Shown here piece after piece: positions 1 to 64,000 of a stretch of 64,000 bases of DNA. The notes beneath the pieces were generated by a model. The model was given only the letters and a program-made list of their open reading frames with translations. It ran no database searches and had not been told where the DNA came from. The position numbers and the translations under genes were made by a program. This stretch comes from an uncultured Gammaproteobacteria bacterium. Its GTDB lineage: Bacteria; Patescibacteriota; Microgenomatia; UBA12405. How positions within the stretch are numbered: the first letter of the stretch is position 1; every line of letters starts with the position of its first letter. Location: the NCBI GenBank assembly GCA_964503465.1, contig CAZCYZ010000001.1, positions 17,583 to 81,582 on the forward strand, written 5' to 3'.

Positions 1-951
1 ATTTCCACCAGTATTAAAAAAGACCCCGTTGACGCTGTTTTCAAATTCGAAAACAATCAGGTTCTCGATTTTCAATCCGCTCAGAATGGTTACACCATTA
101 TTGTAGATCAAACCAATCTTGATCTCTGTCAGTCTTTGGGTAAACTTATCGATTCTCCCGACAAAACCCTGTCCATTACTCTCCCTTTAAGTTTTACCCC
201 TCCAAAAATCACCAACTCCGATGTTAATAGTCTTGGAATCAAGGAGCTTCTTGGTCGTGGTACTAGCAGTTTTTCTCACAGCACCGCCATTCGTAATTTT
301 AATGTCGAAAAAGGTGCCTCAATTGTCAATCGTCTTCTTGTCGCTCCTGGTGACGAGTTCTCTTTCCTTAAGGCCCTGGGAGATGTTACTCTCGAAGCAG
401 GATATAAGAAAGCCTATGTCATCAAAAAAGGTAAAACCGAACTTGATGTTGGCGGTGGAATTTGTCAGGTTTCGACTACTTTCTTTCGTGCCATTCTCAA
501 TGCCGGTCTCGATATCACTCAACGCAAAGCTCATGCTTATCGGGTTCAGTATTATGAAGAAGATACCAAACCTGGTTTTGATGCCACTGTATTCATTCCC
601 AGCCCCGACTTAAGATTTATCAACGATACTGGTCATTATCTTCTTATTCAAAGCCAATATGATGGCAAAAATAAAAAATTGGCCTATGAAATTTATGGCA
701 CCTCCGATGGTCGTACTGTTGAAGTTAGTAATTATCGCCAATGGGATTACGCCCCTCCTCCTCCGGATATTTACATCGACGATCCAACTCTTCCCCCCGG
801 TAAGGTAGTTAAGGACGAATCTCGTATTCCCGGTCTCAAGACTTCATTTGATTGGAAAGTTAGTCGCAATGGTGAAACCATTCATCAAAAAAGTTTTGTC
901 AGTAACTACGTCCCTTGGGCTGCCGTCTACCGACGAGGCCCATCGCTATAA
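1..951 (+). CDS. VanW-domain protein, 5' end outside the window
   Basis: Frame 1 is open from nt 1 through the annotated ORF 136..951. The motif LDVGGGICQVSTTFFRA is typical of the VanW family. Confidence 0.6.
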   Translation: MSTSIKKDPVDAVFKFENNQVLDFQSAQNGYTIIVDQTNLDLCQSLGKLIDSPDKTLSITLPLSFTPPKITNSDVNSLGIKELLGRGTSSFSHSTAIRNFNVEKGASIVNRLLVAPGDEFSFLKALGDVTLEAGYKKAYVIKKGKTELDVGGGICQVSTTFFRAILNAGLDITQRKAHAYRVQYYEEDTKPGFDATVFIPSPDLRFINDTGHYLLIQSQYDGKNKKLAYEIYGTSDGRTVEVSNYRQWDYAPPPPDIYIDDPTLPPGKVVKDESRIPGLKTSFDWKVSRNGETIHQKSFVSNYVPWAAVYRRGPSL

Positions 952-2025
952 TTCTGCTCTCGGGTCCCTGTCTAATTTTCCAATATTTCCTACATATTCT
1001 TCTCTCATTGCCTTGTAGTATCCCGCCACTCCAATCATCGCCGCATTGTCGGTGTTTAGCCATTTTTTTACTGGCATATAAATTGGCAATTCCATCTCCC
1101 TAGCTAATCTTCTCAATTTTCTTCTCAAATCCAAATTAGCCATCACTCCGCCACAAGCCAACAAACTTTTTGGTTTATATCCCTTAACTGCTAATTTATA
1201 TTTCCGTAATAATTGCTCAAACACCGCCTCCTGAAAACTGGCCGCCAAATTTTCTAAATTTTTGCCAATCTTATCTTTTGGCCAATCTTTGATTTGGTAA
1301 TAAAATGATGTCTTCAGCCCCGAAAAACTATAATCCAATGTTTTTTTGTCAGCCATTGGGTGGGGGAGAGGCAAAAAATTTTTGTCTCCTGTCAATGCCA
1401 ACCTCTCAATCACTGGACCGCCCGGGTATCCCAACCCCAGCAATTTACTCGCCTTGTCCAATGCCTCACCCGCCGCGTCATCCAATGTCTCCCCAACCAC
1501 TTCATATTCGCCAACTTTTCCCATCAAAATAATTTTGGTATGACCCCCAGACACCGTCAACACTAGTCCTGGTAGGTCTATTTTTCTCTCCGGCAAACCC
1601 TTAGAATTTTTTACCCAATTACTCAATATATGCCCTTCTATGTGGTTAACCGCTACTAATTTTTTATTATATTTAATCGCCAGTTTTTTGGCTGTATCCA
1701 CTCCCACTCCCAATGCCGGCGCTAATCCCGGTCCTACCGTCACCGCAACCACATCGACACCCATCATTAAAAAATCCAATTCCCCTCCTTTTCTCAAGGG
1801 AGGGGTTAGGGGTGGGTTTTGTCTTATTTTTGATCTTTTTAGTGCTTCCAATATCACTGGCATAATTCTTTCGCTATGGGCTCGCTTGGCCAAGTCAGGT
1901 ACCACCCCTCCCCACTTTTTGTGTAAATCAATCTGTGACGATATTACTGATGACCACAATCGGTCATTGTTCAACACCGCCGCCGCGGTATCATCGCAAC
2001 TCGTTTCTATTGCCAAAATTCGCAC
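946..2025 (-). CDS. tsaD: tRNA N6-adenosine threonylcarbamoyltransferase TsaD (Kae1/YgjD family)
   Basis: N-terminus MRILAIETSCDDTAAAV. Motifs VTVGPGLAPALGVG and GGVMANLDLRR are present. There is an extra insert of ~15 aa (RQNPPLTPPLRKGGELDF) relative to canonical TsaD. Confidence 0.85.
   Translation of the reverse strand: MRILAIETSCDDTAAAVLNNDRLWSSVISSQIDLHKKWGGVVPDLAKRAHSERIMPVILEALKRSKIRQNPPLTPPLRKGGELDFLMMGVDVVAVTVGPGLAPALGVGVDTAKKLAIKYNKKLVAVNHIEGHILSNWVKNSKGLPERKIDLPGLVLTVSGGHTKIILMGKVGEYEVVGETLDDAAGEALDKASKLLGLGYPGGPVIERLALTGDKNFLPLPHPMADKKTLDYSFSGLKTSFYYQIKDWPKDKIGKNLENLAASFQEAVFEQLLRKYKLAVKGYKPKSLLACGGVMANLDLRRKLRRLAREMELPIYMPVKKWLNTDNAAMIGVAGYYKAMREEYVGNIGKLDRDPRAEL
1781..1820. repeat. 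Dispersed G/C-rich imperfect-palindrome repeat, copy 1, in-frame inside tsaD
   Basis: Sequence tcccctccttttctcaagggaggggttaggggtgggtttt. It shares the tcccctccttttctc and caaggga(r)gg...gggttt blocks with the copies at 2888, 3068 and 23601. Confidence 0.6.
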
Positions 2026-2089
2026 TGCTGTATTATCTCAATAAAGTAAAAAAATACCATCATTCCCCAGTTTGTGGTATTTTTAAAGT

Positions 2090-2677
2090 ATGAAATCCTC
2101 CTCCCAAAGTTACCTTTATTTAATTTTTGCCATCGTTCTTCTTACTATTTCCATTATCGGTGTCATCAGTCTTTATCGTCGTTCGTCTTCGCCATCAGTT
2201 GCCGCTCCAACTCCCACGTCCTCACCGCGTGGCTATCCTTCGCCCAGTTACGATTTTGAAACTGCTTCTGTTTCCCCCACCATTACCTCCGGTCTTTCCA
2301 TGGACGAAATTGAACCCACCCCCACCCACCAGCAATACACTGGCGATACTTTTCAGCTCAAATACCCTTCTTATCGAAAATTAACCATCGAAAATGAAAC
2401 CAGTGGCAAACGTTATGTTTTCTACTCCAATATTGGCAATATCACTCTTCATTCTGGTTCTGCCTGGTCCTGGACCCACCCCAGCCGTCAATTTAGCTCT
2501 ACTCTGCTTGTTGCCGATCAGCCAACTTTCCGCTATGACACTGCCACTCAAACTATCATCGATTTTCAACAAGGCGATCAACTGTTTACTATCCAATGCG
2601 TTCATAACGGTAAACCTACCCTCAAAACCGAATGTGACCAGTTTGTGGCTAGTTTTCAGTTCTCAAACAAAAACTGA
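2090..2677 (+). CDS. Hypothetical membrane-anchored protein with Pro/Ser/Thr-rich linker
   Basis: N-terminal hydrophobic helix (YLYLIFAIVLLTISIIGVISL) followed by a PT-rich low-complexity region. No recognisable catalytic motif. Confidence 0.4.
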   Translation: MKSSSQSYLYLIFAIVLLTISIIGVISLYRRSSSPSVAAPTPTSSPRGYPSPSYDFETASVSPTITSGLSMDEIEPTPTHQQYTGDTFQLKYPSYRKLTIENETSGKRYVFYSNIGNITLHSGSAWSWTHPSRQFSSTLLVADQPTFRYDTATQTIIDFQQGDQLFTIQCVHNGKPTLKTECDQFVASFQFSNKN

Positions 2678-3773
2678 TCTTTCTTGTCTGTTCGTCCACA
2701 TACTCAAAATTCACTGCTACGTATTTAACCTTCTTTTTTAACTGCGCCAGGTATTTCCTTCCCATATTTTCCGGCCATTCAATACACGCCACCGTCTTTT
2801 CTCCAAACTGTCCCAAAAAATTTATTTCTTCCAATTCTCTCTCGCTCGAGATTCGATACAAATCAAAATGCAAAAACTTCAACAATTCCCCTTGCCCTGT
2901 CAAGGGAAAGGGGTTAGGGGTTAGGGTTTTATATTCATTAAAAATCACAAAAGTCGGACTGACAATCTTCTCTTTTACTCCTAGCATTTTCCCCAGCCCT
3001 CTAGCAAACACCGTTTTACCGCACCCCAAGTCCCCACTCAACCCAAAAACTAACGGTTTAACTTGTGTCCTGTCAAGGGAAAGGTGGTACGAAGTACCAA
3101 AGGGTTTCTTTAATAAGAAACCCGCCACCTTTTCCGTCTCTCTTACCGACTTTGATATCAAGCTTTTACTATCCCCAGTTGTCAAATCTCCTCGTCTTAA
3201 CACCTCTATTTCTGGCTTGGTCGTATCAATTACCGTTGATGGTTTGTTTCTTGAAAGTTTGCCCACATCAACTATCAAGTCAATCATCCCTCTCTTCTTT
3301 TTTGACAAAGTTCTTAGAAAACTTTTTATCGAATAATGCGGTGTTCTACCTGATAGGTTAGCCGAAGTTGCCGTTATTGGCCCATCTAATACCCCAACCA
3401 AATCACTAATATATTTATTGTCCGGAATTCGTATCCCCAATGTTCCATTTTCTGCTTCTATTCCTTTGGTTACTCGGTGTTTTCCCTTCGATACTACCGT
3501 AAACGGACCAGGTAATAAATTCTTGTATATTTGTTCTGCACTTTCGGACAGCTCAACAAATTCTTGAGCCATCTTTTTATCCGCCACTGCTATCGATATC
3601 GCCTTTCCCGTCCACCTGTTTTTAAATGCCAACAGTTTATCAACTGCCAATTTATTAGTCGGGTCAACTGCCAATATATACACCGTGTCACTTGGGTACA
3701 CCACCAATCCACCGTCTTTAATCACCCTCATTGCCTGCTGAATATTTTCGTCCATTGTTTCCGATTTTACCAT
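2649..3773 (-). CDS. Fusion protein: L-threonylcarbamoyladenylate synthase TsaC/YrdC-Sua5 domain (N-terminal) plus TsaE/YjeE P-loop ATPase (C-terminal)
   Basis: N-terminal half has YrdC motifs (VVYPSDTVYILAVD, ATSANLSGRTP). C-terminal half has the TsaE Walker A GDLGCGKT, SPTFVIFNEY and HFDLYRI. It contains two in-frame copies of the dispersed repeat. Confidence 0.75.
   Translation of the reverse strand: MVKSETMDENIQQAMRVIKDGGLVVYPSDTVYILAVDPTNKLAVDKLLAFKNRWTGKAISIAVADKKMAQEFVELSESAEQIYKNLLPGPFTVVSKGKHRVTKGIEAENGTLGIRIPDNKYISDLVGVLDGPITATSANLSGRTPHYSIKSFLRTLSKKKRGMIDLIVDVGKLSRNKPSTVIDTTKPEIEVLRRGDLTTGDSKSLISKSVRETEKVAGFLLKKPFGTSYHLSLDRTQVKPLVFGLSGDLGCGKTVFARGLGKMLGVKEKIVSPTFVIFNEYKTLTPNPFPLTGQGELLKFLHFDLYRISSERELEEINFLGQFGEKTVACIEWPENMGRKYLAQLKKKVKYVAVNFEYVDEQTRKISFCLRTEN
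2888..2930. repeat. Dispersed repeat, copy 2, in-frame inside the TsaE domain
   Basis: Sequence ccccttgccctgtcaagggaaaggggttaggggttagggtttt. It encodes the extra peptide TLTPNPFPLTGQGEL between the conserved NEY and HFDLYRI motifs of TsaE. Confidence 0.65.
3068..3106. repeat. Dispersed repeat, copy 3, at the TsaC/TsaE domain junction
   Basis: Sequence tcctgtcaagggaaaggtggtacgaagtaccaaagggtt. It has the same cctgtcaagggaaagg core, in a different reading frame (encodes HLSLDRT), followed by a tggtac-gaa-gtacca hairpin. Confidence 0.55.
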
Positions 3774-3787
3774 GCTAAAATCATTTT

Positions 3788-4228
3788 ATGAGGCGGGTAC
3801 TTCTTGTTGTTTTAACTCTAATTCTCGGTCTTAACCTTTATTTCCATTTTTTTATTTCCGATCCAATTACCCGGGCCAAAATTCGCACCCTTTCCTTATC
3901 TCGTGGTGATCGCTACTACTACACTCTTCACCTCTGGTATCTTCTCACTGATATCGGTGATTGGGATTCAGCCTCCAAGCTCGAAATTTTTCTGGATCCA
4001 GCCGACACCGCTTATAATTTAGCCCAAAACTCTCCTTCCGCTCTCAAGAAACGTCTTAACAATCTCACTGCCAAGTCCGATAAAAGTGTCGAGGATTGGA
4101 TCGAATTGGCCCAAGTTCAAATTCGTCTAGGGAAAACTGTCCCCGCCATCAACTCACTTACCCAAGCCCAAACTCTCGATCCGATTCGTGACGACATCAG
4201 CAAAATGTTATCCGAGCTTCGTCGTTAA
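3788..4228 (+). CDS. Hypothetical protein with N-terminal transmembrane segment
   Basis: ORF with a hydrophobic N-terminus. No recognisable domain. Confidence 0.35.
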   Translation: MRRVLLVVLTLILGLNLYFHFFISDPITRAKIRTLSLSRGDRYYYTLHLWYLLTDIGDWDSASKLEIFLDPADTAYNLAQNSPSALKKRLNNLTAKSDKSVEDWIELAQVQIRLGKTVPAINSLTQAQTLDPIRDDISKMLSELRR

Positions 4229-4908
4229 CTTTCCTTCTTCTCTTCTTCGGGGGGTTTTTCTCCCTCTGTGGCTTCAGCGGAGTCAGGGGCTTTCTGTTCT
4301 GTTGCTGGTACATCGCCCGGAGCCACTGTTGGTTCTTCAATTACTTCTTCCTTTGGTTCTTCCAGTTTTACCACCACCTGATCGGCTGCGGTTTTTATTT
4401 CTACCCTACTCTTATCTACCACCAAATCTGCCACCGTTACTTGTTGATCCAAGTTTTCCAACTTCGAAATATCCACCTCGATTTTTTCGGGAAGATCAGC
4501 CGGCAAAGCTTCCACTTCTACTTCTTCGGTCACCTCAATTAGTACATTTCCCGCTTTTACTGCTGGTGACTCACCCACAAACTCAATTGGCACTGTCGCT
4601 GTAATCTTTTCTTTCAGGTTTACTTTATAACCATCAATGTGAATTAAGTTACCTTCCACTGGATGATACTGGGGATTTCGAAATAATACCGGATAAGTTT
4701 TTCCATCAACCTCCAAGTCAACTAATCCCGATTCTCCTACTTCGTCAAAAACTTTATTCAACTCTTTAGTGTCTACCTGAATCGACAAAGCCTTAAAGTC
4801 GTTGCCATACACTGTTGCCGGCGTAATCCCTGCTGTTCGCAAGTGCTTTACTTTTTTCCCCAGCACGTTTCTAACTTCAGCTTTAAGTTTTGGATTTATT
4901 TTTGCCAT
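4225..4908 (-). CDS. rplY: 50S ribosomal protein L25 (general stress protein Ctc form) with acidic C-terminal tail
   Basis: MAKINPKLKAEVRNVLGKK...ITPATVYG...VDLEVDGKTYPVLFR matches the L25/Ctc N-terminal and beta-barrel domains. The C-terminus is Glu/Pro-rich. Confidence 0.8.
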   Translation of the reverse strand: MAKINPKLKAEVRNVLGKKVKHLRTAGITPATVYGNDFKALSIQVDTKELNKVFDEVGESGLVDLEVDGKTYPVLFRNPQYHPVEGNLIHIDGYKVNLKEKITATVPIEFVGESPAVKAGNVLIEVTEEVEVEALPADLPEKIEVDISKLENLDQQVTVADLVVDKSRVEIKTAADQVVVKLEEPKEEVIEEPTVAPGDVPATEQKAPDSAEATEGEKPPEEEKKES

Positions 4909-5205
4909 AATTTTTTTAGTCCACTCCGCCGGCCTTCATTTTCATTACAGCCTTTGGCACCATTAATTGGATGTTAGTATAGCACGAACCAGCAGATTCA
5001 TTCCCTGGTAAATCTGCCTCCATCCCTGTGGCTTACGAGGTTTAGGTGGCTCCCATAGATTCTCCAGAGCTATTTGATTTCGACGATTCTCGTCATCTGT
5101 CGCCACCCCGGGAGGTAAAGCCCTTAATGGATCATATTCCTTCTTTTTATGAAACAAAAAATTCATTAACTCCAATTATATCAATCAATTGCGATATAAT
5201 TATTC

Positions 5206-5577
5206 ATGGCCTCAATCAGCATCAAAACCTCCAAAATTATTACTAAATCAGGCAAAGTTCCTCTCCCCCTGTCCCATCTCATCAAAGACGATAACCAAAA
5301 CGGCCTCCCCGATTTTATTGAAAACAGTATCAAGAACGCTTCCACCGATTCCTCTTTAGATATCGAAATTAATGGCAAAAAGTATACCAATTGGGATCAG
5401 GTTCCACCGGAGGATCGTCTTCAGTTTAAGGATATTATTCCTCCCAAAACTTTAACTCAGCCAGAAGTTACTTCTTCCAACTCTGGCCAACCATTAGTCA
5501 ATATCAGTTTCCGCCGTTTGTTTCTTCTACTTCTGGTCCTTGCCGTTGTTTTATCCCTGGCCGTCCGATATTTCTAG
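5206..5577 (+). CDS. Hypothetical protein with C-terminal transmembrane anchor
   Basis: ORF followed by a strong intrinsic terminator. C-terminal hydrophobic helix LFLLLLVLAVVLSLAV. Confidence 0.3.
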   Translation: MASISIKTSKIITKSGKVPLPLSHLIKDDNQNGLPDFIENSIKNASTDSSLDIEINGKKYTNWDQVPPEDRLQFKDIIPPKTLTQPEVTSSNSGQPLVNISFRRLFLLLLVLAVVLSLAVRYF

Positions 5578-5684
5578 TGTTATACTGCCCTAATGTTTAA
5601 TATCTTCAAAACTTGGTGGCACTTCAACTAGCCTCAAGCGGGAGATATTAACTGATCAAATAAAGTAACTTGTTTTTTAATACG

Positions 5685-5709
5685 GCTCCCGCAAGGGAGC
5701 TTTTTGTTT
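5685..5709 (+). terminator. Rho-independent terminator (GNRA tetraloop hairpin plus T-tract)
   Basis: ggctcccGCAAgggagc perfect 6-bp stem with GCAA loop, followed by tttttgtttg. Confidence 0.55.
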
Positions 5710-5781
5710 GGGAGCGTAGTGCAAGGGTTAGCATACTTGTCCCCAAAACAAGTGATTCGGGTTCAAGCCCCGCCGCTCCTA
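5710..5781 (+). tRNA. tRNA-Trp (anticodon CCA), non-canonical C at position 33
   Basis: Manual fold: acceptor gggagcg/cgctcct (one G-U), D-arm gtgc-aagggtta-gcat, anticodon arm cttgt-CCCCAAA-acaag, 4-nt variable loop, T-arm tcggg-ttcaagc-cccgc. No encoded CCA. Confidence 0.55.
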
Positions 5782-5886
5782 CTATGACCAAAGAAAAATT
5801 TATCAAACCAACCGAGTTGGTTGTGCCGTCTACTATGGCGGATTTATTTATTAAGCCTTCTCACCGGAGGTTACTTTGGCCGTCCT

Positions 5887-7245
5887 ATGATTAATCTTTT
5901 TGGCATCACTATCGAGGCTCCATCGGGCAACGATGGTCAGTATTTTGACCATCTTTTAACTACTGTGGCCAAAAAAGATAACGAACGACAACTCTTAAAA
6001 CGCTTTCTTTTGACCAACTCTCGACTTGAAGAAATCACTGCCAGCGCTCAAGAATCAGCCAGCCAGCACTCTGATATCGACCACTTGAAACCCCAGGCCA
6101 TTGAATTTTATTTGTCGCAACTAAAACAAACCGGTCTTTATGAACAGGCGGTTCTTCGGCTTATTAGCCGCGACCACCTTTTTCGATCTGCCCCATATGC
6201 CGCCCAAATTCTTGCCGGAAAGTCTCCAGAATTACCAAATTATTACCCCAGTGATCACAAAAAAGCCGAAATTTTGGTTGTCGGTGCTCTAATTTCAGCC
6301 ATCAGTTTGCCGGAATGTCGCCAGTATCTAGCCCGTCATTTGGTTAAATCGCGGATCCAAGAAATTGCCAAGAATATGTTTTTTGCTATCAACCGTGGTC
6401 TTAACCCAGAACAAGTCACTACCTTCGTCTCAATTATTTACCAGTTGGAGAAAATTCAAGCCGCTCCAACCCTTGGCAATTTAAGAGAAGTTCTGCTTAA
6501 TGCTATTCTCTCCTCGTCTCCGGTGGAACTGGTCCACATCAAAAGTATTCGCTTCACCTATCCTGGCGGATCGAACTTAAGGGTGATCGAGGATACTGCC
6601 CCAGTAGAACAACTTACTGTCGACCAAGGTCATCGACTTTATCCTTCTGAAGAAGTCATTTTTAGCCGTTTGAATGCTGTTGCCTCTATTTTTCGAACGC
6701 ATGGTTTATCAGTTAATACCTCAATTATTGTTTCCGATCATGATCTTCAGTATTGTTTTCCTTCTCAGCAGGGGATTGTTCCGTCGTCAGATGTTTCTCT
6801 CGCCCACCAGTCTGTTAATCGATACATTAGTTACCTTCGACAACATCATCCGGAATGCCAAAACATTTATACCCTAACCGAATATCTCCAGTTGAGCCAT
6901 GCGGTTGATAGGTACGACCAACTATTTTCCATGCTCGTTTTTCAAGGTCATGGTGGGGGTGGTCAACACGTCTCTGAGAAAATATTAGAAATGCGGGTTA
7001 ACAGCCAATTTGAACACTATCGAGACATGTTTGGTCCAGGTTATACTCGAGAATTGGCCCGTTTTACCGCCATCAGACAAATTGCCAATGTTCTTGCCCT
7101 ATCGGCTGTCTTTGAAACATTTCCAACTATTCCAATCTTAGTTATTGATTCTCGCGGTTTTGAAGATCAACTCATTGGTGGCTATAACCCCAAATCAGTA
7201 GCCAAGTTCTTTACCAAACTCAAAGATCCGGTGGTTAAATGTTAA
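5887..7245 (+). CDS. Hypothetical protein (start uncertain; the annotated ORF starts at 5821)
   Basis: Long ORF lying between tRNA-Trp and trpS. No motif I can assign (contains GHGGGGQH). The start was chosen at the internal Met after the tRNA. Confidence 0.4.
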
Positions 7246-7261
7246 AATCAATTCAACCAAT

Positions 7262-8713
7262 ATGCCCGAACCAATAGTCGAAAGATATAATCAGGAGCTC
7301 ATTCAGCTTGGGATTGAGTTTAAAAACCTCGAACATCCTCCCATCAAGGAAGTCTTTGACTGTATGCGTTTTCTTGGTCTTCCTATTTCCGAAGGTTTTT
7401 CCACCTTAGTTATGAAGGCCGACAATCGTTATGTTGCTATCATTCGTCGCGACGATTGTCAGCTTAATATTAACCGAGCTTGCCAGGTTGTTGGTTGCAC
7501 CAAATTAACTCTTGCCTCGCCTGATGAGTTTGAAAAACTCACCCATCTTCCCTCTGGCGCCGCCCATATTCTGACTGGTCTACCCACTTATCTCGACCAA
7601 AAACTTTTTGACAAAGAATATTTAATTGGTGGCTCCGGTAGTCTTTCAATTAGTAACCGCTATCGCTCCGCCGACCTCAAAAAAATTCCCAACTCCCAAA
7701 TTGTCGACATTACCACCATCAAACAAAAGCTTCGTATTCTTACTGGTGACCGCCCTACCGGACCACTTCACTTGGGTCATTACGTTGGCACCCTTGCCAA
7801 CCGTGTTCGTCTTCAGGACCAATATGATTGTTTCTTTATCATGGCTGATCTCCACACCTTGACTACCGATTTTTCCAAAGCCAAAACTTCAACCATCAAC
7901 GATCGGGTTAGGGGATTGGTTCTCGACTATTTATCTGTCGGTATTGATCCTCGAAAATCCGTTATCTATCAGCAGTCTCGCGTCCCCGAAGTTACTTACT
8001 TATCAACTCTTTTTACTAATCTCATTACTGTCCCTCGAGCTCTACGTGTTCCTACCCTCAAAGATGTCATGCACGACCTTCACATCGAGCAGCCAAGTTT
8101 GGGACTTCTCAACTATCCAGTTTTACAGGCAGCTGACATTTTAATGGTCAAAGCCAGCCTTGTTCCAGTTGGCAAAGATCAGCAAAGTCATGTCGAAGTC
8201 ACTCGTGAGATCGCCCGTGATTTCAATAAAGCTTATGGTGAAGTTTTCCCTATCCCTGAAGCCATGATTGGTGATGTTGGCACCTTGGTTGGCACTGATG
8301 GCCAAGCCAAGATGAGTAAAAGTATTGGTAATTGTATTTATCTCTCTGACACCGCCGATACAGTTACCAAAAAAGTCATGAGCATGTATACCGACCCCAC
8401 CCGTATTCGTCCAACCGATCCTGGTCACGTCGAAGGCAATCCAGTTTTTATTTATCACGACGCTTTTAATCCAAACAAGGGGGAGGTGGCCGAACTCAAA
8501 AGTCGTTACCAAAAGGGGACTGTTGGTGATGTTGAGGTCAAGCAAAAACTTGCCATTGCCATCAATCAATTTCTAGATCCTATTCGTGTTCGTCGTGCCG
8601 AATACGAAAGCAAAACTGATCTTTTGGATCAGATCATTGATGATGGTTCTACTCGTGCTCACCTTGAAGCTCAAAAAACACTTGCAGAAGTTCTAAAGGC
8701 CATGGGGATTTAA
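7262..8713 (+). CDS. trpS: Tryptophan--tRNA ligase with N-terminal YbaK/ProX-like aminoacyl-tRNA deacylase domain
   Basis: C-terminal ~330 aa has [16 protein letters not shown] (HIGH-type), ADLHTLTT and KMSKS, matching the TrpRS pattern. N-terminal ~155 aa resembles the YbaK deacylase domain (FDCMRFLG...TLVMKAD...[10 protein letters not shown]...SGAAHIL...YLIGGSGS). Confidence 0.8.
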
Positions 8714-8718
8714 TCTCA

Positions 8719-9864
8719 ATGATTAGCCGCAATATTTTTCTTTCCTATCTTCTCTCATTCCTTCGAACCACTTGGTTTTGGCTTGGTATTTGGGTTTTCT
8801 ATTATCTTCGTTTTACCAACTATGCTGGTATCGGTCTTATCGAAACAGTTTTAATTGTCACTATGACTATTTTCGAAATCCCCACCGGTGCCATTGCCGA
8901 CCTTCTTGGTAGGAAAAGAACTCTCTTCGTTTCATTTTTTCTCCAGGCTATCTGCCAGTTTTGGATGGCCTATACCGGTAACTTAACTGGTCTTTGTCTG
9001 GCAGTTTTTATCGGTGGCCTTGGTGGCACCCTCTATTCCGGCACTATGGACGCCCTCGTTTTTGATAGCCTTAAACAAAACAAGCTTGAATCAAAATATA
9101 GCCGTGTTTTGGCACACAGTCAGACCATTCAGCTTATCTCCATGACTATTTGTGGTGTCATTGGCGGTTTTCTCTACCGTTTCGATCCTCGCTTGCCATT
9201 TGTCCTGTCCGGGGTTTGTTACTTGTTGGCCACCGGTATCACTGTTTTCCTAGTTGAACCGTCCGTTGATACCGATCAGTTTTCCTTTTCCAATTATTTA
9301 TTCCAAATGAAACAGGGATTTTCTCAACTTTTTAACCAATCAATCAGATCATTCATCGTCCTCCTTCTTGTCATCGGTGGTATTTTTGTCATTTCCTCCG
9401 AAATGCTTGATAGCATTTTGGGTTATGAATTCGGCTTCACTGACATTCAGTTGGGAGTTTTTACATCAGTCGTTTTTTTAATTTCTGCTCTGATCTCCCA
9501 ATTTGCTTCTAAAGTCAAAAACATTATTGTCATTATCCTCCCCGCCGCCATTGTCTACCTATTATCTCCGGTTTCTGGAGTTTGTCTTGGTGGTCTGTTG
9601 CTTGTAATCCGTCAGATCAGTGATACTTTTTTTCAGAATTATTCCTCTGATTTTATTAATCAACATATCGAATCAAAATACCGTGCCACCACTATCTCCA
9701 CTTTTAATATGGTCAAAAATATTCCCTATGTTTTCACCGCCGTGTTTCTCGGCGCCTTTATGGATAGTCTTGGTGCCACTACCTTTGCTTTCACCCTCGG
9801 CTTGGTGTTAATGGTTGTCATCATCGTATCGGTTAGTCGCAACAAGCTCAACCTTAGGTCATAA
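8719..9864 (+). CDS. MFS-type transporter
   Basis: About 12 predicted TM helices. MFS-like motif GAIADLLGRKRTL after TM2. Confidence 0.6.
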   Translation: MISRNIFLSYLLSFLRTTWFWLGIWVFYYLRFTNYAGIGLIETVLIVTMTIFEIPTGAIADLLGRKRTLFVSFFLQAICQFWMAYTGNLTGLCLAVFIGGLGGTLYSGTMDALVFDSLKQNKLESKYSRVLAHSQTIQLISMTICGVIGGFLYRFDPRLPFVLSGVCYLLATGITVFLVEPSVDTDQFSFSNYLFQMKQGFSQLFNQSIRSFIVLLLVIGGIFVISSEMLDSILGYEFGFTDIQLGVFTSVVFLISALISQFASKVKNIIVIILPAAIVYLLSPVSGVCLGGLLLVIRQISDTFFQNYSSDFINQHIESKYRATTISTFNMVKNIPYVFTAVFLGAFMDSLGATTFAFTLGLVLMVVIIVSVSRNKLNLRS

Positions 9865-9903
9865 CCTTCAGTTTCTTTCCAGTTTTCCATTTATAATGAA
9901 TGC

Positions 9904-10335
9904 ATGTCCACTTGTCCTCGCGGCCTAATCAACGATCCCTACCCTGGTTCTTGCAGCCAATACGTTGATGTCAATCAGGATCAACTTTGTGATCTGTCCC
10001 AAGTCACTACTAGTGACTCTTCACCTCCACCAGTTACTGATTCTGTCCCACCTTCCATGTCCTTTGACTACACCCTAATTATTCTTTTTTTTATTCCTAT
10101 TTTCATTTACTTCTTTACCTCCAAGTTCAAACTTTTTTGGAATGTCATTCTTTTAATTACTTTTATCCCCACCGTCATTAGTTCTCTATTCTATGTTTTT
10201 AATATTTTCAATCCAACTATCAATCAACTCCATCTTTATTTTGGCACCGCCTTTCTAAGCATTTCTTTCTGCCATGTCATTTGGCATCTGCCTTACTGGC
10301 AAGGGATAATCAAAAAAATCTTCTTGGGAGTATAA
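9904..10335 (+). CDS. Hypothetical membrane protein with Cys-rich N-terminus
   Basis: ORF with an N-terminal CPRG...C...C...C region and hydrophobic helices. Its 3' end overlaps the next ORF in another frame. Confidence 0.3.
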   Translation: MSTCPRGLINDPYPGSCSQYVDVNQDQLCDLSQVTTSDSSPPPVTDSVPPSMSFDYTLIILFFIPIFIYFFTSKFKLFWNVILLITFIPTVISSLFYVFNIFNPTINQLHLYFGTAFLSISFCHVIWHLPYWQGIIKKIFLGV

Positions 10336-10682
10336 TTTTCTTCATGCACTGGATCTATGCCCACCTGATAGGGGACTATCTTCTCCAAAATGACTGGATG
10401 TCACAGAACAAAAAACTTGCCTCCTGGCCATGTTTTGTTCACACCATTACCTACCTAATTCCCTTCATTTTTACCCCACTTGCTTGGTGGCAATTAGTTC
10501 TTATTTTTCTTCAACATTTTTTTCAGGACCGCTTCCAATTTGCTTATTGGTTCCTCCGTCTTAAGGGATCACCTGATTTTGCCATGCCTCCCACTGCCCC
10601 TTGGTCCCTCATTGTTATCGACAATATCTTTCACATTCTCTTTGTCGCCTTCATTGCCTGGTTGCCACAAGTGTTTCTCTAG
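10281..10682 (+). CDS. Hypothetical membrane protein (DUF3307-like HxxGDYLLQ motif). The real start is probably at Met 10344
   Basis: HWIYAHLIGDYLLQ motif and several hydrophobic helices. The stop codon immediately abuts the tRNA-fragment locus. Confidence 0.3.
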   Translation: MASALLARDNQKNLLGSIIFFMHWIYAHLIGDYLLQNDWMSQNKKLASWPCFVHTITYLIPFIFTPLAWWQLVLIFLQHFFQDRFQFAYWFLRLKGSPDFAMPPTAPWSLIVIDNIFHILFVAFIAWLPQVFL

Positions 10683-10740
10683 TGGGCATGCATGGAGTCG
10701 AACCATGGACCCCTCCGACGTCACGTCGGAGTGCTCTAAC
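10683..10740 (-). pseudogene. Partial tRNA (3' portion: palindromic anticodon-arm position, T-arm, acceptor 3' strand) of a paralog of the adjacent tRNA-Ile
   Basis: The reverse complement reads gagcac-TCCGACGTGACGTCGGA-ggggtc-catgg-ttcgact-ccatg-catgccc-a. No acceptor 5' strand or D-arm is present. The T-arm is identical to tRNA-Ile at 11006..11082. Confidence 0.5.
10705..10740. repeat. 36-bp perfect direct repeat, copy A (contains a 17-bp TCCGACGTCACGTCGGA near-palindrome)
   Basis: atggacccctccgacgtcacgtcggagtgctctaac is identical to 11092..11127. Confidence 0.8.
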
Positions 10741-11005
10741 TAACAAGTTTGCAATAACCATCACGGATTATTTTATCCAGTACAATTTTAGACTTTAATT
10801 TTTTCAGTCTAAATTCGACACTTCTTGCTGCCCGTAAACTTTGACACTTTTGACTAAACACTATCCTCCACGGAATTCCGCTTTTAGTGGCTCTTACTAA
10901 TCCAAGATTATGTTGTTTATTCAATCGTCTCTCTGGATCATTCGAGCTACCTACATAATATTTCCCAGTCAAACCACTCTTTAGGACATAAATATATCCC
11001 ACCAT
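10736..11005 (-). CDS. GIY-YIG nuclease family protein (UPF0213/YhbQ-like, ~89 aa)
   Basis: GYIYVLKSGLTGKYYVGSSNDPERRLNKQHN is a GIY-YIG motif with the conserved Arg and His-Asn. The start was set at the second Met so that it does not overlap the tRNA. The stop codon lies inside direct repeat copy A. Confidence 0.65.
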   Translation of the reverse strand: MVGYIYVLKSGLTGKYYVGSSNDPERRLNKQHNLGLVRATKSGIPWRIVFSQKCQSLRAARSVEFRLKKLKSKIVLDKIIRDGYCKLVS

Positions 11006-11082
11006 TGGTGGGTGTGCATGGATTCGAACCATGGACCCTCGACTTATAAGATCGATGCTCTAACCAACTGAGCTACACACCC
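11006..11082 (-). tRNA. tRNA-Ile (anticodon UAU) with encoded CCA
   Basis: Reverse complement GGGTGTG-TA-GCTC-AGTTGGTTA-GAGC-A-TCGAT-CTTATAA-GTCGA-GGGTC-CATGG-TTCGAAT-CCATG-CACACCC-A-CCA is a full cloverleaf. Confidence 0.7.
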
Positions 11083-11091
11083 AAATTTTAA

Positions 11092-11127
11092 ATGGACCCC
11101 TCCGACGTCACGTCGGAGTGCTCTAAC
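11092..11127. repeat. 36-bp perfect direct repeat, copy B
   Basis: Identical to 10705..10740. Confidence 0.8.
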
Positions 11128-11144
11128 CACCAAGCTACATGCCC
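11093..11144 (-). pseudogene. Partial tRNA (5' portion: acceptor 5' strand, D-arm, palindromic anticodon-arm position) with its own TATAAT promoter
   Basis: Reverse complement gggcatg-ta-gctt-ggtggtta-gagc-ac-TCCGACGTGACGTCGGA-ggggtccat, then diverges. Upstream (minus strand) is ttgatataattcc 13 nt before the tRNA 5' end. Confidence 0.5.
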
Positions 11145-11260
11145 AATACTATGGAATTATATCAATTGTATCCTTCTGGTAGTATAAGTCGGGTGACTTA
11201 ATCCAAGAGAACTTTTATCGCCGTAGGCGAAATATAAATAAAGCGGATAATCGGAACAAA

Positions 11261-11304
11261 GTGACGATATAAGATCGGTGCTCTAACCACCAAGCTACAT
11301 GCCC
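11261..11304 (-). pseudogene. Chimeric partial tRNA (same 5' acceptor/D-arm as 11093..11144 fused to an Ile-like cgatcttata anticodon region) with a duplicated promoter
   Basis: Reverse complement gggcatgtagcttggtggttagagcac-cgatcttatatcgtcac. The upstream flank ttggtataattcc duplicates the promoter-like flank of 11093..11144. Confidence 0.45.
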
Positions 11305-11325
11305 AAAATTAAGGAATTATACCAA

Positions 11326-11580
11326 TTATCGACCTACAATAGCTCTCAGCACTCGCTTTTCCGCTGTAATTAAATTTCCCCCTTCCAACTCCTGCATATC
11401 AGTTCTTACTGTCTGCCATGCTTCTGTCCTGGCTTCCCTCGCCCCCCAGAACTTTCTGGTTCGTTCTGCAGGTTGTCCTATCACTTTTCCATTCTTGTCA
11501 ACTCCTTTGGCGGCCCTGCTCAACTGTTCATTAACTGCCCGAAACTTAGACAGATCACTCTCTAACTTATCACCAGGCAT
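11326..11580 (-). CDS. Hypothetical protein
   Basis: 84-aa ORF between the tRNA fragments and tRNA(CAU). No recognisable motif. Confidence 0.3.
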   Translation of the reverse strand: MPGDKLESDLSKFRAVNEQLSRAAKGVDKNGKVIGQPAERTRKFWGAREARTEAWQTVRTDMQELEGGNLITAEKRVLRAIVGR

Positions 11581-11607
11581 ATTAGTTATAAAAAATTAAC
11601 TTTTAAG

Positions 11608-11681
11608 TAGCAGGGGCGGGATTTGAACCCGCGACCCCAGCGTTATGAATGCTGTGCTCTAACCAACTGAGCTACCCTGCC
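11608..11681 (-). tRNA. tRNA with CAU anticodon (Met, or Ile2 if lysidinylated)
   Basis: Reverse complement GGCAGGG-TA-GCTC-AGTTGGTTA-GAGC-A-CAGCA-TTCATAA-CGCTG-GGGTC-GCGGG-TTCAAAT-CCCGC-CCCTGCT-A. Confidence 0.7.
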
Positions 11682-11759
11682 AAGAATACGAAATTATATC
11701 AACTCACAGCCTTCTTGACTATTTAATCCGTCCCTATGATAAAATTCCCTGAATCTACC

Positions 11760-11829
11760 TGCGGGGTAGTGTACGGCTGCACGTGAGGCTCATAATCTCA
11801 CAGACCTGGTTCAACTCCAGGCCCCGCAA
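11760..11829 (+). tRNA. tRNA with CAU anticodon, 70 nt (Met/fMet candidate), U1-A72 first pair and short D-loop
   Basis: tgcgggg-ta-gtgt-acggct-gcac-g-tgagg-CTCATAA-tctca-caga-cctgg-ttcaact-ccagg-ccccgca-a. It is convergent with the other CAU tRNA. Confidence 0.55.
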
Positions 11830-12184
11830 ATAATTCCCACCACTGTTTCCAAGCTGGCTTCTTTACTACCTCGTTAACTTTGGGGTATAGGTTGAGATTT
11901 TTATCCTCCGGTGGCAACACCAACCAGTAATCATTCGATCCCCCAAGTCCCAGCTTGTCTCTGGCCTCTTGCTCCAAATACGCGCTACTGGTTGAATACT
12001 TAATCCTTTGGGTTAATTTTCGGTTTTCTTCAATCAACTTGTCAATTTTATCCTCATTTTCGGCTACTTTCTTGGTGGCTTCCCACAAATTCCCCCACTG
12101 TCTTATAAGGTTGACCCATATTGATATAGTTACCACCAATAACACCCAATCCAAAATTGACCTAAATAACCCTTTCTTCATCAT
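11830..12184 (-). CDS. FtsB/DivIC-like septum formation initiator (the annotated ORF extends to 11798 and would overlap the tRNA)
   Basis: N-terminal TM helix, coiled-coil (KIDKLIEENRKLTQRI) and EQEARDKLGLGG motif typical of FtsB/DivIC. Confidence 0.45.
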
Positions 12185-12220
12185 TAGCTTGTAGATTGTC
12201 CTAATTTATGTTACTATAAG

Positions 12221-13093
12221 ATGTTTATGCCTGACCTATCATTAGAAAATGCCCTTGGCCTCTTCAGTAATCAACTAGCCAAAAAGGGTAAATCCAACAA
12301 TACCATTGTAGCCTACAAAGGTGATATCAACCAGCTCGCTGCCTATCTCCGTAGCCAGAATATTACCACCATTGATGCTATCGCTCCCAGCCATCTTGAC
12401 AGCTTCAAAAAGCACCTCATGGACAATGGCTACACTGCCAAATCAGTCTCCCGCAAATTAAACTCCATCAAAAATTTCTTCTCTTTTCTTAAGTCTGAGG
12501 GGGTTATTGTCTCCGACCCTTCCAGTACCATCAAACACCCCAAGTACGAAAACGATCTCCCCAAAGTTCTCAAACCCATCGAATATCGCTCTCTTCGTGA
12601 CGCCTGTAGAAATGACCTCCGAGCCACTGCCATCGTCGAGCTTATGCTTCAGGCTGGTCTTCGGATCAAGGAAATCGAAAACCTCCGTCTCGAAGATGTC
12701 AAAGACACCGAAGTCAACATTACTGCCTACGAATCTCATCCTGCCCGCAACGTCCCCCTCAACAACTCTGCCAAATCATCCCTTAAGCGCTATCTCGACG
12801 AGGGCCGTTTTGATTCAAAAGCTAAAAACGTTTTCGTCACCAAAACTGGTCGTCGTCTTTTGGCTCGAAACATTCGTTCCCTTCTTAATCGCTATTTTGA
12901 CAAAGCCGATATTAAGGACATTAAAGTTAATGACCTTCGCAATACCTTTATCGTTTTCCAGCTCAAATCCGGCGTTCCCATTGATGTTGTCTCTCAAGTT
13001 GTTGGTCACAAGCGTATCAGCACCACCGAAAAATACCTCGAACTCATCGATTCCAAAGAGGAATCCAAGGGCATCAAACTAAAAGAGCTTTAA
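12221..13093 (+). CDS. Tyrosine site-specific recombinase (XerC/XerD or integrase family)
   Basis: N-terminal SAM-like core-binding region. C-terminal catalytic motifs LRATAIVELMLQAGLRIKE, NDLRNTF, VGHKRISTTEKYLEL (R..H-R-Y). Confidence 0.8.
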   Translation: MFMPDLSLENALGLFSNQLAKKGKSNNTIVAYKGDINQLAAYLRSQNITTIDAIAPSHLDSFKKHLMDNGYTAKSVSRKLNSIKNFFSFLKSEGVIVSDPSSTIKHPKYENDLPKVLKPIEYRSLRDACRNDLRATAIVELMLQAGLRIKEIENLRLEDVKDTEVNITAYESHPARNVPLNNSAKSSLKRYLDEGRFDSKAKNVFVTKTGRRLLARNIRSLLNRYFDKADIKDIKVNDLRNTFIVFQLKSGVPIDVVSQVVGHKRISTTEKYLELIDSKEESKGIKLKEL

Positions 13094-13117
13094 TTTAATA
13101 ATTAAATTAACCACAAA

Positions 13118-13438
13118 ATGAGCCAACGATTTGTCATTGAGGCCGACAATACCAAATATCCTGCCGCCGTTGTCCGTGCGGCCATTGAAGCTGCCGAGCG
13201 GTACGATGTTTTGCAACGCCCTACTCAAGTTACTTTTGTCCCTGCCCACGATTTTGGTGACGGCAGGTTTGTTGTCCGAGTCACAGTTGATGGCACCGCT
13301 ACGATTGTTCACGACCATTTCCGTTCAGATGGTACTCCAATTGCTAGGGGTACGAGCAGAGTATTGCGAGCCGGAGAAACAAGTAAGTCTCCTGTTCTTG
13401 TTAGTTTCTCCCCCCGGCTCTCTATTTCCTCTAGATAA
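13118..13438 (+). CDS. Hypothetical protein
   Basis: 106-aa ORF with ordinary composition. The overlapping 13131..13658 ORF is low-complexity and probably spurious. Confidence 0.3.
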   Translation: MSQRFVIEADNTKYPAAVVRAAIEAAERYDVLQRPTQVTFVPAHDFGDGRFVVRVTVDGTATIVHDHFRSDGTPIARGTSRVLRAGETSKSPVLVSFSPRLSISSR

Positions 13439-13677
13439 TCAACCCCAAAGGAATCTAAAAGTAGTTACTATGCCCAAAGATCATCTCAAACCCACTCCCG
13501 ACCAAATCCTTCAAAGGCTCACCGTTTTATCTGGTGAAGCCGAAAACAAGTACCTGATGACCAAAGACAAAAAATGGTCTCGTGCCGCCAACAGTATCAA
13601 TCGAGCAGCACAAAAAATCAGCGCAAGTCCCGAATTCCAAGCTCAACGTCCCAAATAATTTTATAATCCCATTTTTA

Positions 13678-14211
13678 TCATCTCATAGCCCCGTAGGCCC
13701 TATCTCGATTCTCCCACCATAAAAGTTCCATAAAGATATTTCTTTTATCTCCTGGGTCAAAATTTGCCTCTAACCACCCTGAGTTATTTTCAACATTTTC
13801 ACTTCCTATCCCCTCCGCCATCCGTCTTAACGCTTCCGCAAAGAACGGTAATTGACCAGCTATACGTATGTCAGGTTCAACCATTGCGTATCTTGCTATG
13901 TCCTGCAATACGAGTGCCGTTGCATCTTCCAAACTCGCCACCGTAGTCACTTCGGTAAACATCTCTGCTGGTAATCTCTGGGCTAATTCCATTCCCCTTT
14001 CCCCAATTTTCCCTACCAACTCCTCGCGACTTGCTATCTTTGACAATTGTCCTCCCCATAGTCCTATGACACCGTTTTCAAATCCTCGCCATCCAGCGTA
14101 AACCCCAGCCTGGGTGGCATATCCGGGAACTCTATCCAAAAAATTTGTAACCGCTACTAATTCTGCAGATTTTGGAGGAAGTCTGTCTTTTGGTGGTTCG
14201 ACCATAATCAC
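13678..14211 (-). CDS. Hypothetical protein (same strand as, and closely spaced with, the downstream ATPase gene)
   Basis: 177-aa ORF with no recognised motif. It sits 31 nt from the start of the 14243..16573 gene. Confidence 0.35.
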   Translation of the reverse strand: MIMVEPPKDRLPPKSAELVAVTNFLDRVPGYATQAGVYAGWRGFENGVIGLWGGQLSKIASREELVGKIGERGMELAQRLPAEMFTEVTTVASLEDATALVLQDIARYAMVEPDIRIAGQLPFFAEALRRMAEGIGSENVENNSGWLEANFDPGDKRNIFMELLWWENRDRAYGAMR

Positions 14212-14242
14212 AGCTTAGCTTATAATCAGCCAAAATACAATC

Positions 14243-16573
14243 CTACAACCTCGCTCGCTTAGCAATTTCACTTTCTACAATCGCCCTTGGCCGGCCGTAT
14301 TTTAATGACGATAATTTCTTAATCATCTCAGCCATTTTGGGGTTCCCTGGTTTCTTTTTCTCCGCCGCCGCCACGTTAATCGAAAATGGTTTTTGTGGTG
14401 TTCCCTTTAGAAGTGTCTTCATATAAATTTCTCCCGTCCCCAAATTTAACAAATCATTCTCTCCAAACTCTGGCGAAAATTGTTTTACCAGGAATCCTGC
14501 ATCCGAAATCCCCACTCTAAAGCTAGCAATTGTTCCCACATTTCCAAAAACGGCATTTTTCACTTCGTCATCCATTTGGGAAATAAACTGGTTGGCCACA
14601 CACAAATTCAAATGATATTTTCGTGCCTCGCTCATAATCACCGCAAAGTCCTGAGTGGCAAAATTTTGAAATTCGTCCACATATAGATAAAAATCTCGCC
14701 GCTCTGCTTCCGGCGTGTCTTGTCGACTCATGGCCGCAATCAAAATTTTGGGAATCAACACCAACCCCAAGAAGGCCGAATTCTCCTCCCCAATTGTCCC
14801 TTTTGCAAGGTTAATTATCAAAATCTTTCCCTCATCCATTGCCTTCCGGAAGTTAAATGACGAAGTCGACTGACCGATTATGTTCCTCATCATCGTATTG
14901 GTAATAAATCGTCCAAACTTTGACACTATATAATCCAGTACTTCCGACTTGTGAAACTCGTTCGTTTGGGCAATCTGATCAGTCCAGTAACGTTTGACCA
15001 TTGGATCAGTTACCTTGGGTAGCATTGCCTGAACATATGATGGATCAGTCAAACATCGTACCACCTCAATAAACGTTGCCCCGGGCTCCATCATCACCGT
15101 CAACATAATATTTCTAATTGCATGTTCAAACCTGGGGCCAACAATCCCCGTTTTATACGGGTCGTACAGTTTATACATCAAGTTAATAATCGAACTTGTC
15201 ACAAAATCTTTTTGCTCGTCTCGATCACATTCCATTACATTAAAGCCCATCGGTCTCTCTGTCATTGACGGGTCAAAATAAATTACATCCTCAACTCTTT
15301 CCGGCGGGATTCGTTCCAGAATACTCTCGTAGGTGTCGTGTGGATCCACAAAGCAAACTCCCTTCCCGGCCTTAATATCCTGTAACGCCATATCGGCCAA
15401 CAGCCACGATTTACCCACTCCCGTTTGTCCCACGATATAAAAATGTCTTTGCCTATCAGTTTCCAGCATGCAAAACTTTTTTGTCACTCCACGGTACAAA
15501 TTATCTCCAATGTACAAGCCCTCCTGCGGGCTATCCACTGGTGCCGCCGCCTTTTTTGCCTTAAGCCAATAAATATTTGGTGTTTCAATTGTCTTGTTTG
15601 GGAAGTGGTAAATTGAGGCCAGTTCGTCGGTTGATAAAATTGTTTTGTTTTTCCACCAAAAAATTACTGGATATTTATAAATAAAATCTGTCATAAACAA
15701 ATGCTTTATCCTTATCTTCCTTCCAGACAATTTGTTCCATGGCGATTCAAGTTGACCAAAACAAGCCTTGATATTTCCAATATTCATTTTGGCCACTTCA
15801 GCCGATGGAGCGCAGGACACAATTCTGATTGCCGTCTCAAAACCAACCTTGCTACACTTTACCTCTACTGCCTCCAATTGTCTTGCGTCTACTTTATAAT
15901 TAGCCTTTTCAGGATTCGCTTCACTCTTTTTGGTTCCACTAATAAACCCTCGTCCACTTTTGGCCCACTCCCCATCAGTTGGTGATATCACCAACTGTAT
16001 CGCTACCGATTCACCCCTATCAAGTTTGGACAACGCTGAGGTAATCGATGATAACGGGTCAGTTGGAATTTCTTTATAAGTTTTTAGTGGATAAAACGGA
16101 GTTTTTTTGAGTCCTAGCCAGGCATATTCTACTTTCCCAGTTTCGGGGTAAATATTGGGTTCATCTACCACCCGTACGTCTGCTCCGGTGTAGGCACTAT
16201 AAATTTGTTTTTCCACCATGTCCTGATACTTTTGCGGCACACTAATATAAAAACGGATATCTTCGGCCGTCCCTACAATTTCCAGGGAGGCACTTTCTTG
16301 AGCCAAAAATCTTTGCAAAAACTTGAATCTAGCCGATTTGTACATACTCCCCAGGGAACTTAGTATTTGCTCCATCGCATCCACCTTCACCTCGTTGTCG
16401 TGTGGTAATGCTACTAATAGAGTCACTAATCCTAATGATTTCTTCTCTCGGTCTTTCCACCTATACCACAAGACCAAAGCATACCCCAATCCTCCCAACA
16501 ATATTCCCACCAGTGTTAATCCCATTAGCATCCAGATTAAGTTAGTCACCACCTGTTCTACTGTCTCAATCAT
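14243..16573 (-). CDS. Membrane-anchored P-loop ATPase of the VirD4/TraG-VirB4/HerA (AAA_10/DUF87) superfamily
   Basis: N-terminal TM helices. Walker A HFYIVGQTGVGKS, Walker B-like FYLYVDEFQNF. Length 776 aa. Domain order resembles type IV coupling/translocation ATPases. Confidence 0.55.
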   Translation of the reverse strand: MIETVEQVVTNLIWMLMGLTLVGILLGGLGYALVLWYRWKDREKKSLGLVTLLVALPHDNEVKVDAMEQILSSLGSMYKSARFKFLQRFLAQESASLEIVGTAEDIRFYISVPQKYQDMVEKQIYSAYTGADVRVVDEPNIYPETGKVEYAWLGLKKTPFYPLKTYKEIPTDPLSSITSALSKLDRGESVAIQLVISPTDGEWAKSGRGFISGTKKSEANPEKANYKVDARQLEAVEVKCSKVGFETAIRIVSCAPSAEVAKMNIGNIKACFGQLESPWNKLSGRKIRIKHLFMTDFIYKYPVIFWWKNKTILSTDELASIYHFPNKTIETPNIYWLKAKKAAAPVDSPQEGLYIGDNLYRGVTKKFCMLETDRQRHFYIVGQTGVGKSWLLADMALQDIKAGKGVCFVDPHDTYESILERIPPERVEDVIYFDPSMTERPMGFNVMECDRDEQKDFVTSSIINLMYKLYDPYKTGIVGPRFEHAIRNIMLTVMMEPGATFIEVVRCLTDPSYVQAMLPKVTDPMVKRYWTDQIAQTNEFHKSEVLDYIVSKFGRFITNTMMRNIIGQSTSSFNFRKAMDEGKILIINLAKGTIGEENSAFLGLVLIPKILIAAMSRQDTPEAERRDFYLYVDEFQNFATQDFAVIMSEARKYHLNLCVANQFISQMDDEVKNAVFGNVGTIASFRVGISDAGFLVKQFSPEFGENDLLNLGTGEIYMKTLLKGTPQKPFSINVAAAEKKKPGNPKMAEMIKKLSSLKYGRPRAIVESEIAKRARL

Positions 16574-16920
16574 TTTTCCTCTTTAAACACTACCTCTCCC
16601 TTTTTAATTTTAATCAATCGCCACACAAAGGTCGACAACCATCTCCCCGCTTCTTCAATTTTTTTCTTAAATCCATCACCAAAAGCCTTCCTGGTTACTG
16701 GCAGTACTATTTTTGGATTTTGCGGTTGTGTTGGGGTCAACAACGGCTGACCGGTGTCATCAGTCACCGTTGTTGTTTGAGCCTTTTCCACTTTTCTCAT
16801 CCAGGTTTCCACTTCTGGTGGCAATTTTTCCTCATCTCTAATCTTGTCAAGATCCCTAATCTCAAATTCTGGTTTCGTTACTTCTACTGGCGTCGTCAAT
16901 CTTTCTTTGCTTTCGGTCAT
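16570..16920 (-). CDS. Hypothetical protein, translationally coupled (4-nt overlap) to the ATPase gene
   Basis: 116-aa charged protein. ATGA overlap with the downstream gene. Confidence 0.35.
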   Translation of the reverse strand: MTESKERLTTPVEVTKPEFEIRDLDKIRDEEKLPPEVETWMRKVEKAQTTTVTDDTGQPLLTPTQPQNPKIVLPVTRKAFGDGFKKKIEEAGRWLSTFVWRLIKIKKGEVVFKEEK

Positions 16921-16941
16921 ATCAAACAGTATAGGCTAACA

Positions 16942-18117
16942 ATGCTACAATTTCACTACATGCCTTCTACTTTTAGTTCTATTCGATCCATTGACAATAC
17001 TCGTCGTCAGGCCCCATTTATCACCATCCTTCTTGTGGCTTTGTTAATTGTCATCGCAATCTGGTTTTTCCGTGGTGGCAGTTTCCGTCTTTACGCTAGT
17101 GCTTTTTTTGGTCTTTACTTTATTACTCGTCAGGTTTGGGTTTCTGTTTTGCTCATCGGCATTTTGCAAAACATTATTTTTCTTCCTCTTCGCTTTATCG
17201 GTCTCAAACTTTCTACCTCACTCAAACAATTCGAAGATGAACTCGAGAATGTCAAAAGTGAAAGCCAGCAATATTTTCTCTTCACTCAAAAAGTTCGCCG
17301 TGGTGACCCAGCTATTGTCTTTTTTATTTTCAACTTTGTTGTTAATGCTATTGCTTTTTTTTCGGCCGGTCGTATCTTCTTAATCGATTTTTATTCCCAA
17401 GAACTTGATTCCAGTTATCTTTACAGTTTTATTCCTTACCCCCAATATCCCCTACAAGGAACCAACTTTTATTTTCCATTTTTTAAAATCACTAACACTG
17501 TTTCTCTACCCTGGTCCAAAATTCTTCTTATCTGGTTAGTTATCAGTCTTGGCTTTGCTATCCCTAAATTTCTTTGGCGCTTTGTTAAACCACTATTGTG
17601 GAGGAATCAACAAGTCTTAGGGGCCCGCATTAACTATAATCGTCTTTTGTTAATCACCGGCGGTTTCAGTGGCACTGTTTTTGTCCTCTCACTTTTCCTG
17701 CTTCGTCATATCCCTGTCGGATTTGAGGGTTGGCTTCTTATGGCTGATCTTACCCGTCAAAACACTACTATGAATTTCATTACTGCCATTGGTACCTTCA
17801 TCACCACTCTCCATGCCGGTTACACCCACAGTTCTTTAGTTGCCTCAGAAGCTCGCCACAGTGCTATACCCGAAAACATCATTTCCCGTGTCTTTCGCAG
17901 TCAAATGCGTCAATCTTTCAAAAATGCTCTTATTTTAGGTATTGGTGCTTTCTTGGTTACTAACCACATTCCTTGTGCCTTCGAGCTTTCTGTTGCCACT
18001 TTCGAGGTCCTCTATATTCTTTCTCCCTACACCTTCAACCGTCTTCTCCCCAAACCCGCTCCGGTAGTTACCGCCACCGAGACCGAATCAAATATTTCCA
18101 CCAAAAAAACCGACTAA
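16942..18117 (+). CDS. Polytopic integral membrane protein (start uncertain)
   Basis: More than 8 predicted TM helices. Divergent from the ATPase cluster with only a ~20-bp spacer. No motif recognised. Confidence 0.4.
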   Translation: MLQFHYMPSTFSSIRSIDNTRRQAPFITILLVALLIVIAIWFFRGGSFRLYASAFFGLYFITRQVWVSVLLIGILQNIIFLPLRFIGLKLSTSLKQFEDELENVKSESQQYFLFTQKVRRGDPAIVFFIFNFVVNAIAFFSAGRIFLIDFYSQELDSSYLYSFIPYPQYPLQGTNFYFPFFKITNTVSLPWSKILLIWLVISLGFAIPKFLWRFVKPLLWRNQQVLGARINYNRLLLITGGFSGTVFVLSLFLLRHIPVGFEGWLLMADLTRQNTTMNFITAIGTFITTLHAGYTHSSLVASEARHSAIPENIISRVFRSQMRQSFKNALILGIGAFLVTNHIPCAFELSVATFEVLYILSPYTFNRLLPKPAPVVTATETESNISTKKTD

Positions 18118-18123
18118 ACCACC

Positions 18124-19194
18124 ATGACACATCAAGATTTTGTTCAAATACTCAAAGATTATCGATCCTTGGTTTGGCCCATTATTGATAAGGCCTTGCC
18201 AACAATTATTGATTTTGATCCGTTTTGTCGTCCCAGCCCCAAATATCAGCCCCTTATCGATTACCACGCCAAGATGATTGAAGTTTATCCACAACGAATG
18301 GGAAAATATTTCCGTCCCGGAATGGTCATCCTTACCGGGGAAGCTATGGGTGCCCCCCGCCATCTATTGTTAAACACCGCCGCCGCACAACAATTATCCG
18401 AAGAATGGATTCTGATTCACGATGATGTTGAGGACGATTCTCGGGAACGTCGTGGCGACAAGGCCCTTCATCATCTCTATTCCAAAGAGTTGGCCATCAA
18501 CATTGGTGATGCCATTCATGTCCTTATGTGGACCACCCTGCAACAGAATCGCCATATTCTTGGTATCGATAAAACCTTTGCCATTATGGATGAATTTACT
18601 CGCATGCTCAATCGCACCGTTTTTGGTCAAACTACCGAAATCAAATGGACCCAAGAAAACAAAAAAGACCTTTCCGACGAGGACATCCTCCTTATTCTTG
18701 AGGGTAAAACTGGTTATTACACTGTTGCCGGACCCATGCGGGAAGGCGCCATTATTGCCGGCGCAACCCCCCAGCAGTTAGAAAAAATTTATTACTTTGG
18801 CAAGCTCACTGGTTATTTATTCCAAATAAAGGACGATCTTCTTGATCTTACTTCCGATTTTCAAGGACTCAAAAAACAAATTGGTAACGACATTTTTGAA
18901 GGTAAACGAACTATTATGTTAGCTCACCTTCTTTGTCATGTTTCCGGGCCAGACCAAATCAAGCTCGATACTATTCTAGCCAAAAGTCGCTATCAAAAAA
19001 CTCAAGACGAAGTTGACTGGGTTATTTCGATTATGGACAAGTATGGCAGCCTGGCTCACGCCAACGAACTTATGCACCGGTTTGCTTCTGAAGCTAATGA
19101 TTATTTTACCAAAGAAATGAGCTTTCTTTCTCATCAACCAGCCAGAGGTTATCTTGAATTTTTACCCGAGTTTCTTCTCCATCGCGATCACTAA
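18124..19194 (+). CDS. Polyprenyl diphosphate synthase (IspA/GGPPS family)
   Basis: Two aspartate-rich motifs: LIHDDVEDD and FQIKDDLLD. Confidence 0.8.
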   Translation: MTHQDFVQILKDYRSLVWPIIDKALPTIIDFDPFCRPSPKYQPLIDYHAKMIEVYPQRMGKYFRPGMVILTGEAMGAPRHLLLNTAAAQQLSEEWILIHDDVEDDSRERRGDKALHHLYSKELAINIGDAIHVLMWTTLQQNRHILGIDKTFAIMDEFTRMLNRTVFGQTTEIKWTQENKKDLSDEDILLILEGKTGYYTVAGPMREGAIIAGATPQQLEKIYYFGKLTGYLFQIKDDLLDLTSDFQGLKKQIGNDIFEGKRTIMLAHLLCHVSGPDQIKLDTILAKSRYQKTQDEVDWVISIMDKYGSLAHANELMHRFASEANDYFTKEMSFLSHQPARGYLEFLPEFLLHRDH

Positions 19195-19907
19195 ATCAAC
19201 TCCCAAAAGTTAGCACAAATAGTCTTGATTTTCCCCAGCTCAACCTTGTTTGCTTTAAGTATTCTTACTTCCTCCTCCGCTTCCTTTTTGGCTAGTTCAA
19301 TTGATCTCATTTTATAGTTTATTTTCCCTTCTATTTCTCCCCTAACTGCCCCAATTAATTCCTGGTTAGTTTGCAAATAAGCCTCAACTCCACCTTTAAC
19401 ATCAATTTCGCTTTTCAGAAAGACTCTCCAAGCTTTTACTTGATAAGCCGAAAAATCACGTATTGTCTCCACAAAGCTTCCATACGTTCCGCCGCAAGCC
19501 CAAGAATAAGCCACTGCCCTTTGAAAACTCATTTCACTCTTGTCTGCCAACGACAATATTTCCATTAATGTGTTACCCTTACCCTCTAGAATTTTTTCAT
19601 CATGATTCTCAATTACCTCTACTATTTCTTCAGTTTTTTCAACCAGTTCAGTTTTAGCCAACAACCCCCTGGCAATCATCGCCGCTGTTGTTTCATGTTC
19701 TTCCTGTCCGCCACCTTTAGCCGGTCGATATATATCATGTAGCATTCCCGTTGCCCAAGCCAACATCGGATCAAAATTGTGCCCCCTCGCCACCTCTTCA
19801 CACTTCTTGGCTACTTTCCACAAGTGTCCATATGCGTGTCCCAATGTCGGCGGATTATCAATTAAATAGGTAATTACCAAATTATTTAATCCCAATTTCA
19901 AGTCCAT
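19191..19907 (-). CDS. HD-domain phosphohydrolase
   Basis: GHAYGHLWKV...GMLHDI contains the H...HD motif. Confidence 0.55.
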   Translation of the reverse strand: MDLKLGLNNLVITYLIDNPPTLGHAYGHLWKVAKKCEEVARGHNFDPMLAWATGMLHDIYRPAKGGGQEEHETTAAMIARGLLAKTELVEKTEEIVEVIENHDEKILEGKGNTLMEILSLADKSEMSFQRAVAYSWACGGTYGSFVETIRDFSAYQVKAWRVFLKSEIDVKGGVEAYLQTNQELIGAVRGEIEGKINYKMRSIELAKKEAEEEVRILKANKVELGKIKTICANFWELI

Positions 19908-19924
19908 ATCTGTTAAATTATACT

Positions 19925-21115
19925 ATGTCCCTGCTCTATCTTTTCTCCCCGATGATTTTTTTCTGGGCCCTGTTTGATGGCATTATTTCTTTTATCACCC
20001 CCATCTTTATTACCGATGTCGGTTTCACCAATACCGAAATGGGTTTAATTATCGCCTTTTCCTCTGTCGCTGGTGCCATCTTTGACTTTATTCTAACCAA
20101 AGTTATTCCCACCACCCACTACCGCCGTCTTTTCATCTTTGTCTTCATTCTCTGCTTCTTTCACCCATTTGTTCTCTTTTTTGCCAAATCCGCCCTAGTT
20201 TTTCTTTTTGCCATGGCTATTTGGGGACTTTATTATGATCTTGATAGTTTTGCCCAGTTCGATTTTATTGCCCGCCATTCCCGTCCAAACGAACATTGCA
20301 AGAACTCTGGTATTGTTACTGTTTTCAAATCCCTTGGCTATTTGCTTGCCCCGGTTTTAGCCGGTTTAGTGGTTACTACTCATCGCACCTTCAACCCTTT
20401 GGCTTTCGCCCTCCTCTACCTATTCGTTGCTTTCCTTTTCTTTGTTGTTCTCTACCGTCTTACCGCCTCTGCCTCGCATCTTCAACCCATTACCCATCAC
20501 CGTCGCCCCAACATTTTTGCCGAACTTGGCCTATGGCGACGTGTTGGTATTATCCTTTTACCAGTCCTTTTGTTTAACACTGGCACCTACATCTTTGAAG
20601 CTACTTTCTGGACTATTGGCCCACTATTTGCTGGTAACTTTACCGAGTTTTCCGACTTTTCTGGTATCTTCATGATGCTCTATGGTTTACCGCCATTGTT
20701 AACTGGTTGGTTTGTCGAGAATTTTACTTCTCGTTTTGGCAAAAAACGTACTGCCTACATTTCTTTCCTCTTGGGTAATTTTTTTCTTATCCCCTTTGCT
20801 TTTGTTAATTCTCCCTACATTATTCTTGTCCTTGTCTTTCTGTCTTCTGTCGTTAACTCGTTTGCTTGGCCAGCCATCAAGGGAGCTTATGTTGACTACA
20901 TCAACGAATCCCACCAATATGAAAACGAAATTGTTGGTCTTAACGATTTTTCTACCAATATCGGTTATGTTATTGGTCCTATCATGGCTGGTTTCCTCTC
21001 TGATCGTATCGGCATCGGTGGTAGTTTCGCCGCCATCGGCCTTTTCAACATTGGCCTAGTCATTTTCCTTTTTGGTTTTACCCCTCGTCATATTAATATC
21101 AACTTAACCAATTGA
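19925..21115 (+). CDS. MFS-like membrane transporter
   Basis: About 12 TM helices with MFS-like topology. Confidence 0.45.
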   Translation: MSLLYLFSPMIFFWALFDGIISFITPIFITDVGFTNTEMGLIIAFSSVAGAIFDFILTKVIPTTHYRRLFIFVFILCFFHPFVLFFAKSALVFLFAMAIWGLYYDLDSFAQFDFIARHSRPNEHCKNSGIVTVFKSLGYLLAPVLAGLVVTTHRTFNPLAFALLYLFVAFLFFVVLYRLTASASHLQPITHHRRPNIFAELGLWRRVGIILLPVLLFNTGTYIFEATFWTIGPLFAGNFTEFSDFSGIFMMLYGLPPLLTGWFVENFTSRFGKKRTAYISFLLGNFFLIPFAFVNSPYIILVLVFLSSVVNSFAWPAIKGAYVDYINESHQYENEIVGLNDFSTNIGYVIGPIMAGFLSDRIGIGGSFAAIGLFNIGLVIFLFGFTPRHININLTN

Positions 21116-22191
21116 CCGTCAAACTAACCAAAGCTATTCTTCTTCAACTTTCTGGTATTCTTGGAGCCGGAATTTTTGTTCTTCCTCATGTTTTCCAGCA
21201 ATCAAATTTTAATTTTGCCATTCTTGGCCTTGTTCTCGTTACTCTTCTCATTTCCCAAATCAATCTTTTCTATTCTGATATTATTAACAATACTCCCGGT
21301 GACCATCAACTTTCCGGTTATGCTCACATTTACCTTGGTTCCGTCTGCAAATTTATCACCCTGATTAATTTTCTTCTTTTAGAAATCGGTTCTCTGGTCG
21401 CTTATATTATTCTCTTTTCCCAGTTTTTAACTCATCTGTTCCCGTCTCTCTCGTTTTTGCAGTCTTCGACTATTTTTTTTACTATGGCTATTATCTTTCA
21501 TCTAAATCGCCTCAAGTTTTTTGGTCGCTATTACCAAATCATTCCCATTTCCGCTGCTATCATTATCTTTATTCTTCTCACCTCCGCTCTTTCCCTTCCC
21601 AAATTACCAGCTACGATTTATCATCCACCATCCTTTTTGTTTTTTGGCTCATTAGTTTTTGCCCTAACTGGTTTTACCATCATTCCCGAAGTCGAAGAAA
21701 TTCTTCGTCCTCATAAAAAATATCTCAAAATTGTTTCTTTGGTTGGTTTGTCTCTCGCGGCCATTTTTTACCTTCTTTTTTCCTATGCTGTTAGCAAACT
21801 TTCCTTTCCCCATATTTCCGCCGACGCTGTCACTGGTCTTGGCATCAATTTCCCCATTTTGGCCTCTCTTCTTTCCCTACTTGGTCTTTTTCTCGTTTTT
21901 CAAGCCTCGCTTAACCTGCTTTTAGTTTTTAAGGAAACTTTCTATCGTGATTTTAATCTTTCTCTTCAGTCATCCTATTTAGTTTCTATTCTTATTTTCC
22001 TTGGTTGTTTTCTTCTTCACCAAATTTCTTTGGTTACCATCATCTCACTTACCGGTTCGGTTACTCTCTTCGTCTCCGCTCTTATTATCTGTCTTATCCG
22101 CCTCCGCATCAGCCACACACCTCAAATTATTTTTCGCACTCTTCTTGTTCTTGTCGTCTTCCTCATCGGCCTTATTTCCGAATTTTTCTAA
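21112..22191 (+). CDS. Amino acid permease-like membrane protein (APC superfamily)
   Basis: Polytopic. N-terminal LQLSGILGAGIFVLP resembles the APC consensus. Confidence 0.45.
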   Translation: MTVKLTKAILLQLSGILGAGIFVLPHVFQQSNFNFAILGLVLVTLLISQINLFYSDIINNTPGDHQLSGYAHIYLGSVCKFITLINFLLLEIGSLVAYIILFSQFLTHLFPSLSFLQSSTIFFTMAIIFHLNRLKFFGRYYQIIPISAAIIIFILLTSALSLPKLPATIYHPPSFLFFGSLVFALTGFTIIPEVEEILRPHKKYLKIVSLVGLSLAAIFYLLFSYAVSKLSFPHISADAVTGLGINFPILASLLSLLGLFLVFQASLNLLLVFKETFYRDFNLSLQSSYLVSILIFLGCFLLHQISLVTIISLTGSVTLFVSALIICLIRLRISHTPQIIFRTLLVLVVFLIGLISEFF

Positions 22192-22219
22192 GAATAGTAT
22201 CGAAATTTTTGTATAATCA

Positions 22220-22543
22220 GTGAACATGACAAAAACTACTCGAGGAATTTTGTTCGGTGCTCTAGCCGGTCTTATCGACCTGATTCCTATGATTCTTCAA
22301 GGTCTCACCCTCGATGCTGATTTGTCGGCATTTTCTCTGTGGGTCATCTCAGGTTTTTTAATTGCCACCACTAATCTTCCACTTAAAGGTCCAGTCAAGG
22401 GGGTAGCTATTTCTTTTTTAGTCCTTATCCCGTCAGCTGTACTTATTGGTTGGCAAGAACCATTCTCTCTTCTGCCCATCACTATCATGACTCTAATTCT
22501 TGGTTCGATTCTTGGATACCTAGTGGATAGAAATAACGTTTAG
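22220..22543 (+). CDS. Small membrane protein
   Basis: 107 aa with 3 predicted TM helices. Confidence 0.3.
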   Translation: MNMTKTTRGILFGALAGLIDLIPMILQGLTLDADLSAFSLWVISGFLIATTNLPLKGPVKGVAISFLVLIPSAVLIGWQEPFSLLPITIMTLILGSILGYLVDRNNV

Positions 22544-23568
22544 ATTTTCCCGTATCTCTTTAGCCCTATCTTAATTATCTTTCCAATTATTTCATCATAG
22601 TTTATTCCCGCAGCCATTGCCGATACTACTAGTTTTGACTCATCAGGCGGTGGCAACAGTCCTACCGGGCAATTAATTTCCAGTACATACAATTTTCCCT
22701 CCAGATCCATTCTCATATCAACTCTACTCCAATCTCGACATTCAATTGTTTTAAAAGCCATTTTCGCCAGCATTTCAATCACTTCTTTTAATTGACCATC
22801 CACTACTGCTGGACAAATAGTCGAATCAACTCTATTAGGATTGTTTGGCATATCGTGTATCCATTTCACTTCGTAGCTGTCAATCTTCTCCATTTCCGCT
22901 GGTAGCCCGCTAAAGTCAGATTCGACAATTGGTAACACTTCCAAATCATTCCCATTCCCCAATACTGGTACGGTAAACTCTCGTCCTTCCAAAAATCTTT
23001 CCACTAACGCCGGCTCCTTAAATTTACTAATACTTTCTCTTACCCTTTCTCTTAGTTCGTTTTCATTTCTCACCACCGAATTATTTCTTATCCCAGCACT
23101 CGATCCCTGTCCGTTGGCTTTAACAATTAGTGGGAACGTTAAATCGTCATTTAATCTCTCATTTTCGTCCTCAAACACCTGCCACCCTGGAGTTGGTATT
23201 TTGTAGTAATGCCAGATTTCTTTGGTTCGGTATTTGTTCAAAATCAGTGCCGCCGACATTGGTGACGGTCCCGAATAGGGGATTTTCAATATCTCGGCTA
23301 TCATTGGCACGTGAGCCTCTCTATCAGCACTATCGGTTATCGCCTCGGCAAAATTAAAAATAAAATCAATCGAGCTTCTTTCACTTCTTAATTTTTGATA
23401 CAAATCCTCATTAGCCTCCAGTGGTAACACTTCAAAGTCGTTTTTTCTAATCGCATTTGTTATCGCCTCAATCGTTTTCGGAGTATCAAATTCTGCCTGA
23501 AATTCCGCCTCCGGTTGGTTGAAATCTACCCTATTCTGTTTGAGATTGTAAACAAATGCAATTTTCAT
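22540..23568 (-). CDS. ATP-grasp enzyme (D-alanine--D-alanine ligase-like)
   Basis: MKIAFVYNLK N-terminal domain, and an ATP-grasp core LIVKANGQGSSAGI...ALVERFLEGREFTV...LEINCPVGL. Confidence 0.6.
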   Translation of the reverse strand: MKIAFVYNLKQNRVDFNQPEAEFQAEFDTPKTIEAITNAIRKNDFEVLPLEANEDLYQKLRSERSSIDFIFNFAEAITDSADREAHVPMIAEILKIPYSGPSPMSAALILNKYRTKEIWHYYKIPTPGWQVFEDENERLNDDLTFPLIVKANGQGSSAGIRNNSVVRNENELRERVRESISKFKEPALVERFLEGREFTVPVLGNGNDLEVLPIVESDFSGLPAEMEKIDSYEVKWIHDMPNNPNRVDSTICPAVVDGQLKEVIEMLAKMAFKTIECRDWSRVDMRMDLEGKLYVLEINCPVGLLPPPDESKLVVSAMAAGINYDEIIGKIIKIGLKRYGKI

Positions 23569-23600
23569 AATTCAGTATAGCCCATTCATCATTTATTTAG

Positions 23601-23652
23601 TCCCTCCTTTTCTCCCCCTGCCCTGTCAAGGGAAGGGTCGGGGAAGGGTTTG
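23601..23652. repeat. Dispersed repeat, copy 4 (intergenic, upstream of dnaG)
   Basis: tccctccttttctccccctgccctgtcaagggaagggtcggggaagggtttg. It shares the tccctccttttctc block with copy 1 and the ccctgtcaagggaa block with copies 2 and 3. Confidence 0.6.
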
Positions 23653-23668
23653 ATGTTAAAATTACCCA

Positions 23669-25447
23669 GTGTCGACCCAGGTTGAAGAAATCAAACAAAA
23701 GCTTGACATTGTTAATATTATTTCCCGTTATGTTCCAATCAAAAAACGTGGTCGCCATTTTGTGGCTCCCTGTCCTTTCCACTCCGAAAAAACTCCTTCT
23801 TTTATAGTTTCCCCCGAACTTCAAATTTTTAAATGTTTTGGTTGTGGAAAAGCTGGTGATATTTATAATTTTATTCAAGAATTCGAACGGGTTGATTTTG
23901 GTGAAGCCCTAGAAATTTTGGCCAAAGAAGCTGGTATTACTCTTGAACGTAGTTCTCAATCTTCCCCCGAAGTCTCCCGCCGCAAACGTCTTCTCGACCT
24001 CCACTCTCAGGTTCAAAAATTCTATCACTATCTGCTAACGTCCCACCCCTTGGGTAAACCTGCTCTTGAATACGTTCTCAAACGGGATATTACTTTGTCG
24101 ACTATCAAACTATTTGGTATCGGTTTTTCTCCCGCTAATTCCTCTCTTCTGGTCAATCATCTTCTCAAAAAAGGTTTCAAGGATTCTGAACTTATCGTTT
24201 CTGGAATTTTTGGTCGCAGCCAATACCAATCTCGTTTTTATGACCGTTTTTCCGGCCGTCTCACCTTTCCGCTTTCCGACCCTCGTGGTCAAATCCTTGG
24301 TTTTTCTGGTCGTCTTCTTCCCGGAGCTAAAAGTGATTTAGCCAAATACATCAATTCCCCCGAAACCGATCTTTATCACAAAAGTCAAATAGTTTTTGGC
24401 CTTCATCTGGCTAGGGAATCAATTAGACTTGCCGGCAAAGTAGTTGTCACCGAGGGGGAGTTTGACATGATCGCCCCCTTTCAGGCCGGTATTACTAATA
24501 TTGTCGCCCTCAAAGGCACTGCTTTTACTCTCGATCAGCTCCAGCTTCTTCGTCGTTACACTAACACTTTGGTTTTGGCTCTCGATTCCGATTTTGCTGG
24601 TTCCGCCGCCGCCAAAAGAAGTATCGAGCTAGCCGATTCTCTTGATTTTGATATTCAAGTTTTAGATCTTGGTGGCCGTTACAAAGATCCCGACGAAGCC
24701 GTTCGTGCCGATCCAGATTTTTTTAAAAATCAATTAAATAACCCTTTACCAATCTGGGATTTCTTCATCAATTCTGCCATTAAAAACTATGGCACCGATA
24801 CTGTTACCGGCAAGCGTCAAATATTAAGCGACGTTCTCCCCTCACTTGTCAAAATTACCAATTCCGTTATTCGTTCTGATTATTTTCACAAACTAGCTAG
24901 GTTAATTAATTCTGATTATGACTCGATAGTTCAAGAATCGGCCAAATACTCTCCCAGCCAAACCAAGTCTGCCACCCCAGTTACCACTAAGCCCGTTCCT
25001 GTTTCTCAAGTTGAAAAGCTTGAAGAATATCTCTTAAGTCTTGTTTTGAGCGCCAAAAAACCTCAAGTTTTAGCCAACCGTCTTCGGTCCGATCTCGTAA
25101 ATTTCACTACTACTCGATTCAAAAATCTTGTTGCCCAATTATTGGCTACCGCCAATTTCGACATCGCCACTTTTGGCTCCAACCTTCCTTCCGAGCTCCA
25201 GCCCACTTTTCAGCACCTTTATTTAGCTGGCACCAGTCAGGATTTAGAGTCCAAGGTTCGTCGCCGGGAAATCGCCCAAACCCTGCAACAACTACGGATA
25301 ATTAGTCTCAAAGATCGACTAAACTCACTTGGGGCTCAAATTGCCAACCGCGAATCTGCTGGTCCCGACGTTGATTTTTCCGATCTCGAAACAGAATATA
25401 ATCAACTTCTTTCAAAACTTTCCCAGTTACAATTAGAAAAATACTAG
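23669..25447 (+). CDS. dnaG: DNA primase DnaG
   Basis: CHC2 zinc finger [11 protein letters not shown]...[23 protein letters not shown]...LALDSDFAG. Confidence 0.85.
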
Positions 25448-25467
25448 ATTCTACTGTAGAATACACC

Positions 25468-26553
25468 ATGTCTTCCTCCCTCGACTTTACCAAGATTCGC
25501 CAGCATCTGGTTACTCTCGCCAAAAAGCTTCATTATCTTACCCACGACGAAGTTCTTAAATTAGTCCCCGAGCCGGAAAAATATATTGACGATGTTGACA
25601 ATCTTTTTGATTATCTTTTTGACAAGGGTATCGATGTTTTCGATAAAGTTGAGTCTCAAGAGCTCATTATCAGTGCTGGGTCAAAGACCAATAGTGCCGA
25701 TCTCATGGCTCTTCTAAGCCAAAAAAATAGTGTCGACTCTGTTCGGATGTATCTTAAGGAAATTGGCAAAATCGACCTGTTAACTTTTGCCGAAGAAGTT
25801 TCTTTAGCCCAATCAATCGAACGAGGTTCACCTTCAGCCCGCGAGCAACTCATTAACGCCAATCTTCGTTTGGTTGTCTCTATTGCCAAAAAATATATTG
25901 GCCGTGGTCTAACTTTTCTTGATCTAGTCCAGGAAGGTAATCAAGGCCTAATGCGAGCCGTCGAGAAATTTGATTGGAAAAGGGGATTTAAGTTCTCCAC
26001 TTATGCGACCTGGTGGATTCGTCAGGCTATTACTCGAGCTATCGCCGATCAGGCCAAAACCATCCGTATCCCAGTTCACATGGTCGAGACCATCAATAAA
26101 GTCTACAAAGCCACCAGGGCCCTAACTCAGCGTCTTGGTCACGAACCTAGCACCGATCAAATTGCCCAAGAAGTTGGCATCACTATCGATAAGGTTGAGG
26201 AAATTTATCGTATTTCTCAAGATACTACTTCACTAGCTACCCCGGTGGGGGACGACGAAGATTCATTTCTAGGTGATTTTATCGAAGACACCACCCAACC
26301 TTCTCCCTATGATGAGACCAGCAAAGAGCTACTTCGCGAATCAATCGAGGAAGTACTCGGGAGTCTTGACGAACGTGAAGCCAAAGTGCTAGCTCTTCGT
26401 TTTGGACTTCTGGGCGAAACCCCCAAAACTCTTGAAGAAGTTGGCAAAATTTTTAATGTCACTCGTGAACGTATTCGTCAAATCGAAGCCAAGGCTCTTC
26501 GTAAACTCCGTCATCCCAGCCGTCGCAAGAAATTACAAGACTATCTCGAATAA
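25468..26553 (+). CDS. rpoD: RNA polymerase sigma-70 factor RpoD
   Basis: Regions 2-4: [58 protein letters not shown]. Classic dnaG-rpoD gene order. Confidence 0.9.
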
Positions 26554-26973
26554 TTCCCCATTTCCAAATTCCTTTTTCTCCCCGCTTATCACGTAAGTTA
26601 TCATTGCCAGTACTATCTTGTGGCTAATAATTAGTATCGTTTCGCTGTCTTTATGGTCATGTTTCACATCGTCTACAAACCTGGTCACTCTCCTCTTTAC
26701 CCCTTCGAACTTCTCTTTCTTTGTTTTTGGTGCTATCAATTGGCACATATAAATCGACTGACTATCGTCCTTAACCCTCAAGATTTCGTCTAATGTTTGT
26801 TCACATCTATTAGTCGGCGAGCAATAAATCACCCCAATTTGCTTCCTGATTAATTTTTTTGCCGTTTCTACCGCCTGTCCCACCCCCTGGGCCGTTAGGT
26901 TATTTTCTTCAGCCCTTACCTTATAACCTCTGTTTCTGGCACTTTCTCCGTGTCTTACCAATATTAATTTCAT
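26533..26973 (-). CDS. Histidine phosphatase family protein (phosphoglycerate mutase-like)
   Basis: LVRHGES catalytic RHG motif and a conserved His in IISHKIVL. Confidence 0.6.
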
Positions 26974-27026
26974 CCCAAATTATACCATTGCCAATTTTGG
27001 TCAGCACGTCTACAATTTGCTTAATT

Positions 27027-27377
27027 ATGAAAATCAAATTCACCGTCCTGTCCGCTCTATTTGTTGTTCTTTGTGCTTTGGTTATAAAGTTTAGTCCTCA
27101 AATCGTCACCGCCACTACCGCTCTGTGGTATGACACTGGTACCAAAATCTATAGTCTATCGGCCAACAAAGTTGGTGTCGGTACTTCCAATCCTACCCAG
27201 CAACTTGAAATCAATGGTGGCGTTCGTCTCAATACTAGTACCGCCAGACCCTCTTGCACCACTTCCGTTCGCGGCACCCTTTGGTTTACTTACGGGGTTG
27301 GTACTTCTAAGGATTCTCTCTATCTTTGCGCTCAAGCCGCCGGAACTACTGTTCCTAGCTGGAAAACTATCTACTAG
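27027..27377 (+). CDS. Small secreted hypothetical protein
   Basis: Signal-peptide-like N-terminus MKIKFTVLSALFVVLCALV. Motif VGVGTSNPTQQLEINGGV, as seen in fibre-like repeat proteins. Confidence 0.35.
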   Translation: MKIKFTVLSALFVVLCALVIKFSPQIVTATTALWYDTGTKIYSLSANKVGVGTSNPTQQLEINGGVRLNTSTARPSCTTSVRGTLWFTYGVGTSKDSLYLCAQAAGTTVPSWKTIY

Positions 27378-27991
27378 CAAGACTGCAGTTCTATTCCTAG
27401 TTTTTTTAATTCCTCACCAAACTGTCCAAAGTTTTCGTACACAAAAGCGTTTATTCCCAACTCCTTTGCTCCGGACAACTTATCTTCGCTGTCATCAGAG
27501 TAAACGATTTCATTCGCTTCACATCCAGATCTTTTTATCAATTCCTCAAAAATTCCTTTTTCTGGTTTTAATACCCCAGTCTCGTAAGAGAAAACTGCCG
27601 TGTCAAAATTACTTAGAAATCTAAATCTTTTGTCCAGCCCATCTACTCTGGCTGGAAAATTATTCGAACAGGCTAATATTCTATAGTTATTGTTTTTTAG
27701 CTTATTTATCATTCCTATCACTTCTTCATTCACCTCATACCCCTCAATTAATAGTTCAACTACTTTTTCCCAATTTCCATCTATTTTCCATTCGCTAATG
27801 GCCCATTTCCAAAACTGTTCGTCACTCCAACGACCAGTTTTGTATAGGCTATTCATCTCCTCACTCTTCAAAAACACTCGTCTTGTCTCATCCTCACCCA
27901 CCCCATATTTTTCACTTAAATTTTTTATAAAATTCTCCTTTCCATTTAGAAAATACACCCCATCCAGGTCAAAGGTTATGGCTTTAATCAT
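27374..27991 (-). CDS. HAD-superfamily hydrolase
   Basis: MIKAITFDLDGV motif I (DxDG), and a later GINAFVYENFGQ region. Confidence 0.65.
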   Translation of the reverse strand: MIKAITFDLDGVYFLNGKENFIKNLSEKYGVGEDETRRVFLKSEEMNSLYKTGRWSDEQFWKWAISEWKIDGNWEKVVELLIEGYEVNEEVIGMINKLKNNNYRILACSNNFPARVDGLDKRFRFLSNFDTAVFSYETGVLKPEKGIFEELIKRSGCEANEIVYSDDSEDKLSGAKELGINAFVYENFGQFGEELKKLGIELQSC

Positions 27992-28012
27992 GGGCTATTC
28001 TACCACTGAGAC

Positions 28013-28279
28013 TCATTGAACTATGTCACTTTCAAATACCACTCCGGGTACTGTTATCTGTCCTATTATGTCAATAGTCTCCAGTCTGTGCCCCGTTCCC
28101 CTGGTGGTTGGGCTTCGTGGGTGATTCAGATGGCTGTTCACCGCCATTATTATCGACGCCCTGTCAGTTAGTTTCCCATAGTCATCAGCGATTACTCTTT
28201 GACAAGTAACACAATGTATTCTTCTTTGTGGTCTCCGTTCTTTGTTTTCATCTCCCATAGGTCGTATATTAGCAGACAA
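28013..28279 (-). CDS. Hypothetical protein (possible JAMM/RadC-like remnant)
   Basis: 88-aa ORF. AVNSHLNHPRSPTT weakly resembles the HxHP..S JAMM motif. Confidence 0.2.
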   Translation of the reverse strand: MSANIRPMGDENKERRPQRRIHCVTCQRVIADDYGKLTDRASIIMAVNSHLNHPRSPTTRGTGHRLETIDIIGQITVPGVVFESDIVQ

Positions 28280-28410
28280 ATGTACAAATTAGTGGCTTTT
28301 GGGTCAGTGTTATTCTATAATCAATCCTAACTTTTGCACCTTTTACAACCCACATTACTTCAGTTTTAGTTTAAAACTTCAAATTTTAAATTAAAAATTG
28401 AATAAATATT

Positions 28411-28462
28411 CCCCTGTAGCTCTCCGCCAGCTGGCGGACGGTAGAGGCTCGCCTGTTAAAAT
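28411..28462 (+). pseudogene. Partial tRNA-Asn (5' portion to anticodon loop) with a 16-bp palindrome inserted in the D-loop
   Basis: cccctgtagctc-TCCGCCAGCTGGCGGA-cggtagag-g-ctcgcctgttaa, then diverges. The intact tRNA-Asn is 310 bp downstream. Confidence 0.5.
28416..28444. repeat. 29-bp perfect direct repeat, left copy, containing the 16-bp perfect palindrome TCCGCCAGCTGGCGGA
   Basis: gtagctctccgccagctggcggacggtag is identical to 28718..28746. Confidence 0.85.
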
Positions 28463-28467
28463 TAAGT

Positions 28468-28746
28468 GTGTATATCGTTTACGCGATTTACCACCCAAAA
28501 TCAGGAAAAATCTATATAGGTCAAACAGTCGACCTAGGTAATAGATTAAGGGAACATAACGATCCTAACTGCCAGCGCCATTTATATACCAAGAGGATCG
28601 GGATCGGCTGGGAAGTTCTTTATAAGGAAACTCAGCCGACCAGACAGCTTGCCTTAAAGCGAGAAAAACAGTTAAAAAGTTATCAAGGCAGATTGTTCAT
28701 TAAAAAACACATTACAGGTAGCTCTCCGCCAGCTGGCGGACGGTAG
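28468..28746 (+). CDS. GIY-YIG nuclease family protein (UPF0213/YhbQ-like, 92 aa, GTG start)
   Basis: VYIVYAIYHPKSGKIYIGQTVDLGNRLREHN matches GIY-YIG with the conserved Arg and His-Asn. The C-terminal 9 codons are encoded by the right direct repeat, and the stop is the last triplet of that repeat. Confidence 0.65.
   Translation: MYIVYAIYHPKSGKIYIGQTVDLGNRLREHNDPNCQRHLYTKRIGIGWEVLYKETQPTRQLALKREKQLKSYQGRLFIKKHITGSSPPAGGR
28718..28746. repeat. 29-bp perfect direct repeat, right copy
   Basis: Identical to 28416..28444. It is followed by a degenerate anticodon-stem-like sequence ggcaccgcctgtaat. Confidence 0.85.
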
Positions 28747-28772
28747 GGCACCGCCTGTAATACTCAATACAT

Positions 28773-28845
28773 TCCCCTGTAGCTCAGTCGGTAGAGCGCT
28801 CGCCTGTTAAGCGATCGGTCCGTGGTTCGAGTCCACGCGGGGGAG
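28773..28845 (+). tRNA. tRNA-Asn (anticodon GUU)
   Basis: tcccctg-ta-gctc-agtcggta-gagc-g-ctcgc-CTGTTAA-gcgat-cggtc-cgtgg-ttcgagt-ccacg-cggggga-g is a complete cloverleaf. No encoded CCA. Confidence 0.8.
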
Positions 28846-28947
28846 CAAGCAAAATATATCCTAAAGATACGTAACAAATGTTTCTATGGTATGGCAAGAG
28901 TGACAAGTATATAATGTGGTTAATCAATAATTAAATTACTCAAATCC

Positions 28948-29973
28948 ATGTCTCCTCAAAAAGAAAAAATAGTTACCTCAGAACCGGATCTTCCAATTGA
29001 TCGTTTACGTTTAGCCTTCCGCCTTCAAGAAAGAGTCGAAGAAATCGACCAGGCTTTAGAAATAGCGGCACGGCCAAAGGATGTTTTAGGATTCGATGGT
29101 GCCCAGCCCGCCACCTTAAACGAGTTTCATCAACTTCGTGAAGCATATCAAGCGAGGTTGGATCAATCTCTCGCAAGTATGGATCCTTCTACTCGCGAGC
29201 AGTATGAGGCTATTTCTACGGCACGTCAGACTGCCAGAGAGGAAGAAGATAGTAGGGTACAAGCCTATCTAAAAGACCATTTTGGTGTCGATTGGGTCGA
29301 AACAGGTAGAACGCGGTTTGAGTGGAAACGTGAACATCCCCTTAATGTTGATACCGAATTGAATCCTGGTCATACCTGGGAGCAATATGAGGTAACACCA
29401 GAAGTCATGGCTGAAAAGGCTAGATTGTCTATGGAATTGTCACTCGTCTTATATGTCAGCCAACTTGCCACCGATCCCAGAGATCGTGTTGCATTTGATT
29501 TGAGCCAAGAAGCCTCTCAGGATTTACAGCGTATTTCTAAATGCCTAATGATACAAACGAATCGCATGCTGACGACTAATGGTGAGCAAAGAGACAGAAT
29601 CAGGCGGTTTGAAGATGTTGCCTGGAACTTTCGCAGAGAGACTGATGGGTTTTATCGGGCATTCGAACAAATCGCCGGAGATTCTATTTTCGAACCATAC
29701 AAGAAAGAGGAACCTCCAACAGAAGGCACCAAAATTGAGGAAGAACCTGCAGAAGTTAAATTCTATACCAGAGAATGTCCTCACTGTCAGGTTCAGTTTC
29801 ATAGCCGAAAAGCCGAGGGAAAATGCTACAATTGCACCCTTGACGAAATTACCCACGGGAATCCTCCCGAGGAAGGTGACTTTAACTCTGCCGGCATTAT
29901 ATCCGGTACACTCACAGATGAAGAGTGGAAAAATCTTCAAGCCGATCTGGCTGCAGTTGAGCTGGGTAGATAG
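28948..29973 (+). CDS. Hypothetical protein with C-terminal zinc-ribbon (CPHC...CYNC)
   Basis: 341-aa ORF. Higher GC than the flanking genome. C-terminal CxxC...CxxC. Confidence 0.4.
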   Translation: MSPQKEKIVTSEPDLPIDRLRLAFRLQERVEEIDQALEIAARPKDVLGFDGAQPATLNEFHQLREAYQARLDQSLASMDPSTREQYEAISTARQTAREEEDSRVQAYLKDHFGVDWVETGRTRFEWKREHPLNVDTELNPGHTWEQYEVTPEVMAEKARLSMELSLVLYVSQLATDPRDRVAFDLSQEASQDLQRISKCLMIQTNRMLTTNGEQRDRIRRFEDVAWNFRRETDGFYRAFEQIAGDSIFEPYKKEEPPTEGTKIEEEPAEVKFYTRECPHCQVQFHSRKAEGKCYNCTLDEITHGNPPEEGDFNSAGIISGTLTDEEWKNLQADLAAVELGR

Positions 29974-30036
29974 TTCTGCTCCCATTCTTCCATCCAAATG
30001 CTATTCTATCGGTGAGTTTTTGTGGATATAACTGTT

Positions 30037-30070
30037 TCGAATGTTCTCCATCTCGTGGAGCATTGTGACC
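30037..30070. promoter_or_regulatory. Conserved palindromic upstream motif, copy 1 (tttcgaatgttctccatctcgtggagcatt)
   Basis: Near-inverted repeat AATGTTCTCCA / TGGAGCATT about 100 bp upstream of the 30141 start. A second copy lies at 30615..30648. Confidence 0.45.
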
Positions 30071-30140
30071 TCATATTTATAAATAAATCTGTGGCGATAT
30101 ATGTTTGAATTGAAGTTGCTAAACAGTTTATAATCACCTT

Positions 30141-30590
30141 ATGAAAGATGAATCATTAGTAATTACTGATTGGGATATGGATTATGCCGATCTCTCGCAG
30201 AGGGATGAGTATGAGGAACTTAAAGCCCAAATTACTGAAGTCTACGGTACACCAGAACGTGATTCAGTAGATTGGCAAGCGTGTCTTGATGCCACGCTAC
30301 TTGCCGTTTACCGTTCAGAAGTATCTCGTTGTCAAAGTCATGTTGTATCACCACCTGGATCAGAGACGGAAGAAGTCAGGCCGGCTGTTTTGGAGTCACA
30401 TCTTCGCATCGCTGAACAAAGATTAGCGATACACCTGGATCGTGTTGATCAAAGATGCTTGCAACCAGAATATGATACCGCTTTCGAACTTGCTGGCAAA
30501 AAATTAGACAAAGTATCCGAAGGTAATCCATACGCTGATATGTTTGTTCTTGCTCACTTAGGTGCTGGGTCGGTTCAGTTGGTAAGATAA
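30141..30590 (+). CDS. Hypothetical protein
   Basis: 149-aa ORF. TATAAT hexamer ends 6 nt before the ATG (tataatcaccttATG). Confidence 0.4.
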   Translation: MKDESLVITDWDMDYADLSQRDEYEELKAQITEVYGTPERDSVDWQACLDATLLAVYRSEVSRCQSHVVSPPGSETEEVRPAVLESHLRIAEQRLAIHLDRVDQRCLQPEYDTAFELAGKKLDKVSEGNPYADMFVLAHLGAGSVQLVR

Positions 30591-30614
30591 TCTAGAATTT
30601 GGAGAGCAGTAATT

Positions 30615-30648
30615 TTTCGAATGTTCTTCGTTCCGTAGAGCATTAAGT
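30615..30648. promoter_or_regulatory. Conserved upstream motif, copy 2 (tttcgaatgttcttcgttccgtagagcatt)
   Basis: Shares TTTCGAATGTTCT...GAGCATT with copy 1. Lies ~120 bp upstream of the 30769 start. Confidence 0.45.
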
Positions 30649-30768
30649 AACACCAAAAATTCTAAAATCATTCCACTCCTCGAGCCAGCAAAATATTTCC
30701 GAAGAATACGTACATTAACTCATGACACATAGTTTAGTAGAAGTGTTGTTCACTGCTATAATCATCCT

Positions 30769-31602
30769 ATGAACATAACCGCCGACACCAAAGTCATTGC
30801 TCGTCTTCATACCAAACCCAGTCCCAGAGGTCTTAATATCTATAATCCATTCTTTCAAGAATCTAATCTCAATGCTGTCTATCTACTCTTTTTTAACCCT
30901 GACCCGGCTCCTCTTATTTCAGCCATGCGTGGGTTTAATATCGCCGGAGCCATCACAGCCGGATTTGAGTCGGATGACAGACTTCCATCTCTTTTGGATG
31001 AAGTCGATGACGTTTCTGCCTACACGGGTCGAGTCGGGTTCATCACTAATAATGGTGGGAAATTAATCGGATCATCACAAGGTGGTCAGGGATTACTAAG
31101 ATCTATCCTCAAACATGGCCATATTGAAAATAAGAAACTTGTTATAGTCGGTTCTGGCAATATCGCCAAAGGATTGTTGTTTAACATAAAAAAACAGTTT
31201 CCTGATCCTCCCGAAGTAGTTCTAGTTAACCGCACAATTGAAAAGGCGCTATCCATTCAAAGAGATTTTTCATTTGTCACTTCCACCAAGTCAGTCACTG
31301 ATCTGTCTACCGAAACTGGTGATATTTTAGTTAATGCTACTGATATTGGTGGCAGTCAAGCTGACGATGTTTACACCGAATCAATCGTTGGCAACTTTCA
31401 GACGATAGCCGATGTCACTTTTGAAACCGAGAACACTAATCTGGTTAATCTGGCTAAGAAATTGAATAAACAATTCTCAACCGGCTGGGATATGTTTGCT
31501 TATCAAGGCCAGGTTATTCTCGAAAGTATCTTTCATACAGGCATTGATATTGGTTCGCTCAGAAAGCATGTTGTAAGTGGATTATCAGAAGTTGTTTCTT
31601 AG
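30769..31602 (+). CDS. Shikimate/quinate 5-dehydrogenase-like protein (AroE family)
   Basis: N-terminal substrate-binding domain resembles the AroE family. NAD(P)-binding region has VIVGSGNIAKG (Rossmann glycine motif) and VNRT...DILVNATDIG. Confidence 0.55.
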   Translation: MNITADTKVIARLHTKPSPRGLNIYNPFFQESNLNAVYLLFFNPDPAPLISAMRGFNIAGAITAGFESDDRLPSLLDEVDDVSAYTGRVGFITNNGGKLIGSSQGGQGLLRSILKHGHIENKKLVIVGSGNIAKGLLFNIKKQFPDPPEVVLVNRTIEKALSIQRDFSFVTSTKSVTDLSTETGDILVNATDIGGSQADDVYTESIVGNFQTIADVTFETENTNLVNLAKKLNKQFSTGWDMFAYQGQVILESIFHTGIDIGSLRKHVVSGLSEVVS

Positions 31603-31644
31603 TTTATGCCCGTGTAATTTAGGCATTCGATAGCTAATCAACAT

Positions 31645-32757
31645 ATGTCCGAGAATCCTCAGTCAATAGTCAGTCGAGAAAAACCACCAGTTGACCTATT
31701 GGCCGACGAAGTTGTCAGATTAAGAGAATCACTCGAAAGACGTGGCGAACAATTGGGTTTTTCCAACATCCTAGCTTTGTCTTATGTTGTCGAACTTTAT
31801 TCTAGCGTTAATGGTCAACAATCCCTAGTGGAGTGGTTTCGTGACCCAAAATCTGACGAAGAAATTTTTACTCTTCAACAATCAGTGGACTTAGGACATG
31901 TACTCGAAAATGCCAATAGGTTATCGGCCATTCATGGGATAACTCCTCCTCCGTTATCTACCGATCTTACTGTTCCCCAAGATCAATTGGCTATTCCCAG
32001 GACACCCGCCCAAGTTGATCAAGAGATTCTCGATGCTACTGAAACCTTACCCGGTGAACGTCTAATTACCCTTTTTCGCTATGTTGATACCGTTGGTTGG
32101 AGAGATGACACCCAGTCCATGGAGCCAGATGAGATTAGATCATTTATGGATGAACCGTCTAATCAGGTAATCAATCACGCTCGAGGCTTACGATTTCCCG
32201 TGGCAAGTATTGAGGACGCTCGAGGCATTAGACATGAATCGTTATTTGCTCTTAGCCAGCTAATTACATATCCAAGATTTGTTTTGGATAGAACTGATGA
32301 TGTTGTTTATTCCGGATTAGTCAATGAACCAAGACACCTTGACATCCTTCGTGAACACTTACTCCTCTCGGAAAGGGAGTCACTGGCTCGCTCTGTTCAA
32401 AGGGCTGACAAAGTTGTTGCTTTTACCTCCGCATCAGTTGGTAGTCAAGGTCTATGTAATTGGGGATTTTTTTGTATTGAAATGCAGGTCCCAGAGAGAT
32501 TAATTCTCAATGTTCGAGACTTGTGTATTCAGGGCGATGAAGTTATGGGTGACAACGATGGAGTTGATCCGGACACACGACAGAGACTATCACTCTCAAT
32601 TCATTCCTACCCACCTCCACTAGAAACTTATCAAAGTGTTGGCGGTATTCACCTAGACGAAATGGCTGTTCTTGGGGGTATTAGGCGAGAGTGGGTAAGG
32701 TCTGTCATCGACATTAGGGACCAATCAATTGTGTGGCAGAAATCGTCAGACAAGTAA
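31645..32757 (+). CDS. Hypothetical protein
   Basis: 370-aa ORF with no recognised motif. Confidence 0.4.
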   Translation: MSENPQSIVSREKPPVDLLADEVVRLRESLERRGEQLGFSNILALSYVVELYSSVNGQQSLVEWFRDPKSDEEIFTLQQSVDLGHVLENANRLSAIHGITPPPLSTDLTVPQDQLAIPRTPAQVDQEILDATETLPGERLITLFRYVDTVGWRDDTQSMEPDEIRSFMDEPSNQVINHARGLRFPVASIEDARGIRHESLFALSQLITYPRFVLDRTDDVVYSGLVNEPRHLDILREHLLLSERESLARSVQRADKVVAFTSASVGSQGLCNWGFFCIEMQVPERLILNVRDLCIQGDEVMGDNDGVDPDTRQRLSLSIHSYPPPLETYQSVGGIHLDEMAVLGGIRREWVRSVIDIRDQSIVWQKSSDK

Positions 32758-32842
32758 TTTTCTATCTACCCCTTGCTGTGTCGTTGTTCGTCCAAATATA
32801 ATACGATTATAGCCTATAACATGATATAATCCCATTCATATT

Positions 32843-33484
32843 ATGCCCGTAACTATTGAACAAGTTGGCCATGCTTGGGATGGTCTGACTGCCGAGGATC
32901 ATGCTTATGGTCAAATTGTCGCCACTGGTATGGCCGCTATCCTTGAATCGCGTGGATATGGTCATGATGCCGGGCCAATTTGGCAAACCATTGGTGTCAG
33001 TCAGGAAGTTCAACTTAGACTTGACCCACAGGAGACATTTACTAGGGCAATTGAGTTAGTTATGTTGAATGATGGTGGCGATCCCGACTCTCAACAGTTT
33101 GTTCAATGGCTTCAGGGCAATGGCCTTCAACAACTTACCGATCCTCGATTGACGCCTTACCTTGAACCTTATCTTGCTACTTCTGACAGCACCCCGTTTG
33201 TTAATCGACTTCTAAGTTTTGTCAATCATCCCATTCCTTATGATCAAATATCTACCAAGCACGACCTTGGCTATTTTCCTCAATGTTACCTAACCTTTAT
33301 TTCTGTCCTACTCGCTTCACGTCTTAGTGGTGCTGGCAACACCGAGTTGATTACTCGCCTTAGGGAAGCATCATCAGAATTACTCACTACTCCTGACTTT
33401 CAAAGAATTGTTGGTCTCTATGCTACTATTACCGACACTCGGCAATTTGCCGAACAATTATCAATCTCTACATTTAATGCCTAA
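32843..33484 (+). CDS. Hypothetical protein
   Basis: 213-aa ORF. A TATAAT lies 14 nt upstream of the ATG. Confidence 0.4.
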   Translation: MPVTIEQVGHAWDGLTAEDHAYGQIVATGMAAILESRGYGHDAGPIWQTIGVSQEVQLRLDPQETFTRAIELVMLNDGGDPDSQQFVQWLQGNGLQQLTDPRLTPYLEPYLATSDSTPFVNRLLSFVNHPIPYDQISTKHDLGYFPQCYLTFISVLLASRLSGAGNTELITRLREASSELLTTPDFQRIVGLYATITDTRQFAEQLSISTFNA

Positions 33485-34010
33485 AGATCGTTTATATGGC
33501 CTTCCCGTACGTACTAAGGTCGTCAAAATAACTCAAGGTTGGCACGGTCCGTTTAGTCATCAGGATCTCGGCGGTGGTCGAACAGATATGACCTTTGCTG
33601 TTGATTTTAGTGCCGAAGAAGATACCCCGGTTGTAGCCGCCAGAGCTGGTAAACCCAGAATTGTTGTCGATCATCACCAAAGCCACTACGAAGGTGATGA
33701 CCCAAAAATAGGTTTAGCCGTTAACACCACCAATCTGGTGATTATCGAGCATCGAGATGGCACCGAAGTGGAATATACAGTCTATTCTCACCTTAAGCCA
33801 GGCAGTGTGCCAGAAAAAGTTAAAAACGGACAAATGGTTGATGAGGGAGAACAAATAGGTCTATCTGGAAAAAGTGGTTGGGTTCCTGTGCCCCATGTTC
33901 ATTTCCAGGTTTTGTCTCGTAAATCTCCAGATCAAAGATTAAGAAGTCGCCCAGTACGTTTTAGGGGTTATAACGGTCCACTGGAAGACGATAAGATTAG
34001 AGGAAAATAA
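33480..34010 (+). CDS. M23-family (lysostaphin-like) metallopeptidase domain protein (start uncertain; the annotated ORF starts at 33408)
   Basis: HQDLGGGRTDMTFAVDF, GEQIGLSGKSGWVPVPHVHFQV. HxxxD and HxH are typical of the M23 family. Confidence 0.55.
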   Translation, partial: PKDRLYGLPVRTKVVKITQGWHGPFSHQDLGGGRTDMTFAVDFSAEEDTPVVAARAGKPRIVVDHHQSHYEGDDPKIGLAVNTTNLVIIEHRDGTEVEYTVYSHLKPGSVPEKVKNGQMVDEGEQIGLSGKSGWVPVPHVHFQVLSRKSPDQRLRSRPVRFRGYNGPLEDDKIRGK

Positions 34011-34044
34011 CATCCTTATAACATTTCAAATGCTATAATTACCC

Positions 34045-34350
34045 ATGACCATTGAAGCTACTAAACGCCAAATCGGTATATCTAGGGTCTTTGATGTCTT
34101 AGCCAAAGTCCATATTGAAAAACATTTACCAGGAGAGGTTCCGGTACTACGTCAACTACAGTGGGAAAACCCAGGGTCTGCCGATGCTAGATTGTTAAGT
34201 ACAGTTATTACCTTAAGACAACAAGGCAAAATGCCCGATGCTCGCACTATGTGGGCTGATGCAGAGAGAATGTACGATCTGCCTGTCGATAGACAAGGAG
34301 ATGCTTATCTTGCTTACCACCAGAGAGTATTTAGCGATCAATCAAAATAA
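34045..34350 (+). CDS. Hypothetical protein
   Basis: 101-aa ORF. TATAAT ends 6 nt before the ATG. Confidence 0.35.
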   Translation: MTIEATKRQIGISRVFDVLAKVHIEKHLPGEVPVLRQLQWENPGSADARLLSTVITLRQQGKMPDARTMWADAERMYDLPVDRQGDAYLAYHQRVFSDQSK

Positions 34351-34355
34351 TAATT

Positions 34356-34844
34356 ATGGCAAAAACTGAATTTGCATCTGAACTACGTCGATTAACTGAG
34401 AAACATGGACCAAAACTTGGCCTAAAGCCGAATGAAGTTGTTGGTGCGGTTATGGTTTGGCCGTCTAAAGCGGACATGCGACGATTTCAGGAAGGCATAC
34501 CGGAAGAATTATTAGCCCTCAAGGAGCTTAAGGCCGTTCAAGAAACTGGACAAGTCGTTGCTGAATTAAACGCTGGCAATATCCCACTTACTCGAGAACA
34601 AATTCAAAGGCTATCGCCACGAAGAGGAGTTGGAATTCGTATTCTTTGGAGTCTAAGTACTGGCGAGGATACTGCCACAATAAATGAAGAATTGGATGGT
34701 GGTACTAGACGAGGTATCAGAACTCGAGTTCTCACTGATACAGAAAAACAATCAGTCGGTATTCTCGATGACGTTGTTACCGTCACTACCCTTCGATTAC
34801 GTCCTGATAGTCCTATTCTTAGAAAAGTCAAACCAGCATCTTAA
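34356..34844 (+). CDS. Hypothetical protein
   Basis: 162-aa ORF, 5 nt after the previous stop. Confidence 0.35.
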   Translation: MAKTEFASELRRLTEKHGPKLGLKPNEVVGAVMVWPSKADMRRFQEGIPEELLALKELKAVQETGQVVAELNAGNIPLTREQIQRLSPRRGVGIRILWSLSTGEDTATINEELDGGTRRGIRTRVLTDTEKQSVGILDDVVTVTTLRLRPDSPILRKVKPAS

Positions 34845-34958
34845 AAATTTCATCCACACAATGACTGAAAAAACCCAATGGTTATTTGATAGAAGTAAAT
34901 TAATGCGTGGTGCATCTCCAGTTACTCTAGAGGTCGAACTTACCCCCCAGAACTGGCT

Positions 34959-35240
34959 TTGTTAGAAGAAATTCGGGCCCTCGAAGATAGTCCTGAAGTT
35001 GGCCACAGTGTTGCTTCGGGTTCTGGATATATGAGGCAGTATGAAACAGAAAAACGAGCCCCCTTTGGTTATCGTTTGACCAGACCAAGGGGAGAGGTTT
35101 TGGCTGACGCCAGAGCCAGTCGTGATTATCTTCGTCAAAATCTCGCGGGAATTGATAGACAGTCATCTGAATGTTCTACTCAAGTTAGGGGAATCATCTC
35201 CAGACTAAACAAAGTGCTTGGCGAGGAAGAAGATAAATAA
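34959..35240 (+). CDS. Hypothetical protein
   Basis: 93-aa ORF. Weak. Confidence 0.25.
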   Translation: MLEEIRALEDSPEVGHSVASGSGYMRQYETEKRAPFGYRLTRPRGEVLADARASRDYLRQNLAGIDRQSSECSTQVRGIISRLNKVLGEEEDK

Positions 35241-35301
35241 TCCGTCACCCACTTCCTCATACCTGTACTATTCATTCGGGGGAGCCCAGTATAATATACT
35301 C

Positions 35302-35727
35302 ATGAAACGTGTCATCTCTGCCGGTGGAATAATCACCAAAATAGAAAACGATCAGCTCAAGATTTGTCTTGTCCGATTAAGACCTCCAATGAAGGGTTAT
35401 GTTTTTCCCAAAGGTCATGTTGAATTGGGTGAAACTTATGAACAAACTGCCCTCCGAGAGGTGGCCGAAGAAACCGGATTGTCTAATTTAACTATCAAAC
35501 AGAAGTTGGGCGTTGTTCAAAGACAATCAACTGAAAACGACGGCACTCAAGTGACTAAGAATATTCATCTTTATTTGATGACTACCGATAGTTTTCAGCA
35601 TAACCAATCAGACGAAAGATATGAATGGTTTACTATTGACGAGGCTCTCAAAGCTCTTAATTTTATTGAAGAAAAAGAGTTCTTATTCAAAAACAGAGAT
35701 CAAATTTGCGACTCCGATCAGCTCTAA
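35302..35727 (+). CDS. NUDIX hydrolase
   Basis: Nudix box GHVELGETYEQTALREVAEETGL (GX5EX7REUXEEXGU). The start was taken at MKRV, with a TATAAT ending 8 nt upstream. Confidence 0.7.
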   Translation: MKRVISAGGIITKIENDQLKICLVRLRPPMKGYVFPKGHVELGETYEQTALREVAEETGLSNLTIKQKLGVVQRQSTENDGTQVTKNIHLYLMTTDSFQHNQSDERYEWFTIDEALKALNFIEEKEFLFKNRDQICDSDQL

Positions 35728-35750
35728 ATCTCCACCACTCCCCGAGCACC

Positions 35751-35787
35751 AAAAATCCCCTCCATCACGGAGGAGATTTTAGTTTTT
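35751..35787. terminator. Bidirectional intrinsic terminator
   Basis: aaaaa-tcccctcc-atcac-ggaggaga-tttt, lying between convergent genes. Confidence 0.45.
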
Positions 35788-35799
35788 GTAAACAGAACT

Positions 35800-36162
35800 T
35801 TACTGGCTGTTGTTCATTCCACAACCTCTACCACTCCCATTTCCTCGCCCCATTCCATATTTGGCTCTAAAAGCATTCAATAGGGTAGGGTCACCTTTTT
35901 GAGCCGTCAGTTGAGCTGTCGCAAACTCTTTGAAGTTAGATTCGTTGACGAATCGAGTGGCACCACGTCCGGCCATATTGGCGACCCAGGCTTTGTAATC
36001 ACCTTTTTGAAAGGCAGTCACGTTGACAGTGTGTCTGGCTTCTGTGTAATTAGGGCCACGAACTGTGGCATCACCACGATAAGCAAGAACCGGGGCAAAT
36101 GATTTAACAGCTACTAAGCCCAGTGCTATCGCGGCGATACCAAGAGCAATTTGAGTTTTCAT
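35800..36162 (-). CDS. Small secreted hypothetical protein
   Basis: Signal-peptide-like N-terminus MKTQIALGIAAIALGLVAV. Gly/Arg-rich C-terminus. Confidence 0.35.
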   Translation of the reverse strand: MKTQIALGIAAIALGLVAVKSFAPVLAYRGDATVRGPNYTEARHTVNVTAFQKGDYKAWVANMAGRGATRFVNESNFKEFATAQLTAQKGDPTLLNAFRAKYGMGRGNGSGRGCGMNNSQ

Positions 36163-36222
36163 ATAAATTGATTTGAATTATTAATATGACTTGCGCAGTC
36201 TATTAGTAATACAAACCAGGCC

Positions 36223-36900
36223 CTAGTTTTCTTTCATCATGTTTTGCCCCATGCCATTCCATGGTCTAACTTCATCTATAGAAAAACTGTTTGACCCAGT
36301 TTGGGTGCCGATTAGTTTTATCTCTTCACCAACCACCACCTGAACTCTACCTCTGATTAATGGATTTTGGCCACTAATATTCCATACTTTATTGTTAAAA
36401 TCCTTGATCTGAAAATTATTTGGACCAGTGATATTAATAATTTCACCAGACAAATAACCTTGTTCTGGATTGTTCCATACCATCATTCTCATTGGTACCA
36501 CTTGACGATACAAGGAGGACCGCAATTCTAGACTTCGATCCACTCTACTCGCGATACCAAGCTTAAAAATGGCTCCACCAATAATTAATCCAACAATCAT
36601 GATAAAAGTAATTACTTGCCACTTTTGGAAACGATAAGCCCTTTTCGTTTTTTCAAAAAATAGAAAAGATAATCCCAAAAATAATATGGCAATAAATAGC
36701 CACGGGTATGGCGTAATAATATTATCTGCCAGACCAAACCACGACACTCCTGTCCCTAAAACCAATAATCCTAGGCTAACAATAAAACCCAGCCACAAGC
36801 TCCATTTCTTCATCACAAACTCCCACCTGGGAATCGGCCTCAATTGTTGTTGGTTGATAAGCTTTAGTGATTTATCGCTAATATTTGTTTTCCTTTTCAT
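36223..36900 (-). CDS. Membrane protein, putative anti-sigma factor (start uncertain; the annotated ORF runs to 37002)
   Basis: Lies immediately downstream of, and overlapping, the ECF sigma gene. Short cytoplasmic N-terminus, then TM helices and an extracytoplasmic domain. Confidence 0.4.
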   Translation of the reverse strand: MKRKTNISDKSLKLINQQQLRPIPRWEFVMKKWSLWLGFIVSLGLLVLGTGVSWFGLADNIITPYPWLFIAILFLGLSFLFFEKTKRAYRFQKWQVITFIMIVGLIIGGAIFKLGIASRVDRSLELRSSLYRQVVPMRMMVWNNPEQGYLSGEIINITGPNNFQIKDFNNKVWNISGQNPLIRGRVQVVVGEEIKLIGTQTGSNSFSIDEVRPWNGMGQNMMKEN

Positions 36901-37453
36901 AGATTTCCTTAAATTGTATTTTTGCCCGGGAGAGTAGTGTCGCCACTGTTCCCATTGGCTTTTGTAAAATATCGCTAATTTCTGAATAGTCTTTATCTTC
37001 AAAGAATTTCAAGACAATAACCTCTTTATAATCTGGTTTTAATTTCTCTATTATTGCTTTGACGTAATCGTTAAAATGTTTCGTTATCGTTTCCTTTTCA
37101 ATATTGGTATCGGCTACCAACCAATCGACAAACTCATTATCATTTTCGATATCAATTTTCACCGACTGCTTATTCTTCTTCATAAAATTCACCGCTTGGT
37201 TGTGAACTATTCGATACAGCCAGCTGCTAAATTTCAAATTACAGTCACAATCATTTAGGTGTTGGTAAGCTTTAATAAATGATTCTTGGACAATATCAGC
37301 AATGTCATCATCCTTCAAATACGTAAATCTACGGACATAGTTCGCCAGTTTCTCTTCATATCTTCTCATTAGGCAATAAAAATACCGACTGTCGTCTATT
37401 GACAACACCACTAATTCCTTATCTTCTAAACCGTAGCATTGTTCATCAATCAT
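36878..37453 (-). CDS. ECF-type RNA polymerase sigma factor (sigma-70 family)
   Basis: Region 2 DIVQESFIKAYQHL...WLYRIVHNQAVNFMK. Region 4 YSEISDILQKPMGTVATLLSRAK. Confidence 0.75.
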   Translation of the reverse strand: MIDEQCYGLEDKELVVLSIDDSRYFYCLMRRYEEKLANYVRRFTYLKDDDIADIVQESFIKAYQHLNDCDCNLKFSSWLYRIVHNQAVNFMKKNKQSVKIDIENDNEFVDWLVADTNIEKETITKHFNDYVKAIIEKLKPDYKEVIVLKFFEDKDYSEISDILQKPMGTVATLLSRAKIQFKEIYEKENKY

Positions 37454-37578
37454 GGCTTATATATAGTATATATACAGTTAGCCCAATGATTTTCTTTCAC
37501 TCAAATCATTTATCTCTAACTTGCCGGGTGTAATATAATCACTCCATACCAATAATTATGTTATTTTAAAGCCAAAAT

Positions 37579-37839
37579 ATGAAAATCCAAGTTTTGGGCT
37601 CTGGTTGCCCCACCTGTAAGAGGCTTTATGAATTGACTCAAACTGCCGTTAAAGAACTGAATGTTGATGCTGAAGTTGAATATTCCACCGACATTTCAAA
37701 AATCATTGAACTTGGTGTTATGGAATCACCAGTTATGACCATTGACGGCAAAATAGCTCTTCTTGGTTCTGCCAGTTTAGAAAAAATCAAAGACATTATT
37801 ACCAAAAAACCTACTTGCACCTGTGGAGGTAAATGTTAA
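37579..37839 (+). CDS. Thioredoxin-fold redox-active disulfide protein (CxxC)
   Basis: MKIQVLGSGCPTCKRL resembles the small redox-active disulfide protein 2 family. Confidence 0.6.
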   Translation: MKIQVLGSGCPTCKRLYELTQTAVKELNVDAEVEYSTDISKIIELGVMESPVMTIDGKIALLGSASLEKIKDIITKKPTCTCGGKC

Positions 37840-38801
37840 TGGATATCTTTTACCCCGTTCAAATACTAGCCGATTCGATTGTCAGTAGAGAAACTTATTT
37901 TGGGTCAGCCTTAAATTTCTTTATCTACGACACCATTAAAATCGGGATTCTTCTGGTCTTTATCAATTACTTAATGGCTATTACCCGCTATTACTTTCCC
38001 ACGAATAAAGTTAGGGATATGCTTACCAAAAGACGCTGGTATGGCCTTGATTATCTTTTTGCCGCTTTCCTTGGAGTCGTTACCCCATTTTGTTCCTGTT
38101 CCTCAATTCCTCTTTTTATCGGTTTTGTCAGTGCCGGAATACCTCTGGGAGTTACTTTTGCTTTCCTAATTGCTTCACCTCTTGTCAATGAATCTTCACT
38201 GATTCTTTTTCCGGCTCTATTTGGACTCAAAACGACCATTATTTACAACCTTGTCGGAGTCATCGTGGCCGTAATCGGGGGCATGATTATTCAGAGACTA
38301 CATTTGGAAAAATACGTTAATCAGCAACTCTTAAAATTCAAATCACGTACCGACGTCGAAGCCGAAAGCGGTGGACAGAAAATAGAATTAAAAAAGTTCT
38401 TAAGCTACTGGTGGGCCGATGGCATCAAAATCACCAAAAGCATTTTTCCTTATGTTGTTTTAGGTGTTGCTATTGGAGCCATCATTCATGGATTTATACC
38501 TGCAACTTTAATTGAAAAATATCTAAGCTTTAAAGCCTGGTGGGTAGTACCAGTAGCAACATTACTAGGCGTTCCACTATACGCCAATTCAGTTTCAGTT
38601 ATTCCGGTAGTGGAGGTCCTAATTGGAAAGGGGATACCTATGGGAACGGCACTGGCCTTTATGACCGCCACTGTTACTCTATCTATTCCCGAAGCTTTGA
38701 TTCTCAAACAAGCCATGAAGTGGCAATTACTAGCCATCTTTTTTGGCATTACCATTCTCGGCATCATGTTGATCGGTTATTTGTTCAATTTTATATCGTG
38801 A
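37833..38801 (+). CDS. Permease of the DUF318 family
   Basis: Polytopic membrane protein with a conserved FCSCSSIPL-type motif. This family is typically adjacent to small thioredoxin-like genes. Confidence 0.55.
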   Translation: MLMDIFYPVQILADSIVSRETYFGSALNFFIYDTIKIGILLVFINYLMAITRYYFPTNKVRDMLTKRRWYGLDYLFAAFLGVVTPFCSCSSIPLFIGFVSAGIPLGVTFAFLIASPLVNESSLILFPALFGLKTTIIYNLVGVIVAVIGGMIIQRLHLEKYVNQQLLKFKSRTDVEAESGGQKIELKKFLSYWWADGIKITKSIFPYVVLGVAIGAIIHGFIPATLIEKYLSFKAWWVVPVATLLGVPLYANSVSVIPVVEVLIGKGIPMGTALAFMTATVTLSIPEALILKQAMKWQLLAIFFGITILGIMLIGYLFNFIS

Positions 38802-39280
38802 GTAAGTTTTATATTTTTGGCCCAATCGCATTTGCTATTGTCCTCGGCCTAACTATCTTCCAACCGTTTAGATCAACCAAAAAAGTCATTTTATCAGCCA
38901 AAGACCAACCACCAACTCCGATCCAGACAATTTCGACAACCCTACCTTCCGGTTCTGAAAAGATGGAGATCTTACACTTTCATGCTACCCGACAATGCAC
39001 TTCCTGTATCAACATCGGTAAATTTACTAAAGCCACCATCGAGGACAAGTTTCCCGAGGAATACAGATCCGGCAAAATTGTTTTCCGGGAAATCAACATA
39101 GACTTACCTGAAAACTATAAAATTGCCAACGATTATAAAGTCAGCGGATCAGCCCTTTACCTAAATGCCGTGAAAGATGGAACAGAAAATCATGAAGAAG
39201 ATACAACCGTTTGGCGATTAGTTACCCACGAAATCCAGCTCAAAAATTACTTTGAGGCCAGGTTGAGGGCATTACTCTAA
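38798..39280 (+). CDS. Membrane-anchored CxxC protein (thioredoxin-like), GTG start overlapping the upstream stop (GTGA)
   Basis: N-terminal TM helix, then HFHATRQCTSC. The start is inferred from the GTGA overlap. The annotated longer ORF 38540.. overlaps the permease gene in another frame. Confidence 0.4.
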   Translation: MSKFYIFGPIAFAIVLGLTIFQPFRSTKKVILSAKDQPPTPIQTISTTLPSGSEKMEILHFHATRQCTSCINIGKFTKATIEDKFPEEYRSGKIVFREINIDLPENYKIANDYKVSGSALYLNAVKDGTENHEEDTTVWRLVTHEIQLKNYFEARLRALL

Positions 39281-39982
39281 ATGGACTGGATAAATTATTT
39301 GATTGATAGCTACAACATCCCGCTGTTATCTGCCTTTTTGATTGGGGTAATGACCTCAATTAGTCCTTGTCCGCTGGCCACTAACATTACTGCCATCGCT
39401 TATATCTCCAAAGATATTAAGACAGTCAAAAATACTTTGCTAAATGGTCTCTTTTACACCTTGGGTAGAGGAATCAGTTATACACTACTCGCCACCTTCA
39501 TTTATTTCGGTCTTTCATCTTTTAAGGTTTCTTCTGTTTTTCAAGGTTGGGGAGATAAGGTCTTGGGTCCGGTTTTAATCACCATCGGTTTAGTTATGGC
39601 CGATATTACCAAAATCAATTTTAAAACCAATAATTCAAAGATTGAAAATATTAAGTTATGGTTAGCCAAAAAAGGTTATATTGGCTCACTTCTCCTTGGA
39701 ACGCTTTTTGCCATCGCCTTTTGTCCGTACAGTGGTGTTTTATTTTTTGGCGTTTTAATTCCTATGGTTTTGAAATCACCAGAAAGTCTTTTGTTGCCCC
39801 CAATGTTTGCTCTTGGTACTGGTTTGCCCGTAATAGTCTTTTCCTTTCTCATCGCTTTTAGTGTCAACAAAGTCAGTCAGGTATTCCTGAAAGTTTCAAA
39901 GGTGGAGGAAGTCATTCGAAAAATCACCGCCTCGGTTTTTGTTGTTGTGGGAATATACTACCTGAAGAATTTGTTACCTTAG
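39281..39982 (+). CDS. CcdA/DsbD-family thiol:disulfide interchange membrane protein
   Basis: Six TM helices. The SISPCPL motif in TM1 and the CPYSG motif are typical of CcdA. Confidence 0.6.
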   Translation: MDWINYLIDSYNIPLLSAFLIGVMTSISPCPLATNITAIAYISKDIKTVKNTLLNGLFYTLGRGISYTLLATFIYFGLSSFKVSSVFQGWGDKVLGPVLITIGLVMADITKINFKTNNSKIENIKLWLAKKGYIGSLLLGTLFAIAFCPYSGVLFFGVLIPMVLKSPESLLLPPMFALGTGLPVIVFSFLIAFSVNKVSQVFLKVSKVEEVIRKITASVFVVVGIYYLKNLLP

Positions 39983-40032
39983 ATTCCGTAAGCTATCTTT
40001 TTAATTTCGTCCAAGGTAAAGAGATTAGCAAC

Positions 40033-40635
40033 TTACGGCTTTCTTGCCAGTACCACCAGGTGATGTTCGCCACCAGACCCATCAACTTCTGCCATGATAA
40101 TTTCAAAACCCGCCATTTTTATTAGTTCAAGATTTTTGTCTTTCCCATAATGACTCCAGTGCATTGTTACTCCATAGAACTCTTCAGAACCTTCCCAATC
40201 TTCTGATCCCAAAGTTGCCAAAAACATCCCACTTCTCCTAAGAAACCCAAAAATTTTTTTAAAGATTTCTAAGTGTTCTTTCCTTGGAATATGAAATATG
40301 GCATAAAAAGATACCACTGCATCAAAAAAACCCGGCGGGAAAAAAGTTTTTGACATATCCTCAACGAGGTAAACCGCTTGTGGCACATTTATCTTAGCCA
40401 ATTCAATTTGTTTTTCTGAAATGTCAACACCGGTCACTCGATGTCCTTTCGAAATCAAGTATTCATCTATTGGAACTCCCGCCCCACAGCCCACATCCAA
40501 AATTCTCGACCCTTGTTTTAGGTACTTATTCAATTCATCCAAATATTTTTTATTTTTAAAAACATCTCTACCCAAACCATAACTATTGGCACATCGGTTA
40601 TACCCATCCTTAACCAACAGCCTCATATTTTTCAT
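40033..40635 (-). CDS. Class I SAM-dependent methyltransferase
   Basis: Motif I ILDVGCGAGVP. Confidence 0.7.
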   Translation of the reverse strand: MKNMRLLVKDGYNRCANSYGLGRDVFKNKKYLDELNKYLKQGSRILDVGCGAGVPIDEYLISKGHRVTGVDISEKQIELAKINVPQAVYLVEDMSKTFFPPGFFDAVVSFYAIFHIPRKEHLEIFKKIFGFLRRSGMFLATLGSEDWEGSEEFYGVTMHWSHYGKDKNLELIKMAGFEIIMAEVDGSGGEHHLVVLARKP

Positions 40636-40729
40636 GACTAATTATATCCTTCTATCACCTTCTAGTTTCCTTCAGGATAAAGTCATTGTCTATAAAATCA
40701 AAATCCTATTGGGTATTATTTACTTAATG

Positions 40730-41548
40730 GGTGTTATCAAAACACTTGCTAAGTCTTTGTCTATTGCCCTGTTAATTTTGATCCTCACCTCGCCAGTATG
40801 GATCAAAACCATTCCAACCAAAAATATTTCTTTCCTAATTGGTAGATCGTCAGTGATCGATAATTTACTTTGTCATTTTTCCAATAAAGTTAGTGGAAAA
40901 GCGCTGGATTCACTTGTTACCTCTGGTAGCTTGATCACTATGAATCGTTGTTTTAAGCCGGAGGATTTGGTTGTCGGGACTCTGATAATATTCCACGACA
41001 ATTCCGCTCCGCGTTTTGGTATTATCCGTCACCTAATTCCACTTGATCCAATTGTTTACAAAGTATCGGACGAAAAAGCCCCCGAATTGCTCCATGATGT
41101 GGTTAAAGAAGAAATAATCGGTATTACCAACAATATCGATATCAGTCAGTCAAAATATCAAGCCAAAAATCGAGTCGAATCTTTTATTCTTGACTCTACA
41201 GAGTTTTTGAAAGATTTATATTTAGCCAAAATACCCCGGAGCATGGGTCTGGAAATGGCCACTGTCGGAAAAACAAATAATTTCAATAATCAGCAGGACA
41301 AATTTTGCATTGTAATTTTTCCCAGGAAAAAACTGACCGGAGTTAATAGTGAAATTATCAACCAGCAAACAAAAAGTATTATTTCCTTGGGAAAAGATAT
41401 TGTTTTTGATACCGCTCCGTCACCAAACATCAATTGCTCAGAATTTGGCTCCGGCCAGGGAATGCTCAATTTATCTCCGGGCAATTACCAGTATCGTTTT
41501 CTAGTCAATCATCAAGTGCTGTTCACCATTCCTTTTGAAATACAATAG
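40730..41548 (+). CDS. Hypothetical membrane-anchored protein (possible S26 signal-peptidase-like; start uncertain)
   Basis: N-terminal TM helix. SGSLITM weakly resembles the SPase I SGSMxPT box. Confidence 0.25.
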   Translation, partial: GVIKTLAKSLSIALLILILTSPVWIKTIPTKNISFLIGRSSVIDNLLCHFSNKVSGKALDSLVTSGSLITMNRCFKPEDLVVGTLIIFHDNSAPRFGIIRHLIPLDPIVYKVSDEKAPELLHDVVKEEIIGITNNIDISQSKYQAKNRVESFILDSTEFLKDLYLAKIPRSMGLEMATVGKTNNFNNQQDKFCIVIFPRKKLTGVNSEIINQQTKSIISLGKDIVFDTAPSPNINCSEFGSGQGMLNLSPGNYQYRFLVNHQVLFTIPFEIQ

Positions 41549-41597
41549 TTTCCCGTCTTGTTGCTGAGTTGGTGTTCGACATGCTTGACATAATGTA

Positions 41598-42044
41598 ATG
41601 TATAACATACATTATTCTTGTATGAACAGAAAACAATATAAACAACTTCGGATAATTATTGCTTTCTTTGTCGGTATTATTGTTTCCCTTGCTCTTGTTC
41701 GTGACAGTTATCTTTTAGCCACCGCCGGCGTTCTTACTGGTGTTGTTTTTATGCTGTTAGTCCGTTCTCGGGCTAACATTAGAACTGACGAACGGGAACT
41801 AGTAGTTCAGGAAAAGGCCGCTCGGTCGACTTACGCTATTTTTACTCCCACTATTGGTATTGCTGCCTTTTTGTTACTACTTCCTTCTCGGGGCGGTCTT
41901 TCTGTTTTTAGTCGGGGGGAGTGGCTTTATCTTGAATCTTTGGGTATGGTCTTTGCCTATCTATCTTTATTCCTCATCACTGTATATGCCATTTCCTATC
42001 ATTTTTTCAACCAAAAATTTGGCGGTGATAGCGATGAAAAATAA
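41598..42044 (+). CDS. Small membrane protein (DUF2178-like) paired with the downstream XRE regulator
   Basis: Four TM helices. Its stop overlaps the start of the HTH gene (ATGAAAAATAA). Confidence 0.35.
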   Translation: MYNIHYSCMNRKQYKQLRIIIAFFVGIIVSLALVRDSYLLATAGVLTGVVFMLLVRSRANIRTDERELVVQEKAARSTYAIFTPTIGIAAFLLLLPSRGGLSVFSRGEWLYLESLGMVFAYLSLFLITVYAISYHFFNQKFGGDSDEK

Positions 42045-42225
42045 GCTTAGGGTTTTTCGAGCAATGCATGATCTAACTCAAGAACAATTAGCCGACAAAA
42101 TTGGCATTAGCCGCCAAACTGTCATCGCTATTGAGGCCGACAAATACCTGCCATCTCTGGGTCTGGCTTTTAAAATTGCTCAATTTTTTAAAGTCAAGAT
42201 TGAGGATATTTTTATCAATCAATAG
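42034..42225 (+). CDS. XRE-family helix-turn-helix transcriptional regulator (63 aa)
   Basis: LRVFRAMHDLTQEQLADKIGISRQTVIAIE is the canonical Cro/C1 HTH. Confidence 0.7.
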   Translation: MKNKLRVFRAMHDLTQEQLADKIGISRQTVIAIEADKYLPSLGLAFKIAQFFKVKIEDIFINQ

Positions 42226-42236
42226 GAGGTTTTACT

Positions 42237-42644
42237 ATGAACTTCAAAATCCTTAAACAAAACTTATTTTATTTTGTTGCCGTTAGTTTTAGTATCTTTT
42301 TGCTTTTTTTCTTCATCACCAGCGTTTGGATTGGTCATGAGGCCAAAAGATTATGTCAGGAGGCCAAGTGGGAATATGGTAAAACCGATTGTACCGAAGC
42401 TCTCATGGCCACGCTCGAAGATAAAAATCAGGGCTACAGGACCAGAAATCACGCCATTTGGGCTCTTGGTCAGTTTGGCGACAGTCGAGCCCTATTAACT
42501 CTTCAAAAATATTACACCGGTAATATTCCCAACCGAGAACCTCTAGACGACACTATTAGTCAGTACGAACTCAAAAAGGCCATCAATCTCACCAATGGTG
42601 GTGTCAACATTGCCGCTTGGGCCTGGCGATGGGGAGTCAAATAA
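42237..42644 (+). CDS. HEAT/PBS-lyase-like repeat protein with N-terminal TM
   Basis: ALMATLEDKNQGYRTRNHAIWALGQFGDSRALLTL matches the HEAT_2/PBS lyase repeat. Confidence 0.45.
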   Translation: MNFKILKQNLFYFVAVSFSIFLLFFFITSVWIGHEAKRLCQEAKWEYGKTDCTEALMATLEDKNQGYRTRNHAIWALGQFGDSRALLTLQKYYTGNIPNREPLDDTISQYELKKAINLTNGGVNIAAWAWRWGVK

Positions 42645-42674
42645 TCCTCTTTCAATTCCTGTTGCCCTCGCAAA

Positions 42675-43097
42675 CTAATCTATCTTATTGTTTATCAGGA
42701 GTACTCCTCCTATACCCAAGCCAACCAGGGCAACCGAATACACAACAATCGACAATATCACCAGCAACCATGGCCACCCAGATGGATCAACCTTGCCTGA
42801 CGCGAGTCCAGATAGAACAGCATATACTTGTCCAAGAATTAGTGACCCCAATGCCGCAGTAAAACATGAATTAATCAGTTTTTGATACCGCCGACACTTT
42901 TTTGCTCCGACAATCAGTAATATCCCGCCCAGCAATGCCATTGGGAAAAGTTCAGCTGGTAGTAGGTAGTCAAACAGGAGTCGTTGGTCAATAATAAATC
43001 TTGTCGCCGCAAAAATAACTGGGAACAAAATTGGTAGCCAGCAAAAAATTGTCCCAAGGATTATTAAAATTCTTATAAAGGTATTTGTCATTCTCAC
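42675..43097 (-). CDS. Hypothetical membrane protein
   Basis: Four TM helices. Confidence 0.3.
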   Translation of the reverse strand: MRMTNTFIRILIILGTIFCWLPILFPVIFAATRFIIDQRLLFDYLLPAELFPMALLGGILLIVGAKKCRRYQKLINSCFTAALGSLILGQVYAVLSGLASGKVDPSGWPWLLVILSIVVYSVALVGLGIGGVLLINNKID

Positions 43098-43182
43098 CTA
43101 TTAATGATATATCACTAATAAAGTCAATTATGAGCACGCCCGTGTTCACCCCGCCATTTGGTCACCTACAAATTGATATGTT

Positions 43183-43545
43183 TTGATGAACGATAAAGTT
43201 GCAAAATACATCCAAAAACAGCCACCTCTTCAAGCAGAAATATGCCGCCACTTAAGGCAGATGATTTTAGTCAATTTCCCCAAAATCAAAGAAACCGTTA
43301 TGTCAGAAGGTTTGTGGTATGAAGGGAAGTTTTATATAATTTCATTTGTTGACCATGTAAATCTGGGTGTAGGAATAAATGGACTAAACACAGAAGAATT
43401 GAAACAACTCGCAGGCAAAGGAAAGTTTATGAGGCATATTAAATTATTTTCCCCTGAAGATGTCAATCAAGAAAAATTGCTTCCACTGATGCGGTTGGTT
43501 TATAAAAAAACCAAATGTACCTGTCAAATTAGTTGGAAAGATTAA
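43183..43545 (+). CDS. DUF1801 (YdhG-like) domain protein
   Basis: KVAKYIQKQPPLQAEICRHLRQMIL is the family N-terminal signature. Confidence 0.45.
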   Translation: MMNDKVAKYIQKQPPLQAEICRHLRQMILVNFPKIKETVMSEGLWYEGKFYIISFVDHVNLGVGINGLNTEELKQLAGKGKFMRHIKLFSPEDVNQEKLLPLMRLVYKKTKCTCQISWKD

Positions 43546-46500
43546 AACCCCCTGACTTTTTTCAGCATATATCCCAATCCGCCAACCAGCAGTACCCCCC
43601 CCAAGAGAATAGTGTAGATTTTTGAACCCAAATATCCAGATCTGTTAATTTTATTATCTTTATCTATAGTTATTTGTTTACCACCAAGAATCGTTTCTTT
43701 CACGTTTTTAGAAGTAATCAAAACCTCTCCTTCCTCCGCCGCCGCATTAAATTTTCCCTCCCCGTTTACTAGTCTAAATTTGGTGTGGATATTTTGGATT
43801 ACAAAATATTCATCCTCCGGTAACTGGTGGTGAATAAATTTGCTTAATTTCTCCTCAAACAAACCCGACCAGTATCGATCAAATTTGATGGCGTAAACCG
43901 TCGCTGGGGAATCAAAATTAGCCGTCATCTGACCTTTGATCAACACTGGGTCGTGATTTGAATCAACGGCGAATAAGCTGTCTTTGGTGATCGATAGTAT
44001 CCCAAGTGAACTGTTAGTAAAAGGTTTAACTATATTAAATTTAATACTTACATCTGCCCTATAAATCGTCCCCGGGTCGAGGCTGGCATATCTTTTGTTA
44101 TAAACCGGAGTAAACTGTCCCCGTGAGTAAATTGAAATGCCATTTATCCAATCTGGCACTGGTGTTGGCGTATTTTTGCCAAGATTGTATTCCGATGCAT
44201 ATTCTCCTATTTGGTAGAACTCTACTTGGTTTAACTTAATTTGAGCAAAGTACATTCCCTTATCGTTGGCAAACACAAATCGAACATTTTTGTAAGGAAA
44301 ACTTGGTGTTTTCTCCACCCCGCCACTATCAAATACTTTCAACCCCAGCATCTTGTCACTCCCATCGCCTACTGTTGTCATGGCATACGTTCCACCATTG
44401 CTAATCGCCACACTTTTAAAATCATTGTCACTCTCCAGTTCCTTACTCCAACTTGATTGGCCAAAATAATAAAGCTTCTTGTGGGTTCGAACAACCACCG
44501 TACTATCATTGCTACTTGAATCGTACTTGGTTGCCGCTGTGTGCTCCGAAATATTTCCAATCGTTCGCACTTGTTGACCAGATATTGTTTTTTCACACAA
44601 ATTACCACCGCAGTCATCAATATAATTATTGTTTCGCAAAAAATAATCCCCACAATTAGCTGCATTCCGCTCAAAATTATCATCACCCTTCCCTTTCGTT
44701 TCATGTTGGGTGTATTTGTGCAATCCCTTGTCCAAGAGTAGGTAAGGACAAACATAAAACCCATCCGGGGACACTTCCATCGATATCGCGTTCTTTTTAT
44801 CCAAGGTGGTTGTTCCCAGCTCATTACCACTGGCATTAAATACCTTCACAATTCCCTCATGGTCGGTTGCCCCCATGCCAGGATTGACGTACAATCCCAC
44901 CGTTTCGCCATTATATGATGTATCAAGTCCGACATAACGCATTTGCTCCACCGAATAGGGGACGGGTACAATGTTTATTTGATTCCCGGATACAAAATCA
45001 AGGAAATGTAAATCTCTGGTTTTTGATTTGTTGTCACCCACGCTGACCACCAACAACTGACCATTTTTGCTTCCCACCATATTTCCAATTAGTCTTTCCC
45101 CAGTCCCCAAGTTTTTCTTCCACAAAAGTTTTGGAGTGACCAAATGTAGTCCATTATCATCAAGTCTCCCTCCTATTTTTTCTAACACAAATTCCAAATT
45201 GTTATTCTCCGGTACTGCGTTAACATCTTGTCTAATGGTTTTATAACCCGGAGCCGATACTACAAACTGATATCTCCCCGGTTGCAATTCTGGCATTGGC
45301 CCACTGCCATTAATATCCACCTCCTTTCTAAAGTCTGTGTTAACTGCTAAGACGTGACCATTAACCAGGTTTCCGGCCGTATCCTTAATTGTTACTCTAA
45401 ACAATACATCTTGATCTTTGAGGACAAAATTAACCGAGTTAAACAATAAGTATCCCTCCTTACAGGCCTTAAATTCATCACCAAACTTAAATTCAATTTG
45501 CCTAGTATCCGCCTTCGAGTATTCACTGTGGGTTGCCTTAATTATCTGTTTTCCCAACCTGTTTATCCCCTTTAGGTGAAAATAGCCAATATCACTGCTT
45601 TGAGTTTCTTGTCCACTGTCCGCCTTAATCGTCGCCATTTTGACTCGTTTCCCCAAAATATCATCAACTCGGCCATTAACCGACCCCAAGTAAATTGGTA
45701 ACCAAAAAGATCTTTGGCTTTGATTGCCCTCCTGGTCACCTACCACCAAGGTATATTCTTTAAGTTTGCCGCAATATAGGTTGGGGTCAGTTGATGGGTT
45801 AACTACCACTGTTGTTTCAAAATCTTTATAATTTTTTCCCAAAATATTTCCCTCTGTCTGATAGACTGGTGCTTTATCTTCAGTGTATTTCCCGTCATAT
45901 ATCTTAACCTTGGCCACGCCACTTTCCTCGCCGGTGTTCTTCACCTGGAAATTAACCAAGAAAGAGTCTAAAGTATCCTCCACTATTTTTTTGGTCAAAG
46001 TTGTTACTTCATATCTGGCCGGTGCTGGCCGTAGATCAATTTCCAACACAAACGTGTTGTTGTTTTCATATACTTCAGGAATTACCTGGCTTGGATCAAC
46101 TTTAAAAGTGATTCGATTAAGTTCCCCTGGAATCGGATTGTAGGACACCGCTTTTATCCAATAATTAGGAACATTATAATTTTTTGAATCAGAGTGCAAA
46201 TCCAAGCTTGACACCACCCAGCTTTTAAAGTTATGCAAATATTGGCCATTTAGTGATTCCTCAATCAAAAAATCTCCTACCGAATCTGAAAAACTTTTTG
46301 GTGGACCGTTCCTGGCTCCCACGTAAATCAAATGCTCAACCTTTTCCTTAAACAACTGCTGTTCGTTTGACATCATTCCATCTCGGTTGGGGGTATGGCC
46401 GGAAGATGCTTCCACCTCAATATTCCAAGCATAGCCCATGCCATTGTTCACCAACTTAAAATAAAGTTGTTTGGTTTTTTCATCATAGTACACCCCATGA

Positions 46501-46892
46501 AAACTACTTTCTCGATGACCCACCGACAAATCGGGTGCGTAAACATACTGATCCACTCCACAAGTTTGTTTGCAATCATTCTGATTGGGGACGATACAGC
46601 TCTCAATTAGTGGTTTACATACAAACATCGCCTTAAATGGCACGTCAATGTTATCGCCACTTTTAACCACGTCATATACTGATTTCAGAAAACTTATCGT
46701 CTTGACAATGGTATTTCCTTTTTCCTCGGTACAATTATCAGCAAAAACATCATAGCAATAAGTTCCCTGCCACACAAACCGATAAGCCAAGCACTGGGAA
46801 TAACAAGTTCCCTCACTTTGTTGATAGGCCCAACTTGTCCCCCGGAAAACAAAAACAAACACCAATCCAAATAGAACAAAATACTTTTTCAT
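43542..46892 (-). CDS. Very large (1116 aa) extracellular protein with signal peptide and C-terminal TM anchor
   Basis: N-terminal signal MKKYFVLFGLVFVFVFRGTSWA. C-terminal LLGGVLLVGGLGYMLKKVRGF. Internal carboxypeptidase-regulatory-like beta-sandwich (RVTIKDTAGNLVNGHVLAV...GRYQFVVSAPGY). Confidence 0.6.
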   Translation of the reverse strand: MKKYFVLFGLVFVFVFRGTSWAYQQSEGTCYSQCLAYRFVWQGTYCYDVFADNCTEEKGNTIVKTISFLKSVYDVVKSGDNIDVPFKAMFVCKPLIESCIVPNQNDCKQTCGVDQYVYAPDLSVGHRESSFHGVYYDEKTKQLYFKLVNNGMGYAWNIEVEASSGHTPNRDGMMSNEQQLFKEKVEHLIYVGARNGPPKSFSDSVGDFLIEESLNGQYLHNFKSWVVSSLDLHSDSKNYNVPNYWIKAVSYNPIPGELNRITFKVDPSQVIPEVYENNNTFVLEIDLRPAPARYEVTTLTKKIVEDTLDSFLVNFQVKNTGEESGVAKVKIYDGKYTEDKAPVYQTEGNILGKNYKDFETTVVVNPSTDPNLYCGKLKEYTLVVGDQEGNQSQRSFWLPIYLGSVNGRVDDILGKRVKMATIKADSGQETQSSDIGYFHLKGINRLGKQIIKATHSEYSKADTRQIEFKFGDEFKACKEGYLLFNSVNFVLKDQDVLFRVTIKDTAGNLVNGHVLAVNTDFRKEVDINGSGPMPELQPGRYQFVVSAPGYKTIRQDVNAVPENNNLEFVLEKIGGRLDDNGLHLVTPKLLWKKNLGTGERLIGNMVGSKNGQLLVVSVGDNKSKTRDLHFLDFVSGNQINIVPVPYSVEQMRYVGLDTSYNGETVGLYVNPGMGATDHEGIVKVFNASGNELGTTTLDKKNAISMEVSPDGFYVCPYLLLDKGLHKYTQHETKGKGDDNFERNAANCGDYFLRNNNYIDDCGGNLCEKTISGQQVRTIGNISEHTAATKYDSSSNDSTVVVRTHKKLYYFGQSSWSKELESDNDFKSVAISNGGTYAMTTVGDGSDKMLGLKVFDSGGVEKTPSFPYKNVRFVFANDKGMYFAQIKLNQVEFYQIGEYASEYNLGKNTPTPVPDWINGISIYSRGQFTPVYNKRYASLDPGTIYRADVSIKFNIVKPFTNSSLGILSITKDSLFAVDSNHDPVLIKGQMTANFDSPATVYAIKFDRYWSGLFEEKLSKFIHHQLPEDEYFVIQNIHTKFRLVNGEGKFNAAAEEGEVLITSKNVKETILGGKQITIDKDNKINRSGYLGSKIYTILLGGVLLVGGLGYMLKKVRGF

Positions 46893-47069
46893 CTTCTCTC
46901 TTCAACTCGAATTATAATCGAAGCCTAACCTTTTGTATAATTCATCAATGTGGACTTGTCCCGTCTGCCGTCGGCTCTTTGAAAAAGCCAAAGAATCCTA
47001 TCACCTAAAAGACAATTCATAATTTCTTAAAAAAGAATCGGCCATTTTCTTGTATCATTAATCTAACCG

Positions 47070-49400
47070 ATGAGAAAGTTATCAGTTCTATTTTTACCCC
47101 TACTGTATTTTCTTTGTTCAAAGTTTACTTTTGCCCAAAGTATTTCCAATATCAATATTGGTCCTAGCCTCGATATTGCCCGCTTCGACAGTTATACCAT
47201 TACTGCCGATGTTGCTGGATATTCTACTACCGATCCGGTTACTGTTCGCCTCACTCCGATCAATGGTGACGATATCGAGAATTGGAATTTTACTGCTGCC
47301 GGCATCGGTTTAACCCGAGACTTAACCTTTGATATGACCTATGTTTCCGGCACAACGTGGCAAAAAACCAACATCCGTCCAGATTATATCTATCCGGAAA
47401 TATATTTTGCTAATTCAACCATTACCTGGAACAATACCCCCTCCAATATTTCAGTCCGGCGCAACAACTATAGTCTTTTTCATGTATCACACGGTTTTTC
47501 CTCTGTTGCCGATATGAATTTTTGGATCGAGATTAACGCCGATGCCGTCGCTGCCAACTCAGCCGATTTGCAGGTGTATTTAGTCAAGAAAGGCAAAACT
47601 GTTTCCTATTTCAATTCTGACTGGCGACTAGGAGTTGGTAGTTCAGAGGTTGAATTGGTGGGAACAGTTAATCGCTTGGCCGACTTTAACCATACTCATA
47701 ACGCCAATTCATCCCACCACCTCATTACTCTCACCGCCAATACAGATGGTACTTTTGGTACCAACCACCTTGATATTTCTGAAGATTTCTGGCTCATTCT
47801 ATACAATAACTCACCCAATGTTGCCCGGGGGTGGAACCTTCGTTACCACAATTCTTCTCTTTGCACTTACCCTGATCGGTGGTATCTTGGTAATCAAACT
47901 GGCTGGACTACCACCGTCCAAGCTGGGTGTCCAGATGTTCATTTTCATCTAGCCAGAAGAGATGCCCAGGTTATGGATGGAGTTGGTGTTAATATTTCCG
48001 CCGGTTCTACCTCTGCTAGTCAAAGTTTTTACTACGGCCAACTTCCCAATTTAGCTCCAGTTCCTGGTCGTTTTACCCATCCAGTTGGCGGAGCTCACTC
48101 GGGAAATTTAGACATTACCTGGTCCTCGGCCTCCGATCCCAACGATGATGTTCTAACTTACAAAATATATCTGCTCAATGGCGGCGGAACTGAAGTTCAA
48201 ACTTTATCTTCGGGAACCACTGCCACCACTATCAGCCTAGACACCACCGGAATTACCAATGGGGAATACGGTCTAAAAGGTGAGGTCTGCGATCAGGCAC
48301 CCTTGTGTGTTTCATTTAACTCTAGTATCAATTTTTTTGTCAACAACGCTCAGGCCGAATTTTACACTGTTTCTTCAGCTAACTTAGCCTCAAGTAATTC
48401 AACACCCACCACCGCCCAAGAAGGGGATACTGTCACTTTAACTTTTACACTAAGCGGCCAGGTGTCTACCCCTGACGTAACTTTCTATTCTGCTGGTTAC
48501 CCAATAACTAATCCAATTACCACAACTAATACCTCCGGCAACACCTGGACAGCTTCTTTTGAAGCTGATACCAGCGACACCAATGGTGAAGTTTCCTTTG
48601 TGATTAGATCCTCCCAACTCGACGCCGAATATTATCAGACCACCGACAGTTCTTTTGTCACTATCGATAATCCAGTTCCTACCGCTACCCCTACTGCCAC
48701 CCCGACTCCGATCTTGACACCTACTTCTACTCCAACTCCAACCTCAACTCCGACCTTGACACCTACTTCTACTCCAACTCCAACCACCACTCCCTCCCAG
48801 AGTCCTACTTCTACTCCCACTTTCACTCCAACTCCAACCTCAACTCCGACCCCCACCCCAACCTCTTCTCCCTCCTCCTCAGCTACAGCCTCCTCCACCT
48901 CGTCTGTTGCCCTACCACCTTCGTGCTCTGACCTAAAACCTGCTACCAACCCTGATTTATTTCAAATTGTTGCCACCTCCAACCGGGCAATCTTATATTA
49001 TTTGCCTATTTCAGGCAAAAATACTTCTTACTACCTTGCTTACGGTCACCAATCGGGTAAACCACAATATGGTGCCATGATCAATTCCAGCCATTCTTCT
49101 GGCGTCCTGTCCTTTACTGTCAATTATCTTAAGCCAAACACTGTCTATTTTTTCAGAATCAGAGGTCAAAATGGTTGCGCCCCCGGTGACTGGAGCAATG
49201 AACTTAAAGTTAAAACACCACCACGAGGCAAAACCACCACTTTTTATAAGTACTTAAAATTTAATCCCTCACCTTTAAAAACCAAAAGCAGTTTTAAAAA
49301 TACATTTCCCCTCATTTCTCCAACCCCAACCTCCCCGCCTTCCGTTCATCCTACTTCGTCGCCTCAAATCAAAAAATGTTTCTTATTTTGGTGTAGATAA
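47070..49400 (+). CDS. Large secreted protein with Thr/Pro-rich linker and C-terminal fibronectin type III-like domain
   Basis: Signal peptide MRKLSVLFLPLLYFLCSKFTFA. PT-repeat linker. FN3-like LKPNTVYFFRIRGQNGCAPGDWSNE. Confidence 0.55.
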   Translation: MRKLSVLFLPLLYFLCSKFTFAQSISNINIGPSLDIARFDSYTITADVAGYSTTDPVTVRLTPINGDDIENWNFTAAGIGLTRDLTFDMTYVSGTTWQKTNIRPDYIYPEIYFANSTITWNNTPSNISVRRNNYSLFHVSHGFSSVADMNFWIEINADAVAANSADLQVYLVKKGKTVSYFNSDWRLGVGSSEVELVGTVNRLADFNHTHNANSSHHLITLTANTDGTFGTNHLDISEDFWLILYNNSPNVARGWNLRYHNSSLCTYPDRWYLGNQTGWTTTVQAGCPDVHFHLARRDAQVMDGVGVNISAGSTSASQSFYYGQLPNLAPVPGRFTHPVGGAHSGNLDITWSSASDPNDDVLTYKIYLLNGGGTEVQTLSSGTTATTISLDTTGITNGEYGLKGEVCDQAPLCVSFNSSINFFVNNAQAEFYTVSSANLASSNSTPTTAQEGDTVTLTFTLSGQVSTPDVTFYSAGYPITNPITTTNTSGNTWTASFEADTSDTNGEVSFVIRSSQLDAEYYQTTDSSFVTIDNPVPTATPTATPTPILTPTSTPTPTSTPTLTPTSTPTPTTTPSQSPTSTPTFTPTPTSTPTPTPTSSPSSSATASSTSSVALPPSCSDLKPATNPDLFQIVATSNRAILYYLPISGKNTSYYLAYGHQSGKPQYGAMINSSHSSGVLSFTVNYLKPNTVYFFRIRGQNGCAPGDWSNELKVKTPPRGKTTTFYKYLKFNPSPLKTKSSFKNTFPLISPTPTSPPSVHPTSSPQIKKCFLFWCR
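48712..48850. repeat. Imperfect tandem ~42-bp repeats encoding the TPTPTSTPT linker
   Basis: cttgacacctacttctactccaactccaacctcaactccgac is repeated about 3 times with decay. Coding, not CRISPR. Confidence 0.7.
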
Positions 49401-49402
49401 CT

Positions 49403-50896
49403 ATGTCTTTATTCATTTTTTTAGCTATTTTACCCTTTTCCCTTTTTTGTCTCCTTCTTCTTTTTCGTCCTAGCACCTCACTTTTAAAAATTTCTCTAAT
49501 CACCTTAGTTGTCACCGTTTTTATCGCCATCACTTTTTGGCACAGCCCTTTTGACATCATCTCTTTTTCGGCCACTCGAGGTTTTTTAATCTCACTTGAT
49601 ATCCTGGCCATTATTTTCGGAGCGATCTTATTTTTGGAAATCCTAAAAAAAATCAAAATTACCGACAACCTAGCTTTCCGCCTCGATGCTTTTTCGCCTG
49701 ATCTGCGGGTTCAAGTTATCATCTTGGCCTGGTTTCTTGAAATCTTTTTAGAAGGTATTGCTGGTTTTGGTACCCCATCCACCGTCGTCGCCCCAATGCT
49801 GGTCGCTTTGGGCTTATCCCCGTTTAAAGCCGTTGTTATTGCTTTGTTGGGTAACAGTGTTTCCGTTCCTTTTGGCGCCGTTGGTACTCCTCTTCGTCTT
49901 GGTCTTTCTGGTGTCAACTTACCACCAGCCTCCCTGGCTCCACTAACTGCTATTTACGGTTTTGTCGGCCTACTTATTCCCGCTTTTATGGCTTGGATTT
50001 TAGTTTCGTCAACCGACAGAAAGTTTATTTTATTTCGTCAGACCCTTCCTTTCGCTCTTTGGTCAGGTATCGCTTTTATCATTCCCGCTTATTTGGTTTC
50101 ATTCTTTGGCGTCGAATTCCCCTCCATTATAGGGCCAATTATTGGTCTAGTCTTGGTTGCCACCACCACTAAAGCCGGCCTTTTTTCTCTTGGTTCGGTG
50201 TATCGTCTGTCCCCCCGCAGTCTTAGACCCTCAACACTATTATCTTTTCAAAAAACTGTTTTTCCATATCTTCTTTTCATTATGCTTCTTATAATCGCTA
50301 AATTCTTATTGGGTACTATTTCAGTCCCAGTCCCGTCACTGTCTTATTCAATTAATATTTTTAATCCTGGTCTGGTCTTTATTCTCACTTCTATTATCAT
50401 CGCCGTTTTTTCTAAAATTTCAGTCTCCGATTTAATAATTATTGGTCGTCACGCCGCCAACAAAACCCTCGAGCCATTTTTGGTTGTCGCCATCATGTCA
50501 ATCATTGTTCAGCTTATGAATTATTCGAGCAACAACAGTTTTCCCCTTCCATCAATCACCCAAACCATATCAACAGTTTTTGAGACACAGTTGTTGCCAA
50601 TTGTTGCTCCGTTTGTTGGTGCTTTAGGAAGTTTCATTACCGGTTCGGCTACTGTCTCCGGTCTGATGTTTGCTCCATCTCTTTATTCATCAAGCTCTAA
50701 TCTTGGCCTGTCTTCCCCCAAAATACTCTCCCTTGCTATGGCCGGAGCCGGCATTGGCAATATGATTGCTCTTTCTGATGTCCTGGCTGCCAAAACTGTG
50801 GCTGACTCCCACACTTCTCTTCGTCAAATCATTTTGCAGATTTTGCCCTATTGCCTAATTTGTCTTGCTCTCATCTCTTTTATGGGTCTTGTTTAA
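49403..50896 (+). CDS. L-lactate permease (LctP) family transporter
   Basis: GIAGFGTPSTVVAPMLVALGLSP...VPFGAVGTP matches the LctP consensus. About 14 TM helices. Confidence 0.55.
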   Translation: MSLFIFLAILPFSLFCLLLLFRPSTSLLKISLITLVVTVFIAITFWHSPFDIISFSATRGFLISLDILAIIFGAILFLEILKKIKITDNLAFRLDAFSPDLRVQVIILAWFLEIFLEGIAGFGTPSTVVAPMLVALGLSPFKAVVIALLGNSVSVPFGAVGTPLRLGLSGVNLPPASLAPLTAIYGFVGLLIPAFMAWILVSSTDRKFILFRQTLPFALWSGIAFIIPAYLVSFFGVEFPSIIGPIIGLVLVATTTKAGLFSLGSVYRLSPRSLRPSTLLSFQKTVFPYLLFIMLLIIAKFLLGTISVPVPSLSYSINIFNPGLVFILTSIIIAVFSKISVSDLIIIGRHAANKTLEPFLVVAIMSIIVQLMNYSSNNSFPLPSITQTISTVFETQLLPIVAPFVGALGSFITGSATVSGLMFAPSLYSSSSNLGLSSPKILSLAMAGAGIGNMIALSDVLAAKTVADSHTSLRQIILQILPYCLICLALISFMGLV

Positions 50897-50897
50897 G

Positions 50898-51740
50898 TCA
50901 TCTGTTGAAGAAAATGAAGAACAATATCGAGCGCAGGGACAATACTACAGATTGAAATTTTGGTAATGGTTTAAGTGGCAATGACCACCGATCATAAATA
51001 TCTTGTAAGCTATTAGCAATCAACCGACCGCTACCCCCGCAAATATTAGTCGCTTCTAATGGCATTGAAAATTTGATTTTAAGTTTTGGTAGAATTTTCC
51101 CTAGTAGGGGAATAATCCGAAAGAAATCCCAAGAAGATGTTCCACTAACGTACGCCATCACCACTTTAGTTTCTTTTGGATATTTTAAATTCTTGATTAT
51201 ATGACCCACCCCGGGCAAAAAGTCCCGGCCATTTATTGATCCACCAGCTGGGAAAATTCCTACCAATGCTCCCTCGTTAATTCTTCTTGTTACCAAAGCC
51301 ATACTTTTAATATTTTTCCCATGAGCCACCTCTGGTGAATATTCAGGACTGAAATGCAATTTACCAAAAAGTCTTAGCCACAAGTTATTTTTGGACCTAT
51401 CACCAATTCGGTGCCCAATATACACCGGAATCAAATGTTTATTAATTGCTGGCAGAATCGATAACAAACTATGCATTACTACCAGGAATACTTTTCGTCT
51501 CGGTGGAATGGCCGCCAATAGCATCAATACCTCTATTTGGGCCGGATGATTACAAATCAATAACACCCGTTCATCTTTTAATACTTTTTTGGTTGTCTCT
51601 GGTAACTCAATCTCTAGTCCCGACGAACAATCTTCAACCACTCGTTTTAAAGTTGTTGACAATCCCTTCGATTTTAGCTTTCGGTTAATCGGCCGAAGAA
51701 TTCGTCGCAGGCCAATTGTAGTATAAAGTGATCTGGACAC
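50898..51740 (-). CDS. Acyltransferase (PlsC/lysophospholipid acyltransferase-like)
   Basis: LLICNHPAQIE (NHxxxxD/E-type block) and FPAGGSINGR (motif III). Confidence 0.45.
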   Translation of the reverse strand: MSRSLYTTIGLRRILRPINRKLKSKGLSTTLKRVVEDCSSGLEIELPETTKKVLKDERVLLICNHPAQIEVLMLLAAIPPRRKVFLVVMHSLLSILPAINKHLIPVYIGHRIGDRSKNNLWLRLFGKLHFSPEYSPEVAHGKNIKSMALVTRRINEGALVGIFPAGGSINGRDFLPGVGHIIKNLKYPKETKVVMAYVSGTSSWDFFRIIPLLGKILPKLKIKFSMPLEATNICGGSGRLIANSLQDIYDRWSLPLKPLPKFQSVVLSLRSILFFIFFNR

Positions 51741-51808
51741 CTGCTTATTCTATCATTGCCAATCGTCTCAATTGATCCTCTCCTAAAATACGACTAAAAT
51801 GTATTTAG

Positions 51809-53380
51809 GTGGACATCATTAAAATTCTTAAGAATCTAAAAGTTAAGGGTACTAATCAAGAAAGCCTATTAACTGGTTTGGGAGTTGAGCAAGTTGGGAA
51901 ATCAATTTACCTTTTTTACCGATTGGACACCGACCATTCAAGTGCTATTAGACTTGCCAGAAGTACCGATGGGGTTGAGTTTAATCTTGTAAAAATCCTT
52001 CAAGAAGAAAAATATCTCCGAAGTACGATTAGTCTTTCAATCAAAAAAGCTATTCGTTCCAGGATAGAGTATTTTGACTGCGGCCCTATTGAATTCGAAG
52101 GAGTAGTCAAGGTCAATGGTGGCAACTTGGTGGTCTATCACCATCGTAATTGGCCCACTGGTTACCAAGTTGGGGTGGCTATTATTAAAAACAACAAAAC
52201 TGTCTATCGGTCAGAATCACCCCTTTGGGAGTCCCCAACTAATTGGGACAATCAAGAAGTCAACTTTGTTGGCCTGGCCTATCTTGACGGCAGGGTGGTC
52301 GGCTATTGGCAGGTTGATGATCAAATTCAGGCAGTTTTTTATCCCAGTTTCAAGTTACGAAGTTCTTCAGTTGCCAAAAACATCAAAGTTGGTCTTAACC
52401 GAACTGACCAAAATCCAATTATCTCTCCCAATCCACAAAACAATTGGGAGTCATGCCAAACTTTTAACCCCGGAGTAATATTGCTTGATAACAAATTCCG
52501 TTTTCTTTATCGCGCCATTGGCGATGATGGTGTTTCTCGTTTAGGTTATGCCGTCTCCGACGATGGTTTTGATATTGGTGGCCGACTTCCTTACCCTGTT
52601 TATACTCACGAAGCCGATCAGTCATTACCTGCCACTTTTAATCTTTATCCTTCCGGTGGTAGTTGGGCTGGTGCCGAAGACCCTCGACTGGTTCGAGTCG
52701 GTAACGAAAATACTGTTTATATGACTTACACCGCTTGTAACCATGGTTTACGGGTCGGACTGACCTCGATTAGTGTCGATGACTTTATTAATGGCCGATG
52801 GAACTGGAAACCTCCAATTTGCATTTCCCCTCCTGGCCAAATCCACAAAAACTGGGTAATTTTCCCGGAAAAAATTCGGGGTCACTATGCTATCCTGCAT
52901 GCCATCACCCCCAAAATTCACATTGAATATTTTGATGATTTAGATTTTAAAAGTGAAAAATATATTGAAAAGAGTATTGATCCTCAACTAATCCCACCTC
53001 AAAACAGCAGTTGGGATCGACGACTCCGCGGAGCCGGCTCCCCACCCATCAAAACAGACCATGGTTGGCTCATGTTTTATCATGCCATGAATTACAAGGT
53101 TGGAGTTATGTTGCTTGACTTAAACGACCCCACCAAAATTATTTGTCGTTCCAAAGCTCCGGTACTAGAATCAGCCGAATTTTACGAAAATAACGGCTTT
53201 AAGCCTGGTGTCGTCTATGTTTCCGGTGCTGTCATTCAGGATGGAAAAATTTACGTTTATTATGGCGGTGCCGATTCGTATGTTTGCGCCGCTTCAGCCG
53301 ACTTGGACACATTTTTAAAACAATTAAGGTATTCCGAACCGCCCACTTTGGAACCGGCCAGGATTATTAAAATTATCTAG
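51809..53380 (+). CDS. GH130-family glycoside phosphorylase/hydrolase-like protein
   Basis: CQTFNPGVILLDNKFRFLYRAIGDDGVSRLGYAVSDDG and a C-terminal YVYYGGAD are GH130 (DUF377) hallmarks. Confidence 0.6.
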   Translation: MDIIKILKNLKVKGTNQESLLTGLGVEQVGKSIYLFYRLDTDHSSAIRLARSTDGVEFNLVKILQEEKYLRSTISLSIKKAIRSRIEYFDCGPIEFEGVVKVNGGNLVVYHHRNWPTGYQVGVAIIKNNKTVYRSESPLWESPTNWDNQEVNFVGLAYLDGRVVGYWQVDDQIQAVFYPSFKLRSSSVAKNIKVGLNRTDQNPIISPNPQNNWESCQTFNPGVILLDNKFRFLYRAIGDDGVSRLGYAVSDDGFDIGGRLPYPVYTHEADQSLPATFNLYPSGGSWAGAEDPRLVRVGNENTVYMTYTACNHGLRVGLTSISVDDFINGRWNWKPPICISPPGQIHKNWVIFPEKIRGHYAILHAITPKIHIEYFDDLDFKSEKYIEKSIDPQLIPPQNSSWDRRLRGAGSPPIKTDHGWLMFYHAMNYKVGVMLLDLNDPTKIICRSKAPVLESAEFYENNGFKPGVVYVSGAVIQDGKIYVYYGGADSYVCAASADLDTFLKQLRYSEPPTLEPARIIKII

Positions 53381-53382
53381 CT

Positions 53383-55281
53383 GTGATCAAGGTTCAAAGT
53401 TATATTTTCAATCCCATTATTTCCCCCAACAAAAAACGGGATTATGAAAATCAGGCAACATTTAATGGCAGTGTCATTGTTGATAATGGTCAATATTTTA
53501 TGGTTTATCGCTGTCTTGGTAACAACCTCTCCACTATTGGTTTAGCTCAAAGTACCGATGGCTATAACTTTACCAAAAGACGACAAATTTTAAAACCCCA
53601 ATATCCCTGGGAACAGTGCGGTTTGGAAGACCCAAGAATCACCAAAATCGGCCAAAAATTTTACATTTTTTATACCGCTATCAGTGACAATCCTCCTGGG
53701 CCCAATTCAATCAAGATTGCCGTCGCTGTCACTACAGATTTTGTTAATTTCGATAAACATCTCGTTACTCCGTTTAACGCCAAAGCCATGGCCTTGTTCC
53801 CCAAAAAAGTTAATGGAAAATATTTGGCCATATTAACTGCCAACACCGATCTTCCCCCATCCCATACCGCTCTGGCCTTTTTTGACTCCGAAGATGATAT
53901 TTGGTCGGTTGACTATTGGCGCCAATGGTATTCCACCTTAGCGGCAAAGGAGATTGTTTTAAGACGCCTTAACCGCGACCACACCGAAATTGGTGCCGTT
54001 CCAATTGAGACTACTGATGGTTGGTTGTTAATTTATTCTTACAATGAGGATTATTTTAATGGCAGCTATGGTACTTTTGGTATTGAAGCTATACTTTTGG
54101 ACAAAAATGATCCGCAAAAAATCGTCGGTCGGACCATCAGCCCATTAATGCTTCCCCAAGAAGATTATGAGCTAAACGGATTAATTCCCAATGTCATCTT
54201 TCCAACAGGTTCATTGGTCAAAAACGATGATCTTTATATTTACTACGGTGCCGCCGACAACTATTGTGCCCTGGCAACTACAAATCTTCAGGACTTATTG
54301 ACCGAAATCAAGAAACACCCAAGCCCAGCCCCCAAACTTCAAAGATTTATTGGTAATCCAATAATCTCCCCTAGTAATGTTCTTAGTTGGCAATCAAAAG
54401 CTACTTTTAATCCCGCCGCTGTCTTAGTAAACCACGAAGTCCATCTTCTTTACCGAGCCATGGGGGCCGACAATACTTCAGTTTTTGGTTATGCCAAAAG
54501 TAACGACGGATTTACTTTTACAGACAAACTCTCTCAGCCTATTTATTCCCCTCGTGAATCTTTTGAAATGAAGAAAATGGAAAATTGTTTCAGCGGTTGT
54601 GAAGATCCACGAATCACCATAATAGGGGATTATCTCTATATTTGCTACACTGCCTATGACGGCCAAACTAATCCCAAAATCGCCCTTTCTTCTATTTCTG
54701 TCGCCGATTTTGTCAATCAAAAATGGAATTTTTCCAAACCAATTGTAATTTCTGATCCCAATTCTGACAACAAGGATGGATGTTTGTTTCCCGAACTCAT
54801 CGATGGTAAATATGTCTTCCTCCATCGAGAAGGTGGTAAGGGTATCATGATTGACTACCTTGATGATTTAGATTTTGCTAATAATCGCCACCTAGAAGGT
54901 GAAATGTGTTTTGTGTTGGGTCAAAACCAGTGGGAAAACGCCAAAATGGGTATATCCGCTCCCCCCATCAAAACTTCTGCTGGTTGGTTGCTTCTTTATC
55001 ATGGTGTCAGTAGAAACGATCAACAATACCGGCTTGGAGCTATGCTTTTGAAACTCGATGATCCCAAAACTATCCTTGGTAAAACCCGCTACCCTTTGTT
55101 GGAACCTGAAATGGACTACGAAAAATCTGGTGAAGTCAACAATGTCGTTTTCCCTTGTGGTGCCATTGCCCGAGGAGATGAAATTCTAGTTTATTATGGG
55201 GGTGGGGATAAAGTGGTTGGGGTTGCTCGGGGGAATGTCATCGAAATCATTGATTCGATGTTTAGCCAATTATCTTCCTAA
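53383..55281 (+). CDS. GH130-family protein with two tandem GH130 modules
   Basis: N-module ATFNGSVIVDNGQYFMVYRCLG...YIYYGAAD. C-module ATFNPAAVLVNHEVHLLYRAMGADNTSVFGYAKSNDG...LVYYGGGD. Confidence 0.6.
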   Translation: MIKVQSYIFNPIISPNKKRDYENQATFNGSVIVDNGQYFMVYRCLGNNLSTIGLAQSTDGYNFTKRRQILKPQYPWEQCGLEDPRITKIGQKFYIFYTAISDNPPGPNSIKIAVAVTTDFVNFDKHLVTPFNAKAMALFPKKVNGKYLAILTANTDLPPSHTALAFFDSEDDIWSVDYWRQWYSTLAAKEIVLRRLNRDHTEIGAVPIETTDGWLLIYSYNEDYFNGSYGTFGIEAILLDKNDPQKIVGRTISPLMLPQEDYELNGLIPNVIFPTGSLVKNDDLYIYYGAADNYCALATTNLQDLLTEIKKHPSPAPKLQRFIGNPIISPSNVLSWQSKATFNPAAVLVNHEVHLLYRAMGADNTSVFGYAKSNDGFTFTDKLSQPIYSPRESFEMKKMENCFSGCEDPRITIIGDYLYICYTAYDGQTNPKIALSSISVADFVNQKWNFSKPIVISDPNSDNKDGCLFPELIDGKYVFLHREGGKGIMIDYLDDLDFANNRHLEGEMCFVLGQNQWENAKMGISAPPIKTSAGWLLLYHGVSRNDQQYRLGAMLLKLDDPKTILGKTRYPLLEPEMDYEKSGEVNNVVFPCGAIARGDEILVYYGGGDKVVGVARGNVIEIIDSMFSQLSS

Positions 55282-56050
55282 TTTCCTCAACTGTCTTTTT
55301 TGGTCGCTGCGCAAACACATTGTGTCCTGCCCCTTTTATGGTTACAAATTTAGTCACCATTGGGTTACTTCCTTTCTGAGCGTCAAATTCTCCATAAATA
55401 TAACTAATTGGGTTATGTAACTTAGTTAATATTTCAGGAAATTCTGTTTCAATTTCTTTTTTATAATCAGGGTCAGCCAAAGACACAGGATCCGTTACTC
55501 TTAAACTTGCTAGTAAGTTACTAGTGTCCTTTTCCTGACTTCCAGTGTTACCTCTTACCGTCGGAATCAATATATTTTCCTTCCCCCACTTGGTTGCCGC
55601 CATCAACCGTCTTATTTGATAGGGGATACAACTGGCTACCGTCGCCATCAATCCGGATATTTTTCCCGGAACCCCCACCAGAACCATCGTCCCCTTAAGA
55701 TTTCCATCAGCCGCCGTTTTAGCCGCCACTACCGTCCCTAGTGAAAAGGCAACAACTGGACTGTTCAATGTTTTTGTTTTTTTTAAGAACTCACCCAGGG
55801 CCTTGGTAAACAAATTGGTATCATGTTTTCTGCCATCTACTGTGTCCGATGCCCCAAATCCCGGCAGATCAAGCAAATATACTTGGTAATATTTAGCCAA
55901 TTCTTCCCCAAATTTACCCCAACAATCACTCGTCATTGACCCATGAACCAACACTATTTTTTGCCCCTGCCCCAACACCCGATAGTTCATCTTCCTTCCG
56001 CTAAAACCATATGTTTCTTGATACGGAAGTTTTTTTCGTGGCTCAAGCAT
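55262..56050 (-). CDS. Alpha/beta-fold hydrolase
   Basis: HG box (VLVHGSMTSD) and a GxSxG-type nucleophile elbow (AFSLGTVVA). Confidence 0.6.
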   Translation of the reverse strand: MLEPRKKLPYQETYGFSGRKMNYRVLGQGQKIVLVHGSMTSDCWGKFGEELAKYYQVYLLDLPGFGASDTVDGRKHDTNLFTKALGEFLKKTKTLNSPVVAFSLGTVVAAKTAADGNLKGTMVLVGVPGKISGLMATVASCIPYQIRRLMAATKWGKENILIPTVRGNTGSQEKDTSNLLASLRVTDPVSLADPDYKKEIETEFPEILTKLHNPISYIYGEFDAQKGSNPMVTKFVTIKGAGHNVFAQRPKKTVEEIRKIIG

Positions 56051-56355
56051 TATTTAGCCAGTATTTCTAGAATCTTGTCAAGCTTTGCGTTTATTGTTTC
56101 AAGCTGTGAACTTCCTCGTGAATCGTCCCTTCTCCTGCCTCCACCGCCACTTTTCTCGAAACATTGACTACATAGCACCGGTTTACCGCTAGTCGGTCTA
56201 AAAGGTACTCGGCAGTTTTTGCCACACTCACCACAAACTGCTTCAAACATCTGCCTATCGTCGTCCCGGCTTCCCCCAAAGCTTCTTTTCCCAAAACTTC
56301 GTTTCTTTCCAAAACTTTTGTTGTTATCAAAATATCCCATCCACCATGATAACAC
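56050..56355 (-). CDS. Zinc-ribbon protein with Arg/Gly-rich tails
   Basis: CGECGKNC...CSQC four-Cys ribbon flanked by KKRSFGKRSFGGSRDDDR and GGGGRRRDDSRG. Confidence 0.35.
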   Translation of the reverse strand: MLSWWMGYFDNNKSFGKKRSFGKRSFGGSRDDDRQMFEAVCGECGKNCRVPFRPTSGKPVLCSQCFEKSGGGGRRRDDSRGSSQLETINAKLDKILEILAK

Positions 56356-56426
56356 ACAATTCCCCTACACCCTAATTCAAGTTACATTTTCAGCAAAACT
56401 TCAGCCCTAGGTTATAATCTCTCATC

Positions 56427-57101
56427 ATGAGAATCTTAGTCGTCGAAGATGAACACCGTTTAGCCAATTCCATTAAAAAGGGCCTCGAACAGGAGCACTA
56501 CGCTGTCGACGTTGCCTACGATGGTCTCGACGGTTACGATCTGGCTGCCTCCGAGGATTATGACTTAATTCTCCTTGATCTAATGCTTCCTGGTATGGAC
56601 GGCCTAGCTGTTTGCCACAAGCTTCGTCAGCAACAAGATCACACTCCAATTCTTATCCTAACCGCCAAGGGTCAGGTCGAGGACAAAGTTACCGGTCTTA
56701 ATACCGGTGCCGACGATTACCTTACCAAACCATTTTCTTTTGACGAACTTCTGGCTCGAATTCGTTCTCTTACTCGTCGTCCCAAAAAATCCCTGGATCT
56801 CATTCTCACCCTTGACGATTTAAGTCTTAATACCATTACCTATGAAGTTTCTCGGGCTGGCAAACCAATCAAGCTTTCCGGTAAAGAATATTCACTTCTT
56901 GAATTCTTGCTCCGGCATCCTCGTCAGATTGTCAAAAAAGAACGTATTATTGGCCATGTTTGGGACTATGATTCCGACATCCTCCCCAACACTGTTGAGG
57001 TTTATATCAAAAACCTTCGCCGCAAAATTGACGACCCATTCTCCAAACTCCCACCGCTTATTAATACGGTTCGTGGTTTTGGTTACCGACTTGGTAATTA
57101 A
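56427..57101 (+). CDS. OmpR-family response regulator
   Basis: Receiver MRILVVEDE...DLILLDLMLPGMDG. Winged-helix output domain. TATAAT ends 10 nt before the ATG. Confidence 0.85.
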   Translation: MRILVVEDEHRLANSIKKGLEQEHYAVDVAYDGLDGYDLAASEDYDLILLDLMLPGMDGLAVCHKLRQQQDHTPILILTAKGQVEDKVTGLNTGADDYLTKPFSFDELLARIRSLTRRPKKSLDLILTLDDLSLNTITYEVSRAGKPIKLSGKEYSLLEFLLRHPRQIVKKERIIGHVWDYDSDILPNTVEVYIKNLRRKIDDPFSKLPPLINTVRGFGYRLGN

Positions 57102-57104
57102 TTT

Positions 57105-58100
57105 ATGTTTACTACTGCCCGTTTTAAGCTGACTGCCTGGTACCTGCTCATTATTATGTTTATTAGTTTTTTCTTTAGTGCCATTATCTTTCGTATGGTT
57201 AGTTTTGAAATTGAACGTTTTGCCAATCGTCAGCGTCTTCGAGTTGAGGGACCATTCTTTCAACAGGATTTTCTTCTCCCCGACATTGAGTTGATCAACG
57301 AAACCAAACAACGTTTCCTTACCACCCTTGGAATTGTTAATGGTGGTATTTTGATTATCTCTGGAGCTGCTGCTTATTACCTTGCCGGTAAAACCCTACA
57401 ACCCATCCAGGAAATGGTTGACGAGCAAAATCGTTTTATTTCCGATTCTTCCCACGAACTTCGTACTCCACTAGCCTCCCTCAAAACTGCTTTTGAGGTT
57501 AATCTACGTGATCGTCGGTTGACTCTCGCTACCGCCAAACAACTTATTACTGACAGTATTGACGAGGTTAATCGACTTCAATCACTTTCCGATGAGCTTT
57601 TAACCCTGGCTTCTTATCAAAAACCTAACGGCCATACCATTCTTACTGCTGTTGATATCAAACTTATTATTTCCGAAGCAGTTAAAAAAATTAAACCACT
57701 AGCCGCCAACAAGTCAATTACTCTAAAGTGTTCCCCCGTCAATTTGTCGGTTTTGGGCAACCGTCACAGCCTTGTTGATCTTTTTGTTATTCTCCTTGAC
57801 AATGCCGTCAAATACAGTCCTCCCAAAACTACTATTCACATATTCTCTCAAAGCCACCACCATCACCTTGATGTTTCAGTGTCCGATCAAGGTCCTGGTA
57901 TCGACCCCAAAGATATTCCTCACCTCTTTGATCGTTTCTATCGAGCTGATTCTTCTCGTACCCAGACTAATATTTCTGGCTATGGTCTGGGTCTCTCCAT
58001 CGCCAAAAAAATTGCCGATCAACATCATGCCTCAATCAAGGTTGACAGCCAATTAAACAAAGGTAGTACCTTTACAGTTAAACTTCAGCTGGCGGGCTGA
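57105..58100 (+). CDS. Sensor histidine kinase
   Basis: H-box SHELRTPLASL, N-box LLDNAVKYS, G-boxes DQGPGI and GYGLGLSIAK. Two N-terminal TM helices. Confidence 0.8.
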   Translation: MFTTARFKLTAWYLLIIMFISFFFSAIIFRMVSFEIERFANRQRLRVEGPFFQQDFLLPDIELINETKQRFLTTLGIVNGGILIISGAAAYYLAGKTLQPIQEMVDEQNRFISDSSHELRTPLASLKTAFEVNLRDRRLTLATAKQLITDSIDEVNRLQSLSDELLTLASYQKPNGHTILTAVDIKLIISEAVKKIKPLAANKSITLKCSPVNLSVLGNRHSLVDLFVILLDNAVKYSPPKTTIHIFSQSHHHHLDVSVSDQGPGIDPKDIPHLFDRFYRADSSRTQTNISGYGLGLSIAKKIADQHHASIKVDSQLNKGSTFTVKLQLAG

Positions 58101-58109
58101 CAATATCAT

Positions 58110-59273
58110 ATGCCACAAAAATACAAACTAATTGCTCTAGTAATCCTTTTAGTGTTAGGATTTACAGTCTATTTTCGTTTCTTTACTCCCAAAAAGGCTA
58201 CTTCACAGTACCAAACTTCAACTGTCTCCCGTGACAATCTTATTGCCACGGTCTCTGTCTCGGGTTCCGTTTCCAGTTCCAACAGTACTCTCATCACCAC
58301 CTCTGCCACTGGTGTCGTCACCAAAGTTTTTGTCAAAGACGGTGACACTGTTAAAACTGGTCAAAAAGTTGCACAAATTGAACTTGATCTTGTTGGTCAA
58401 CAAAATGCTCAATCAGCTTATTCTTCGTATCAGAGTGCCAAAAATTCTCTTGTCTCAGCCGAAAACGGCCTTCGGTCTGCCGAGGCCTCCCTGGCGGTCA
58501 CCTATGATCAGGTTAAAGGACACGATACCGATGAAACTCTGGCTCAAAAAGAAACTCGTACCAAAGCTGAAGTCTCCAAAGACAATGCCTATCTTGGTGT
58601 CGTCAATGCCAAAGCCAACATTTCTTCAGCCTGGCTTAAATATCAACAAAGCTCTTCCATTATATATGCCCCAATTTCTGGAACCATTTCTGGGTTAACT
58701 CTCCAGCCAGGAACAATTATTACCTCTACTAATGGCGCCAAAATTGCTAATGTCAAAACCCAAGCAAAACCACTTATTACTGCCAATTTAACCGAAGTCG
58801 ATGTTGCCAAAGTCAAACTTAATCAAAAAGCCACCATCACCTTTGATTCCATTACTGACAAAACCTTTACCGGTACTGTCTCCAGTATCGACACCGTCGG
58901 TGCAGTCAGTTCTGGGGTAACTTCTTATCCCATTGCTATTTCCCTTGATGTGGACAACAACAGTCTTTTCCCCAATATGGCCGCTACTGCCAAAATTGTC
59001 GTTGATACTCGCGATCAAGTTTTGGTTGTTCCTTCATCGGCCATCAAAACTACCAACGGTCAAACTACCGTTCAAACTTACAACAACCAAACATTAGCTA
59101 CAATTGAGATAGAATCCGGCCTCACTGATGGTTCTTACACCGAAATAATCTCTGGCCTTAATGAGGGTGATGTGATTATTACCTCCACTTCTACTTCCAC
59201 CCCCAGTCGTTCCCAGATGGGTTCTTCTCAGTCAGTTTTTGGTGGTGGTAATTTTATGAGAATGGGGCGTTAA
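58110..59273 (+). CDS. Efflux periplasmic adaptor (membrane fusion protein, MacA/HlyD family)
   Basis: N-terminal TM, coiled-coil, lipoyl/beta-barrel segments (IYAPISGTISGL). Upstream of the ABC ATPase and permease. Confidence 0.7.
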   Translation: MPQKYKLIALVILLVLGFTVYFRFFTPKKATSQYQTSTVSRDNLIATVSVSGSVSSSNSTLITTSATGVVTKVFVKDGDTVKTGQKVAQIELDLVGQQNAQSAYSSYQSAKNSLVSAENGLRSAEASLAVTYDQVKGHDTDETLAQKETRTKAEVSKDNAYLGVVNAKANISSAWLKYQQSSSIIYAPISGTISGLTLQPGTIITSTNGAKIANVKTQAKPLITANLTEVDVAKVKLNQKATITFDSITDKTFTGTVSSIDTVGAVSSGVTSYPIAISLDVDNNSLFPNMAATAKIVVDTRDQVLVVPSSAIKTTNGQTTVQTYNNQTLATIEIESGLTDGSYTEIISGLNEGDVIITSTSTSTPSRSQMGSSQSVFGGGNFMRMGR

Positions 59274-59275
59274 AT

Positions 59276-59980
59276 ATGGTAAAGGATTCTCTCATCCGCA
59301 TCGAAAAATTATCAAAAATTTATCGAACCGATATTTTGGAAACTGTCGCTTTGTCAAATGTCTCTTTTAAGATCGACAAAGGGGAATATGTTGCCATTAT
59401 GGGACCATCAGGTAGTGGCAAGTCGACTCTAATGCACATCTTGGGTGCCCTCGATCTTCCTACTAGCGGCAAATACTACCTTAATGGTCACGATGTTGGC
59501 TCACTTTCTGATGATCAATTGGCCGATATTCGTAACCGTCAAATCGGTTTTATCTTCCAGTTTTTTAATCTACTTCCTCGAACTACCACTGTCAAAAATG
59601 TTGTTTTACCAATGATTTATGCTGGTATTCCAGCTGATTTGCGCCTTCAAAGGGCCATCAAACTTTTGACACTCGTCGGATTGGGTGACCACCTCCATCA
59701 TCTTAGTAATCAACTTTCCGGAGGCCAACAACAACGTGTTGCCATTGCTCGGGCTTTAACCATGGATCCATCCATAATTTTGGCCGATGAACCTACTGGC
59801 AACATTGCCTCAGCTCAAGCCGAAGAAGTTATGTCCATCTTCCAAAAACTCAATGATAATGGCCATACCATTATTGTTATTACTCACGAACCTGATATTG
59901 CCGATCACGCCAAAAGAATCATTCTTCTTAAAGATGGCAAAATTGCATTCGATAAATATCAAAAACAAAAAAGAACATGA
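59276..59980 (+). CDS. ABC transporter ATP-binding protein (MacB/LolD-like)
   Basis: Walker [10 protein letters not shown], signature [15 protein letters not shown], Walker [10 protein letters not shown]. Confidence 0.85.
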
Positions 59981-61200
59981 AAATAGCCGAATTAATTTCC
60001 GAAAGTCTCGCCACTCTTACTCTTAATAAAGTTCGTACCGGTTTGGCGGCCTTGGGTATTGTTATTGGTATTGGTAGTGTTATTGCTTTAGTTTCTTTGG
60101 GTCAAGCCACCCAGAAATCCATTCAAAATCAAATCGAATCACTTGGATCAAACCTTTTAACTATCCAGCCCGGATCGATTAACCAAGGTGGAGTCCGTGG
60201 TGCCATGGGTGGTCGTACCACTTTAACTCTTGATGATGCTAAGGCTATTGCCTCTTCCGCCCAAATTACCACTATCAAAACTGTTTCTCCTGAAGTATCC
60301 AATCGTTCCCAAATCACCGCCGGCGGCAACAACACTAACACTCAAATTATTGGAGCCACCCCTCAATATGCCCAAGTTCACAAAGTTAGCATTAGTAATG
60401 GTTCTTTTATTTCCCAGTCCGACAATGATTCCATCAGTCGGGTAGCTGTGCTCGGGCCCCAAGTAGTTACCGATCTGTTTGGTGAAGGTAGTAATCCCAT
60501 CGGTCAATCAATCCGAATTAATCGTCAAAGTTTTGTTATTGTTGGAATTACTACCACCAAGGGCGGTACTGGTTTCAATAATCAGGACGATATTGTCTAC
60601 GTTCCTCTGTCTACTGCTCAAAAACAGCTTTTTGGTCAAAGTTATCTCGGTTCTATTGCCCTTGAAGCCAATAGTGCCGATATCATGACTGCTGCTCAAG
60701 ACGAAGTTGGATATTTTCTTTTAGCCCGTCACCAAATCTCTGATCCCACCAAGGCCGATTTTTCTATCATGTCCCAACAGGACATTATCAACACTGTCGC
60801 CAACACTACTGGCACCTTCACTACCCTGCTTTCTGGTATTGCCGCTATTTCCCTCATTGTTGGTGGTATCGGCATCATGAATATTATGCTGGTTACCGTC
60901 ACTGAACGTACTCGTGAAATTGGCCTTCGTAAGGCTCTTGGAGCCAAAAAGAAAACTATTACTCTTCAATTTCTTATTGAATCGGTTATTCTCACCTTTG
61001 TTGGTGGCATTATCGGAGTTATTGTCGGTATTATTGCTTCTTTTGTTATTTCCAGGTTAACCTCTTCATTATTTGTTATTTCCCCATTCTCTATTCTTTT
61101 GGCTTTTGCTGTTTCCGCCGCTATTGGCATTATCTTTGGTTGGTATCCCGCCAACCGTGCCTCAAATCTCCAGCCCATCGAAGCTCTAAGATATGAATAA
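59977..61200 (+). CDS. ABC transporter permease (FtsX/MacB-type)
   Basis: N-terminal TM, large periplasmic MacB_PCD-like domain, C-terminal FtsX four-helix bundle with ERTREIGLRKALGA. Confidence 0.8.
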   Translation: MKIAELISESLATLTLNKVRTGLAALGIVIGIGSVIALVSLGQATQKSIQNQIESLGSNLLTIQPGSINQGGVRGAMGGRTTLTLDDAKAIASSAQITTIKTVSPEVSNRSQITAGGNNTNTQIIGATPQYAQVHKVSISNGSFISQSDNDSISRVAVLGPQVVTDLFGEGSNPIGQSIRINRQSFVIVGITTTKGGTGFNNQDDIVYVPLSTAQKQLFGQSYLGSIALEANSADIMTAAQDEVGYFLLARHQISDPTKADFSIMSQQDIINTVANTTGTFTTLLSGIAAISLIVGGIGIMNIMLVTVTERTREIGLRKALGAKKKTITLQFLIESVILTFVGGIIGVIVGIIASFVISRLTSSLFVISPFSILLAFAVSAAIGIIFGWYPANRASNLQPIEALRYE

Positions 61201-61257
61201 TCAGTCTCTTTTCAGCTTGCTGGCTTATTATAATTTCAATTAGATATTCATCTAACA

Positions 61258-61734
61258 GTGGAAAAAACAAAAACCGATCAAAAAACCATTATTTTCGTTC
61301 TTCTTCTGGTTATTTTCTCCGGCATTTCCTTTTTTGCTGGTACTAAGTATCAGCAATCAAAAGTCCCCAATTTTGCTAATCGAGATTTTCGTCAGCAAAT
61401 GGGTGCTGGCCCCAACGGTTTCGGGAATGGTAATGGCGCTGCTAACCGTCAACGTTTTGGCGGTGGTCAAATTATGGGAGAAATTCTAAGCCAGGATGAC
61501 AAATCAATTACGGTTAAATTAGCCGATGGTAGTTCCAAAATAATTCTTTTTTCCAGCAACACCTCAATTAATAAAGCCTCAGAGGCCACTCAAACTGATT
61601 TAAAAGTTGGTGAAAAAGTTGCTGTCTTTGGTACCACCAACAGTGACGGTTCGGTTACCGCCCAAAACATTCAACTTAATCCAATTTTTCGTCAACCAAA
61701 CTTACCGCAAACTACCACTTCACCAATCCAATAA
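61258..61734 (+). CDS. Secreted/anchored hypothetical protein with DUF5666-like OB-fold segment
   Basis: N-terminal TM. KVGEKVAVFGTTNSDGSVTAQNIQLNP. Confidence 0.35.
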   Translation: MEKTKTDQKTIIFVLLLVIFSGISFFAGTKYQQSKVPNFANRDFRQQMGAGPNGFGNGNGAANRQRFGGGQIMGEILSQDDKSITVKLADGSSKIILFSSNTSINKASEATQTDLKVGEKVAVFGTTNSDGSVTAQNIQLNPIFRQPNLPQTTTSPIQ

Positions 61735-62278
61735 GACTTTTCCAGTTTTGACTCAAAAACCAGATAGTGGTTATGGCTATACTCGGGAACACCACCCAAT
61801 TTTCAAACCACTTTCCGGTTTTTATTCGCCAGCTTCTTATCGGCGGGATACCAAATTTCACCTTTAGAGGAAACAGTAGTGGCAAACCCTCCTCCGTTAA
61901 GCTATCAAGGATTAAATGGGATCCATAACCAATCATTACGGCCGCCACCACATACCCACTATCAACAAAGTTTGGGTTAAAAATTATCGGGATTAACCAG
62001 TTAATTAACTGATATACCAATACTACTCCCAGCGCCGAATGTGAAATCGTGCGATGCGACAAAAACAAATCTTTCACCACTTCTCCAATAAAATCGCCTC
62101 CCGGCAATAAATCCCACAATCGATTAGAAGCCTGGTCAATATCTGGCAGTAAAGCTCCGACAATATTGGCCACTACCACCACCAACACCGTCACTAAACT
62201 TATTTGTTCCAGGGGAAAATATATCGCTGCCACCACCAAAGACTCAAAGGCAAACAGGTCGTGAGTTCTTGACAACAT
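61712..62278 (-). CDS. Membrane-bound metal-dependent hydrolase (DUF457/YdjM-like)
   Basis: Conserved SHRTISHSALG and GYGSHLILDSLT His motifs, in a 4-5 TM protein. Confidence 0.5.
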   Translation of the reverse strand: MLSRTHDLFAFESLVVAAIYFPLEQISLVTVLVVVVANIVGALLPDIDQASNRLWDLLPGGDFIGEVVKDLFLSHRTISHSALGVVLVYQLINWLIPIIFNPNFVDSGYVVAAVMIGYGSHLILDSLTEEGLPLLFPLKVKFGIPPIRSWRIKTGKWFENWVVFPSIAITTIWFLSQNWKSLIGLVKW

Positions 62279-62661
62279 TACTTCACCTCAAACCAGTCTA
62301 TTGGTGTCCTGTCATCGGGTTCACCGTTATAGTTGACCAAAATTTCTTCTCCCTTTCTAATTGGTTTAATCGCTCGGTAAACCATACATCCAGTCTTGAA
62401 ATTTTGTTTCCAATCGGCGTTTGGTTCGTACGAGTGGTTATATACCGACCCATACCCCATTACCATCGCCGCTCCGCGGGTACTTCTCCAAGGATAAATG
62501 TATGTTCCCAAAATTGTTTTCTCGCAGTGTTTTCTCTCTTTAGTATTTAGCTTTATCACCGGACAACTTTCAATTATTTCACCTTCTTTAAAATCCTTTC
62601 CAGCAAATATTCCCCAACCTTTAAGCTTATTTATTCTTCTTGCTACTATTTTTAGTTTCAT
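62278..62661 (-). CDS. SET-domain protein (putative protein lysine methyltransferase)
   Basis: GWGIFAGKDFKEGEII, NHSYEPN, GEEILVNY are SET domain signature blocks. Confidence 0.7.
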   Translation of the reverse strand: MKLKIVARRINKLKGWGIFAGKDFKEGEIIESCPVIKLNTKERKHCEKTILGTYIYPWRSTRGAAMVMGYGSVYNHSYEPNADWKQNFKTGCMVYRAIKPIRKGEEILVNYNGEPDDRTPIDWFEVK

Positions 62662-62686
62662 TTTTCTAGTTTATCATTTCAAATCA

Positions 62687-63082
62687 TTATGGTCCGGTGG
62701 CAATCTTGGTAATTTTCCAATCATCGTTATCTTTGGTTAACTCTATCCATCTTACATTTACTCCCTCTGTCCAGAAACCTTCATTTATTATTCCCACTTC
62801 AATTTCGACTCGAAACAAATTATCTTTTTCCGGTTTAACGCTCAAAATCTTAAACTTAGTAAACTGCTCAAATTGTTTTTTCCATTCCTGTCTATCTTCG
62901 TCAGTAGCTATGTTGTCGCGACTGATCATGGCCACCACCTTGTCGATTTGTTTGGTACTTATTGCTTCTCCAAAGTTTCGAATCGTCTTTTCCTGGACAG
63001 ACAACAATGGGACAGCTGTTTTTTGACACCCGCCCATTACCCAAGTCAACCCGAACGCTAAAAAAACATTAACAAATTTCAT
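62687..63082 (-). CDS. Putative lipoprotein
   Basis: MKFVNVFLAFGLTWVMGGC is a signal peptide with a lipobox-like Cys. Confidence 0.4.
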   Translation of the reverse strand: MKFVNVFLAFGLTWVMGGCQKTAVPLLSVQEKTIRNFGEAISTKQIDKVVAMISRDNIATDEDRQEWKKQFEQFTKFKILSVKPEKDNLFRVEIEVGIINEGFWTEGVNVRWIELTKDNDDWKITKIATGP

Positions 63083-63114
63083 CCTGATCCAATTATAACT
63101 GTTACACTAATATT

Positions 63115-63696
63115 GTGAACGCCATTATCTATGCGTTTATCCTATTAGCCTCTATCAATCTTTTTGTTTTGGACTATTTTGTTTTTTCTAAGCCCGTCAC
63201 CCCATCGGTGCCAATTCCTTCTCCCACTTCAATCCCCACCCCCACCCAAATTGCCGTCAACCCCAGTCCTACTATCACTCCAACTGTCACTCTATCTACT
63301 AAACCTACCTCCATTCCCAAAACGTCAAAATCTGTCTCTTATTTTCCCATCCCAGGTAGCGGCAGCATCCTTTCCACCAAGTGGGCTGATGTTAGCGGCA
63401 CCGACTTTTACTTCGACACCAACGACTATCCTTCACTGGCGGAATCATATTTTAGTGCCAGCATCCGTCTCTTCAACGGTAATGGTACTGCTTTTGTTCG
63501 CCTTTTTGATGTTACTGCCGGCATCGAAGTCTGGGGCAGTGAAGTCAAAACCAATAGTCAAAGTTTTACTTTTGTTACCTCAGACAGACTCACTCTTCGA
63601 TCTGGCAACCATCTCTATCGAGTTCAAGCTAAATCCCTAACTGCTGATACCACTGTCTTTAATTCCGGTCAATTACGTCTTATCTCTTCACAATAG
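63115..63696 (+). CDS. Secreted hypothetical protein with PT-rich linker
   Basis: N-terminal TM/signal, then a PSPTSIPTPTQ linker, then a beta-rich C-terminus. Confidence 0.35.
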   Translation: MNAIIYAFILLASINLFVLDYFVFSKPVTPSVPIPSPTSIPTPTQIAVNPSPTITPTVTLSTKPTSIPKTSKSVSYFPIPGSGSILSTKWADVSGTDFYFDTNDYPSLAESYFSASIRLFNGNGTAFVRLFDVTAGIEVWGSEVKTNSQSFTFVTSDRLTLRSGNHLYRVQAKSLTADTTVFNSGQLRLISSQ

Positions 63697-63735
63697 ACGA
63701 GCAAGAGGCTGGCACTGGGATACCAGCCTCTTACA

Positions 63736-64000
63736 CTAATCATGGTTCCATCTTTTTACCCATAGGGCAGTTGCTATCAGCACTATTGCTGATATTGCCC
63801 AAATTTGGGTTAGTTCAAACCACCTAGTTAGCCACCCGGATATCAACAATCCTACTATTGCTCCGATTGACCCTGCCGCTGATTTTAGTGAGTTTTTGGT
63901 GTTTCGTACATTGTTTTCTACTCTCCTATTAAAGTAGCCCCACAAAATTGGACCAATACCTCCACGGCCAATCTCGTGCAACAAAAACACTCCCACCAGT
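63736..64000 (-). CDS. Membrane protein, C-terminal fragment (the ORF continues beyond the window end)
   Basis: No stop is reached upstream before the window edge. The product is hydrophobic. Confidence 0.3.
   Translation of the reverse strand, partial: LVGVFLLHEIGRGGIGPILWGYFNRRVENNVRNTKNSLKSAAGSIGAIVGLLISGWLTRWFELTQIWAISAIVLIATALWVKRWNHD

What the first reader, a model, noticed from the sequence alone, without database searches (positions are those of the whole stretch)
5710..8713. Tryptophan decoding cluster: tRNA-Trp(CCA), unknown 450-aa protein, and TrpRS fused to a YbaK-like deacylase domain
TrpRS is not known to need editing. Yet the N-terminal 155 aa of this enzyme look like a YbaK/ProX trans-editing deacylase, fused to a canonical class-I TrpRS catalytic core. 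The gene lies 1.5 kb downstream of the only tRNA-Trp in the window. An uncharacterised protein with a GHGGGGQH motif lies between them. A cis-acting deacylase on TrpRS would be a new quality-control arrangement, or the domain may have been repurposed for tRNA binding.
Basis: partly seen in the sequence, partly recalled or inferred. Interest (0 to 1): 0.65.

Follow-up and report, generated by a model that had tools for sequence, protein, structure and literature searches.

The report
Lysine-less editing-like domain fused to TrpRS
A tiny-genome (CPR) bacterium keeps its tryptophan tRNA, a previously undescribed synthetase-like protein and a tryptophanyl-tRNA synthetase carrying an extra proofreading-type domain in one tryptophan-free operon. 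The extra domain lacks the lysine that all known relatives use, so it is a new variant whose job still has to be tested.

Summary
A tRNA-Trp(CCA), a 452-aa unknown ORF and a 483-aa TrpRS with an N-terminal PF04073 (YbaK/INS) domain lie head to tail.

- **The fusion is real.** It recurs in about 25 protein clusters and is under strong purifying selection. The same domain clade also occurs C-terminally, in tandem, on TyrRS, and free-standing.
- **It is not a canonical deacylase.** The superfamily's catalytic Lys is Ser47 here (S/P/A across the clade). The GXXXP loop is GAAHI.
- **The tRNA is unusual.** It has G1·U72, discriminator A73 (archaeal/eukaryal type) and C33.
- **The unknown ORF ("ORFx") is a new family.** It has no Pfam or PDB sequence match. 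Its confident AlphaFold model resembles cyclodipeptide synthases, TyrRS/TrpRS catalytic domains and isonitrile synthases. In all 14 loci examined it follows an A73 tRNA-Trp and precedes a TrpRS.
- **Relatives carry other genes at this position:** TrpB/TrpA, an Asp/Glu-type racemase, TrpR, or the ORF1 plus archaeal-type TrpRS-A pair of Mukai et al. 2017.
- **Nearly all these operon proteins contain no Trp.**

Best reading (moderate confidence): this is a Trp-starvation-proof decoding and supply operon. The fused domain is a remodelled module that handles the aminoacyl-tRNA 3' end. It may proofread D-Trp or Trp analogues, or it may be a non-catalytic helper.

The parts
5684..5701 (+). Terminator-like G+C hairpin followed by a T-run, immediately upstream of the tRNA. 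It marks the 5' boundary of the unit.
   Evidence: GGCTCCCGCAAGGGAGCT TTTTGTTT. A T-run also precedes the tRNA in L001/L002.
5710..5782 (+). tRNA-Trp(CCA) with G1·U72 and discriminator A73 (nt 5781). The CCA end is not encoded. The anticodon loop is CCCCAAA, giving C33 at nt 5742.
   Evidence: The same A73 type is found in all 14 ORFx loci. The canonical Shapirobacteria locus L017 has A1-U72, G73, U33.
5887..7245 (+). ORFx, 452 aa with no Trp. It belongs to a new protein family. Residues 1-210 form an N-terminal helical domain and residues 211-452 form a Rossmann-type domain.
   Evidence: - 19 homologue clusters only, with no Pfam domains.
- No PDB profile hit.
- AF2 pLDDT 89.3, pTM 0.82.
- Foldseek: PIsnA, TyrRS, CDPS.
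6532..6564 (+). ORFx motif VHIK[S/C][L/I]RFTYP at the end of Rossmann strand 1. H217, K219, R222, F223, Y225 and P226 are invariant. Residue 220 is Ser in 14 of 17 sequences and Cys in 3 of 17, making it a candidate nucleophile.
   Evidence: The assignment as nucleophile is an inference by analogy with the CDPS catalytic Ser.
6946..6969 (+). Only G357 is invariant.
7262..7726 (+). N-terminal INS/YbaK-superfamily domain of the TrpRS (aa 1-155), from a Lys-less clade.
- FSTLVMK at nt 7397-7417, with Ser47 at the catalytic Lys position.
- RRDD at nt 7445-7456.
- SGAAHI at nt 7553-7570 in place of GXXXP.
- GGSGS at nt 7628-7642.
7727..8713 (+). Bacterial-type TrpRS catalytic core and anticodon-binding helices (aa 156-483).
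- HLGH at nt 7769-7780.
- GKDQ at nt 8171-8182.
- KMSKS at nt 8309-8323.
- No Trp residues.
   Evidence: Foldseek to Chlamydia TrpRS 6ncr: TM(target) 0.92, 51% identity.
7810..7830 (.). Approximate recombination breakpoint. The window and its closest relative L001 are 79% identical in DNA from 5577 to 7819. After that the TrpRS core is a different type (52% aa identity).
8719..9864 (+). MFS transporter gene, 5 nt downstream of the TrpRS stop. It is probably the last gene of the unit. It contains 4 Trp.
   Evidence: The same gene follows the fused TrpRS in L008/L009.

Best explanation
**What it is (shown)**
- The locus is a co-oriented operon of a Microgenomates (Shapirobacteria-like) CPR bacterium, at a conserved chromosomal site: TsaD, Sua5/TsaE, L25 | operon | tRNA-Ile/Met, integrase.
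- It encodes (i) a tRNA-Trp with non-bacterial acceptor identity (G1·U72, A73).
- It encodes (ii) ORFx, a new family with a class-Ic synthetase / cyclodipeptide-synthase / isonitrile-synthase-like Rossmann domain. ORFx always travels with an A73 tRNA-Trp.
- It encodes (iii) the organism's bacterial-type TrpRS with an N-terminal INS/YbaK-fold domain.
- It encodes (iv) an MFS transporter.
- ORFx and the TrpRS contain no tryptophan, so they can be made when Trp is scarce.
- The fused domain belongs to a distinct clade of the INS superfamily. All three active-site loops are remodelled: Lys becomes Ser/Pro/Ala, PGD becomes R(R/G)D(D/G), GXXXP becomes GAA(R/H)x or G(Y/M)VSP, and there is a new GGSGS loop.
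- The clade is strongly conserved and has been joined repeatedly to TrpRS and TyrRS.

**How it most likely works (inferred)**
- The domain is an autonomous module that takes the aminoacylated 3' end of tRNA-Trp from the adjacent catalytic site.
- It hydrolyses near-cognate products by a Lys-independent mechanism. That would make it a post-transfer proofreading step for TrpRS.
- The most plausible substrates are D-Trp-tRNA-Trp or ring-substituted Trp analogues. Relatives place an amino-acid racemase or TrpB/TrpA (indole salvage) at the ORFx position.
- TrpRS and TyrRS are among the synthetases (with AspRS) whose D-aminoacyl-tRNA products are documented DTD substrates.
- ORFx is inferred to be an enzyme that binds or uses tRNA-Trp(A73).
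For: - **Homology of the domain:**
- **The fusion is conserved and recurrent.** It occurs N-terminally on at least three TrpRS core types, C-terminally (P0133), in tandem (P0136), on bacterial TyrRS (P0196), and free-standing at about 153 aa.
- **The domain is functional.** dN/dS is 0.03-0.12. Clade-specific residues are conserved in the pocket loops.
- **It is not a generic RNA-binding tail.** pI is 5.1-7.8 across the clade, with one outlier at 9.0.
- **The Trp-supply context is consistent.** Directly upstream of fused TrpRS genes lie a racemase (L026, L027, L030, L032), TrpB (L023, L025), TrpB-TrpA-tRNA_bind (L034), or TrpR plus a TrpB-like gene (L031).
- **D-amino acids:** D-Tyr-, D-Asp- and D-Trp-tRNA are the documented DTD substrates (PMC1807948).
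- **Trp-free composition:** P(0 Trp in 935 aa) is about 3e-5. The same holds in relatives.
- **ORFx fold and linkage:**
Against: - The Lys that every characterised INS-superfamily deacylase uses is absent, and the GXXXP Pro is absent in this protein (PMC11286415).
- TrpRS has no documented need to edit proteinogenic amino acids (PMC3680381).
- The one experimentally studied editing-like appendage on a TrpRS is Plasmodium AlaX-like. It has lost its catalytic residues and helps aminoacylation instead.
- The racemase/TrpB context is absent from this window.
- Whether these genomes lack DTD is unknown.
- No residue-level 3D comparison of the pocket could be made.
- No activity data exist.
Confidence: 0.42

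Rival explanations
1. Pseudo-editing domain. The INS-fold module has lost hydrolysis. It serves as a non-catalytic tRNA 3'-end or acceptor-handling unit, or a structural helper that improves aminoacylation or retention of Trp-tRNA-Trp. This would parallel the AlaX-like domain of Plasmodium TrpRS.
For: - The catalytic Lys is replaced and GXXXP is degenerate.
- Precedent: the Pf-WRS AlaX-like domain lacks its catalytic motifs and is required for aminoacylation (PMC3680381).
- There is no flexible linker to the Rossmann fold, and the full-length model has pTM 0.72.
- A tRNA_bind protein is encoded next to a fused gene in L034.
Against: - The same clade exists as free-standing 150-aa proteins, as a C-terminal fusion and in tandem. 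That argues against a precise structural role at the TrpRS N-terminus.
- The domain is acidic to neutral.
- The conserved residues sit in the former active-site loops rather than on a basic surface.
- Many close TrpRS orthologues (80-84% identical) work without it.
Confidence: 0.33
2. Ligand or tRNA-charging sensor. The remodelled pocket binds free Trp, Trp-AMP or uncharged tRNA-Trp, and tunes TrpRS activity under Trp limitation.
For: - The operon context is Trp supply and regulation: TrpR, TrpB, transporters, and Trp-free proteins.
- A conserved pocket without the catalytic Lys.
Against: - No precedent in the INS superfamily.
- Fusion to TyrRS as well.
- Nothing in the sequence points to allostery.
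Confidence: 0.1
3. Identity adaptor. The N-domain exists to let a bacterial TrpRS accept the unusual tRNA-Trp (A73, G1·U72, C33).
For: In the window, L001, L012, L021, L022 and L008 the fused enzyme sits beside an A73/C33 tRNA-Trp.
Against: - The same N-domain type is fused to TrpRS next to canonical G73/U33 tRNA-Trp in L023 and L032, and next to an A73/U33 tRNA in L028.
- Unfused TrpRS sits next to A73 tRNAs in L002, L004, L006, L010 and L013-L016.
- The correlation seen in the first four loci was broken by further sampling.
Confidence: 0.04
4. Canonical YbaK/ProXp-type deacylase acting on mischarged tRNA-Pro (Cys or Ala), fused to TrpRS by chance. Alternatively, an assembly or annotation artefact (missed stop or frameshift).
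For: Pfam PF04073 hit. The best PDB and NCBIfam partial matches are the ProRS INS domain and YbaK.
Against: - TIGR00011 YbaK scores 21.6-24.2 bits against a cut-off of 153, and the Lys is absent.
- The domain is linked repeatedly and independently to TrpRS/TyrRS, never to ProRS, in this clade.
- It is a single clean ORF present in many independent assemblies and under purifying selection.
Confidence: 0.03

Closest known systems
[quoted passage not shown]
   Same: - Significant profile match over the whole domain. The best solved relatives are ProRS INS (5znj), YbaK (2dxa, 1dbu) and APE2540.
- Size of about 150 aa.
- Occurs both fused to a synthetase and free-standing.
   Different: - Lacks the Lys said to be used by all characterised members (PMC11286415), and in this protein the Pro of GXXXP.
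- Has its own motifs: (S/P/A)T(L/M), R(R/G)D(D/G), GAA(R/H), GGSGS.
- The partner is a class-I synthetase (TrpRS/TyrRS), not ProRS.
- A 2024 review states that, apart from INS itself, members are single-domain proteins (PMC11295145).
tRNA-Trp(A73)-ORF1-TrpRS-A operon of Microgenomates (Mukai, Reynolds, Crnkovic and Soll 2017, PMC5370408)
   Same: - Same phylum and same chromosomal neighbourhood (L008).
- A tRNA-Trp with A73 is followed by an unknown synthetase-like ORF and then by a bacterial-type TrpRS 'fused with small proteins'.
- All proteins are Trp-free.
   Different: - The window has no archaeal-type TrpRS-A and no detectable ORF1 homologue.
- A single different protein, ORFx, takes their place.
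- The paper did not identify the 'small protein' as an INS/YbaK-fold domain and did not analyse its active site.
AlaX-like N-terminal domain of apicomplexan cytosolic TrpRS (PMC3240968, PMC3680381)
   Same: An editing-family domain appended to the N-terminus of a TrpRS, with the family's catalytic residues replaced.
   Different: - Unrelated fold (AlaX versus YbaK/INS).
- Eukaryotic-type TrpRS with a 72-residue linker.
- Basic composition.
- No free-standing or C-terminal versions reported.
Cyclodipeptide synthases, class-Ic aaRS catalytic domains and IsnA/PvcA isonitrile synthases (for ORFx)
   Same: - Foldseek ranks PIsnA, TyrRS and CDPS first.
- A conserved Ser/Cys lies after strand 1, and an SDxD motif after strand 2.
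   Different: - 8-15% identity, with no Pfam, NCBIfam or PDB sequence-level match.
- No HIGH motif, and only a loose KMSKS-like FFTKLKD.
- An extra 210-aa N-terminal helical domain.
- No C-terminal anticodon-binding domain.

Membership tests
INS / YbaK editing superfamily (PF04073) | Profile match above the curated threshold | tested here: met
   PF04073 scores 55.7 bits (58.6 for the domain alone) against a gathering score of 25.5, covering profile positions 1-122 of 123.
INS / YbaK editing superfamily (PF04073) | Conserved catalytic lysine (K279 in E. coli ProRS, K46 in YbaK, K45 in ProXp-ala) | tested here: not met
   - Ser47 aligns with the Lys in three independent alignments to 5znj, 2dxa and 1wdv.
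- The position is S in 21 of 23 fused homologues and P/A/S in free-standing ones. More distant outgroups P0142, P0144 and P0168 keep K.
INS / YbaK editing superfamily (PF04073) | GXXXP substrate-binding loop | tested here: not met
   - The window protein has G99-A-A-H-I. The Gly is invariant but the Pro is absent.
- A sister subgroup of fused enzymes keeps G(Y/M)VSP.
INS / YbaK editing superfamily (PF04073) | Hydrolysis of a mischarged aminoacyl-tRNA | not testable with these tools
   Needs deacylation assays.
YbaK proper (Cys-tRNA(Pro) deacylase, TIGR00011) | Equivalog-level score | tested here: not met
   21.6-24.2 bits against a cut-off of 153.25.
Bacterial tryptophanyl-tRNA synthetase (TIGR00233) | Equivalog score, the HIGH, GxDQ and KMSKS motifs, and the TrpRS fold | tested here: met
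   - 290.9 bits against a cut-off of 176.75.
- HLGH, GKDQ and KMSKS are present.
- Foldseek TM(target) is 0.90-0.92 to the TrpRS of Chlamydia, D. radiodurans (TrpRS II) and Thermotoga.
Mukai 2017 non-canonical Trp operon | tRNA-Trp with discriminator A73 heading the operon | tested here: met
   A at nt 5781 follows the acceptor stem GGGAGCG/CGCTCCT.
Mukai 2017 non-canonical Trp operon | An ORF1 homologue and an archaeal-type TrpRS-A between the tRNA and the bacterial TrpRS | tested here: not met
   - ORFx against the L008 ORF1 gives BLASTP E 0.36. hhalign gives E 0.013-0.016 at 3% probability.
- The window contains only one TrpRS-like gene.
Mukai 2017 non-canonical Trp operon | Operon proteins devoid of tryptophan | tested here: met
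   0 Trp in ORFx (452 aa) and the TrpRS (483 aa). About 10 would be expected.
Cyclodipeptide synthases (for ORFx) | Class-Ic-like Rossmann fold | tested here: met
   [not shown]
Cyclodipeptide synthases (for ORFx) | Family profile match and catalytic Ser/Tyr/Glu/Tyr constellation | tested here: inconclusive
   - No Pfam hit for any of the 17 members.
- A conserved Ser/Cys220 follows strand 1.
- No residue-level structural alignment was available.
Class I aminoacyl-tRNA synthetases (for ORFx) | HIGH and KMSKS signature motifs | tested here: not met
   - No HIGH motif.
- Only FFTKLKD at the C-terminus resembles KMSKS.
- Profile-profile comparison with the TrpRS alignment is not significant.

The most novel reading that the evidence does not exclude
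Two linked novelties.

(1) The Lys-less INS clade is a new kind of proofreading domain that gives class-Ic synthetases (TrpRS and TyrRS) a cis or trans editing step. TrpRS is generally thought not to need one. The substrates would be D-aminoacyl or ring-modified aminoacyl-tRNAs in organisms that live on salvaged Trp or indole.

(2) tRNA-Trp(A73) plus ORFx is a mobile two-gene cassette. It has displaced the canonical G73 tRNA-Trp next to resident bacterial TrpRS genes. ORFx would be a radically diverged class-Ic enzyme that either enables charging of, or draws tryptophan from, an archaeal-identity tRNA inside a bacterium.
Probability: 0.25. Interest if true: 0.88.

Novelty: new variant of a known kind. 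Interest (0 to 1): 0.66.

Why it matters
- **TrpRS editing.** TrpRS is the textbook example of a synthetase that manages without editing. A conserved, repeatedly acquired editing-fold domain on TrpRS and TyrRS could reveal a hidden fidelity problem, such as chirality or Trp analogues in salvage-dependent cells. Alternatively, it would be a second, independent case of an editing fold recycled as a synthetase helper.
- **INS mechanism.** Loss of the 'universal' Lys makes this clade a natural experiment on how INS-fold domains work.
- **tRNA identity.** In ORFx operons an A73 tRNA-Trp sits where relatives have a G73 tRNA-Trp. It lies beside ordinary bacterial TrpRS genes that show no tracking substitutions. 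This poses a concrete tRNA-identity puzzle and may be a source of orthogonal tRNA/enzyme parts.
- **New family.** ORFx adds a new family to the small set of class-I-synthetase-derived enzymes (CDPS, IsnA/PvcA, MshC, BshC).

Tried and rejected
- **C33 and the fusion.** The hypothesis that the N-domain correlates with C33 or A73 held in the first four fused loci. It was rejected after the metagenome scan (L023, L032, L028).
- **ORFx and Mukai's ORF1.** ORFx is not detectably related to ORF1 or to the 299-aa ORF of L008. BLASTP and hhalign are non-significant. The same holds for the 426-aa (L019) and 503-aa (L033) unknowns.
- **ORFx and TrpRS.** The profile-profile comparison was non-significant.
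- **Riboswitch.** An Rfam scan for a T-box or other leader RNA in 4800-9000 found only the tRNA.
- **TrpRS adaptation to A73.** A search for TrpRS core residues that track the A73/ORFx context found none.
  - The search for related loci with diverse N-domain alignments failed for lack of a conserved stretch.
  - A word-index search with the N-domain alone returned only 3 proteins.
  - The afdb50 fold library was unavailable.
  - Foldseek on the full-length model listed only TrpRS among its 50 best hits, so the N-domain fold was not ranked separately.
- **Other copies.** A tblastn search of the window for a second TrpRS, a second N-domain or an E. coli-like DTD found none. With only 64 kb searched, the DTD result is uninformative.
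- **Literature.** A search for DTD status in CPR gave nothing usable.
Full report
**Observation.** ARAGORN finds a single tRNA-Trp(CCA) at 5710-5782, and Rfam confirms it at 55 bits. Three co-oriented ORFs follow.
- The first ORF reads mechanically as 5821-7245. All homologues start at the ATG at 5887 (452 aa, MINLFG...).
- The second is a 483-aa ORF at 7262-8713.
- The third is an MFS transporter starting 5 nt later.

The 483-aa protein matches Pfam tRNA_edit (PF04073) over residues 25-141, with E 6.6e-15 and 55.7 bits against a gathering score of 25.5. It matches tRNA-synt_1b over residues 155-438. NCBIfam trpS scores 290.9 bits against a cut-off of 176.75. HLGH, GKDQ and KMSKS are intact.

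**The fusion is real.**
- About 25 of the 120 best homologue clusters have the same two-domain architecture. They come from NCBI, JGI, ENA and Logan assemblies named Microgenomates or Shapirobacteria.
- In the AlphaFold model (pLDDT 88.7, pTM 0.72) the N-domain is well folded. It runs into the first Rossmann strand without a linker.
- dN/dS for the N-domain against four relatives is 0.03-0.12.
- A missed stop or frameshift is excluded.

**The N-domain is a separate, Lys-less clade of the INS superfamily.** According to PMC11286415, all characterised INS-superfamily members use a highly conserved Lys and a GXXXP loop.
- HMMER alignments of the N-domain to three solved relatives (ProRS INS 5znj, E. 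coli YbaK 2dxa, APE2540 1wdv) all put Ser47 (FSTLVMK) opposite the K of their KT(L/M) motif.
- Among 23 fused homologues the position is Ser in 21, Ala in one and Pro in one.
- An exhaustive search of 1.84 billion representatives found only 147 relatives. The close ones have S/P/A at this position and share other clade-specific loops: R(R/G)D(D/G), GAA(R/H)x or G(Y/M)VSP, and GGSGS.
- More distant hits (P0142, P0144, P0168) keep K, PGD and GXXXP.
- In the window protein Gly99 is kept, but the Pro of GXXXP is Ile103.
- The YbaK equivalog model scores only 22-24 bits against a cut-off of 153.

The domain is thus homologous to editing domains but fails two defining active-site features.

**The clade is tied to class-Ic synthetases.**
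- It is fused N-terminally to at least three divergent bacterial TrpRS core types.
- It is fused C-terminally in P0133 and occurs in tandem duplicate in P0136.
- It is fused to a bacterial TyrRS in P0196 (tyrS 290.9 bits).
- It also exists as free-standing proteins of about 153 aa.
- N-domain type and core type are combined mosaically. P0009-P0011 share 86-90% identity with the window's N-domain but only 51% with its core. P0006, P0008 and P0012-P0014 show the reverse pattern.
- At the DNA level the window and its nearest relative L001 are 79% identical from 5577 to 7819, about 30 codons into the core. Similarity then collapses.

Repeated, independent joining of the two parts is strong evidence for a functional link.

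**The tRNA is not a standard bacterial tRNA-Trp.** Its acceptor stem is GGGAGCG/CGCTCCT (G1·U72). The discriminator is A73 (nt 5781). CCA is not encoded. The anticodon loop is CCCCAAA, so position 33 is C rather than the near-universal U. In contrast, the typical Shapirobacteria locus L017 sits in the same synteny with a TrpRS core 81% identical. Its tRNA-Trp has A1-U72, G73 and U33.

**ORFx.**
- Only 19 homologue clusters exist, none with a Pfam domain. A profile search of PDB sequences finds nothing.
- The AlphaFold model is confident (pLDDT 89.3, pTM 0.82). It has a helical N-terminal half and an alpha/beta C-terminal half.
- Foldseek independently ranks the isonitrile synthase PIsnA, TyrRS and CDPS first.
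- Invariant polar residues cluster at the ends of strands 1 and 2, where these enzymes bind substrates: VHIK[S/C]LRFTYP, PSEExxFxR and SDxDLxYCFP.
- I infer that ORFx is an enzyme derived from a class-Ic synthetase-type fold, with Ser/Cys220 as a candidate nucleophile. This step is inference.

**Linkage of ORFx.** In all 14 loci recovered, ORFx is preceded by a tRNA-Trp with A73 and followed directly by a TrpRS.
- The loci are the window, L001, L002/3, L004/5, L006/7, L010, L012-L016, L021 and L022. They come from Shapirobacteria, Daviesbacteria, Amesbacteria and unbinned contigs.
- The following TrpRS may be fused or unfused. Its core ranges from 30% to 81% identity to the window's.
- ORFx identity is discordant with TrpRS identity. 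Against L022, ORFx is 37% identical while the core is 81%. Against L001, ORFx is 79% and the core 52%.
- No TrpRS residue tracks the A73 context.

The tRNA(A73)-ORFx pair therefore behaves as a cassette inserted upstream of resident TrpRS genes.

**Relation to published work.** Mukai et al. 2017 (PMC5370408) described a related operon in a few Microgenomates. It runs tRNA-Trp(A73), ORF1 (unknown, synthetase-like motifs), TrpRS-A (archaeal type), then a bacterial-type TrpRS.
- L008 and L028 are such operons at the same chromosomal site, and their downstream TrpRS carries the same N-domain.
- The window is a variant in which ORFx replaces ORF1 plus TrpRS-A. ORFx is not detectably homologous to ORF1.
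- I found no paper in the searchable library that identifies the 'small protein' as an INS/YbaK-fold domain or notes the missing Lys.

**Wider context of fused TrpRS genes.** A metagenome scan with the N-domain recovered 14 loci. The genes directly upstream of the fused TrpRS were as follows.

| Upstream gene(s) | Loci |
|---|---|
| ORFx | L021, L022 |
| Asp/Glu-type racemase | L026, L027, L030, L032 (also upstream of the unfused TrpRS in L017/18) |
| TrpB | L023, L025 |
| TrpB-TrpA-tRNA_bind | L034 |
| TrpR plus a TrpB-like gene plus EamA | L031 |
| ORF1 plus TrpRS-A | L028 |
| Unknown genes | L033 |

- L023 and L032 pair the fused enzyme with canonical G73/U33 tRNAs. The N-domain is therefore not an adaptor for A73 or C33. 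That idea looked good after four loci and was refuted by further sampling.
- Nearly all of these operon proteins contain no Trp.
- For the window, the probability of zero Trp in 935 residues at the local 1.12% frequency is about 3e-5.
- The common theme is tryptophan acquisition and decoding, built so that it can be expressed when Trp is limiting.

**Mechanism.**

*Shown:*
- The domain is homologous to editing domains and is fused to the TrpRS.
- The active-site loops are remodelled but conserved.
- The domain is autonomous, occurring free-standing and in other fusion positions.
- Its composition is acidic to neutral, with pI 5.1-7.8 and one outlier at 9.0.
- It is linked to TrpRS and TyrRS.

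*Inferred:* the domain still binds the aminoacylated 3' end.
- My preferred reading (about 0.4) is Lys-independent proofreading of near-cognate products. D-Trp is attractive because D-Tyr-, D-Asp- and D-Trp-tRNAs are the documented substrates of DTD (PMC1807948). Racemases are also co-encoded in relatives. Analogues made by TrpB from substituted indoles are an alternative substrate.
- The main rival (about 0.33) is a pseudo-editing helper. The precedent is the AlaX-like domain of Plasmodium TrpRS, which lost its catalytic residues and is needed for aminoacylation (PMC3680381).
- A sensor role (about 0.1) cannot be excluded.
- For ORFx I consider three roles:
  - a tRNA-Trp(A73)-dependent transferase of the CDPS type;
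  - a factor needed to charge the A73 tRNA;
  - a Trp-modifying enzyme of the IsnA type.

  I cannot rank these three firmly. The perfect association with A73 favours the first two.

**Limits.**
- Only 64 kb of the genome is visible. I cannot say whether a second tRNA-Trp, a second TrpRS, a dtd gene or a free-standing copy of the domain exists elsewhere.
- No coordinates were available for residue-level structural comparison.
- There are no activity data.

**Verdict.** The feature is a new variant of known kinds: an INS-fold domain lacking its catalytic Lys on a class-I synthetase, beside a new class-Ic-fold protein family travelling with an archaeal-identity tRNA-Trp. It is partly foreshadowed by Mukai et al. 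2017 but uncharacterised. Interest is 0.66.

Noticed in passing
window 5741-5747 (C33 at 5742); also L001, L012, L021, L022, L008: The tRNA-Trp anticodon loop is CCCCAAA, so position 33 is C instead of the near-universal U33. The same change recurs on two different tRNA backbones, the ORFx type and the L008 type. Other A73 tRNA-Trp genes have CUCCAAA.
   Followed up: partly
window about 7819; L001 about 4265: There is a sharp drop in DNA identity, from 79% to unalignable or 69%, about 30 codons into the TrpRS core, just after the HIGH motif. Closely related genomes carry the same tRNA, ORFx and N-domain but different TrpRS cores and different downstream genes. The site looks like a recombination hot spot.
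   Followed up: partly
L017/L018 4290-4985; L026, L027, L030, L032; L004 1192-1907: An Asp/Glu/hydantoin-family racemase with both Cys motifs and no Trp is encoded between tRNA-Trp and TrpRS in many Microgenomates. It occupies exactly the position of ORFx in the window.
   Followed up: partly
L028 215-365: Two tandem tRNA-Trp genes head an ORF1 / TrpRS-A / fused-TrpRS operon. One is bacterial type (A1-U72, G73) and one archaeal type (G1-C72, A73). This looks like two parallel tRNA/synthetase pairs in one operon.
   Followed up: no
L033 94-2572: A Trp-free 503-aa unknown protein and a cucumopine-synthase-like protein (PF18631, a Pictet-Spengler-type opine synthase family) lie directly upstream of a fused TrpRS.
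   Followed up: no
window 11006-11829 (and the same cluster in L002, L008, L012, L017, L027): A conserved cluster of tRNA-Ile(UAU) with two tRNA-Met(CAU)-type genes lies just downstream of the Trp operon. A UAU isoleucine tRNA is uncommon in bacteria.
   Followed up: no
protein P0172 (470 aa): A Lys-retaining YbaK-like domain is fused C-terminally to an alanine-dehydrogenase-like domain. This is another unusual partner for an editing-fold domain.
   Followed up: no
window 7727-8710: The closest solved structures to the TrpRS core are Chlamydia trachomatis TrpRS (51% identity) and Deinococcus radiodurans TrpRS II (48%), the auxiliary TrpRS. The housekeeping enzymes of model bacteria are more distant.
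   Followed up: no
L013, L014, L015: Three short contigs carrying the tRNA-Trp(A73)-ORFx-TrpRS module are deposited in MAGs labelled 'uncultured Gammaproteobacteria'. They are probably mis-binned CPR contigs.
   Followed up: no

Follow-up and report, generated by a model that had tools for sequence, protein, structure and literature searches.

Organization of the locus

The DNA analysed here (the window, 64,000 nucleotides) belongs to a Candidatus Shapirobacteria (CPR) chromosome. Within it, two identical direct repeats of 36 nt, at 10705-10740 and 11092-11127, enclose an intact tRNA-Ile(UAU) gene and the gene of an 89-aa GIY-YIG nuclease, and nothing else; the insert is 0.35 kb long and the cassette, per repeat period, about 0.39 kb. 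All features of the locus lie on the minus strand. A sequence-only reading of the DNA had described this arrangement, with a palindrome at the anticodon-arm position of each repeat, and the description is confirmed. The two copies are the only matches to the 36-mer in the window at three or fewer mismatches, none was found in 100 shuffles, and the similarity of the two copies extends to 43 nt with two mismatches. Might the repeat be an assembly artefact, as that reading allowed, or a chance event? The assembly is of the metagenome type, and short repeats can be mis-joined. We give this explanation almost no credence: against it stand the empty result of the shuffles and the recurrence of the architecture in more than 15 independent assemblies whose sequences differ.

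The farthest upstream element is TTGGTATAAT (11316-11325), an extended -10-like element ahead of a tRNA-Ile 5' half at 11268-11304 (tRNA positions 1-37, ending CTTATA). This third copy, which had been described as a further 5' half with its own promoter, is real (repeat D1, 92% over 50 nt), and its unusual D loop is the same as that in X-up. Joined to it after anticodon-loop position 37 is a 102-nt tail (11166-11267), a conserved, insertion-like stretch that contains a covarying inner hairpin and closes with a fold-back palindrome; it has homologues in L017, L008 and L006 and matches no Rfam family. The third copy belongs to an insertion type which is different from that of the cassette and likewise recurrent. 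A second extended -10-like element, TTGATATAAT (11156-11165), lies 11 nt upstream of X-up, and is likely, by inference, the promoter of a transcript comprising X-up, tRNA-Ile, the GIY-YIG gene and X-down. The promoters proposed earlier amount to no more than extended -10 matches, and a consensus promoter scan, which requires a -35, flagged neither element, but the same motif (TTGNTATAAT) also precedes tRNA genes in relatives.

X-up (11092-11144, delimited by sequence and blastn) is a 3'-truncated pseudo-tRNA made up of the acceptor 5' strand GGGCATG, a D arm, the palindrome in place of the anticodon arm, a variable loop and CCAT. A linker, TTAAAATTT (11083-11091), leads to the functional tRNA-Ile(UAU) at 11006-11082, which has an encoded CCA and the acceptor GGGTGTG/CACACCC; TTAAAAATTT or a one-base variant stands 5' of the functional tRNA in L004, L007, L010, L089, L093 and L094. 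The nuclease gene (10736-11005) begins with an ATG directly after the CCA of tRNA-Ile. Its reading frame runs from 11005 to 10739, and its stop, TAG at 10738-10736, lies inside the 36-mer, as had been claimed, where it is the TAG of the D-loop remnant GTTAGAGC. X-down (10683-10740, from sequence and blastn against the reconstructed tRNA) is a 5'-truncated pseudo-tRNA with D-loop GTTAGAGCA, the palindrome replacing the anticodon arm, a variable loop, a T arm and the acceptor 3' strand CATGCCC-A; equivalents are present in L003, L004, L010, L082-L094 and L124. The sequence agrees with the earlier view that the lower repeat continues into the T arm and acceptor 3' strand, and the upper into the D arm and acceptor 5' strand. 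In the split copy the T arm, said to be identical to that of tRNA-Ile, is similar to it (repeat D5, 90%) but has one loop base that differs. Likewise, what was described as a 17-bp near-palindrome does occupy the anticodon-arm position, and in its fuller extent is 19 nt, CTCCGACGT-N-ACGTCGGAG, with the motif CCGA...TCGG; it lies at 10713-10731 in the lower copy and at 11100-11118 in the upper. The 17-mer has no further occurrence in the window.

ARAGORN and Rfam (74.2 bits) both find the middle tRNA intact and uninterrupted, and neither calls the fragments in the window tRNAs, which settles which of the copies is whole. Full-length X-up equivalents in L003, L014, L082, L083, L087 and L088 are called by ARAGORN as odd tRNAs. 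Around the locus Rfam reports tRNAs only, and no intron family was found at 9500-12500 at E<=1. A group I intron or known ribozyme, in the insert or in the 102-nt tail, is ruled out by this tRNA-only Rfam result. The tRNA introns known in Patescibacteria are of a different kind (PMC13011429).

The nuclease

The assignment of the 89-aa protein to the GIY-YIG family was upheld by profile search (Pfam PF01541, E=3.4e-12, 46.9 bits with a cut-off of 22.6, residues 3-73). Residues Y6, Y17, G19, R27, H32 and E64 are invariant in a four-sequence alignment and are retained in 14 Ile-linked proteins, and dN/dS against relatives is 0.04-0.25, indicating purifying selection. From long-term purifying selection and the invariant catalytic residues we infer that the protein is active, while no nuclease activity has been observed. 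The closest solved structures are UPF0213 BH0048 (E=3.5e-4, a weak match), followed by SLX1 and I-TevI at similarly weak scores. No NCBIfam family is reached (TIGR01453 scores 16 bits, the cut-off being 56), PHROGs gave no match, and all that a defence library offered was a weak hit of the generic 'homing endonuclease' kind.

The protein consists of the catalytic domain only, without a C-terminal DNA-binding module (NUMOD, helix-turn-helix or zinc finger); the lack of a DNA-binding domain of the SegB/I-TevI kind is a difficulty for the homing interpretation. So, too, is the failure of a viral-contig scan to find a relative of the nuclease, and the setting of its homologue in L001. This homologue, the closest of only four hits in a word-indexed protein search, shares an operon with an exonuclease III-like gene, and there is no tRNA in its vicinity. 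The gene-position index contains the window nuclease in neither its 89-aa nor its 98-aa form. The clade as a whole numbers about 2,000 clusters.

The same site in relatives

In the independent assemblies mentioned above, the layout of 5' pseudo-tRNA with palindrome, tRNA-Ile, GIY-YIG gene and 3' pseudo-tRNA with palindrome is found at one syntenic site, TrpRS ... tRNA-Ile, tRNA-Met ... DivIC-Xer-HerA. The module is present there in L003, L004, L010, L082-L092, L094 and L124/L125. Plain tRNA-Ile sites without the cassette are found in L002, L009, L011-L013, L015, L016, L018, L021, L032 and L036, and remnants without the nuclease gene in L007 and L014. The empty sites that the sequence-only reading had asked for thus exist, as plain, remnant-only and variable-copy states at the same syntenic place, and occupied, remnant-only and plain states are interleaved on a host tree built by neighbour joining from one protein, TrpRS. 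The comparison loci are metagenome assemblies, in which repeats can be mis-assembled. An exact search of species-representative genomes with the 26-nt 5' half of the split copy gave no match, and the neighbouring proteins found in the collection are all singleton clusters at 90% identity, so that no near-identical pair of genomes with and without the cassette is available.

What was the tRNA gene that became X-up and X-down? The flanking halves form a matched acceptor stem, GGGCATG/CATGCCC, which differs from the GGGTGTG/CACACCC of the enclosed tRNA. At six loci (the window, L007, L010, L094, L082 and L085) the 5' strand of X-up and the 3' strand of X-down pair with each other and are different in sequence from the enclosed tRNA, and therefore a resident tRNA-Ile gene appears to have been split and replaced by a cassette-borne copy. 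Judged by sequence, X-up and X-down are each remnants of the resident tRNA-Ile gene, and allele comparison makes it probable that the functional tRNA-Ile(UAU) at 11006-11082 came with the cassette; the alleles GGATGCA and GGGTGTG are found only in cassette or remnant loci. The earlier proposal of a split tRNA paralog is right about the halves, and the former resident tRNA-Ile(UAU) gene is a better identification than a separate paralog. The allele difference is consistent with co-conversion of flanking markers, although no such event has been observed.

In relatives the upstream remnant usually retains its own decayed T arm, so that the clean split in the window would be a deletion derivative. 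A simple single-crossover origin of X-up and X-down is rejected on the same ground. In L124/L125 the remnant on the left derives from tRNA-Met and that on the right from tRNA-Ile, the same palindrome is in both, and both tRNAs and the nuclease gene lie between the remnants.

A tyrosine recombinase gene (XerC/D-like, 12221-13093) lies 1 kb away, and partial tRNA duplications are the usual scar of integrase-type integrations (PMC9897764). Could the repeats be attL and attR of a classical integrase insertion into the tRNA gene? The state of the plain sites contradicts this, as the recombinase, DivIC and HerA are conserved at the same place beside plain tRNA-Ile genes. The recombinase is not enclosed by the repeats, which have nothing but a tRNA and a nuclease gene between them, and at the other tRNA genes where the sequence was examined there is no integrase between the repeats. 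We consider an integrase origin very improbable; the att-type insertion site of the sequence-only reading falls with it, as no integrase or att mechanism is involved.

Another possibility is that the unit of about 390 bp (repeat core, tRNA-Ile and nuclease gene) moves as a mini-circle or by staggered cuts. The palindrome repeats would then be the ends of the element, a structure-specific nuclease would nick the extruded palindrome, and the palindrome would be duplicated in the manner of a long target-site duplication. Such a scheme would suit the identity of the 36-bp repeats, the occurrence at each end, in L003, L083 and L124, of a repeat some 30-35 bp long that contains the same palindrome, the DNA-level perfection of palindromes that are stable as hairpins, and the place of SLX1, a structure-specific nuclease, among the closest solved relatives; L014, moreover, has a full-length palindrome-bearing pseudo-tRNA without a nuclease gene. 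Excision and integration of this kind would leave unexplained how L089 and L090 have the nuclease gene and X-down with no upstream repeat, and would call for a target palindrome, which plain tRNA-Ile sites lack. Neither a circular junction nor a solo-repeat site with matching flanks has been seen. To our knowledge no transposase or recombinase chemistry is known for GIY-YIG domains. We regard the mini-circle as quite unlikely.

Other tRNA genes

Homologous nucleases are found at Ile(GAU), Asn, Ala, Asp, His, Glu and Pro/Thr tRNA genes. The majority of these loci have a partial copy of the local tRNA that carries a hairpin, and the design is repeated at tRNA genes of many uncultured bacteria. 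Tandem arrays are common (L114, L105, L125, L004 and L087). These loci bear on the suggestion that the nuclease is an immobile and useful host enzyme, for example of DNA repair or RNA metabolism, expressed from a tRNA operon, and that the pseudo-tRNAs on either side arose by local tandem duplication and then decayed, ordinary recombination accounting for their loss and recovery. Purifying selection and the stable syntenic position in Shapirobacteria are as such a gene would have them, many bacteria have a single gene for a minimal GIY-YIG protein whose role is unknown (PMC1564403), and the L001 homologue, in its operon without a tRNA, could be one. A host gene would not lead one to expect the same nuclease family at seven or more other tRNA species, in most cases beside a partial copy of the tRNA concerned, nor a conserved palindrome common to different tRNA targets and hosts, nor remnants whose tRNA allele differs from that of the enclosed tRNA at six loci, nor a patchy distribution on the host tree. 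We find this suggestion unlikely, though not to be dismissed.

The palindrome

The palindrome is a hallmark of the nuclease family. Perfect GC-containing hairpins are 12-fold enriched within 250 bp of nuclease-family ORFs, and the CCGA...TCGG motif is 17-fold enriched and present in 28 of 31 nuclease-family loci. Palindrome stems contain TCCGA/TCGGA, half-site variants are CTCCGACG, GTCCGATA and TCCCGAC, and pseudo-copies of Met, Asn, Ala, Asp and Pro tRNAs contain the palindrome as well. As single-stranded DNA the palindrome in the window folds at -11.5 kcal/mol, against -4 to -5 for the natural Ile anticodon arm. Is it a remodelled tRNA-Ile anticodon stem, or the footprint of its repair? This was rejected, since the same palindrome replaces the arm in a tRNA-Met remnant; an origin from the Ile stem is also contradicted by related palindromes in Ala, Asp, Asn and Pro remnants. 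Most likely the palindrome is a DNA-level site of the nuclease, for binding, cleavage or self-protection, which remains an inference. Simple homing does not account for its origin and retention.

Might the tRNA-like pieces with palindromes instead act as RNA? They could be processing or stabilising signals of the nuclease mRNA (tRNA punctuation or end-protecting hairpins), or could serve the nuclease as an RNA partner or antidote, and such roles could coexist with mobility. The ORF starts 0-6 nt past a tRNA 3' end and lacks a Shine-Dalgarno sequence, X-up lies within the same predicted transcript, a cloverleaf fold in which the third arm is long is adopted by some X-up copies, and hairpin inserts in D loops and T loops show compensatory changes, all of which would fit a role as RNA. 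The pairing within the arms points the other way: 13 distinct X arms have 91 outer pairs between them, of which 89 are Watson-Crick and none G-T, although a T-G pair is in every functional Ile anticodon stem and the ancestral stem had one, so that DNA symmetry fits better. X-down, besides, lacks the 5' acceptor strand required for RNase P recognition, and no Rfam family matches. A function as RNA seems to us decidedly doubtful.

A probable selfish homing cassette

What, then, is the cassette? In our view it is probable, if well short of established, that the locus is a homing-endonuclease-like selfish cassette which spreads by recombination through conserved tRNA sequence and sits inside the host's former tRNA-Ile(UAU) gene. 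The old gene persists as a 5' remnant (X-up) and a 3' remnant (X-down), direct repeats around the cassette, and in both a perfect palindrome with the motif CCGA...TCGG substitutes for the anticodon arm. The sequence-only reading had proposed a small mobile or selfish nuclease element lodged where the anticodon arm of a tRNA gene should be, and had taken the serial partial duplications for traces of repeated events; that idea is supported.

In the mechanism that we propose, the nuclease would break or nick a tRNA gene, within it or adjoining it; both the cleavage and its target are inferred. Repair would copy the cassette in, with the conserved D-arm and T-arm sequences of the remnants serving as homology arms, and spread would be homing by gene conversion in which the tRNA is co-converted. 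Destruction of the resident tRNA gene would be tolerated because the cassette supplies a replacement, on which the host would then depend. Later recombination between tRNA-like repeats could give tandem arrays, deletions and nested events, the third copy here being one. The nuclease mRNA would probably be leaderless, beginning at the 3' processing point of the upstream tRNA and ending at the TAG of the remnant.

Several observations sit uneasily with homing. Neither activity of the nuclease, nor a target site, nor a mobility event has been observed. Purifying selection and the usual single syntenic site would also fit a domesticated or useful gene that is repeatedly lost. A target inside the tRNA gene would persist in the enclosed functional tRNA, and self-immunity is unexplained; the example of SegB indicates that this can be tolerated.

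Are such cassettes a class of their own? We suggest, only tentatively, that they form a hitherto unrecognised class of selfish elements of about 0.4 kb, which enter a tRNA gene, ruin the copy already there and bring in one of their own. Their driver would be a GIY-YIG nuclease of the minimal Slx1/UPF0213 type, and it would read a conserved CCGA...TCGG palindrome at the former place of the anticodon arm. We found no description of the nuclease-tRNA-palindrome arrangement in the literature, a search that left out most subscription journals and does not prove absence. If the suggestion is true, it would provide the first concrete role for a clade of orphan single-domain bacterial GIY-YIG proteins, and the cassettes would be among the smallest known self-encoded mobile units. 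Bacteria commonly encode single-domain GIY-YIG proteins, and the ultra-small CPR very commonly; their role is unknown, and here one clade of them shows the genomic behaviour of a selfish element. The architecture of tRNA gene, nuclease gene and palindrome-marked tRNA remnants is testable. Replacement of an essential tRNA gene would be a new route by which a parasite becomes indispensable, and should the nuclease read the palindrome or a tRNA-gene motif, it would rank as a nuclease of very small size with sequence or structure specificity, which might find practical use. The cassette also explains odd CPR 'tRNA' calls, with undetermined or suppressor anticodons, and over-long gene calls, and tRNA loci in reduced genomes can be recombination hot spots.

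Comparison with known systems

REP/RAYT and IS200/IS605 elements are marked by an HUH Y1 transposase; the cassette fails on this count, its sole protein being GIY-YIG. Elements that integrate into tRNA genes leave complete and partial tRNA copies as attL and attR (PMC9897764), and the cassette resembles them in its direct repeats of tRNA sequence around foreign DNA and in the preservation of tRNA function. It differs in having no integrase between the repeats, an insert of 0.35 kb rather than kilobases, a working tRNA that is a separate complete gene inside the insert, and repeats in which a palindrome replaces the anticodon arm. An integrating element should leave an intact tRNA at attL, and neither repeat-bearing copy in the window is intact.

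The UPF0213/YhbQ, 'Slx1-like' proteins (PMC1564403; PDB 1zg2, 1ywl) are of about 90 aa, catalytic only, and the best solved-structure matches to the nuclease; the match is weak, no role has been assigned to these proteins, and they are not reported to be connected with tRNA genes or palindromes. Among GIY-YIG restriction enzymes, Hpy188I (TCNGA) and Cfr42I and Eco29kI (CCGCGG) read palindromes as oligomers (PMC3045582, PMC2241918). The domain can thus read a symmetric DNA site as a dimer or tetramer. These enzymes are larger and have a partner methyltransferase, and the comparison of the nuclease with them rests on the fold.

Paquin, Laforest and Lang reportedly described homing-endonuclease elements of fungal mitochondria, those of Allomyces among them, that carry a new end for the gene they invade and push the original end aside; mobile double-hairpin elements are said to occur beside them. 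As with the cassette, a GIY-YIG gene travels with a functional replacement for the gene that it disrupts, the displaced remnant is downstream and GC-rich hairpins lie at the junctions. The Allomyces-type elements are in organellar protein-coding genes, whereas the cassette concerns a whole tRNA in a bacterial chromosome and a hairpin with a conserved motif.

By analogy, the closest counterpart of the cassette is phage SegB, a GIY-YIG homing endonuclease of the free-standing kind, whose gene lies in a cluster of tRNA genes in phages T4 and T6 (PMC2330249, PMC13096335). SegB recognises a tRNA T-loop motif and cuts tRNA genes of its own genome too (PMC2330249); a target that is a conserved tRNA-gene motif makes new tRNA genes open to colonisation and leaves cleavable sites in the element's own genome. 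It also drives tandem amplification, through homologous recombination, of a 718-bp unit of tRNA and segB (PMC13096335). SegB is a two-domain phage protein with a DNA-binding part, whereas the window protein is 89 aa, catalytic only and encoded on a bacterial chromosome, and neither palindrome-substituted pseudo-tRNA flanks nor replacement of the resident tRNA is reported for SegB (PMC2330249, PMC13096335). What the two have in common is a GIY-YIG gene among tRNA genes and a small tRNA-plus-nuclease unit amplified in tandem. The hallmark of a Seg-type element, a nuclease gene that is present or absent at the homologous locus in relatives, is also met by the cassette.

Organization of the locus

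Every feature of the nuclease/tRNA locus lies on the minus strand. An extended -10-like element, TTGGTATAAT (11325-11316), stands upstream of a third, partial tRNA-Ile copy, a 5' half that ends at CTTATA in the anticodon loop (11304-11268) and continues into a 102-nt tail (11267-11166). A second such element, TTGATATAAT (11165-11156), stands upstream of X-up, the 5' pseudo-tRNA remnant (11144-11092), in which the acceptor 5' strand GGGCATG and the D arm are followed by the palindrome CTCCGACGTGACGTCGGAG at the place of the anticodon arm, the variable loop and CCAT. The linker TTAAAATTT (11091-11083) joins X-up to a complete tRNA-Ile(UAU) (11082-11006), and directly after its CCA comes the ATG of an 89-codon ORF (11005-10736). 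X-down, the 3' remnant (10740-10683), consists of GTTAGAGCA, the palindrome CTCCGACGTGACGTCGGAG, the variable loop, the T arm and the acceptor 3' strand CATGCCC-A, and the TAG stop of the ORF is the TAG within its D-loop remnant, GTTAGAGC. The functional tRNA-Ile encodes CCA; the neighbouring tRNA-Met and X-down do not.

Re-examination of repeats, ORF and tRNA calls bears out, in all material points, the sequence-only reading of a nuclease gene and a tRNA between repeats built from a split tRNA. The 36-mers (10705-10740 and 11092-11127), one in each remnant, are identical and unique, and their likeness runs out to 43 nt. Shuffling gave 0 matches in 100 trials and the same architecture occurs in other assemblies, which contradicts an assembly artefact. 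As to which tRNA copies are intact, ARAGORN and Rfam call the middle one alone; a group I intron is contradicted, as Rfam calls only tRNA at the locus.

The nuclease gene and its expression

The 89-aa product carries a GIY-YIG domain (Pfam, E=3.4e-12), as had been proposed, with the catalytic Tyr, Tyr, Gly, Arg, His and Glu all present. The closest solved structures are 'UPF0213' proteins, SLX1 and the I-TevI catalytic domain, all with weak scores. A 98-aa database gene call begins within the tRNA; what relatives conserve is the 89-aa form. Between pairs of Ile-linked ORFs dN/dS is 0.04-0.25 (only pairs without synonymous saturation, L092 being left out for an indel), so the protein has been kept functional.

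No Shine-Dalgarno sequence lies upstream of the ORF, where the tRNA occupies that place. We infer, without having shown it, that processing of the tRNA 3' end leaves the nuclease mRNA with little or no leader, and likewise that the extended -10 upstream of X-up drives X-up, tRNA, ORF and X-down as a single transcript. A 6-bp hairpin (CCCACC-AAT-GGTGGG, 10998-11012) spans the tRNA-Ile 3' end and the first nuclease codons; its loop holds part of the ATG, an AT-rich run follows, and a scan marked it as terminator-like. The hairpin, not conserved among relatives, might hold back translation or read-through.

Occupied and empty sites in Candidatus Shapirobacteria

Among the genes of the window are ordinary cellular ones (TrpRS, ribosomal protein L25, a Sua5-TsaE fusion, polyprenyl synthase, DivIC and a Xer-like recombinase). 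The catalytic part of TrpRS is about 80% identical to that of many Candidatus Shapirobacteria (Microgenomates, CPR) assemblies, in which a syntenic block runs TrpRS ... tRNA-Ile(UAU), tRNA-Met ... tRNA-Met, DivIC, Xer, HerA. The Xer-like gene, a housekeeping gene outside the element, also adjoins plain tRNA sites, which contradicts integrase-mediated insertion.

Some neighbours are of separate interest. The window TrpRS (7262-8713) is a mosaic domain fusion, with an N-terminal YbaK-like tRNA_edit domain common only to L002 and L003 (74-78% identity); other Shapirobacteria TrpRS are without this extension. Sua5/YrdC and TsaE, both in t6A tRNA modification, are fused in one 374-aa ORF (2649-3773). 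An orphan 84-aa ORF (11326-11580, minus strand), a singleton cluster without a match in Pfam or the defence library, separates tRNA-Met from the third tRNA-Ile copy; because the spacer between tRNA-Met and tRNA-Ile is just 3-150 nt in most relatives, it may be inserted DNA or a spurious call.

Is the arrangement simply a fixed operon? Relatives hold plain, remnant-only and multi-copy sites, so the outcome that would have refuted the earlier proposal, a fixed operon without empty sites or copy variation, is not the case. Among comparison loci from other genomes, tRNA-Ile(UAU), the GIY-YIG ORF and X-down follow one another, with 0-6 nt between tRNA and ORF, in L003, L004 and L010, in L082-L092 and L094 from a context-blind metagenome scan, and in L124/L125; in several metagenome contigs TrpRS adjoins the locus, which is therefore the same site. 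Of 15 distinct loci, 13 have the ORF stop at a TAG in the D-loop remnant (exceptions L088 and L092). Eleven loci have a plain tRNA-Met - tRNA-Ile pair without nuclease gene or remnants (L002, L009, L011, L012, L013, L015, L016, L018, L021, L032, L036). L014 has X-up alone, and L007 has X-up, tRNA-Ile and X-down with CAAAAT in the ORF's place. Upstream copies of X-up range from zero (L089, L090) to at least two (L087, L004). Occupied, plain and remnant-only states are interleaved on a neighbour-joining TrpRS tree; one protein and a simple method support patchiness only, not a count of events, and the comparison loci are metagenome assemblies with no near-identical genome pair among them.

Such variation bears on transposition by mini-circle or staggered cut, with the palindromic repeats as ends. 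This route is not excluded; loci that lack the upstream repeat, and the fact that empty sites have no palindrome, weaken it.

A probably replaced tRNA gene

Shapirobacteria tRNA-Ile(UAU) genes have several acceptor-stem alleles. The window flanks, GGGCATG and CATGCCC, form a perfect stem of the commonest allele, whereas the enclosed tRNA has GGGTGTG/CACACCC. Concordant flanks GGGTATG/CATACCC enclose GGATGCA/TGCATCC in L007, L010 and L094, and flanks GGGCATG/CATGCCT enclose GGGTGCA/TGCACCT in L082 and L085. Flank alleles are those of plain relatives; GGATGCA and GGGTGTG are confined to loci with the nuclease gene or remnants. One would expect a local duplication to give a single allele, so the mismatch argues against it. 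The flanks are best read as two pieces of a split resident gene, and the alleles fit an incoming unit of tRNA and nuclease gene that took the place of its middle part. The linker TTAAAAATTT, or a 1-base variant, precedes the enclosed tRNA in the window, L004, L007, L010, L089, L093 and L094.

In L124/L125 the left remnant comes from tRNA-Met and the right from tRNA-Ile, with functional tRNA-Met, tRNA-Ile and the nuclease gene between them. Both remnants carry the same palindrome, CTCCGACGT-A/T-ACGTCGGAG, which is therefore a feature of the cassette boundary rather than something left over from the Ile anticodon stem.

The palindrome

The sequence within 250 bp of 31 nuclease ORFs has 3.75 perfect GC-containing hairpins per kb (stem at least 7, loop at most 6), versus 0.30 per kb elsewhere in the same loci. 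Nearly all start with (C/G/T)(C/T)CCGA(C/T/A), and CCGA-N(0-12)-TCGG is 17-fold enriched, being found in 28 of the 31 loci. Copies within a genome have a common stem, and the central 1-2 bases may vary (L004, L088, L094); between genomes the palindromes vary by paired changes (CTCCGACG, GTCCGATA, GTCCGAA, TCCCGAC). Folded as single-stranded DNA, the window arm reaches -11.5 kcal/mol, versus -4 to -5 for natural arms. The remnants may have roles at the RNA level, which would be compatible with mobility. As the main constraint such a role is opposed by the absence of G-U pairs: outer pairs in 13 distinct X arms are Watson-Crick in 89 of 91 cases with no G-T, and every functional tRNA-Ile anticodon stem has a T-G pair. 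The pattern suits a symmetric site or extrudable hairpin in DNA better than an RNA stem; its reader, origin and role are unexplained.

Similar hairpins occur in remnant D loops (L010, L017, L025, L005, L085) and T loops (L082, L085). A two-hairpin module, which has the look of a small hairpin element that moves or arises repeatedly, sits in the D loop of tRNA remnants in L010 (11965-12005), L017 (~6440-6490), L025 (~12790-12830), L003 (~3770-3790) and L124 (~310-390). It combines a CCGA...TCGG-type hairpin with a second hairpin, GTGGGG-ATAAA-CCCCAC or, with paired changes, GTAGGG...CCCTAC; this second hairpin also stands alone upstream of tRNA-Met in L003. The anticodon stem of the functional window tRNA-Ile is TCGAT/GTCGA, versus CCGAT/GTCGG in nearly all relatives and CTGAT/GTCAG in L012 and L124, so that by a paired change the working window tRNA is without the CCGA...TCGG motif.

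The third copy

The third copy has the promoter-like element and unusual D loop of X-up, and is joined after position 37 to its tail. The tail (~70-100 nt conserved) meets tRNA-Ile(UAU) sequence at position 37/38 of the anticodon loop. In L017 (~6300-6420) and L008 (3300-3480) it comes after a tRNA-Ile 5' half, and L006 (2400-2718) has at least three tandem units of 117 bp in which the 3' part of the tail runs into a tRNA-Ile 3' half. The inner hairpin of the tail shows compensatory changes (CGCC/GGCG, CACC/GGTG, CCGCT/AGCGG), and a fold-back palindrome, AAGTCG-C-CGACTT, terminates the tail in the window, L017 and L008. Rfam gave no match to the tail, which could be a remnant of an unknown insertion or intron-like element. 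Downstream of this structure L017 and L008 have a promoter and then an intact tRNA-Ile; the tRNA that stands there in the window is the one struck by the nuclease cassette. The repeated events suspected earlier are thus two nested events of different kinds.

Other tRNA targets

More distant nuclease relatives (33-49% identical) sit at genes for tRNA-Ile(GAU) (L093, L114), tRNA-Asn(GUU) (L098, L100, L102, L103, L106, L109, L110), tRNA-Ala(GGC) (L095), tRNA-Asp (L107), tRNA-His (L099), tRNA-Glu (L101) and tRNA-Pro/Thr (L097). Most of these targets show a partial copy of the local tRNA with a perfect hairpin replacing or adjoining the anticodon arm, and the ORF often stops at a conserved tRNA-derived codon (TAG of GTAGCTC, TAG of GGTTAGAGC, TAA in the Asn anticodon loop). 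The hairpin of L093, an Ile(GAU) locus, is exactly that of the Ile(UAU) loci L004, L091 and L092, an identity suggesting that the hairpin segment travels with the nuclease gene. The unit forms tandem arrays in L114, L105 and L125, and X-up itself is repeated in L004 and L087. A useful, non-mobile nuclease beside decayed duplications would agree with the purifying selection, but not with the discordant alleles, the many tRNA targets or the palindrome common to them.

An exhaustive HMMER search places ~2,000 clusters (50% identity) in the family at E<=1e-3 and 118 at E<=1e-10; a search of viral contigs found no members. Many clusters have N-terminal extensions of 20-60 residues, which may come from gene callers running upstream into the tRNA, as in the window, though this is unchecked. 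A second GIY-YIG subfamily, a more typical UPF0213-like one (79-91 aa), has inserted behind a tRNA-Ile 5' fragment in L005 (11850-12180) and stands twice in tandem upstream of tRNA-Met in L025 (13100-13750), with promoter and tRNA 5' end duplicated; the tRNA-gene habit therefore extends beyond one clade. L108 and L109 (~2487) encode identical nuclease proteins with downstream DNA 96% identical, and diverge exactly at the ORF start, where L109 has tRNA-Asn immediately upstream and L108 something unrelated. Either the tRNA/ORF junction has been rearranged or assembly has produced a chimera.

Interpretation and comparison with known systems

The best-supported interpretation, in the absence of biochemistry, is that the cassette is a homing-endonuclease-like selfish element. 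Its architecture, recurrence, presence and absence, discordant alleles, target diversity, tandem arrays, conserved palindrome and purifying selection are demonstrated. By inference, the nuclease would cut or nick tRNA-gene DNA, repair would copy the cassette in through D-arm and T-arm homology, and the replacement tRNA it carries would make the insertion harmless, then indispensable.

No account of cassettes that combine a nuclease and a tRNA with palindrome-bearing tRNA remnants turned up in a full-text literature search of incomplete coverage, and a recent survey of Patescibacteria tRNA introns treats group I introns with such cassettes unmentioned (PMC13011429). Because coverage was incomplete, we do not rate the cassette as categorically new; the known kind behind it is the free-standing homing endonuclease at tRNA genes. 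In fungal mitochondria, GIY-YIG elements that carry in a new end for the invaded gene, together with 'double-hairpin elements', offer a further analogy. The closest precedent is phage SegB, a GIY-YIG homing endonuclease in a tRNA cluster, which recognises the T-loop motif GGTTCRANTCC and also cleaves tRNA genes of its own genome (PMC2330249). SegB drives recombination-dependent tandem amplification of a 718-bp tRNA-Tyr + segB unit (PMC13096335). Compared with SegB, the cassette protein is minimal, at 89 aa and without a DNA-binding module, and the cassette differs in having a cellular CPR host, in replacing the resident tRNA and in leaving remnants marked by palindromes.

What the first reader, a model, noticed from the sequence alone, without database searches (positions are those of the whole stretch)
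10714..28740. Shared design of the two GIY-YIG loci suggests an undescribed tRNA-associated element family
Both loci combine four things. (i) An ~90-aa stand-alone GIY-YIG protein with the Arg...(E/Q)HN core. (ii) Perfect direct repeats of 29-36 bp composed of tRNA-gene sequence. (iii) A 16-17 bp palindrome beginning TCCG and ending CGGA inside the repeat, replacing or interrupting a tRNA stem-loop (anticodon arm in locus 1, D-loop in locus 2). (iv) An intact tRNA immediately adjacent. Stand-alone UPF0213 GIY-YIG proteins have no established function. A role as a homing-type nuclease that recognises a hairpin placed in tRNA genes (analogous in logic to IS200/IS605 TnpA hairpin recognition or to intron-less homing endonucleases) would be new. 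A tyrosine recombinase (12221-13093) lies 1 kb from locus 1 and could alternatively explain att-like repeats.
Basis: inference. Interest (0 to 1): 0.8.

Follow-up and report, generated by a model that had tools for sequence, protein, structure and literature searches.

The report
Minimal nuclease cassettes nested in tRNA genes
Two tiny nuclease genes in this ultra-small bacterium each sit among broken, hairpin-interrupted copies of one tRNA gene beside one intact copy. The same design recurs in about a hundred related loci, so it is a real and apparently undescribed, probably selfish, element family whose hairpin has no known role.

Summary
Two stand-alone GIY-YIG genes (10736-11005 minus strand; 28468-28746 plus strand) are the only ones in the window. 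Each is flanked by perfect 36-bp or 29-bp repeats of tRNA sequence that carry a 19-nt or 16-nt palindrome, and each abuts an intact tRNA. The design generalises. In 78 of 80 genome loci of the second protein's family, TCCGCC-loop-GGCGGA lies 7-63 nt upstream of the start codon. It sits inside a pseudo-copy of the 5' part of the tRNA that follows the gene. That tRNA is tRNA-Asn in 59 loci and tRNA-Lys in one. In 46 of 61 loci the stop codon lies inside the tRNA. Relatives of the first protein show the design on tRNA-Glu and tRNA-Thr, and a distant relative on tRNA-Gly. Tandem arrays, gene-less remnants and target switches point to a mobile or recombinogenic cassette. The closest known analogue is phage SegB, a GIY-YIG homing endonuclease that cuts and amplifies tRNA genes. 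Unlike SegB, these proteins are a bare 83-aa SLX1/UPF0213-like domain. The integrase/att alternative is refuted. Hairpin recognition is untested, and the hairpin's role and mode of spread remain unexplained. I found no prior description.

The parts
11268..11304 (-). Pseudo-tRNA-Ile copy A: positions 1-37 (to anticodon loop CTTATA) of a GGGCATG-type tRNA-Ile(UAU), preceded by a TATAAT box at 11316-11321
   Evidence: Read from the sequence. Part of a 50-nt repeat family shared with copy B at 92% identity (D1). Its anticodon stem matches the 'empty' tRNA-Ile(UAU) of relative L207.
11218..11230 (-). Possible degenerate third hairpin, TCGCC-TAC-GGCGA, in the spacer after copy A (low confidence)
   Evidence: Read from the sequence. 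It resembles TTCGCCTACCGGCGAA, which replaces the acceptor arm of the pseudo-tRNA-Asn in L301. No GIY-YIG remnant was detected in this spacer.
11092..11144 (-). Pseudo-tRNA-Ile copy B: positions 1-26, then the palindrome, the variable loop and the start of the T stem. It has its own TATAAT box at 11156-11161.
   Evidence: (D1, D4).
11100..11118 (.). Palindrome P1, CTCCGACGTSACGTCGGAG, replacing the anticodon arm of copy B
   Evidence: It folds as an 8-bp stem.
11006..11082 (-). Intact tRNA-Ile(UAU) of GGGTGTG type with encoded CCA. It is a different allele from the pseudo-copies.
   Evidence: ARAGORN. Rfam 74.2 bits. By eye it differs from the pseudo-copies in the acceptor stem, D arm and T loop.
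10998..11012 (-). Hairpin CCCACCAATGGTGGG, formed by the tRNA 3' end and the first codons of the ORF, followed by a T-rich tail (terminator-like)
10736..11005 (-). GIY-YIG gene 1 (89 aa from the ATG that directly follows CCA). Its stop codon TAG lies in the D-arm sequence of pseudo-copy C.
   Evidence: Pfam PF01541, E 3e-12. ORF list. Sequence.
10683..10747 (-). Pseudo-tRNA-Ile copy C: positions about 10-26, the palindrome, the variable loop, the T arm and the 3' acceptor strand CATGCCC plus A73. It has no 5' acceptor strand and no CCA.
   Evidence: (D4, D5).
10713..10731 (.). Second copy of palindrome P1
28410..28459 (+). Pseudo-tRNA-Asn 1: positions 1-13, the palindrome in place of the D-loop bases, then the D stem and anticodon stem-loop up to CTGTTAA
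   Evidence: The same layout is seen in 78 of 80 related loci.
28423..28438 (.). Palindrome P, TCCGCCAGCTGGCGGA
28468..28746 (+). GIY-YIG gene 2 (92 aa, GTG start). Its last codons and stop are encoded by pseudo-tRNA-Asn 2, giving the SSPPAGGR tail.
   Evidence: Pfam, E 9e-13. 275 homologous clusters. Predicted fold with pLDDT 90.
28712..28763 (+). Pseudo-tRNA-Asn 2: a mutated acceptor, D stem, palindrome and anticodon-like region. I read it as the left end of a second cassette that has lost its ORF. It folds into one long hairpin.
   Evidence: Folding z-score -4.1. Comparable ORF-less units occur in L023, L064 and L140.
28725..28740 (.). Second copy of palindrome P
28764..28772 (+). TCAATACAT: a likely remnant of the 3' end of a deleted GIY-YIG ORF (compare ...AATACATT before the tRNA in L023)
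   Evidence: Inference.
28773..28846 (+). Intact tRNA-Asn(GUU), the working copy

Best explanation
Both loci are cassettes of one widespread family of selfish, free-standing, minimal GIY-YIG nuclease genes that live inside tRNA genes of Patescibacteria (CPR).

Shown:
- A cassette consists of a dead copy of part of the target tRNA interrupted by a family-specific GC-rich hairpin, a roughly 83-90-aa nuclease gene on the tRNA strand, and one regenerated intact tRNA.
- The dead copy, on both sides of the hairpin, is made of the local target tRNA.
- The gene is under purifying selection.
- The hairpin arms are conserved while synonymous sites of the gene are strongly diverged or saturated.
- The loci carry tandem arrays, gene-less remnants and extra hairpin-bearing tRNA fragments.

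Inferred:
- The nuclease breaks or nicks tRNA-gene DNA.
- Recombinational repair between the short repeated tRNA segments then copies the cassette into an unoccupied allele (homing) and, when misaligned, produces partial tRNA duplications, arrays and deletions. This is what phage SegB has been shown to do in tRNA clusters.
- The cell tolerates the cassette because one tRNA copy is always restored.
- The cassette is hard to lose because the essential tRNA is transcribed through it. The ORF overlaps the tRNA 5' end or directly follows its CCA, and the mRNA looks leaderless.
- The hairpin is a cis element of the cassette, probably acting as a stem-loop, that marks or inactivates every surplus tRNA copy. 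Whether the nuclease binds it is unknown.
For: Architecture of the second protein's family:
- 78 of 80 genome loci have CCGCCAGCTGGCGG (at most 2 mismatches) 7-63 nt upstream of the start codon, inside a 5' tRNA fragment.
- 59 loci have an intact tRNA-Asn after the ORF and one has tRNA-Lys. The stop codon lies inside the tRNA in 46 loci, and in 37 of these it is exactly U8-A9-G10.
- The loci without a detected tRNA are contig ends, an N gap, or tRNA-Asn split by a group I intron.
- The fragment repeats the downstream tRNA exactly over at least 10 nt in 54 of 78 loci.
- Seven further metagenome places follow the same layout.

Other targets:
- tRNA-Lys in L067. The pseudo-copy is tRNA-Lys sequence on both sides of the hairpin.
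- tRNA-Glu with a different 20-nt palindrome (L085), and tRNA-Thr (L082).
- tRNA-Gly with a distant UPF0213-type gene and the same hairpin (L133).
- tRNA-Ile in this window.

Dynamics:
- Two divergent genes in tandem (L042).
- Two identical genes in tandem (L036).
- ORF-less units (L023, L064, L140, and window 28712-28772).
- Hairpin-bearing fragments downstream of the intact tRNA (L015, L035, L079).
- A tRNA-Gln split by an intact tRNA-Gln, with the hairpin at the junction (L131).
- In locus 1 the intact tRNA-Ile is a different allele from the broken resident one.

Protein:
- Catalytic Tyr, Tyr, Gly, Arg, His and Glu are invariant.
- Median pN/pS is 0.23.
- The predicted fold has pLDDT 90 and best matches Slx1, UPF0213 and the I-TevI catalytic domain.

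Expression:
- A -10-like box ends 5-7 nt before the ATG in 20 of 80 loci. A Shine-Dalgarno-like motif occurs in only 11 of 80.

Precedent:
- SegB cleaves tRNA genes, homes, and drives recombination-dependent segmental amplification (PMC2330249; PMC13096335).
Against: - No cleavage site is known.
- The intact tRNA beside the gene keeps the sequence that the hairpin disrupts in the dead copies, so simple 'insertion destroys the target' immunity does not hold.
- The protein has no DNA-binding domain that could give a long recognition site.
- I found no pair of close relatives with occupied and empty alleles. The same protein on up to 24 contigs (P0030, P0102) showed one conserved tRNA block with strain-level flank variation, not new insertion sites.
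- Protein similarity does not clearly conflict with host taxonomy.
- The hairpin is separated from the ORF by target-derived sequence, so one contiguous mobile segment does not explain it.
Confidence: 0.55

Rival explanations
1. Resident host gene, not mobile. A small nuclease gene became fixed upstream of tRNA-Asn early in the radiation and is co-transcribed with it. The pseudo-tRNA with its hairpin is simply its evolved promoter or leader, derived from an old tandem tRNA duplication. Arrays and remnants are ordinary local duplication and decay.
For: The position and strand are the same across many CPR classes. The gene is under purifying selection. Identical proteins sit in one conserved tRNA block in many samples. 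No empty allele was found. A -10 box appears to have been made out of the anticodon-loop sequence.
Against: The same design has been rebuilt from other tRNAs (Lys, Glu, Thr, Gly, Ile), each time with a pseudo-copy of that particular tRNA. Divergent genes occur in tandem. Hairpin-bearing tRNA fragments also lie downstream of the intact tRNA and in loci with no nuclease gene. Only 207 confirmed loci were found among 185,579 species representatives, though I could not normalise this to the number of CPR genomes. A leader would not need arms that stay unchanged while the rest of the leader diverges.
Confidence: 0.2
2. The hairpin is itself the mobile unit. It would be a miniature palindromic element that inserts into loops of structured DNA or RNA genes and is mobilised in trans by the SLX1-like nuclease. 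This resembles REP elements and their RAYT transposase, or mitochondrial GC clusters. On this view the tRNA pseudo-copies are its preferred landing sites.
For: The hairpin is flanked on both sides by target sequence and sits at different positions: D loop, D arm, anticodon arm and T arm. Hairpins are nested inside hairpins (L020, L032, L076, L004, L301). It also occurs in loops of group I introns and at the apex of a hairpin after rpoD. The identical hairpin accompanies a distant nuclease family. The loop varies in sequence and length while the arms stay fixed.
Against: Copy number is very low. This 64-kb window holds four hairpins, all beside the nuclease genes. No mechanism is known that would copy a 16-nt hairpin. 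Most metagenome matches of the 16-mer look like chance or coding matches. There is no target-site duplication around the hairpin.
Confidence: 0.15
3. The repeats are att sites left by integrase-mediated insertion of an unrelated element into a tRNA gene.
For: A tyrosine recombinase gene (12221-13093) lies about 1 kb from locus 1. tRNA genes are classic integration sites (general knowledge).
Against: The recombinase has XerC/D-type domains. It keeps the same DivIC-recombinase-TrwB-like gene order in a Woesebacteria relative whose called genes include no GIY-YIG gene. Only 1 of 85 related loci contains even a weak integrase-like ORF within 2.5-3 kb. The 'inserted' segment is only 300-390 bp. In most loci the duplicated part is the 5' part of the tRNA, not the 3' part.
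Confidence: 0.02
4. Chance resemblance or an assembly artefact.
For: Repeats can be mis-assembled, and many MAG contigs break at these loci.
Against: An independent assembly is identical. The design recurs in about 100 loci from different studies.
Confidence: 0.01

Closest known systems
Phage T4/T6 SegB, a free-standing GIY-YIG homing endonuclease in the tRNA gene cluster (PMC2330249; PMC13096335)
   Same: It is a GIY-YIG nuclease gene embedded among tRNA genes. It cleaves tRNA-gene DNA, spreads together with flanking tRNA genes, and drives recombination-dependent tandem amplification of tRNA segments. That activity would account for the arrays and partial tRNA copies seen here.
   Different: SegB belongs to the phage homing endonucleases, which are much longer than the 83-aa proteins here (matching homing-endonuclease profiles are 162-574 positions long; T4 SegB is about 220 aa from my own knowledge). 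It recognises a 27-bp site, presumably through sequence outside its catalytic domain. The proteins here are a bare catalytic domain of the UPF0213/SLX1 type, are cellular, and are absent from 2.9 million viral contigs. They overlap the tRNA itself and always come with a hairpin-interrupted pseudo-tRNA. No such hairpin is described for SegB.
UPF0213 / YhbQ-type stand-alone GIY-YIG proteins and the SLX1 nuclease domain
   Same: These are the best sequence matches among solved structures (EF2693 at 1e-8, BH0048 at 3e-8, SLX1 at 2e-6). They are also the best structural matches (Slx1: TM-score 0.64, rmsd 2.0 A over 72 columns). Size and single-domain build agree.
   Different: The bacterial UPF0213 proteins are deposited as hypothetical proteins. 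SLX1 is a structure-specific nuclease that needs SLX4 (general knowledge). My searches found no tRNA linkage or hairpin described for them.
Intron-encoded GIY-YIG endonucleases such as I-TevI
   Same: The catalytic motif and fold are shared. Both are linked to a conserved host gene.
   Different: There is no ribozyme: an Rfam search at permissive E-value finds no intron at either window locus. There is no DNA-binding domain. The host tRNA is restored by duplication, not by splicing.
Genomic islands that integrate into tRNA genes and rebuild the tRNA from a carried copy
   Same: Direct repeats of tRNA sequence flank the insert, and one functional tRNA is regenerated.
   Different: There is no integrase. 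The insert is only about 300 bp. Usually the 5' part of the tRNA is duplicated. The leftover copy carries a hairpin.
Hairpin-dependent elements: IS200/IS605 with TnpA, and REP elements with RAYT (general knowledge)
   Same: A short conserved hairpin is genetically linked to a small nuclease-type gene. The arms are constrained and the loops are free.
   Different: The enzyme class differs (HUH versus GIY-YIG). REP elements occur in hundreds of copies, whereas here there are two to a few per locus. No paired element ends are evident.
GIY-YIG ORFs in non-intron insertion sequences of CPR rRNA genes (PMC11270868)
   Same: Same group of organisms and the same protein superfamily, inserted in structured RNA genes without an intron ribozyme.
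   Different: Those sit inside rRNA genes. No flanking pseudo-copies or hairpins were reported. I did not examine them.

Membership tests
GIY-YIG nuclease superfamily (Pfam PF01541) | Sequence profile match above the curated cut-off | tested here: met
   46.9 and 48.7 bits against a cut-off of 22.6.
GIY-YIG nuclease superfamily (Pfam PF01541) | Conserved catalytic residues: Tyr of GIY, Tyr and Gly of YIG, Arg, His and the metal-binding Glu | tested here: met
   Y5, Y16, G18, R26, H30 and E66 are invariant in 41 and in 37 sequences. Their spacing matches what I recall of I-TevI (Y6, Y17, G19, R27, H31, E75).
GIY-YIG nuclease superfamily (Pfam PF01541) | The beta-beta-alpha-alpha-beta-alpha fold | tested here: met
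   AlphaFold model with pLDDT 90 and element order E-E-H-H-E-H-H. Top PDB matches are Slx1, UPF0213 BH0048 and the I-TevI catalytic domain.
GIY-YIG nuclease superfamily (Pfam PF01541) | Nuclease activity | not testable with these tools
   Requires biochemistry.
UPF0213 / SLX1-like (URI-type) stand-alone GIY-YIG proteins | A single domain of about 80-100 aa, closest in sequence and structure to UPF0213 and SLX1 | tested here: met
   Most family members are 77-92 aa long.
Free-standing homing endonuclease (Seg type) | Cuts the allele that lacks the gene at a specific site | not testable with these tools
   No cleavage data. The intact tRNA next to the gene is unaltered.
Free-standing homing endonuclease (Seg type) | Presence/absence polymorphism at one locus among close relatives | tested here: inconclusive
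   A distant relative has an unoccupied tRNA-Ile(UAU). ORF-less remnants exist. No close occupied/empty pair was found.
Free-standing homing endonuclease (Seg type) | A catalytic domain joined to a DNA-binding domain that gives a long recognition site | tested here: not met
   The protein is 83-92 aa and the whole length is the catalytic domain.
Free-standing homing endonuclease (Seg type) | Evidence of movement: new targets, repeated invasion, decay | tested here: met
   A tRNA-Lys target within the same protein family. tRNA-Glu, Thr, Gly and Ile in related families. Divergent tandem genes. Remnants.
Integrase-borne tRNA-targeting island | A tyrosine or serine recombinase encoded in the element | tested here: not met
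   1 weak hit in 85 loci. The window's recombinase is a syntenic Xer-like gene.
IS200/IS605 or REP-RAYT hairpin systems | An HUH (Y1) transposase gene | tested here: not met
   The only linked ORF is GIY-YIG.
IS200/IS605 or REP-RAYT hairpin systems | Many dispersed copies of the hairpin in the genome | tested here: not met
   There are four copies in 64 kb, all at the two loci. In about 345 kb of related loci, nearly all copies outside the cassettes lie in tRNA-Asn fragments or its intron.
Group I intron with an endonuclease ORF in a tRNA gene | A ribozyme core flanking the ORF | tested here: not met
   No Intron_gpI match at either window locus, even at E-value 10. Real group I introns occur separately in tRNA-Asn of related loci.

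The most novel reading that the evidence does not exclude
A bare SLX1-like GIY-YIG domain recognises a specific stem-loop (arms TCCGCC/GGCGGA; stem base CTCCG/CGGAG shared by both window families). Through structure-specific cutting, it drives both its own copying into tRNA genes and the placement of that hairpin into every surplus tRNA copy. That would be a hairpin-guided homing or transposition mode not known for GIY-YIG enzymes. It would also assign a function to part of the uncharacterised UPF0213 family.
Probability: 0.2. Interest if true: 0.9.

Novelty: new variant of a known kind. Interest (0 to 1): 0.72.

Why it matters
- It gives a concrete, testable biological context to a large group of stand-alone GIY-YIG (UPF0213-like) proteins. 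The group comprises about 1,580 clusters at 50% identity with E below 1e-10, and these proteins are annotated only as 'GIY-YIG nuclease family protein' or 'putative endonuclease'.
- It shows that single-copy, essential tRNA genes in the reduced genomes of Patescibacteria host a compact parasite-like cassette. The cassette rebuilds its target and is transcribed with it.
- It extends the SegB principle, in which a nuclease remodels tRNA loci, from phages to cells.
- It exposes a short hairpin conserved across the whole radiation, with no known function and no known way of being copied.
- Practically, these cassettes break MAG assemblies at tRNA-Asn, produce mis-called ORFs with tRNA-encoded tails (SSPPAGGR, VAQR), and could confuse tRNA annotation.

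Tried and rejected
- Integrase/att explanation: rejected.
- Group I intron at the window loci: rejected.
- A decayed GIY-YIG gene in the 98-nt spacer of locus 1: no signal.
- Palindrome as a dispersed genome-wide repeat: not in this window.
- Unbiased metagenome scan of the 16-mer: mostly unrelated contexts, about half inside long ORFs, with flanks no more complementary than chance. It therefore could not measure P(nuclease | palindrome).
- Palindrome as a strict marker of one protein family: rejected, because the same 16-mer accompanies a distant UPF0213-type gene on tRNA-Gly.
- The position of the hairpin within the pseudo-tRNA as a clean clade marker: only partly true.
- Scan for the locus-1 palindrome: no hit in 224 fetched loci. 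Three viral contigs matched, one with 10 copies upstream of genes, probably unrelated.
- Looking for new insertion sites through identical proteins on many contigs (P0030, P0102): the same tRNA block each time.
- Close relatives of the window's own flanking gene: only the same organism and one relative at 45% identity, so no empty tRNA-Asn allele could be compared.
- PHROGs, NCBIfam and PADLOC: only motif-level hits to homing endonucleases.
- Literature searches for the element, the palindrome string and YhbQ: nothing relevant.
- Idea that the hairpin derives from the tRNA-Asn acceptor stem: half of P1 equals nt 1-8 of some tRNA-Asn genes, and the stem base plus the next G equals the acceptor end plus discriminator. 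This is suggestive but post hoc, and it fails for the tRNA-Glu palindrome. I left it open.

Full report
**Observation.** The window looks like a Patescibacteria (CPR) genome. The closest relatives of its proteins are named Shapirobacteria, Woesebacteria and similar. It has five tRNA genes and exactly two GIY-YIG ORFs.

Locus 1, read on the minus strand, runs as follows.
- A TATAAT box and the 5' half (positions 1-37) of a GGGCATG-type tRNA-Ile(UAU) at 11268-11304.
- A 98-nt spacer.
- A duplicate of the promoter and 5' part at 11092-11144. In this copy the anticodon arm is replaced by CTCCGACGTGACGTCGGAG, and the copy breaks off in the T stem.
- Eight bases.
- An intact tRNA-Ile(UAU) of a different allele (GGGTGTG type) at 11006-11082.
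- Directly after its CCA, the ATG of an 89-aa GIY-YIG ORF (11005-10736).
- The rest of the broken tRNA, from the D arm to A73, again with the palindrome, at 10747-10683.

The two palindrome-bearing pieces overlap by a perfect 36 bp.

Locus 2, read on the plus strand, runs as follows.
- tRNA-Asn positions 1-13, TCCGCCAGCTGGCGGA in place of the D-loop bases, then the D stem and anticodon stem-loop (28410-28459).
- A 92-aa GIY-YIG ORF (28468-28746).
- A second, mutated fragment with the same palindrome (28712-28763), which supplies the ORF's last codons.
- Nine bases that resemble the end of another ORF.
- The intact tRNA-Asn (28773-28846).

The perfect repeat here is 29 bp. In 64 kb the only GC-rich perfect hairpins are these four and one at the tRNA-Ile/ORF junction. 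A second, independent assembly is identical over locus 2.

**Generality.** The locus-2 protein belongs to a large family: 275 clusters at 90% identity found by word search, and 1,583 clusters at 50% identity with E below 1e-10. All named members are Patescibacteria. Several homologues carry tails or heads such as SSPPAGGGR or VAQR. These are translations of the palindrome or of the tRNA 5' end, and they first suggested that the design is shared.

A scan of one genome per species found 207 confirmed loci, of which I examined the best 80.
- In 78, CCGCCAGCTGGCGG (at most two mismatches) lies 7-63 nt upstream of the start codon, inside a fragment of a tRNA 5' part. The other two carry variants with the same arms.
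- ARAGORN finds an intact tRNA-Asn(GUU) on the same strand after the ORF in 59 loci and tRNA-Lys in one.
- The loci without a call are contig ends, an N gap, or tRNA-Asn genes split after CTGT by a group I intron.
- In 46 of 61 loci the stop codon is inside the tRNA. In 37 of these it is exactly U8-A9-G10, so the ORF ends ...ATT CCN NNG TAG.
- The upstream fragment repeats the downstream tRNA exactly over at least 10 nt in 54 of 78 loci. The repeat often includes 3-10 nt upstream of tRNA position 1.
- Seven further metagenome places of two homologues follow the same canonical layout.
- Sixteen places of two other homologues, all with tRNA-Asn at or just after the ORF where sequence continues, include a palindrome-ORF-palindrome-tRNA version like locus 2.

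**Other targets.** One member of the same family (L067) sits on tRNA-Lys(UUU). The segment from -13 to +60 of that gene is duplicated. The upstream copy carries the identical palindrome in place of positions 24-33, and the ORF follows the T loop.

The locus-1 protein has few relatives.
- P0004 lies between tRNA-Glu positions 1-12 plus a 20-nt palindrome (CCTGCCTGCCGGCAGGCAGG) and the intact tRNA-Glu.
- P0003 lies between an intact tRNA-Thr and a 3' fragment of it.
- P0002 has no tRNA nearby.

A metagenome contig (L133) shows an intact tRNA-Gly, then a tRNA-Gly pseudo-copy with the same 16-mer palindrome, then a distant UPF0213-type GIY-YIG gene, then a tRNA-Gly 3' fragment. The common rule is that a small GIY-YIG gene sits in a nest of partial copies of one tRNA gene. 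Exactly one copy is intact, and the surplus copies are truncated, interrupted by a GC-rich hairpin, or both.

**Signs of turnover.** The related loci show several kinds of rearrangement.
- Two divergent genes in tandem, each ending in the same tRNA 5' sequence (L042).
- Two identical genes in tandem (L036).
- Units that have lost the ORF (L023, L064, L140, and the second unit of locus 2).
- Hairpin-bearing tRNA-Asn fragments downstream of the intact gene (L015, L035, L079).
- A tRNA-Gln split by another intact tRNA-Gln, with the hairpin at the junction and no nuclease gene (L131).

In locus 1 the working tRNA-Ile differs from the broken one in its acceptor stem, D arm and T loop. This fits an incoming tRNA copy replacing the resident one. 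A Woesebacteria relative has a plain, unoccupied tRNA-Ile(UAU).

**The protein.** The catalytic residues Tyr, Tyr, Gly, Arg, His and Glu are invariant. The median pN/pS is 0.23 over 62 pairs. The model (pLDDT 90) is a single GIY-YIG domain with no appendage. The nearest solved relatives are UPF0213 proteins, the SLX1 nuclease domain and the I-TevI catalytic domain. No close relative occurs in 2.9 million viral contigs.

**Expression (inference).** Cassettes always lie on the tRNA strand. The ORF overlaps the tRNA, or starts directly at its CCA, so the tRNA has no room for a promoter of its own and must be transcribed through the cassette. A -10-like box ends 5-7 nt before the ATG in 20 of 80 loci, and Shine-Dalgarno-like motifs are rare. 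This suggests leaderless mRNAs. In locus 1 the mRNA 5' end could be made by tRNA 3' processing. RNase P cleavage of tRNA-Asn would remove the stop codon, which might keep nuclease levels low. That last point is speculative.

**The hairpin.** The arms TCCGCC/GGCGGA are unchanged across the radiation, while synonymous sites of the gene are strongly diverged or saturated (pS 0.4-0.9 in most pairs). The loop varies in sequence and length (AGCT, AACT, AGTT, AGCC, GGCT, AAAC, TGA) and can hold a second hairpin. The base pair just outside the core co-varies (C-G, G-C, A-T). This fits a stem-loop better than a spaced double-stranded site, but it does not prove it.

The hairpin is flanked on both sides by target-derived sequence. 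It replaces between 3 and roughly 27 nt, at different places in the tRNA copy, and it is never in the working tRNA. The locus-1 palindrome differs from the locus-2 palindrome but shares the stem base CTCCG/CGGAG. I cannot explain how it gets there or what it does. The options are set out in the rival explanations and the novel reading.

From the palindrome side the association is weak. Of 83 occurrences of the 16-mer in metagenome contigs, about six lie in tRNA-like sequence, one has a nuclease gene beside it, and a second contig carries one further away. A database of that size should also yield many chance matches.

**Comparison with what is known.** The integrase alternative fails. No intron ribozyme is present. 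The nearest documented system is phage SegB. It is a GIY-YIG enzyme in the T4/T6 tRNA cluster that recognises a tRNA T-loop motif, homes together with its flanking tRNA genes, and causes recombination-dependent segmental amplification (PMC2330249; PMC13096335). That mechanism would produce the arrays, partial duplicates and remnants seen here.

The differences from SegB are these: a bare SLX1/UPF0213-type domain, a cellular host, physical overlap with the tRNA, and the obligatory hairpin-marked pseudo-copy. A 2024 survey noted GIY-YIG ORFs in non-intron insertions of CPR rRNA genes but did not describe this design (PMC11270868). My searches found no description of it or of the palindrome string.

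**Verdict.** The element family is real and, as far as I can tell, undescribed. The homing-type reading is plausible by analogy and by the signs of turnover, but it is unproven (confidence 0.55). Hairpin recognition by the nuclease is untested. I class the finding as a new variant of a known kind, with an unexplained and potentially novel hairpin component.

Noticed in passing
L010, L011, L016, L025, L039, L055, L072 (about 2760-3380 in each locus); by eye also L047, L060, L065: Group I introns (Rfam RF00028) split tRNA-Asn after CTGT in the anticodon loop in many CPR genomes. L039 and L040 have GIY-YIG ORFs 98% identical in nucleotide sequence, yet only L039 has the intron, so the intron is polymorphic between close relatives. 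L055, L060 and L072 carry an extra ORF between exon 1 and the ribozyme core.
   Followed up: partly
window 11006-11082; L207 3463-3537: The genome decodes AUA with a tRNA-Ile(UAU) rather than a lysidine-modified CAU tRNA. The same is true of the Woesebacteria relative.
   Followed up: no
window 11600-12200 and 28770-29980; L207 1-2000: In the relative, the homologue of the 341-aa gene (window 28948-29973) lies directly between the tRNA-Met pair and DivIC/XerC. In the window these are 17 kb apart, and both breakpoints coincide with the two GIY-YIG/tRNA loci. GC skew also shifts from about -0.25 to about 0 between 28 and 36 kb. The tRNA/nuclease loci may be rearrangement breakpoints.
   Followed up: partly
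window 10998-11012: A 7-bp-arm hairpin (CCCACCAATGGTGGG) formed by the 3' acceptor strand plus CCA of tRNA-Ile and the first codons of the nuclease gene, followed by a T-rich tail. It scores as terminator-like and could throttle read-through into the nuclease gene.
   Followed up: partly
window 28711-28762: The second tRNA-Asn pseudo-copy has changed its acceptor sequence to ATTACAGG, which now pairs with CCTGTAAT in the former anticodon loop. This gives one long hairpin (-26 kcal/mol, z-score -4.1).
   Followed up: partly
L226 (IMG/VR contig, 14 kb): Ten copies of the exact 17-mer TCCGACGTSACGTCGGA, the locus-1 palindrome core, lie just upstream of genes in a 57% GC viral contig. It looks like a phage regulatory or terminator repeat and is probably unrelated.
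   Followed up: partly
L001-L080 (contig ends): Many MAG contigs end within about 100 nt after the GIY-YIG gene or inside tRNA-Asn. The repeated tRNA pieces evidently break short-read assemblies. Gene callers also extend the ORFs through tRNA or palindrome sequence, giving tails such as SSPPAGGR and VAQR.
   Followed up: partly
L003 1687; L047 2838; L011 1147: The same palindrome, or a one-mismatch variant, also sits at the apex of a hairpin just after rpoD and in loops of the tRNA-Asn group I intron. So it occasionally occurs in other structured sequences.
   Followed up: partly
window 1-28000: Strong and persistent negative GC skew (-0.15 to -0.36) runs over tens of kilobases regardless of gene strand. 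It recalls the strand composition disparity named in the title of a paper on a Microgenomates genome (PMC7143001), which I did not read.
   Followed up: no
L005, L012, L020, L029, L034, L035 (80-130 nt after tRNA-Asn): Downstream of the tRNA-Asn terminator, many loci contain a T-loop-like GGTTCGAA motif. These may be further unannotated tRNA fragments or a neighbouring tRNA gene.
   Followed up: no
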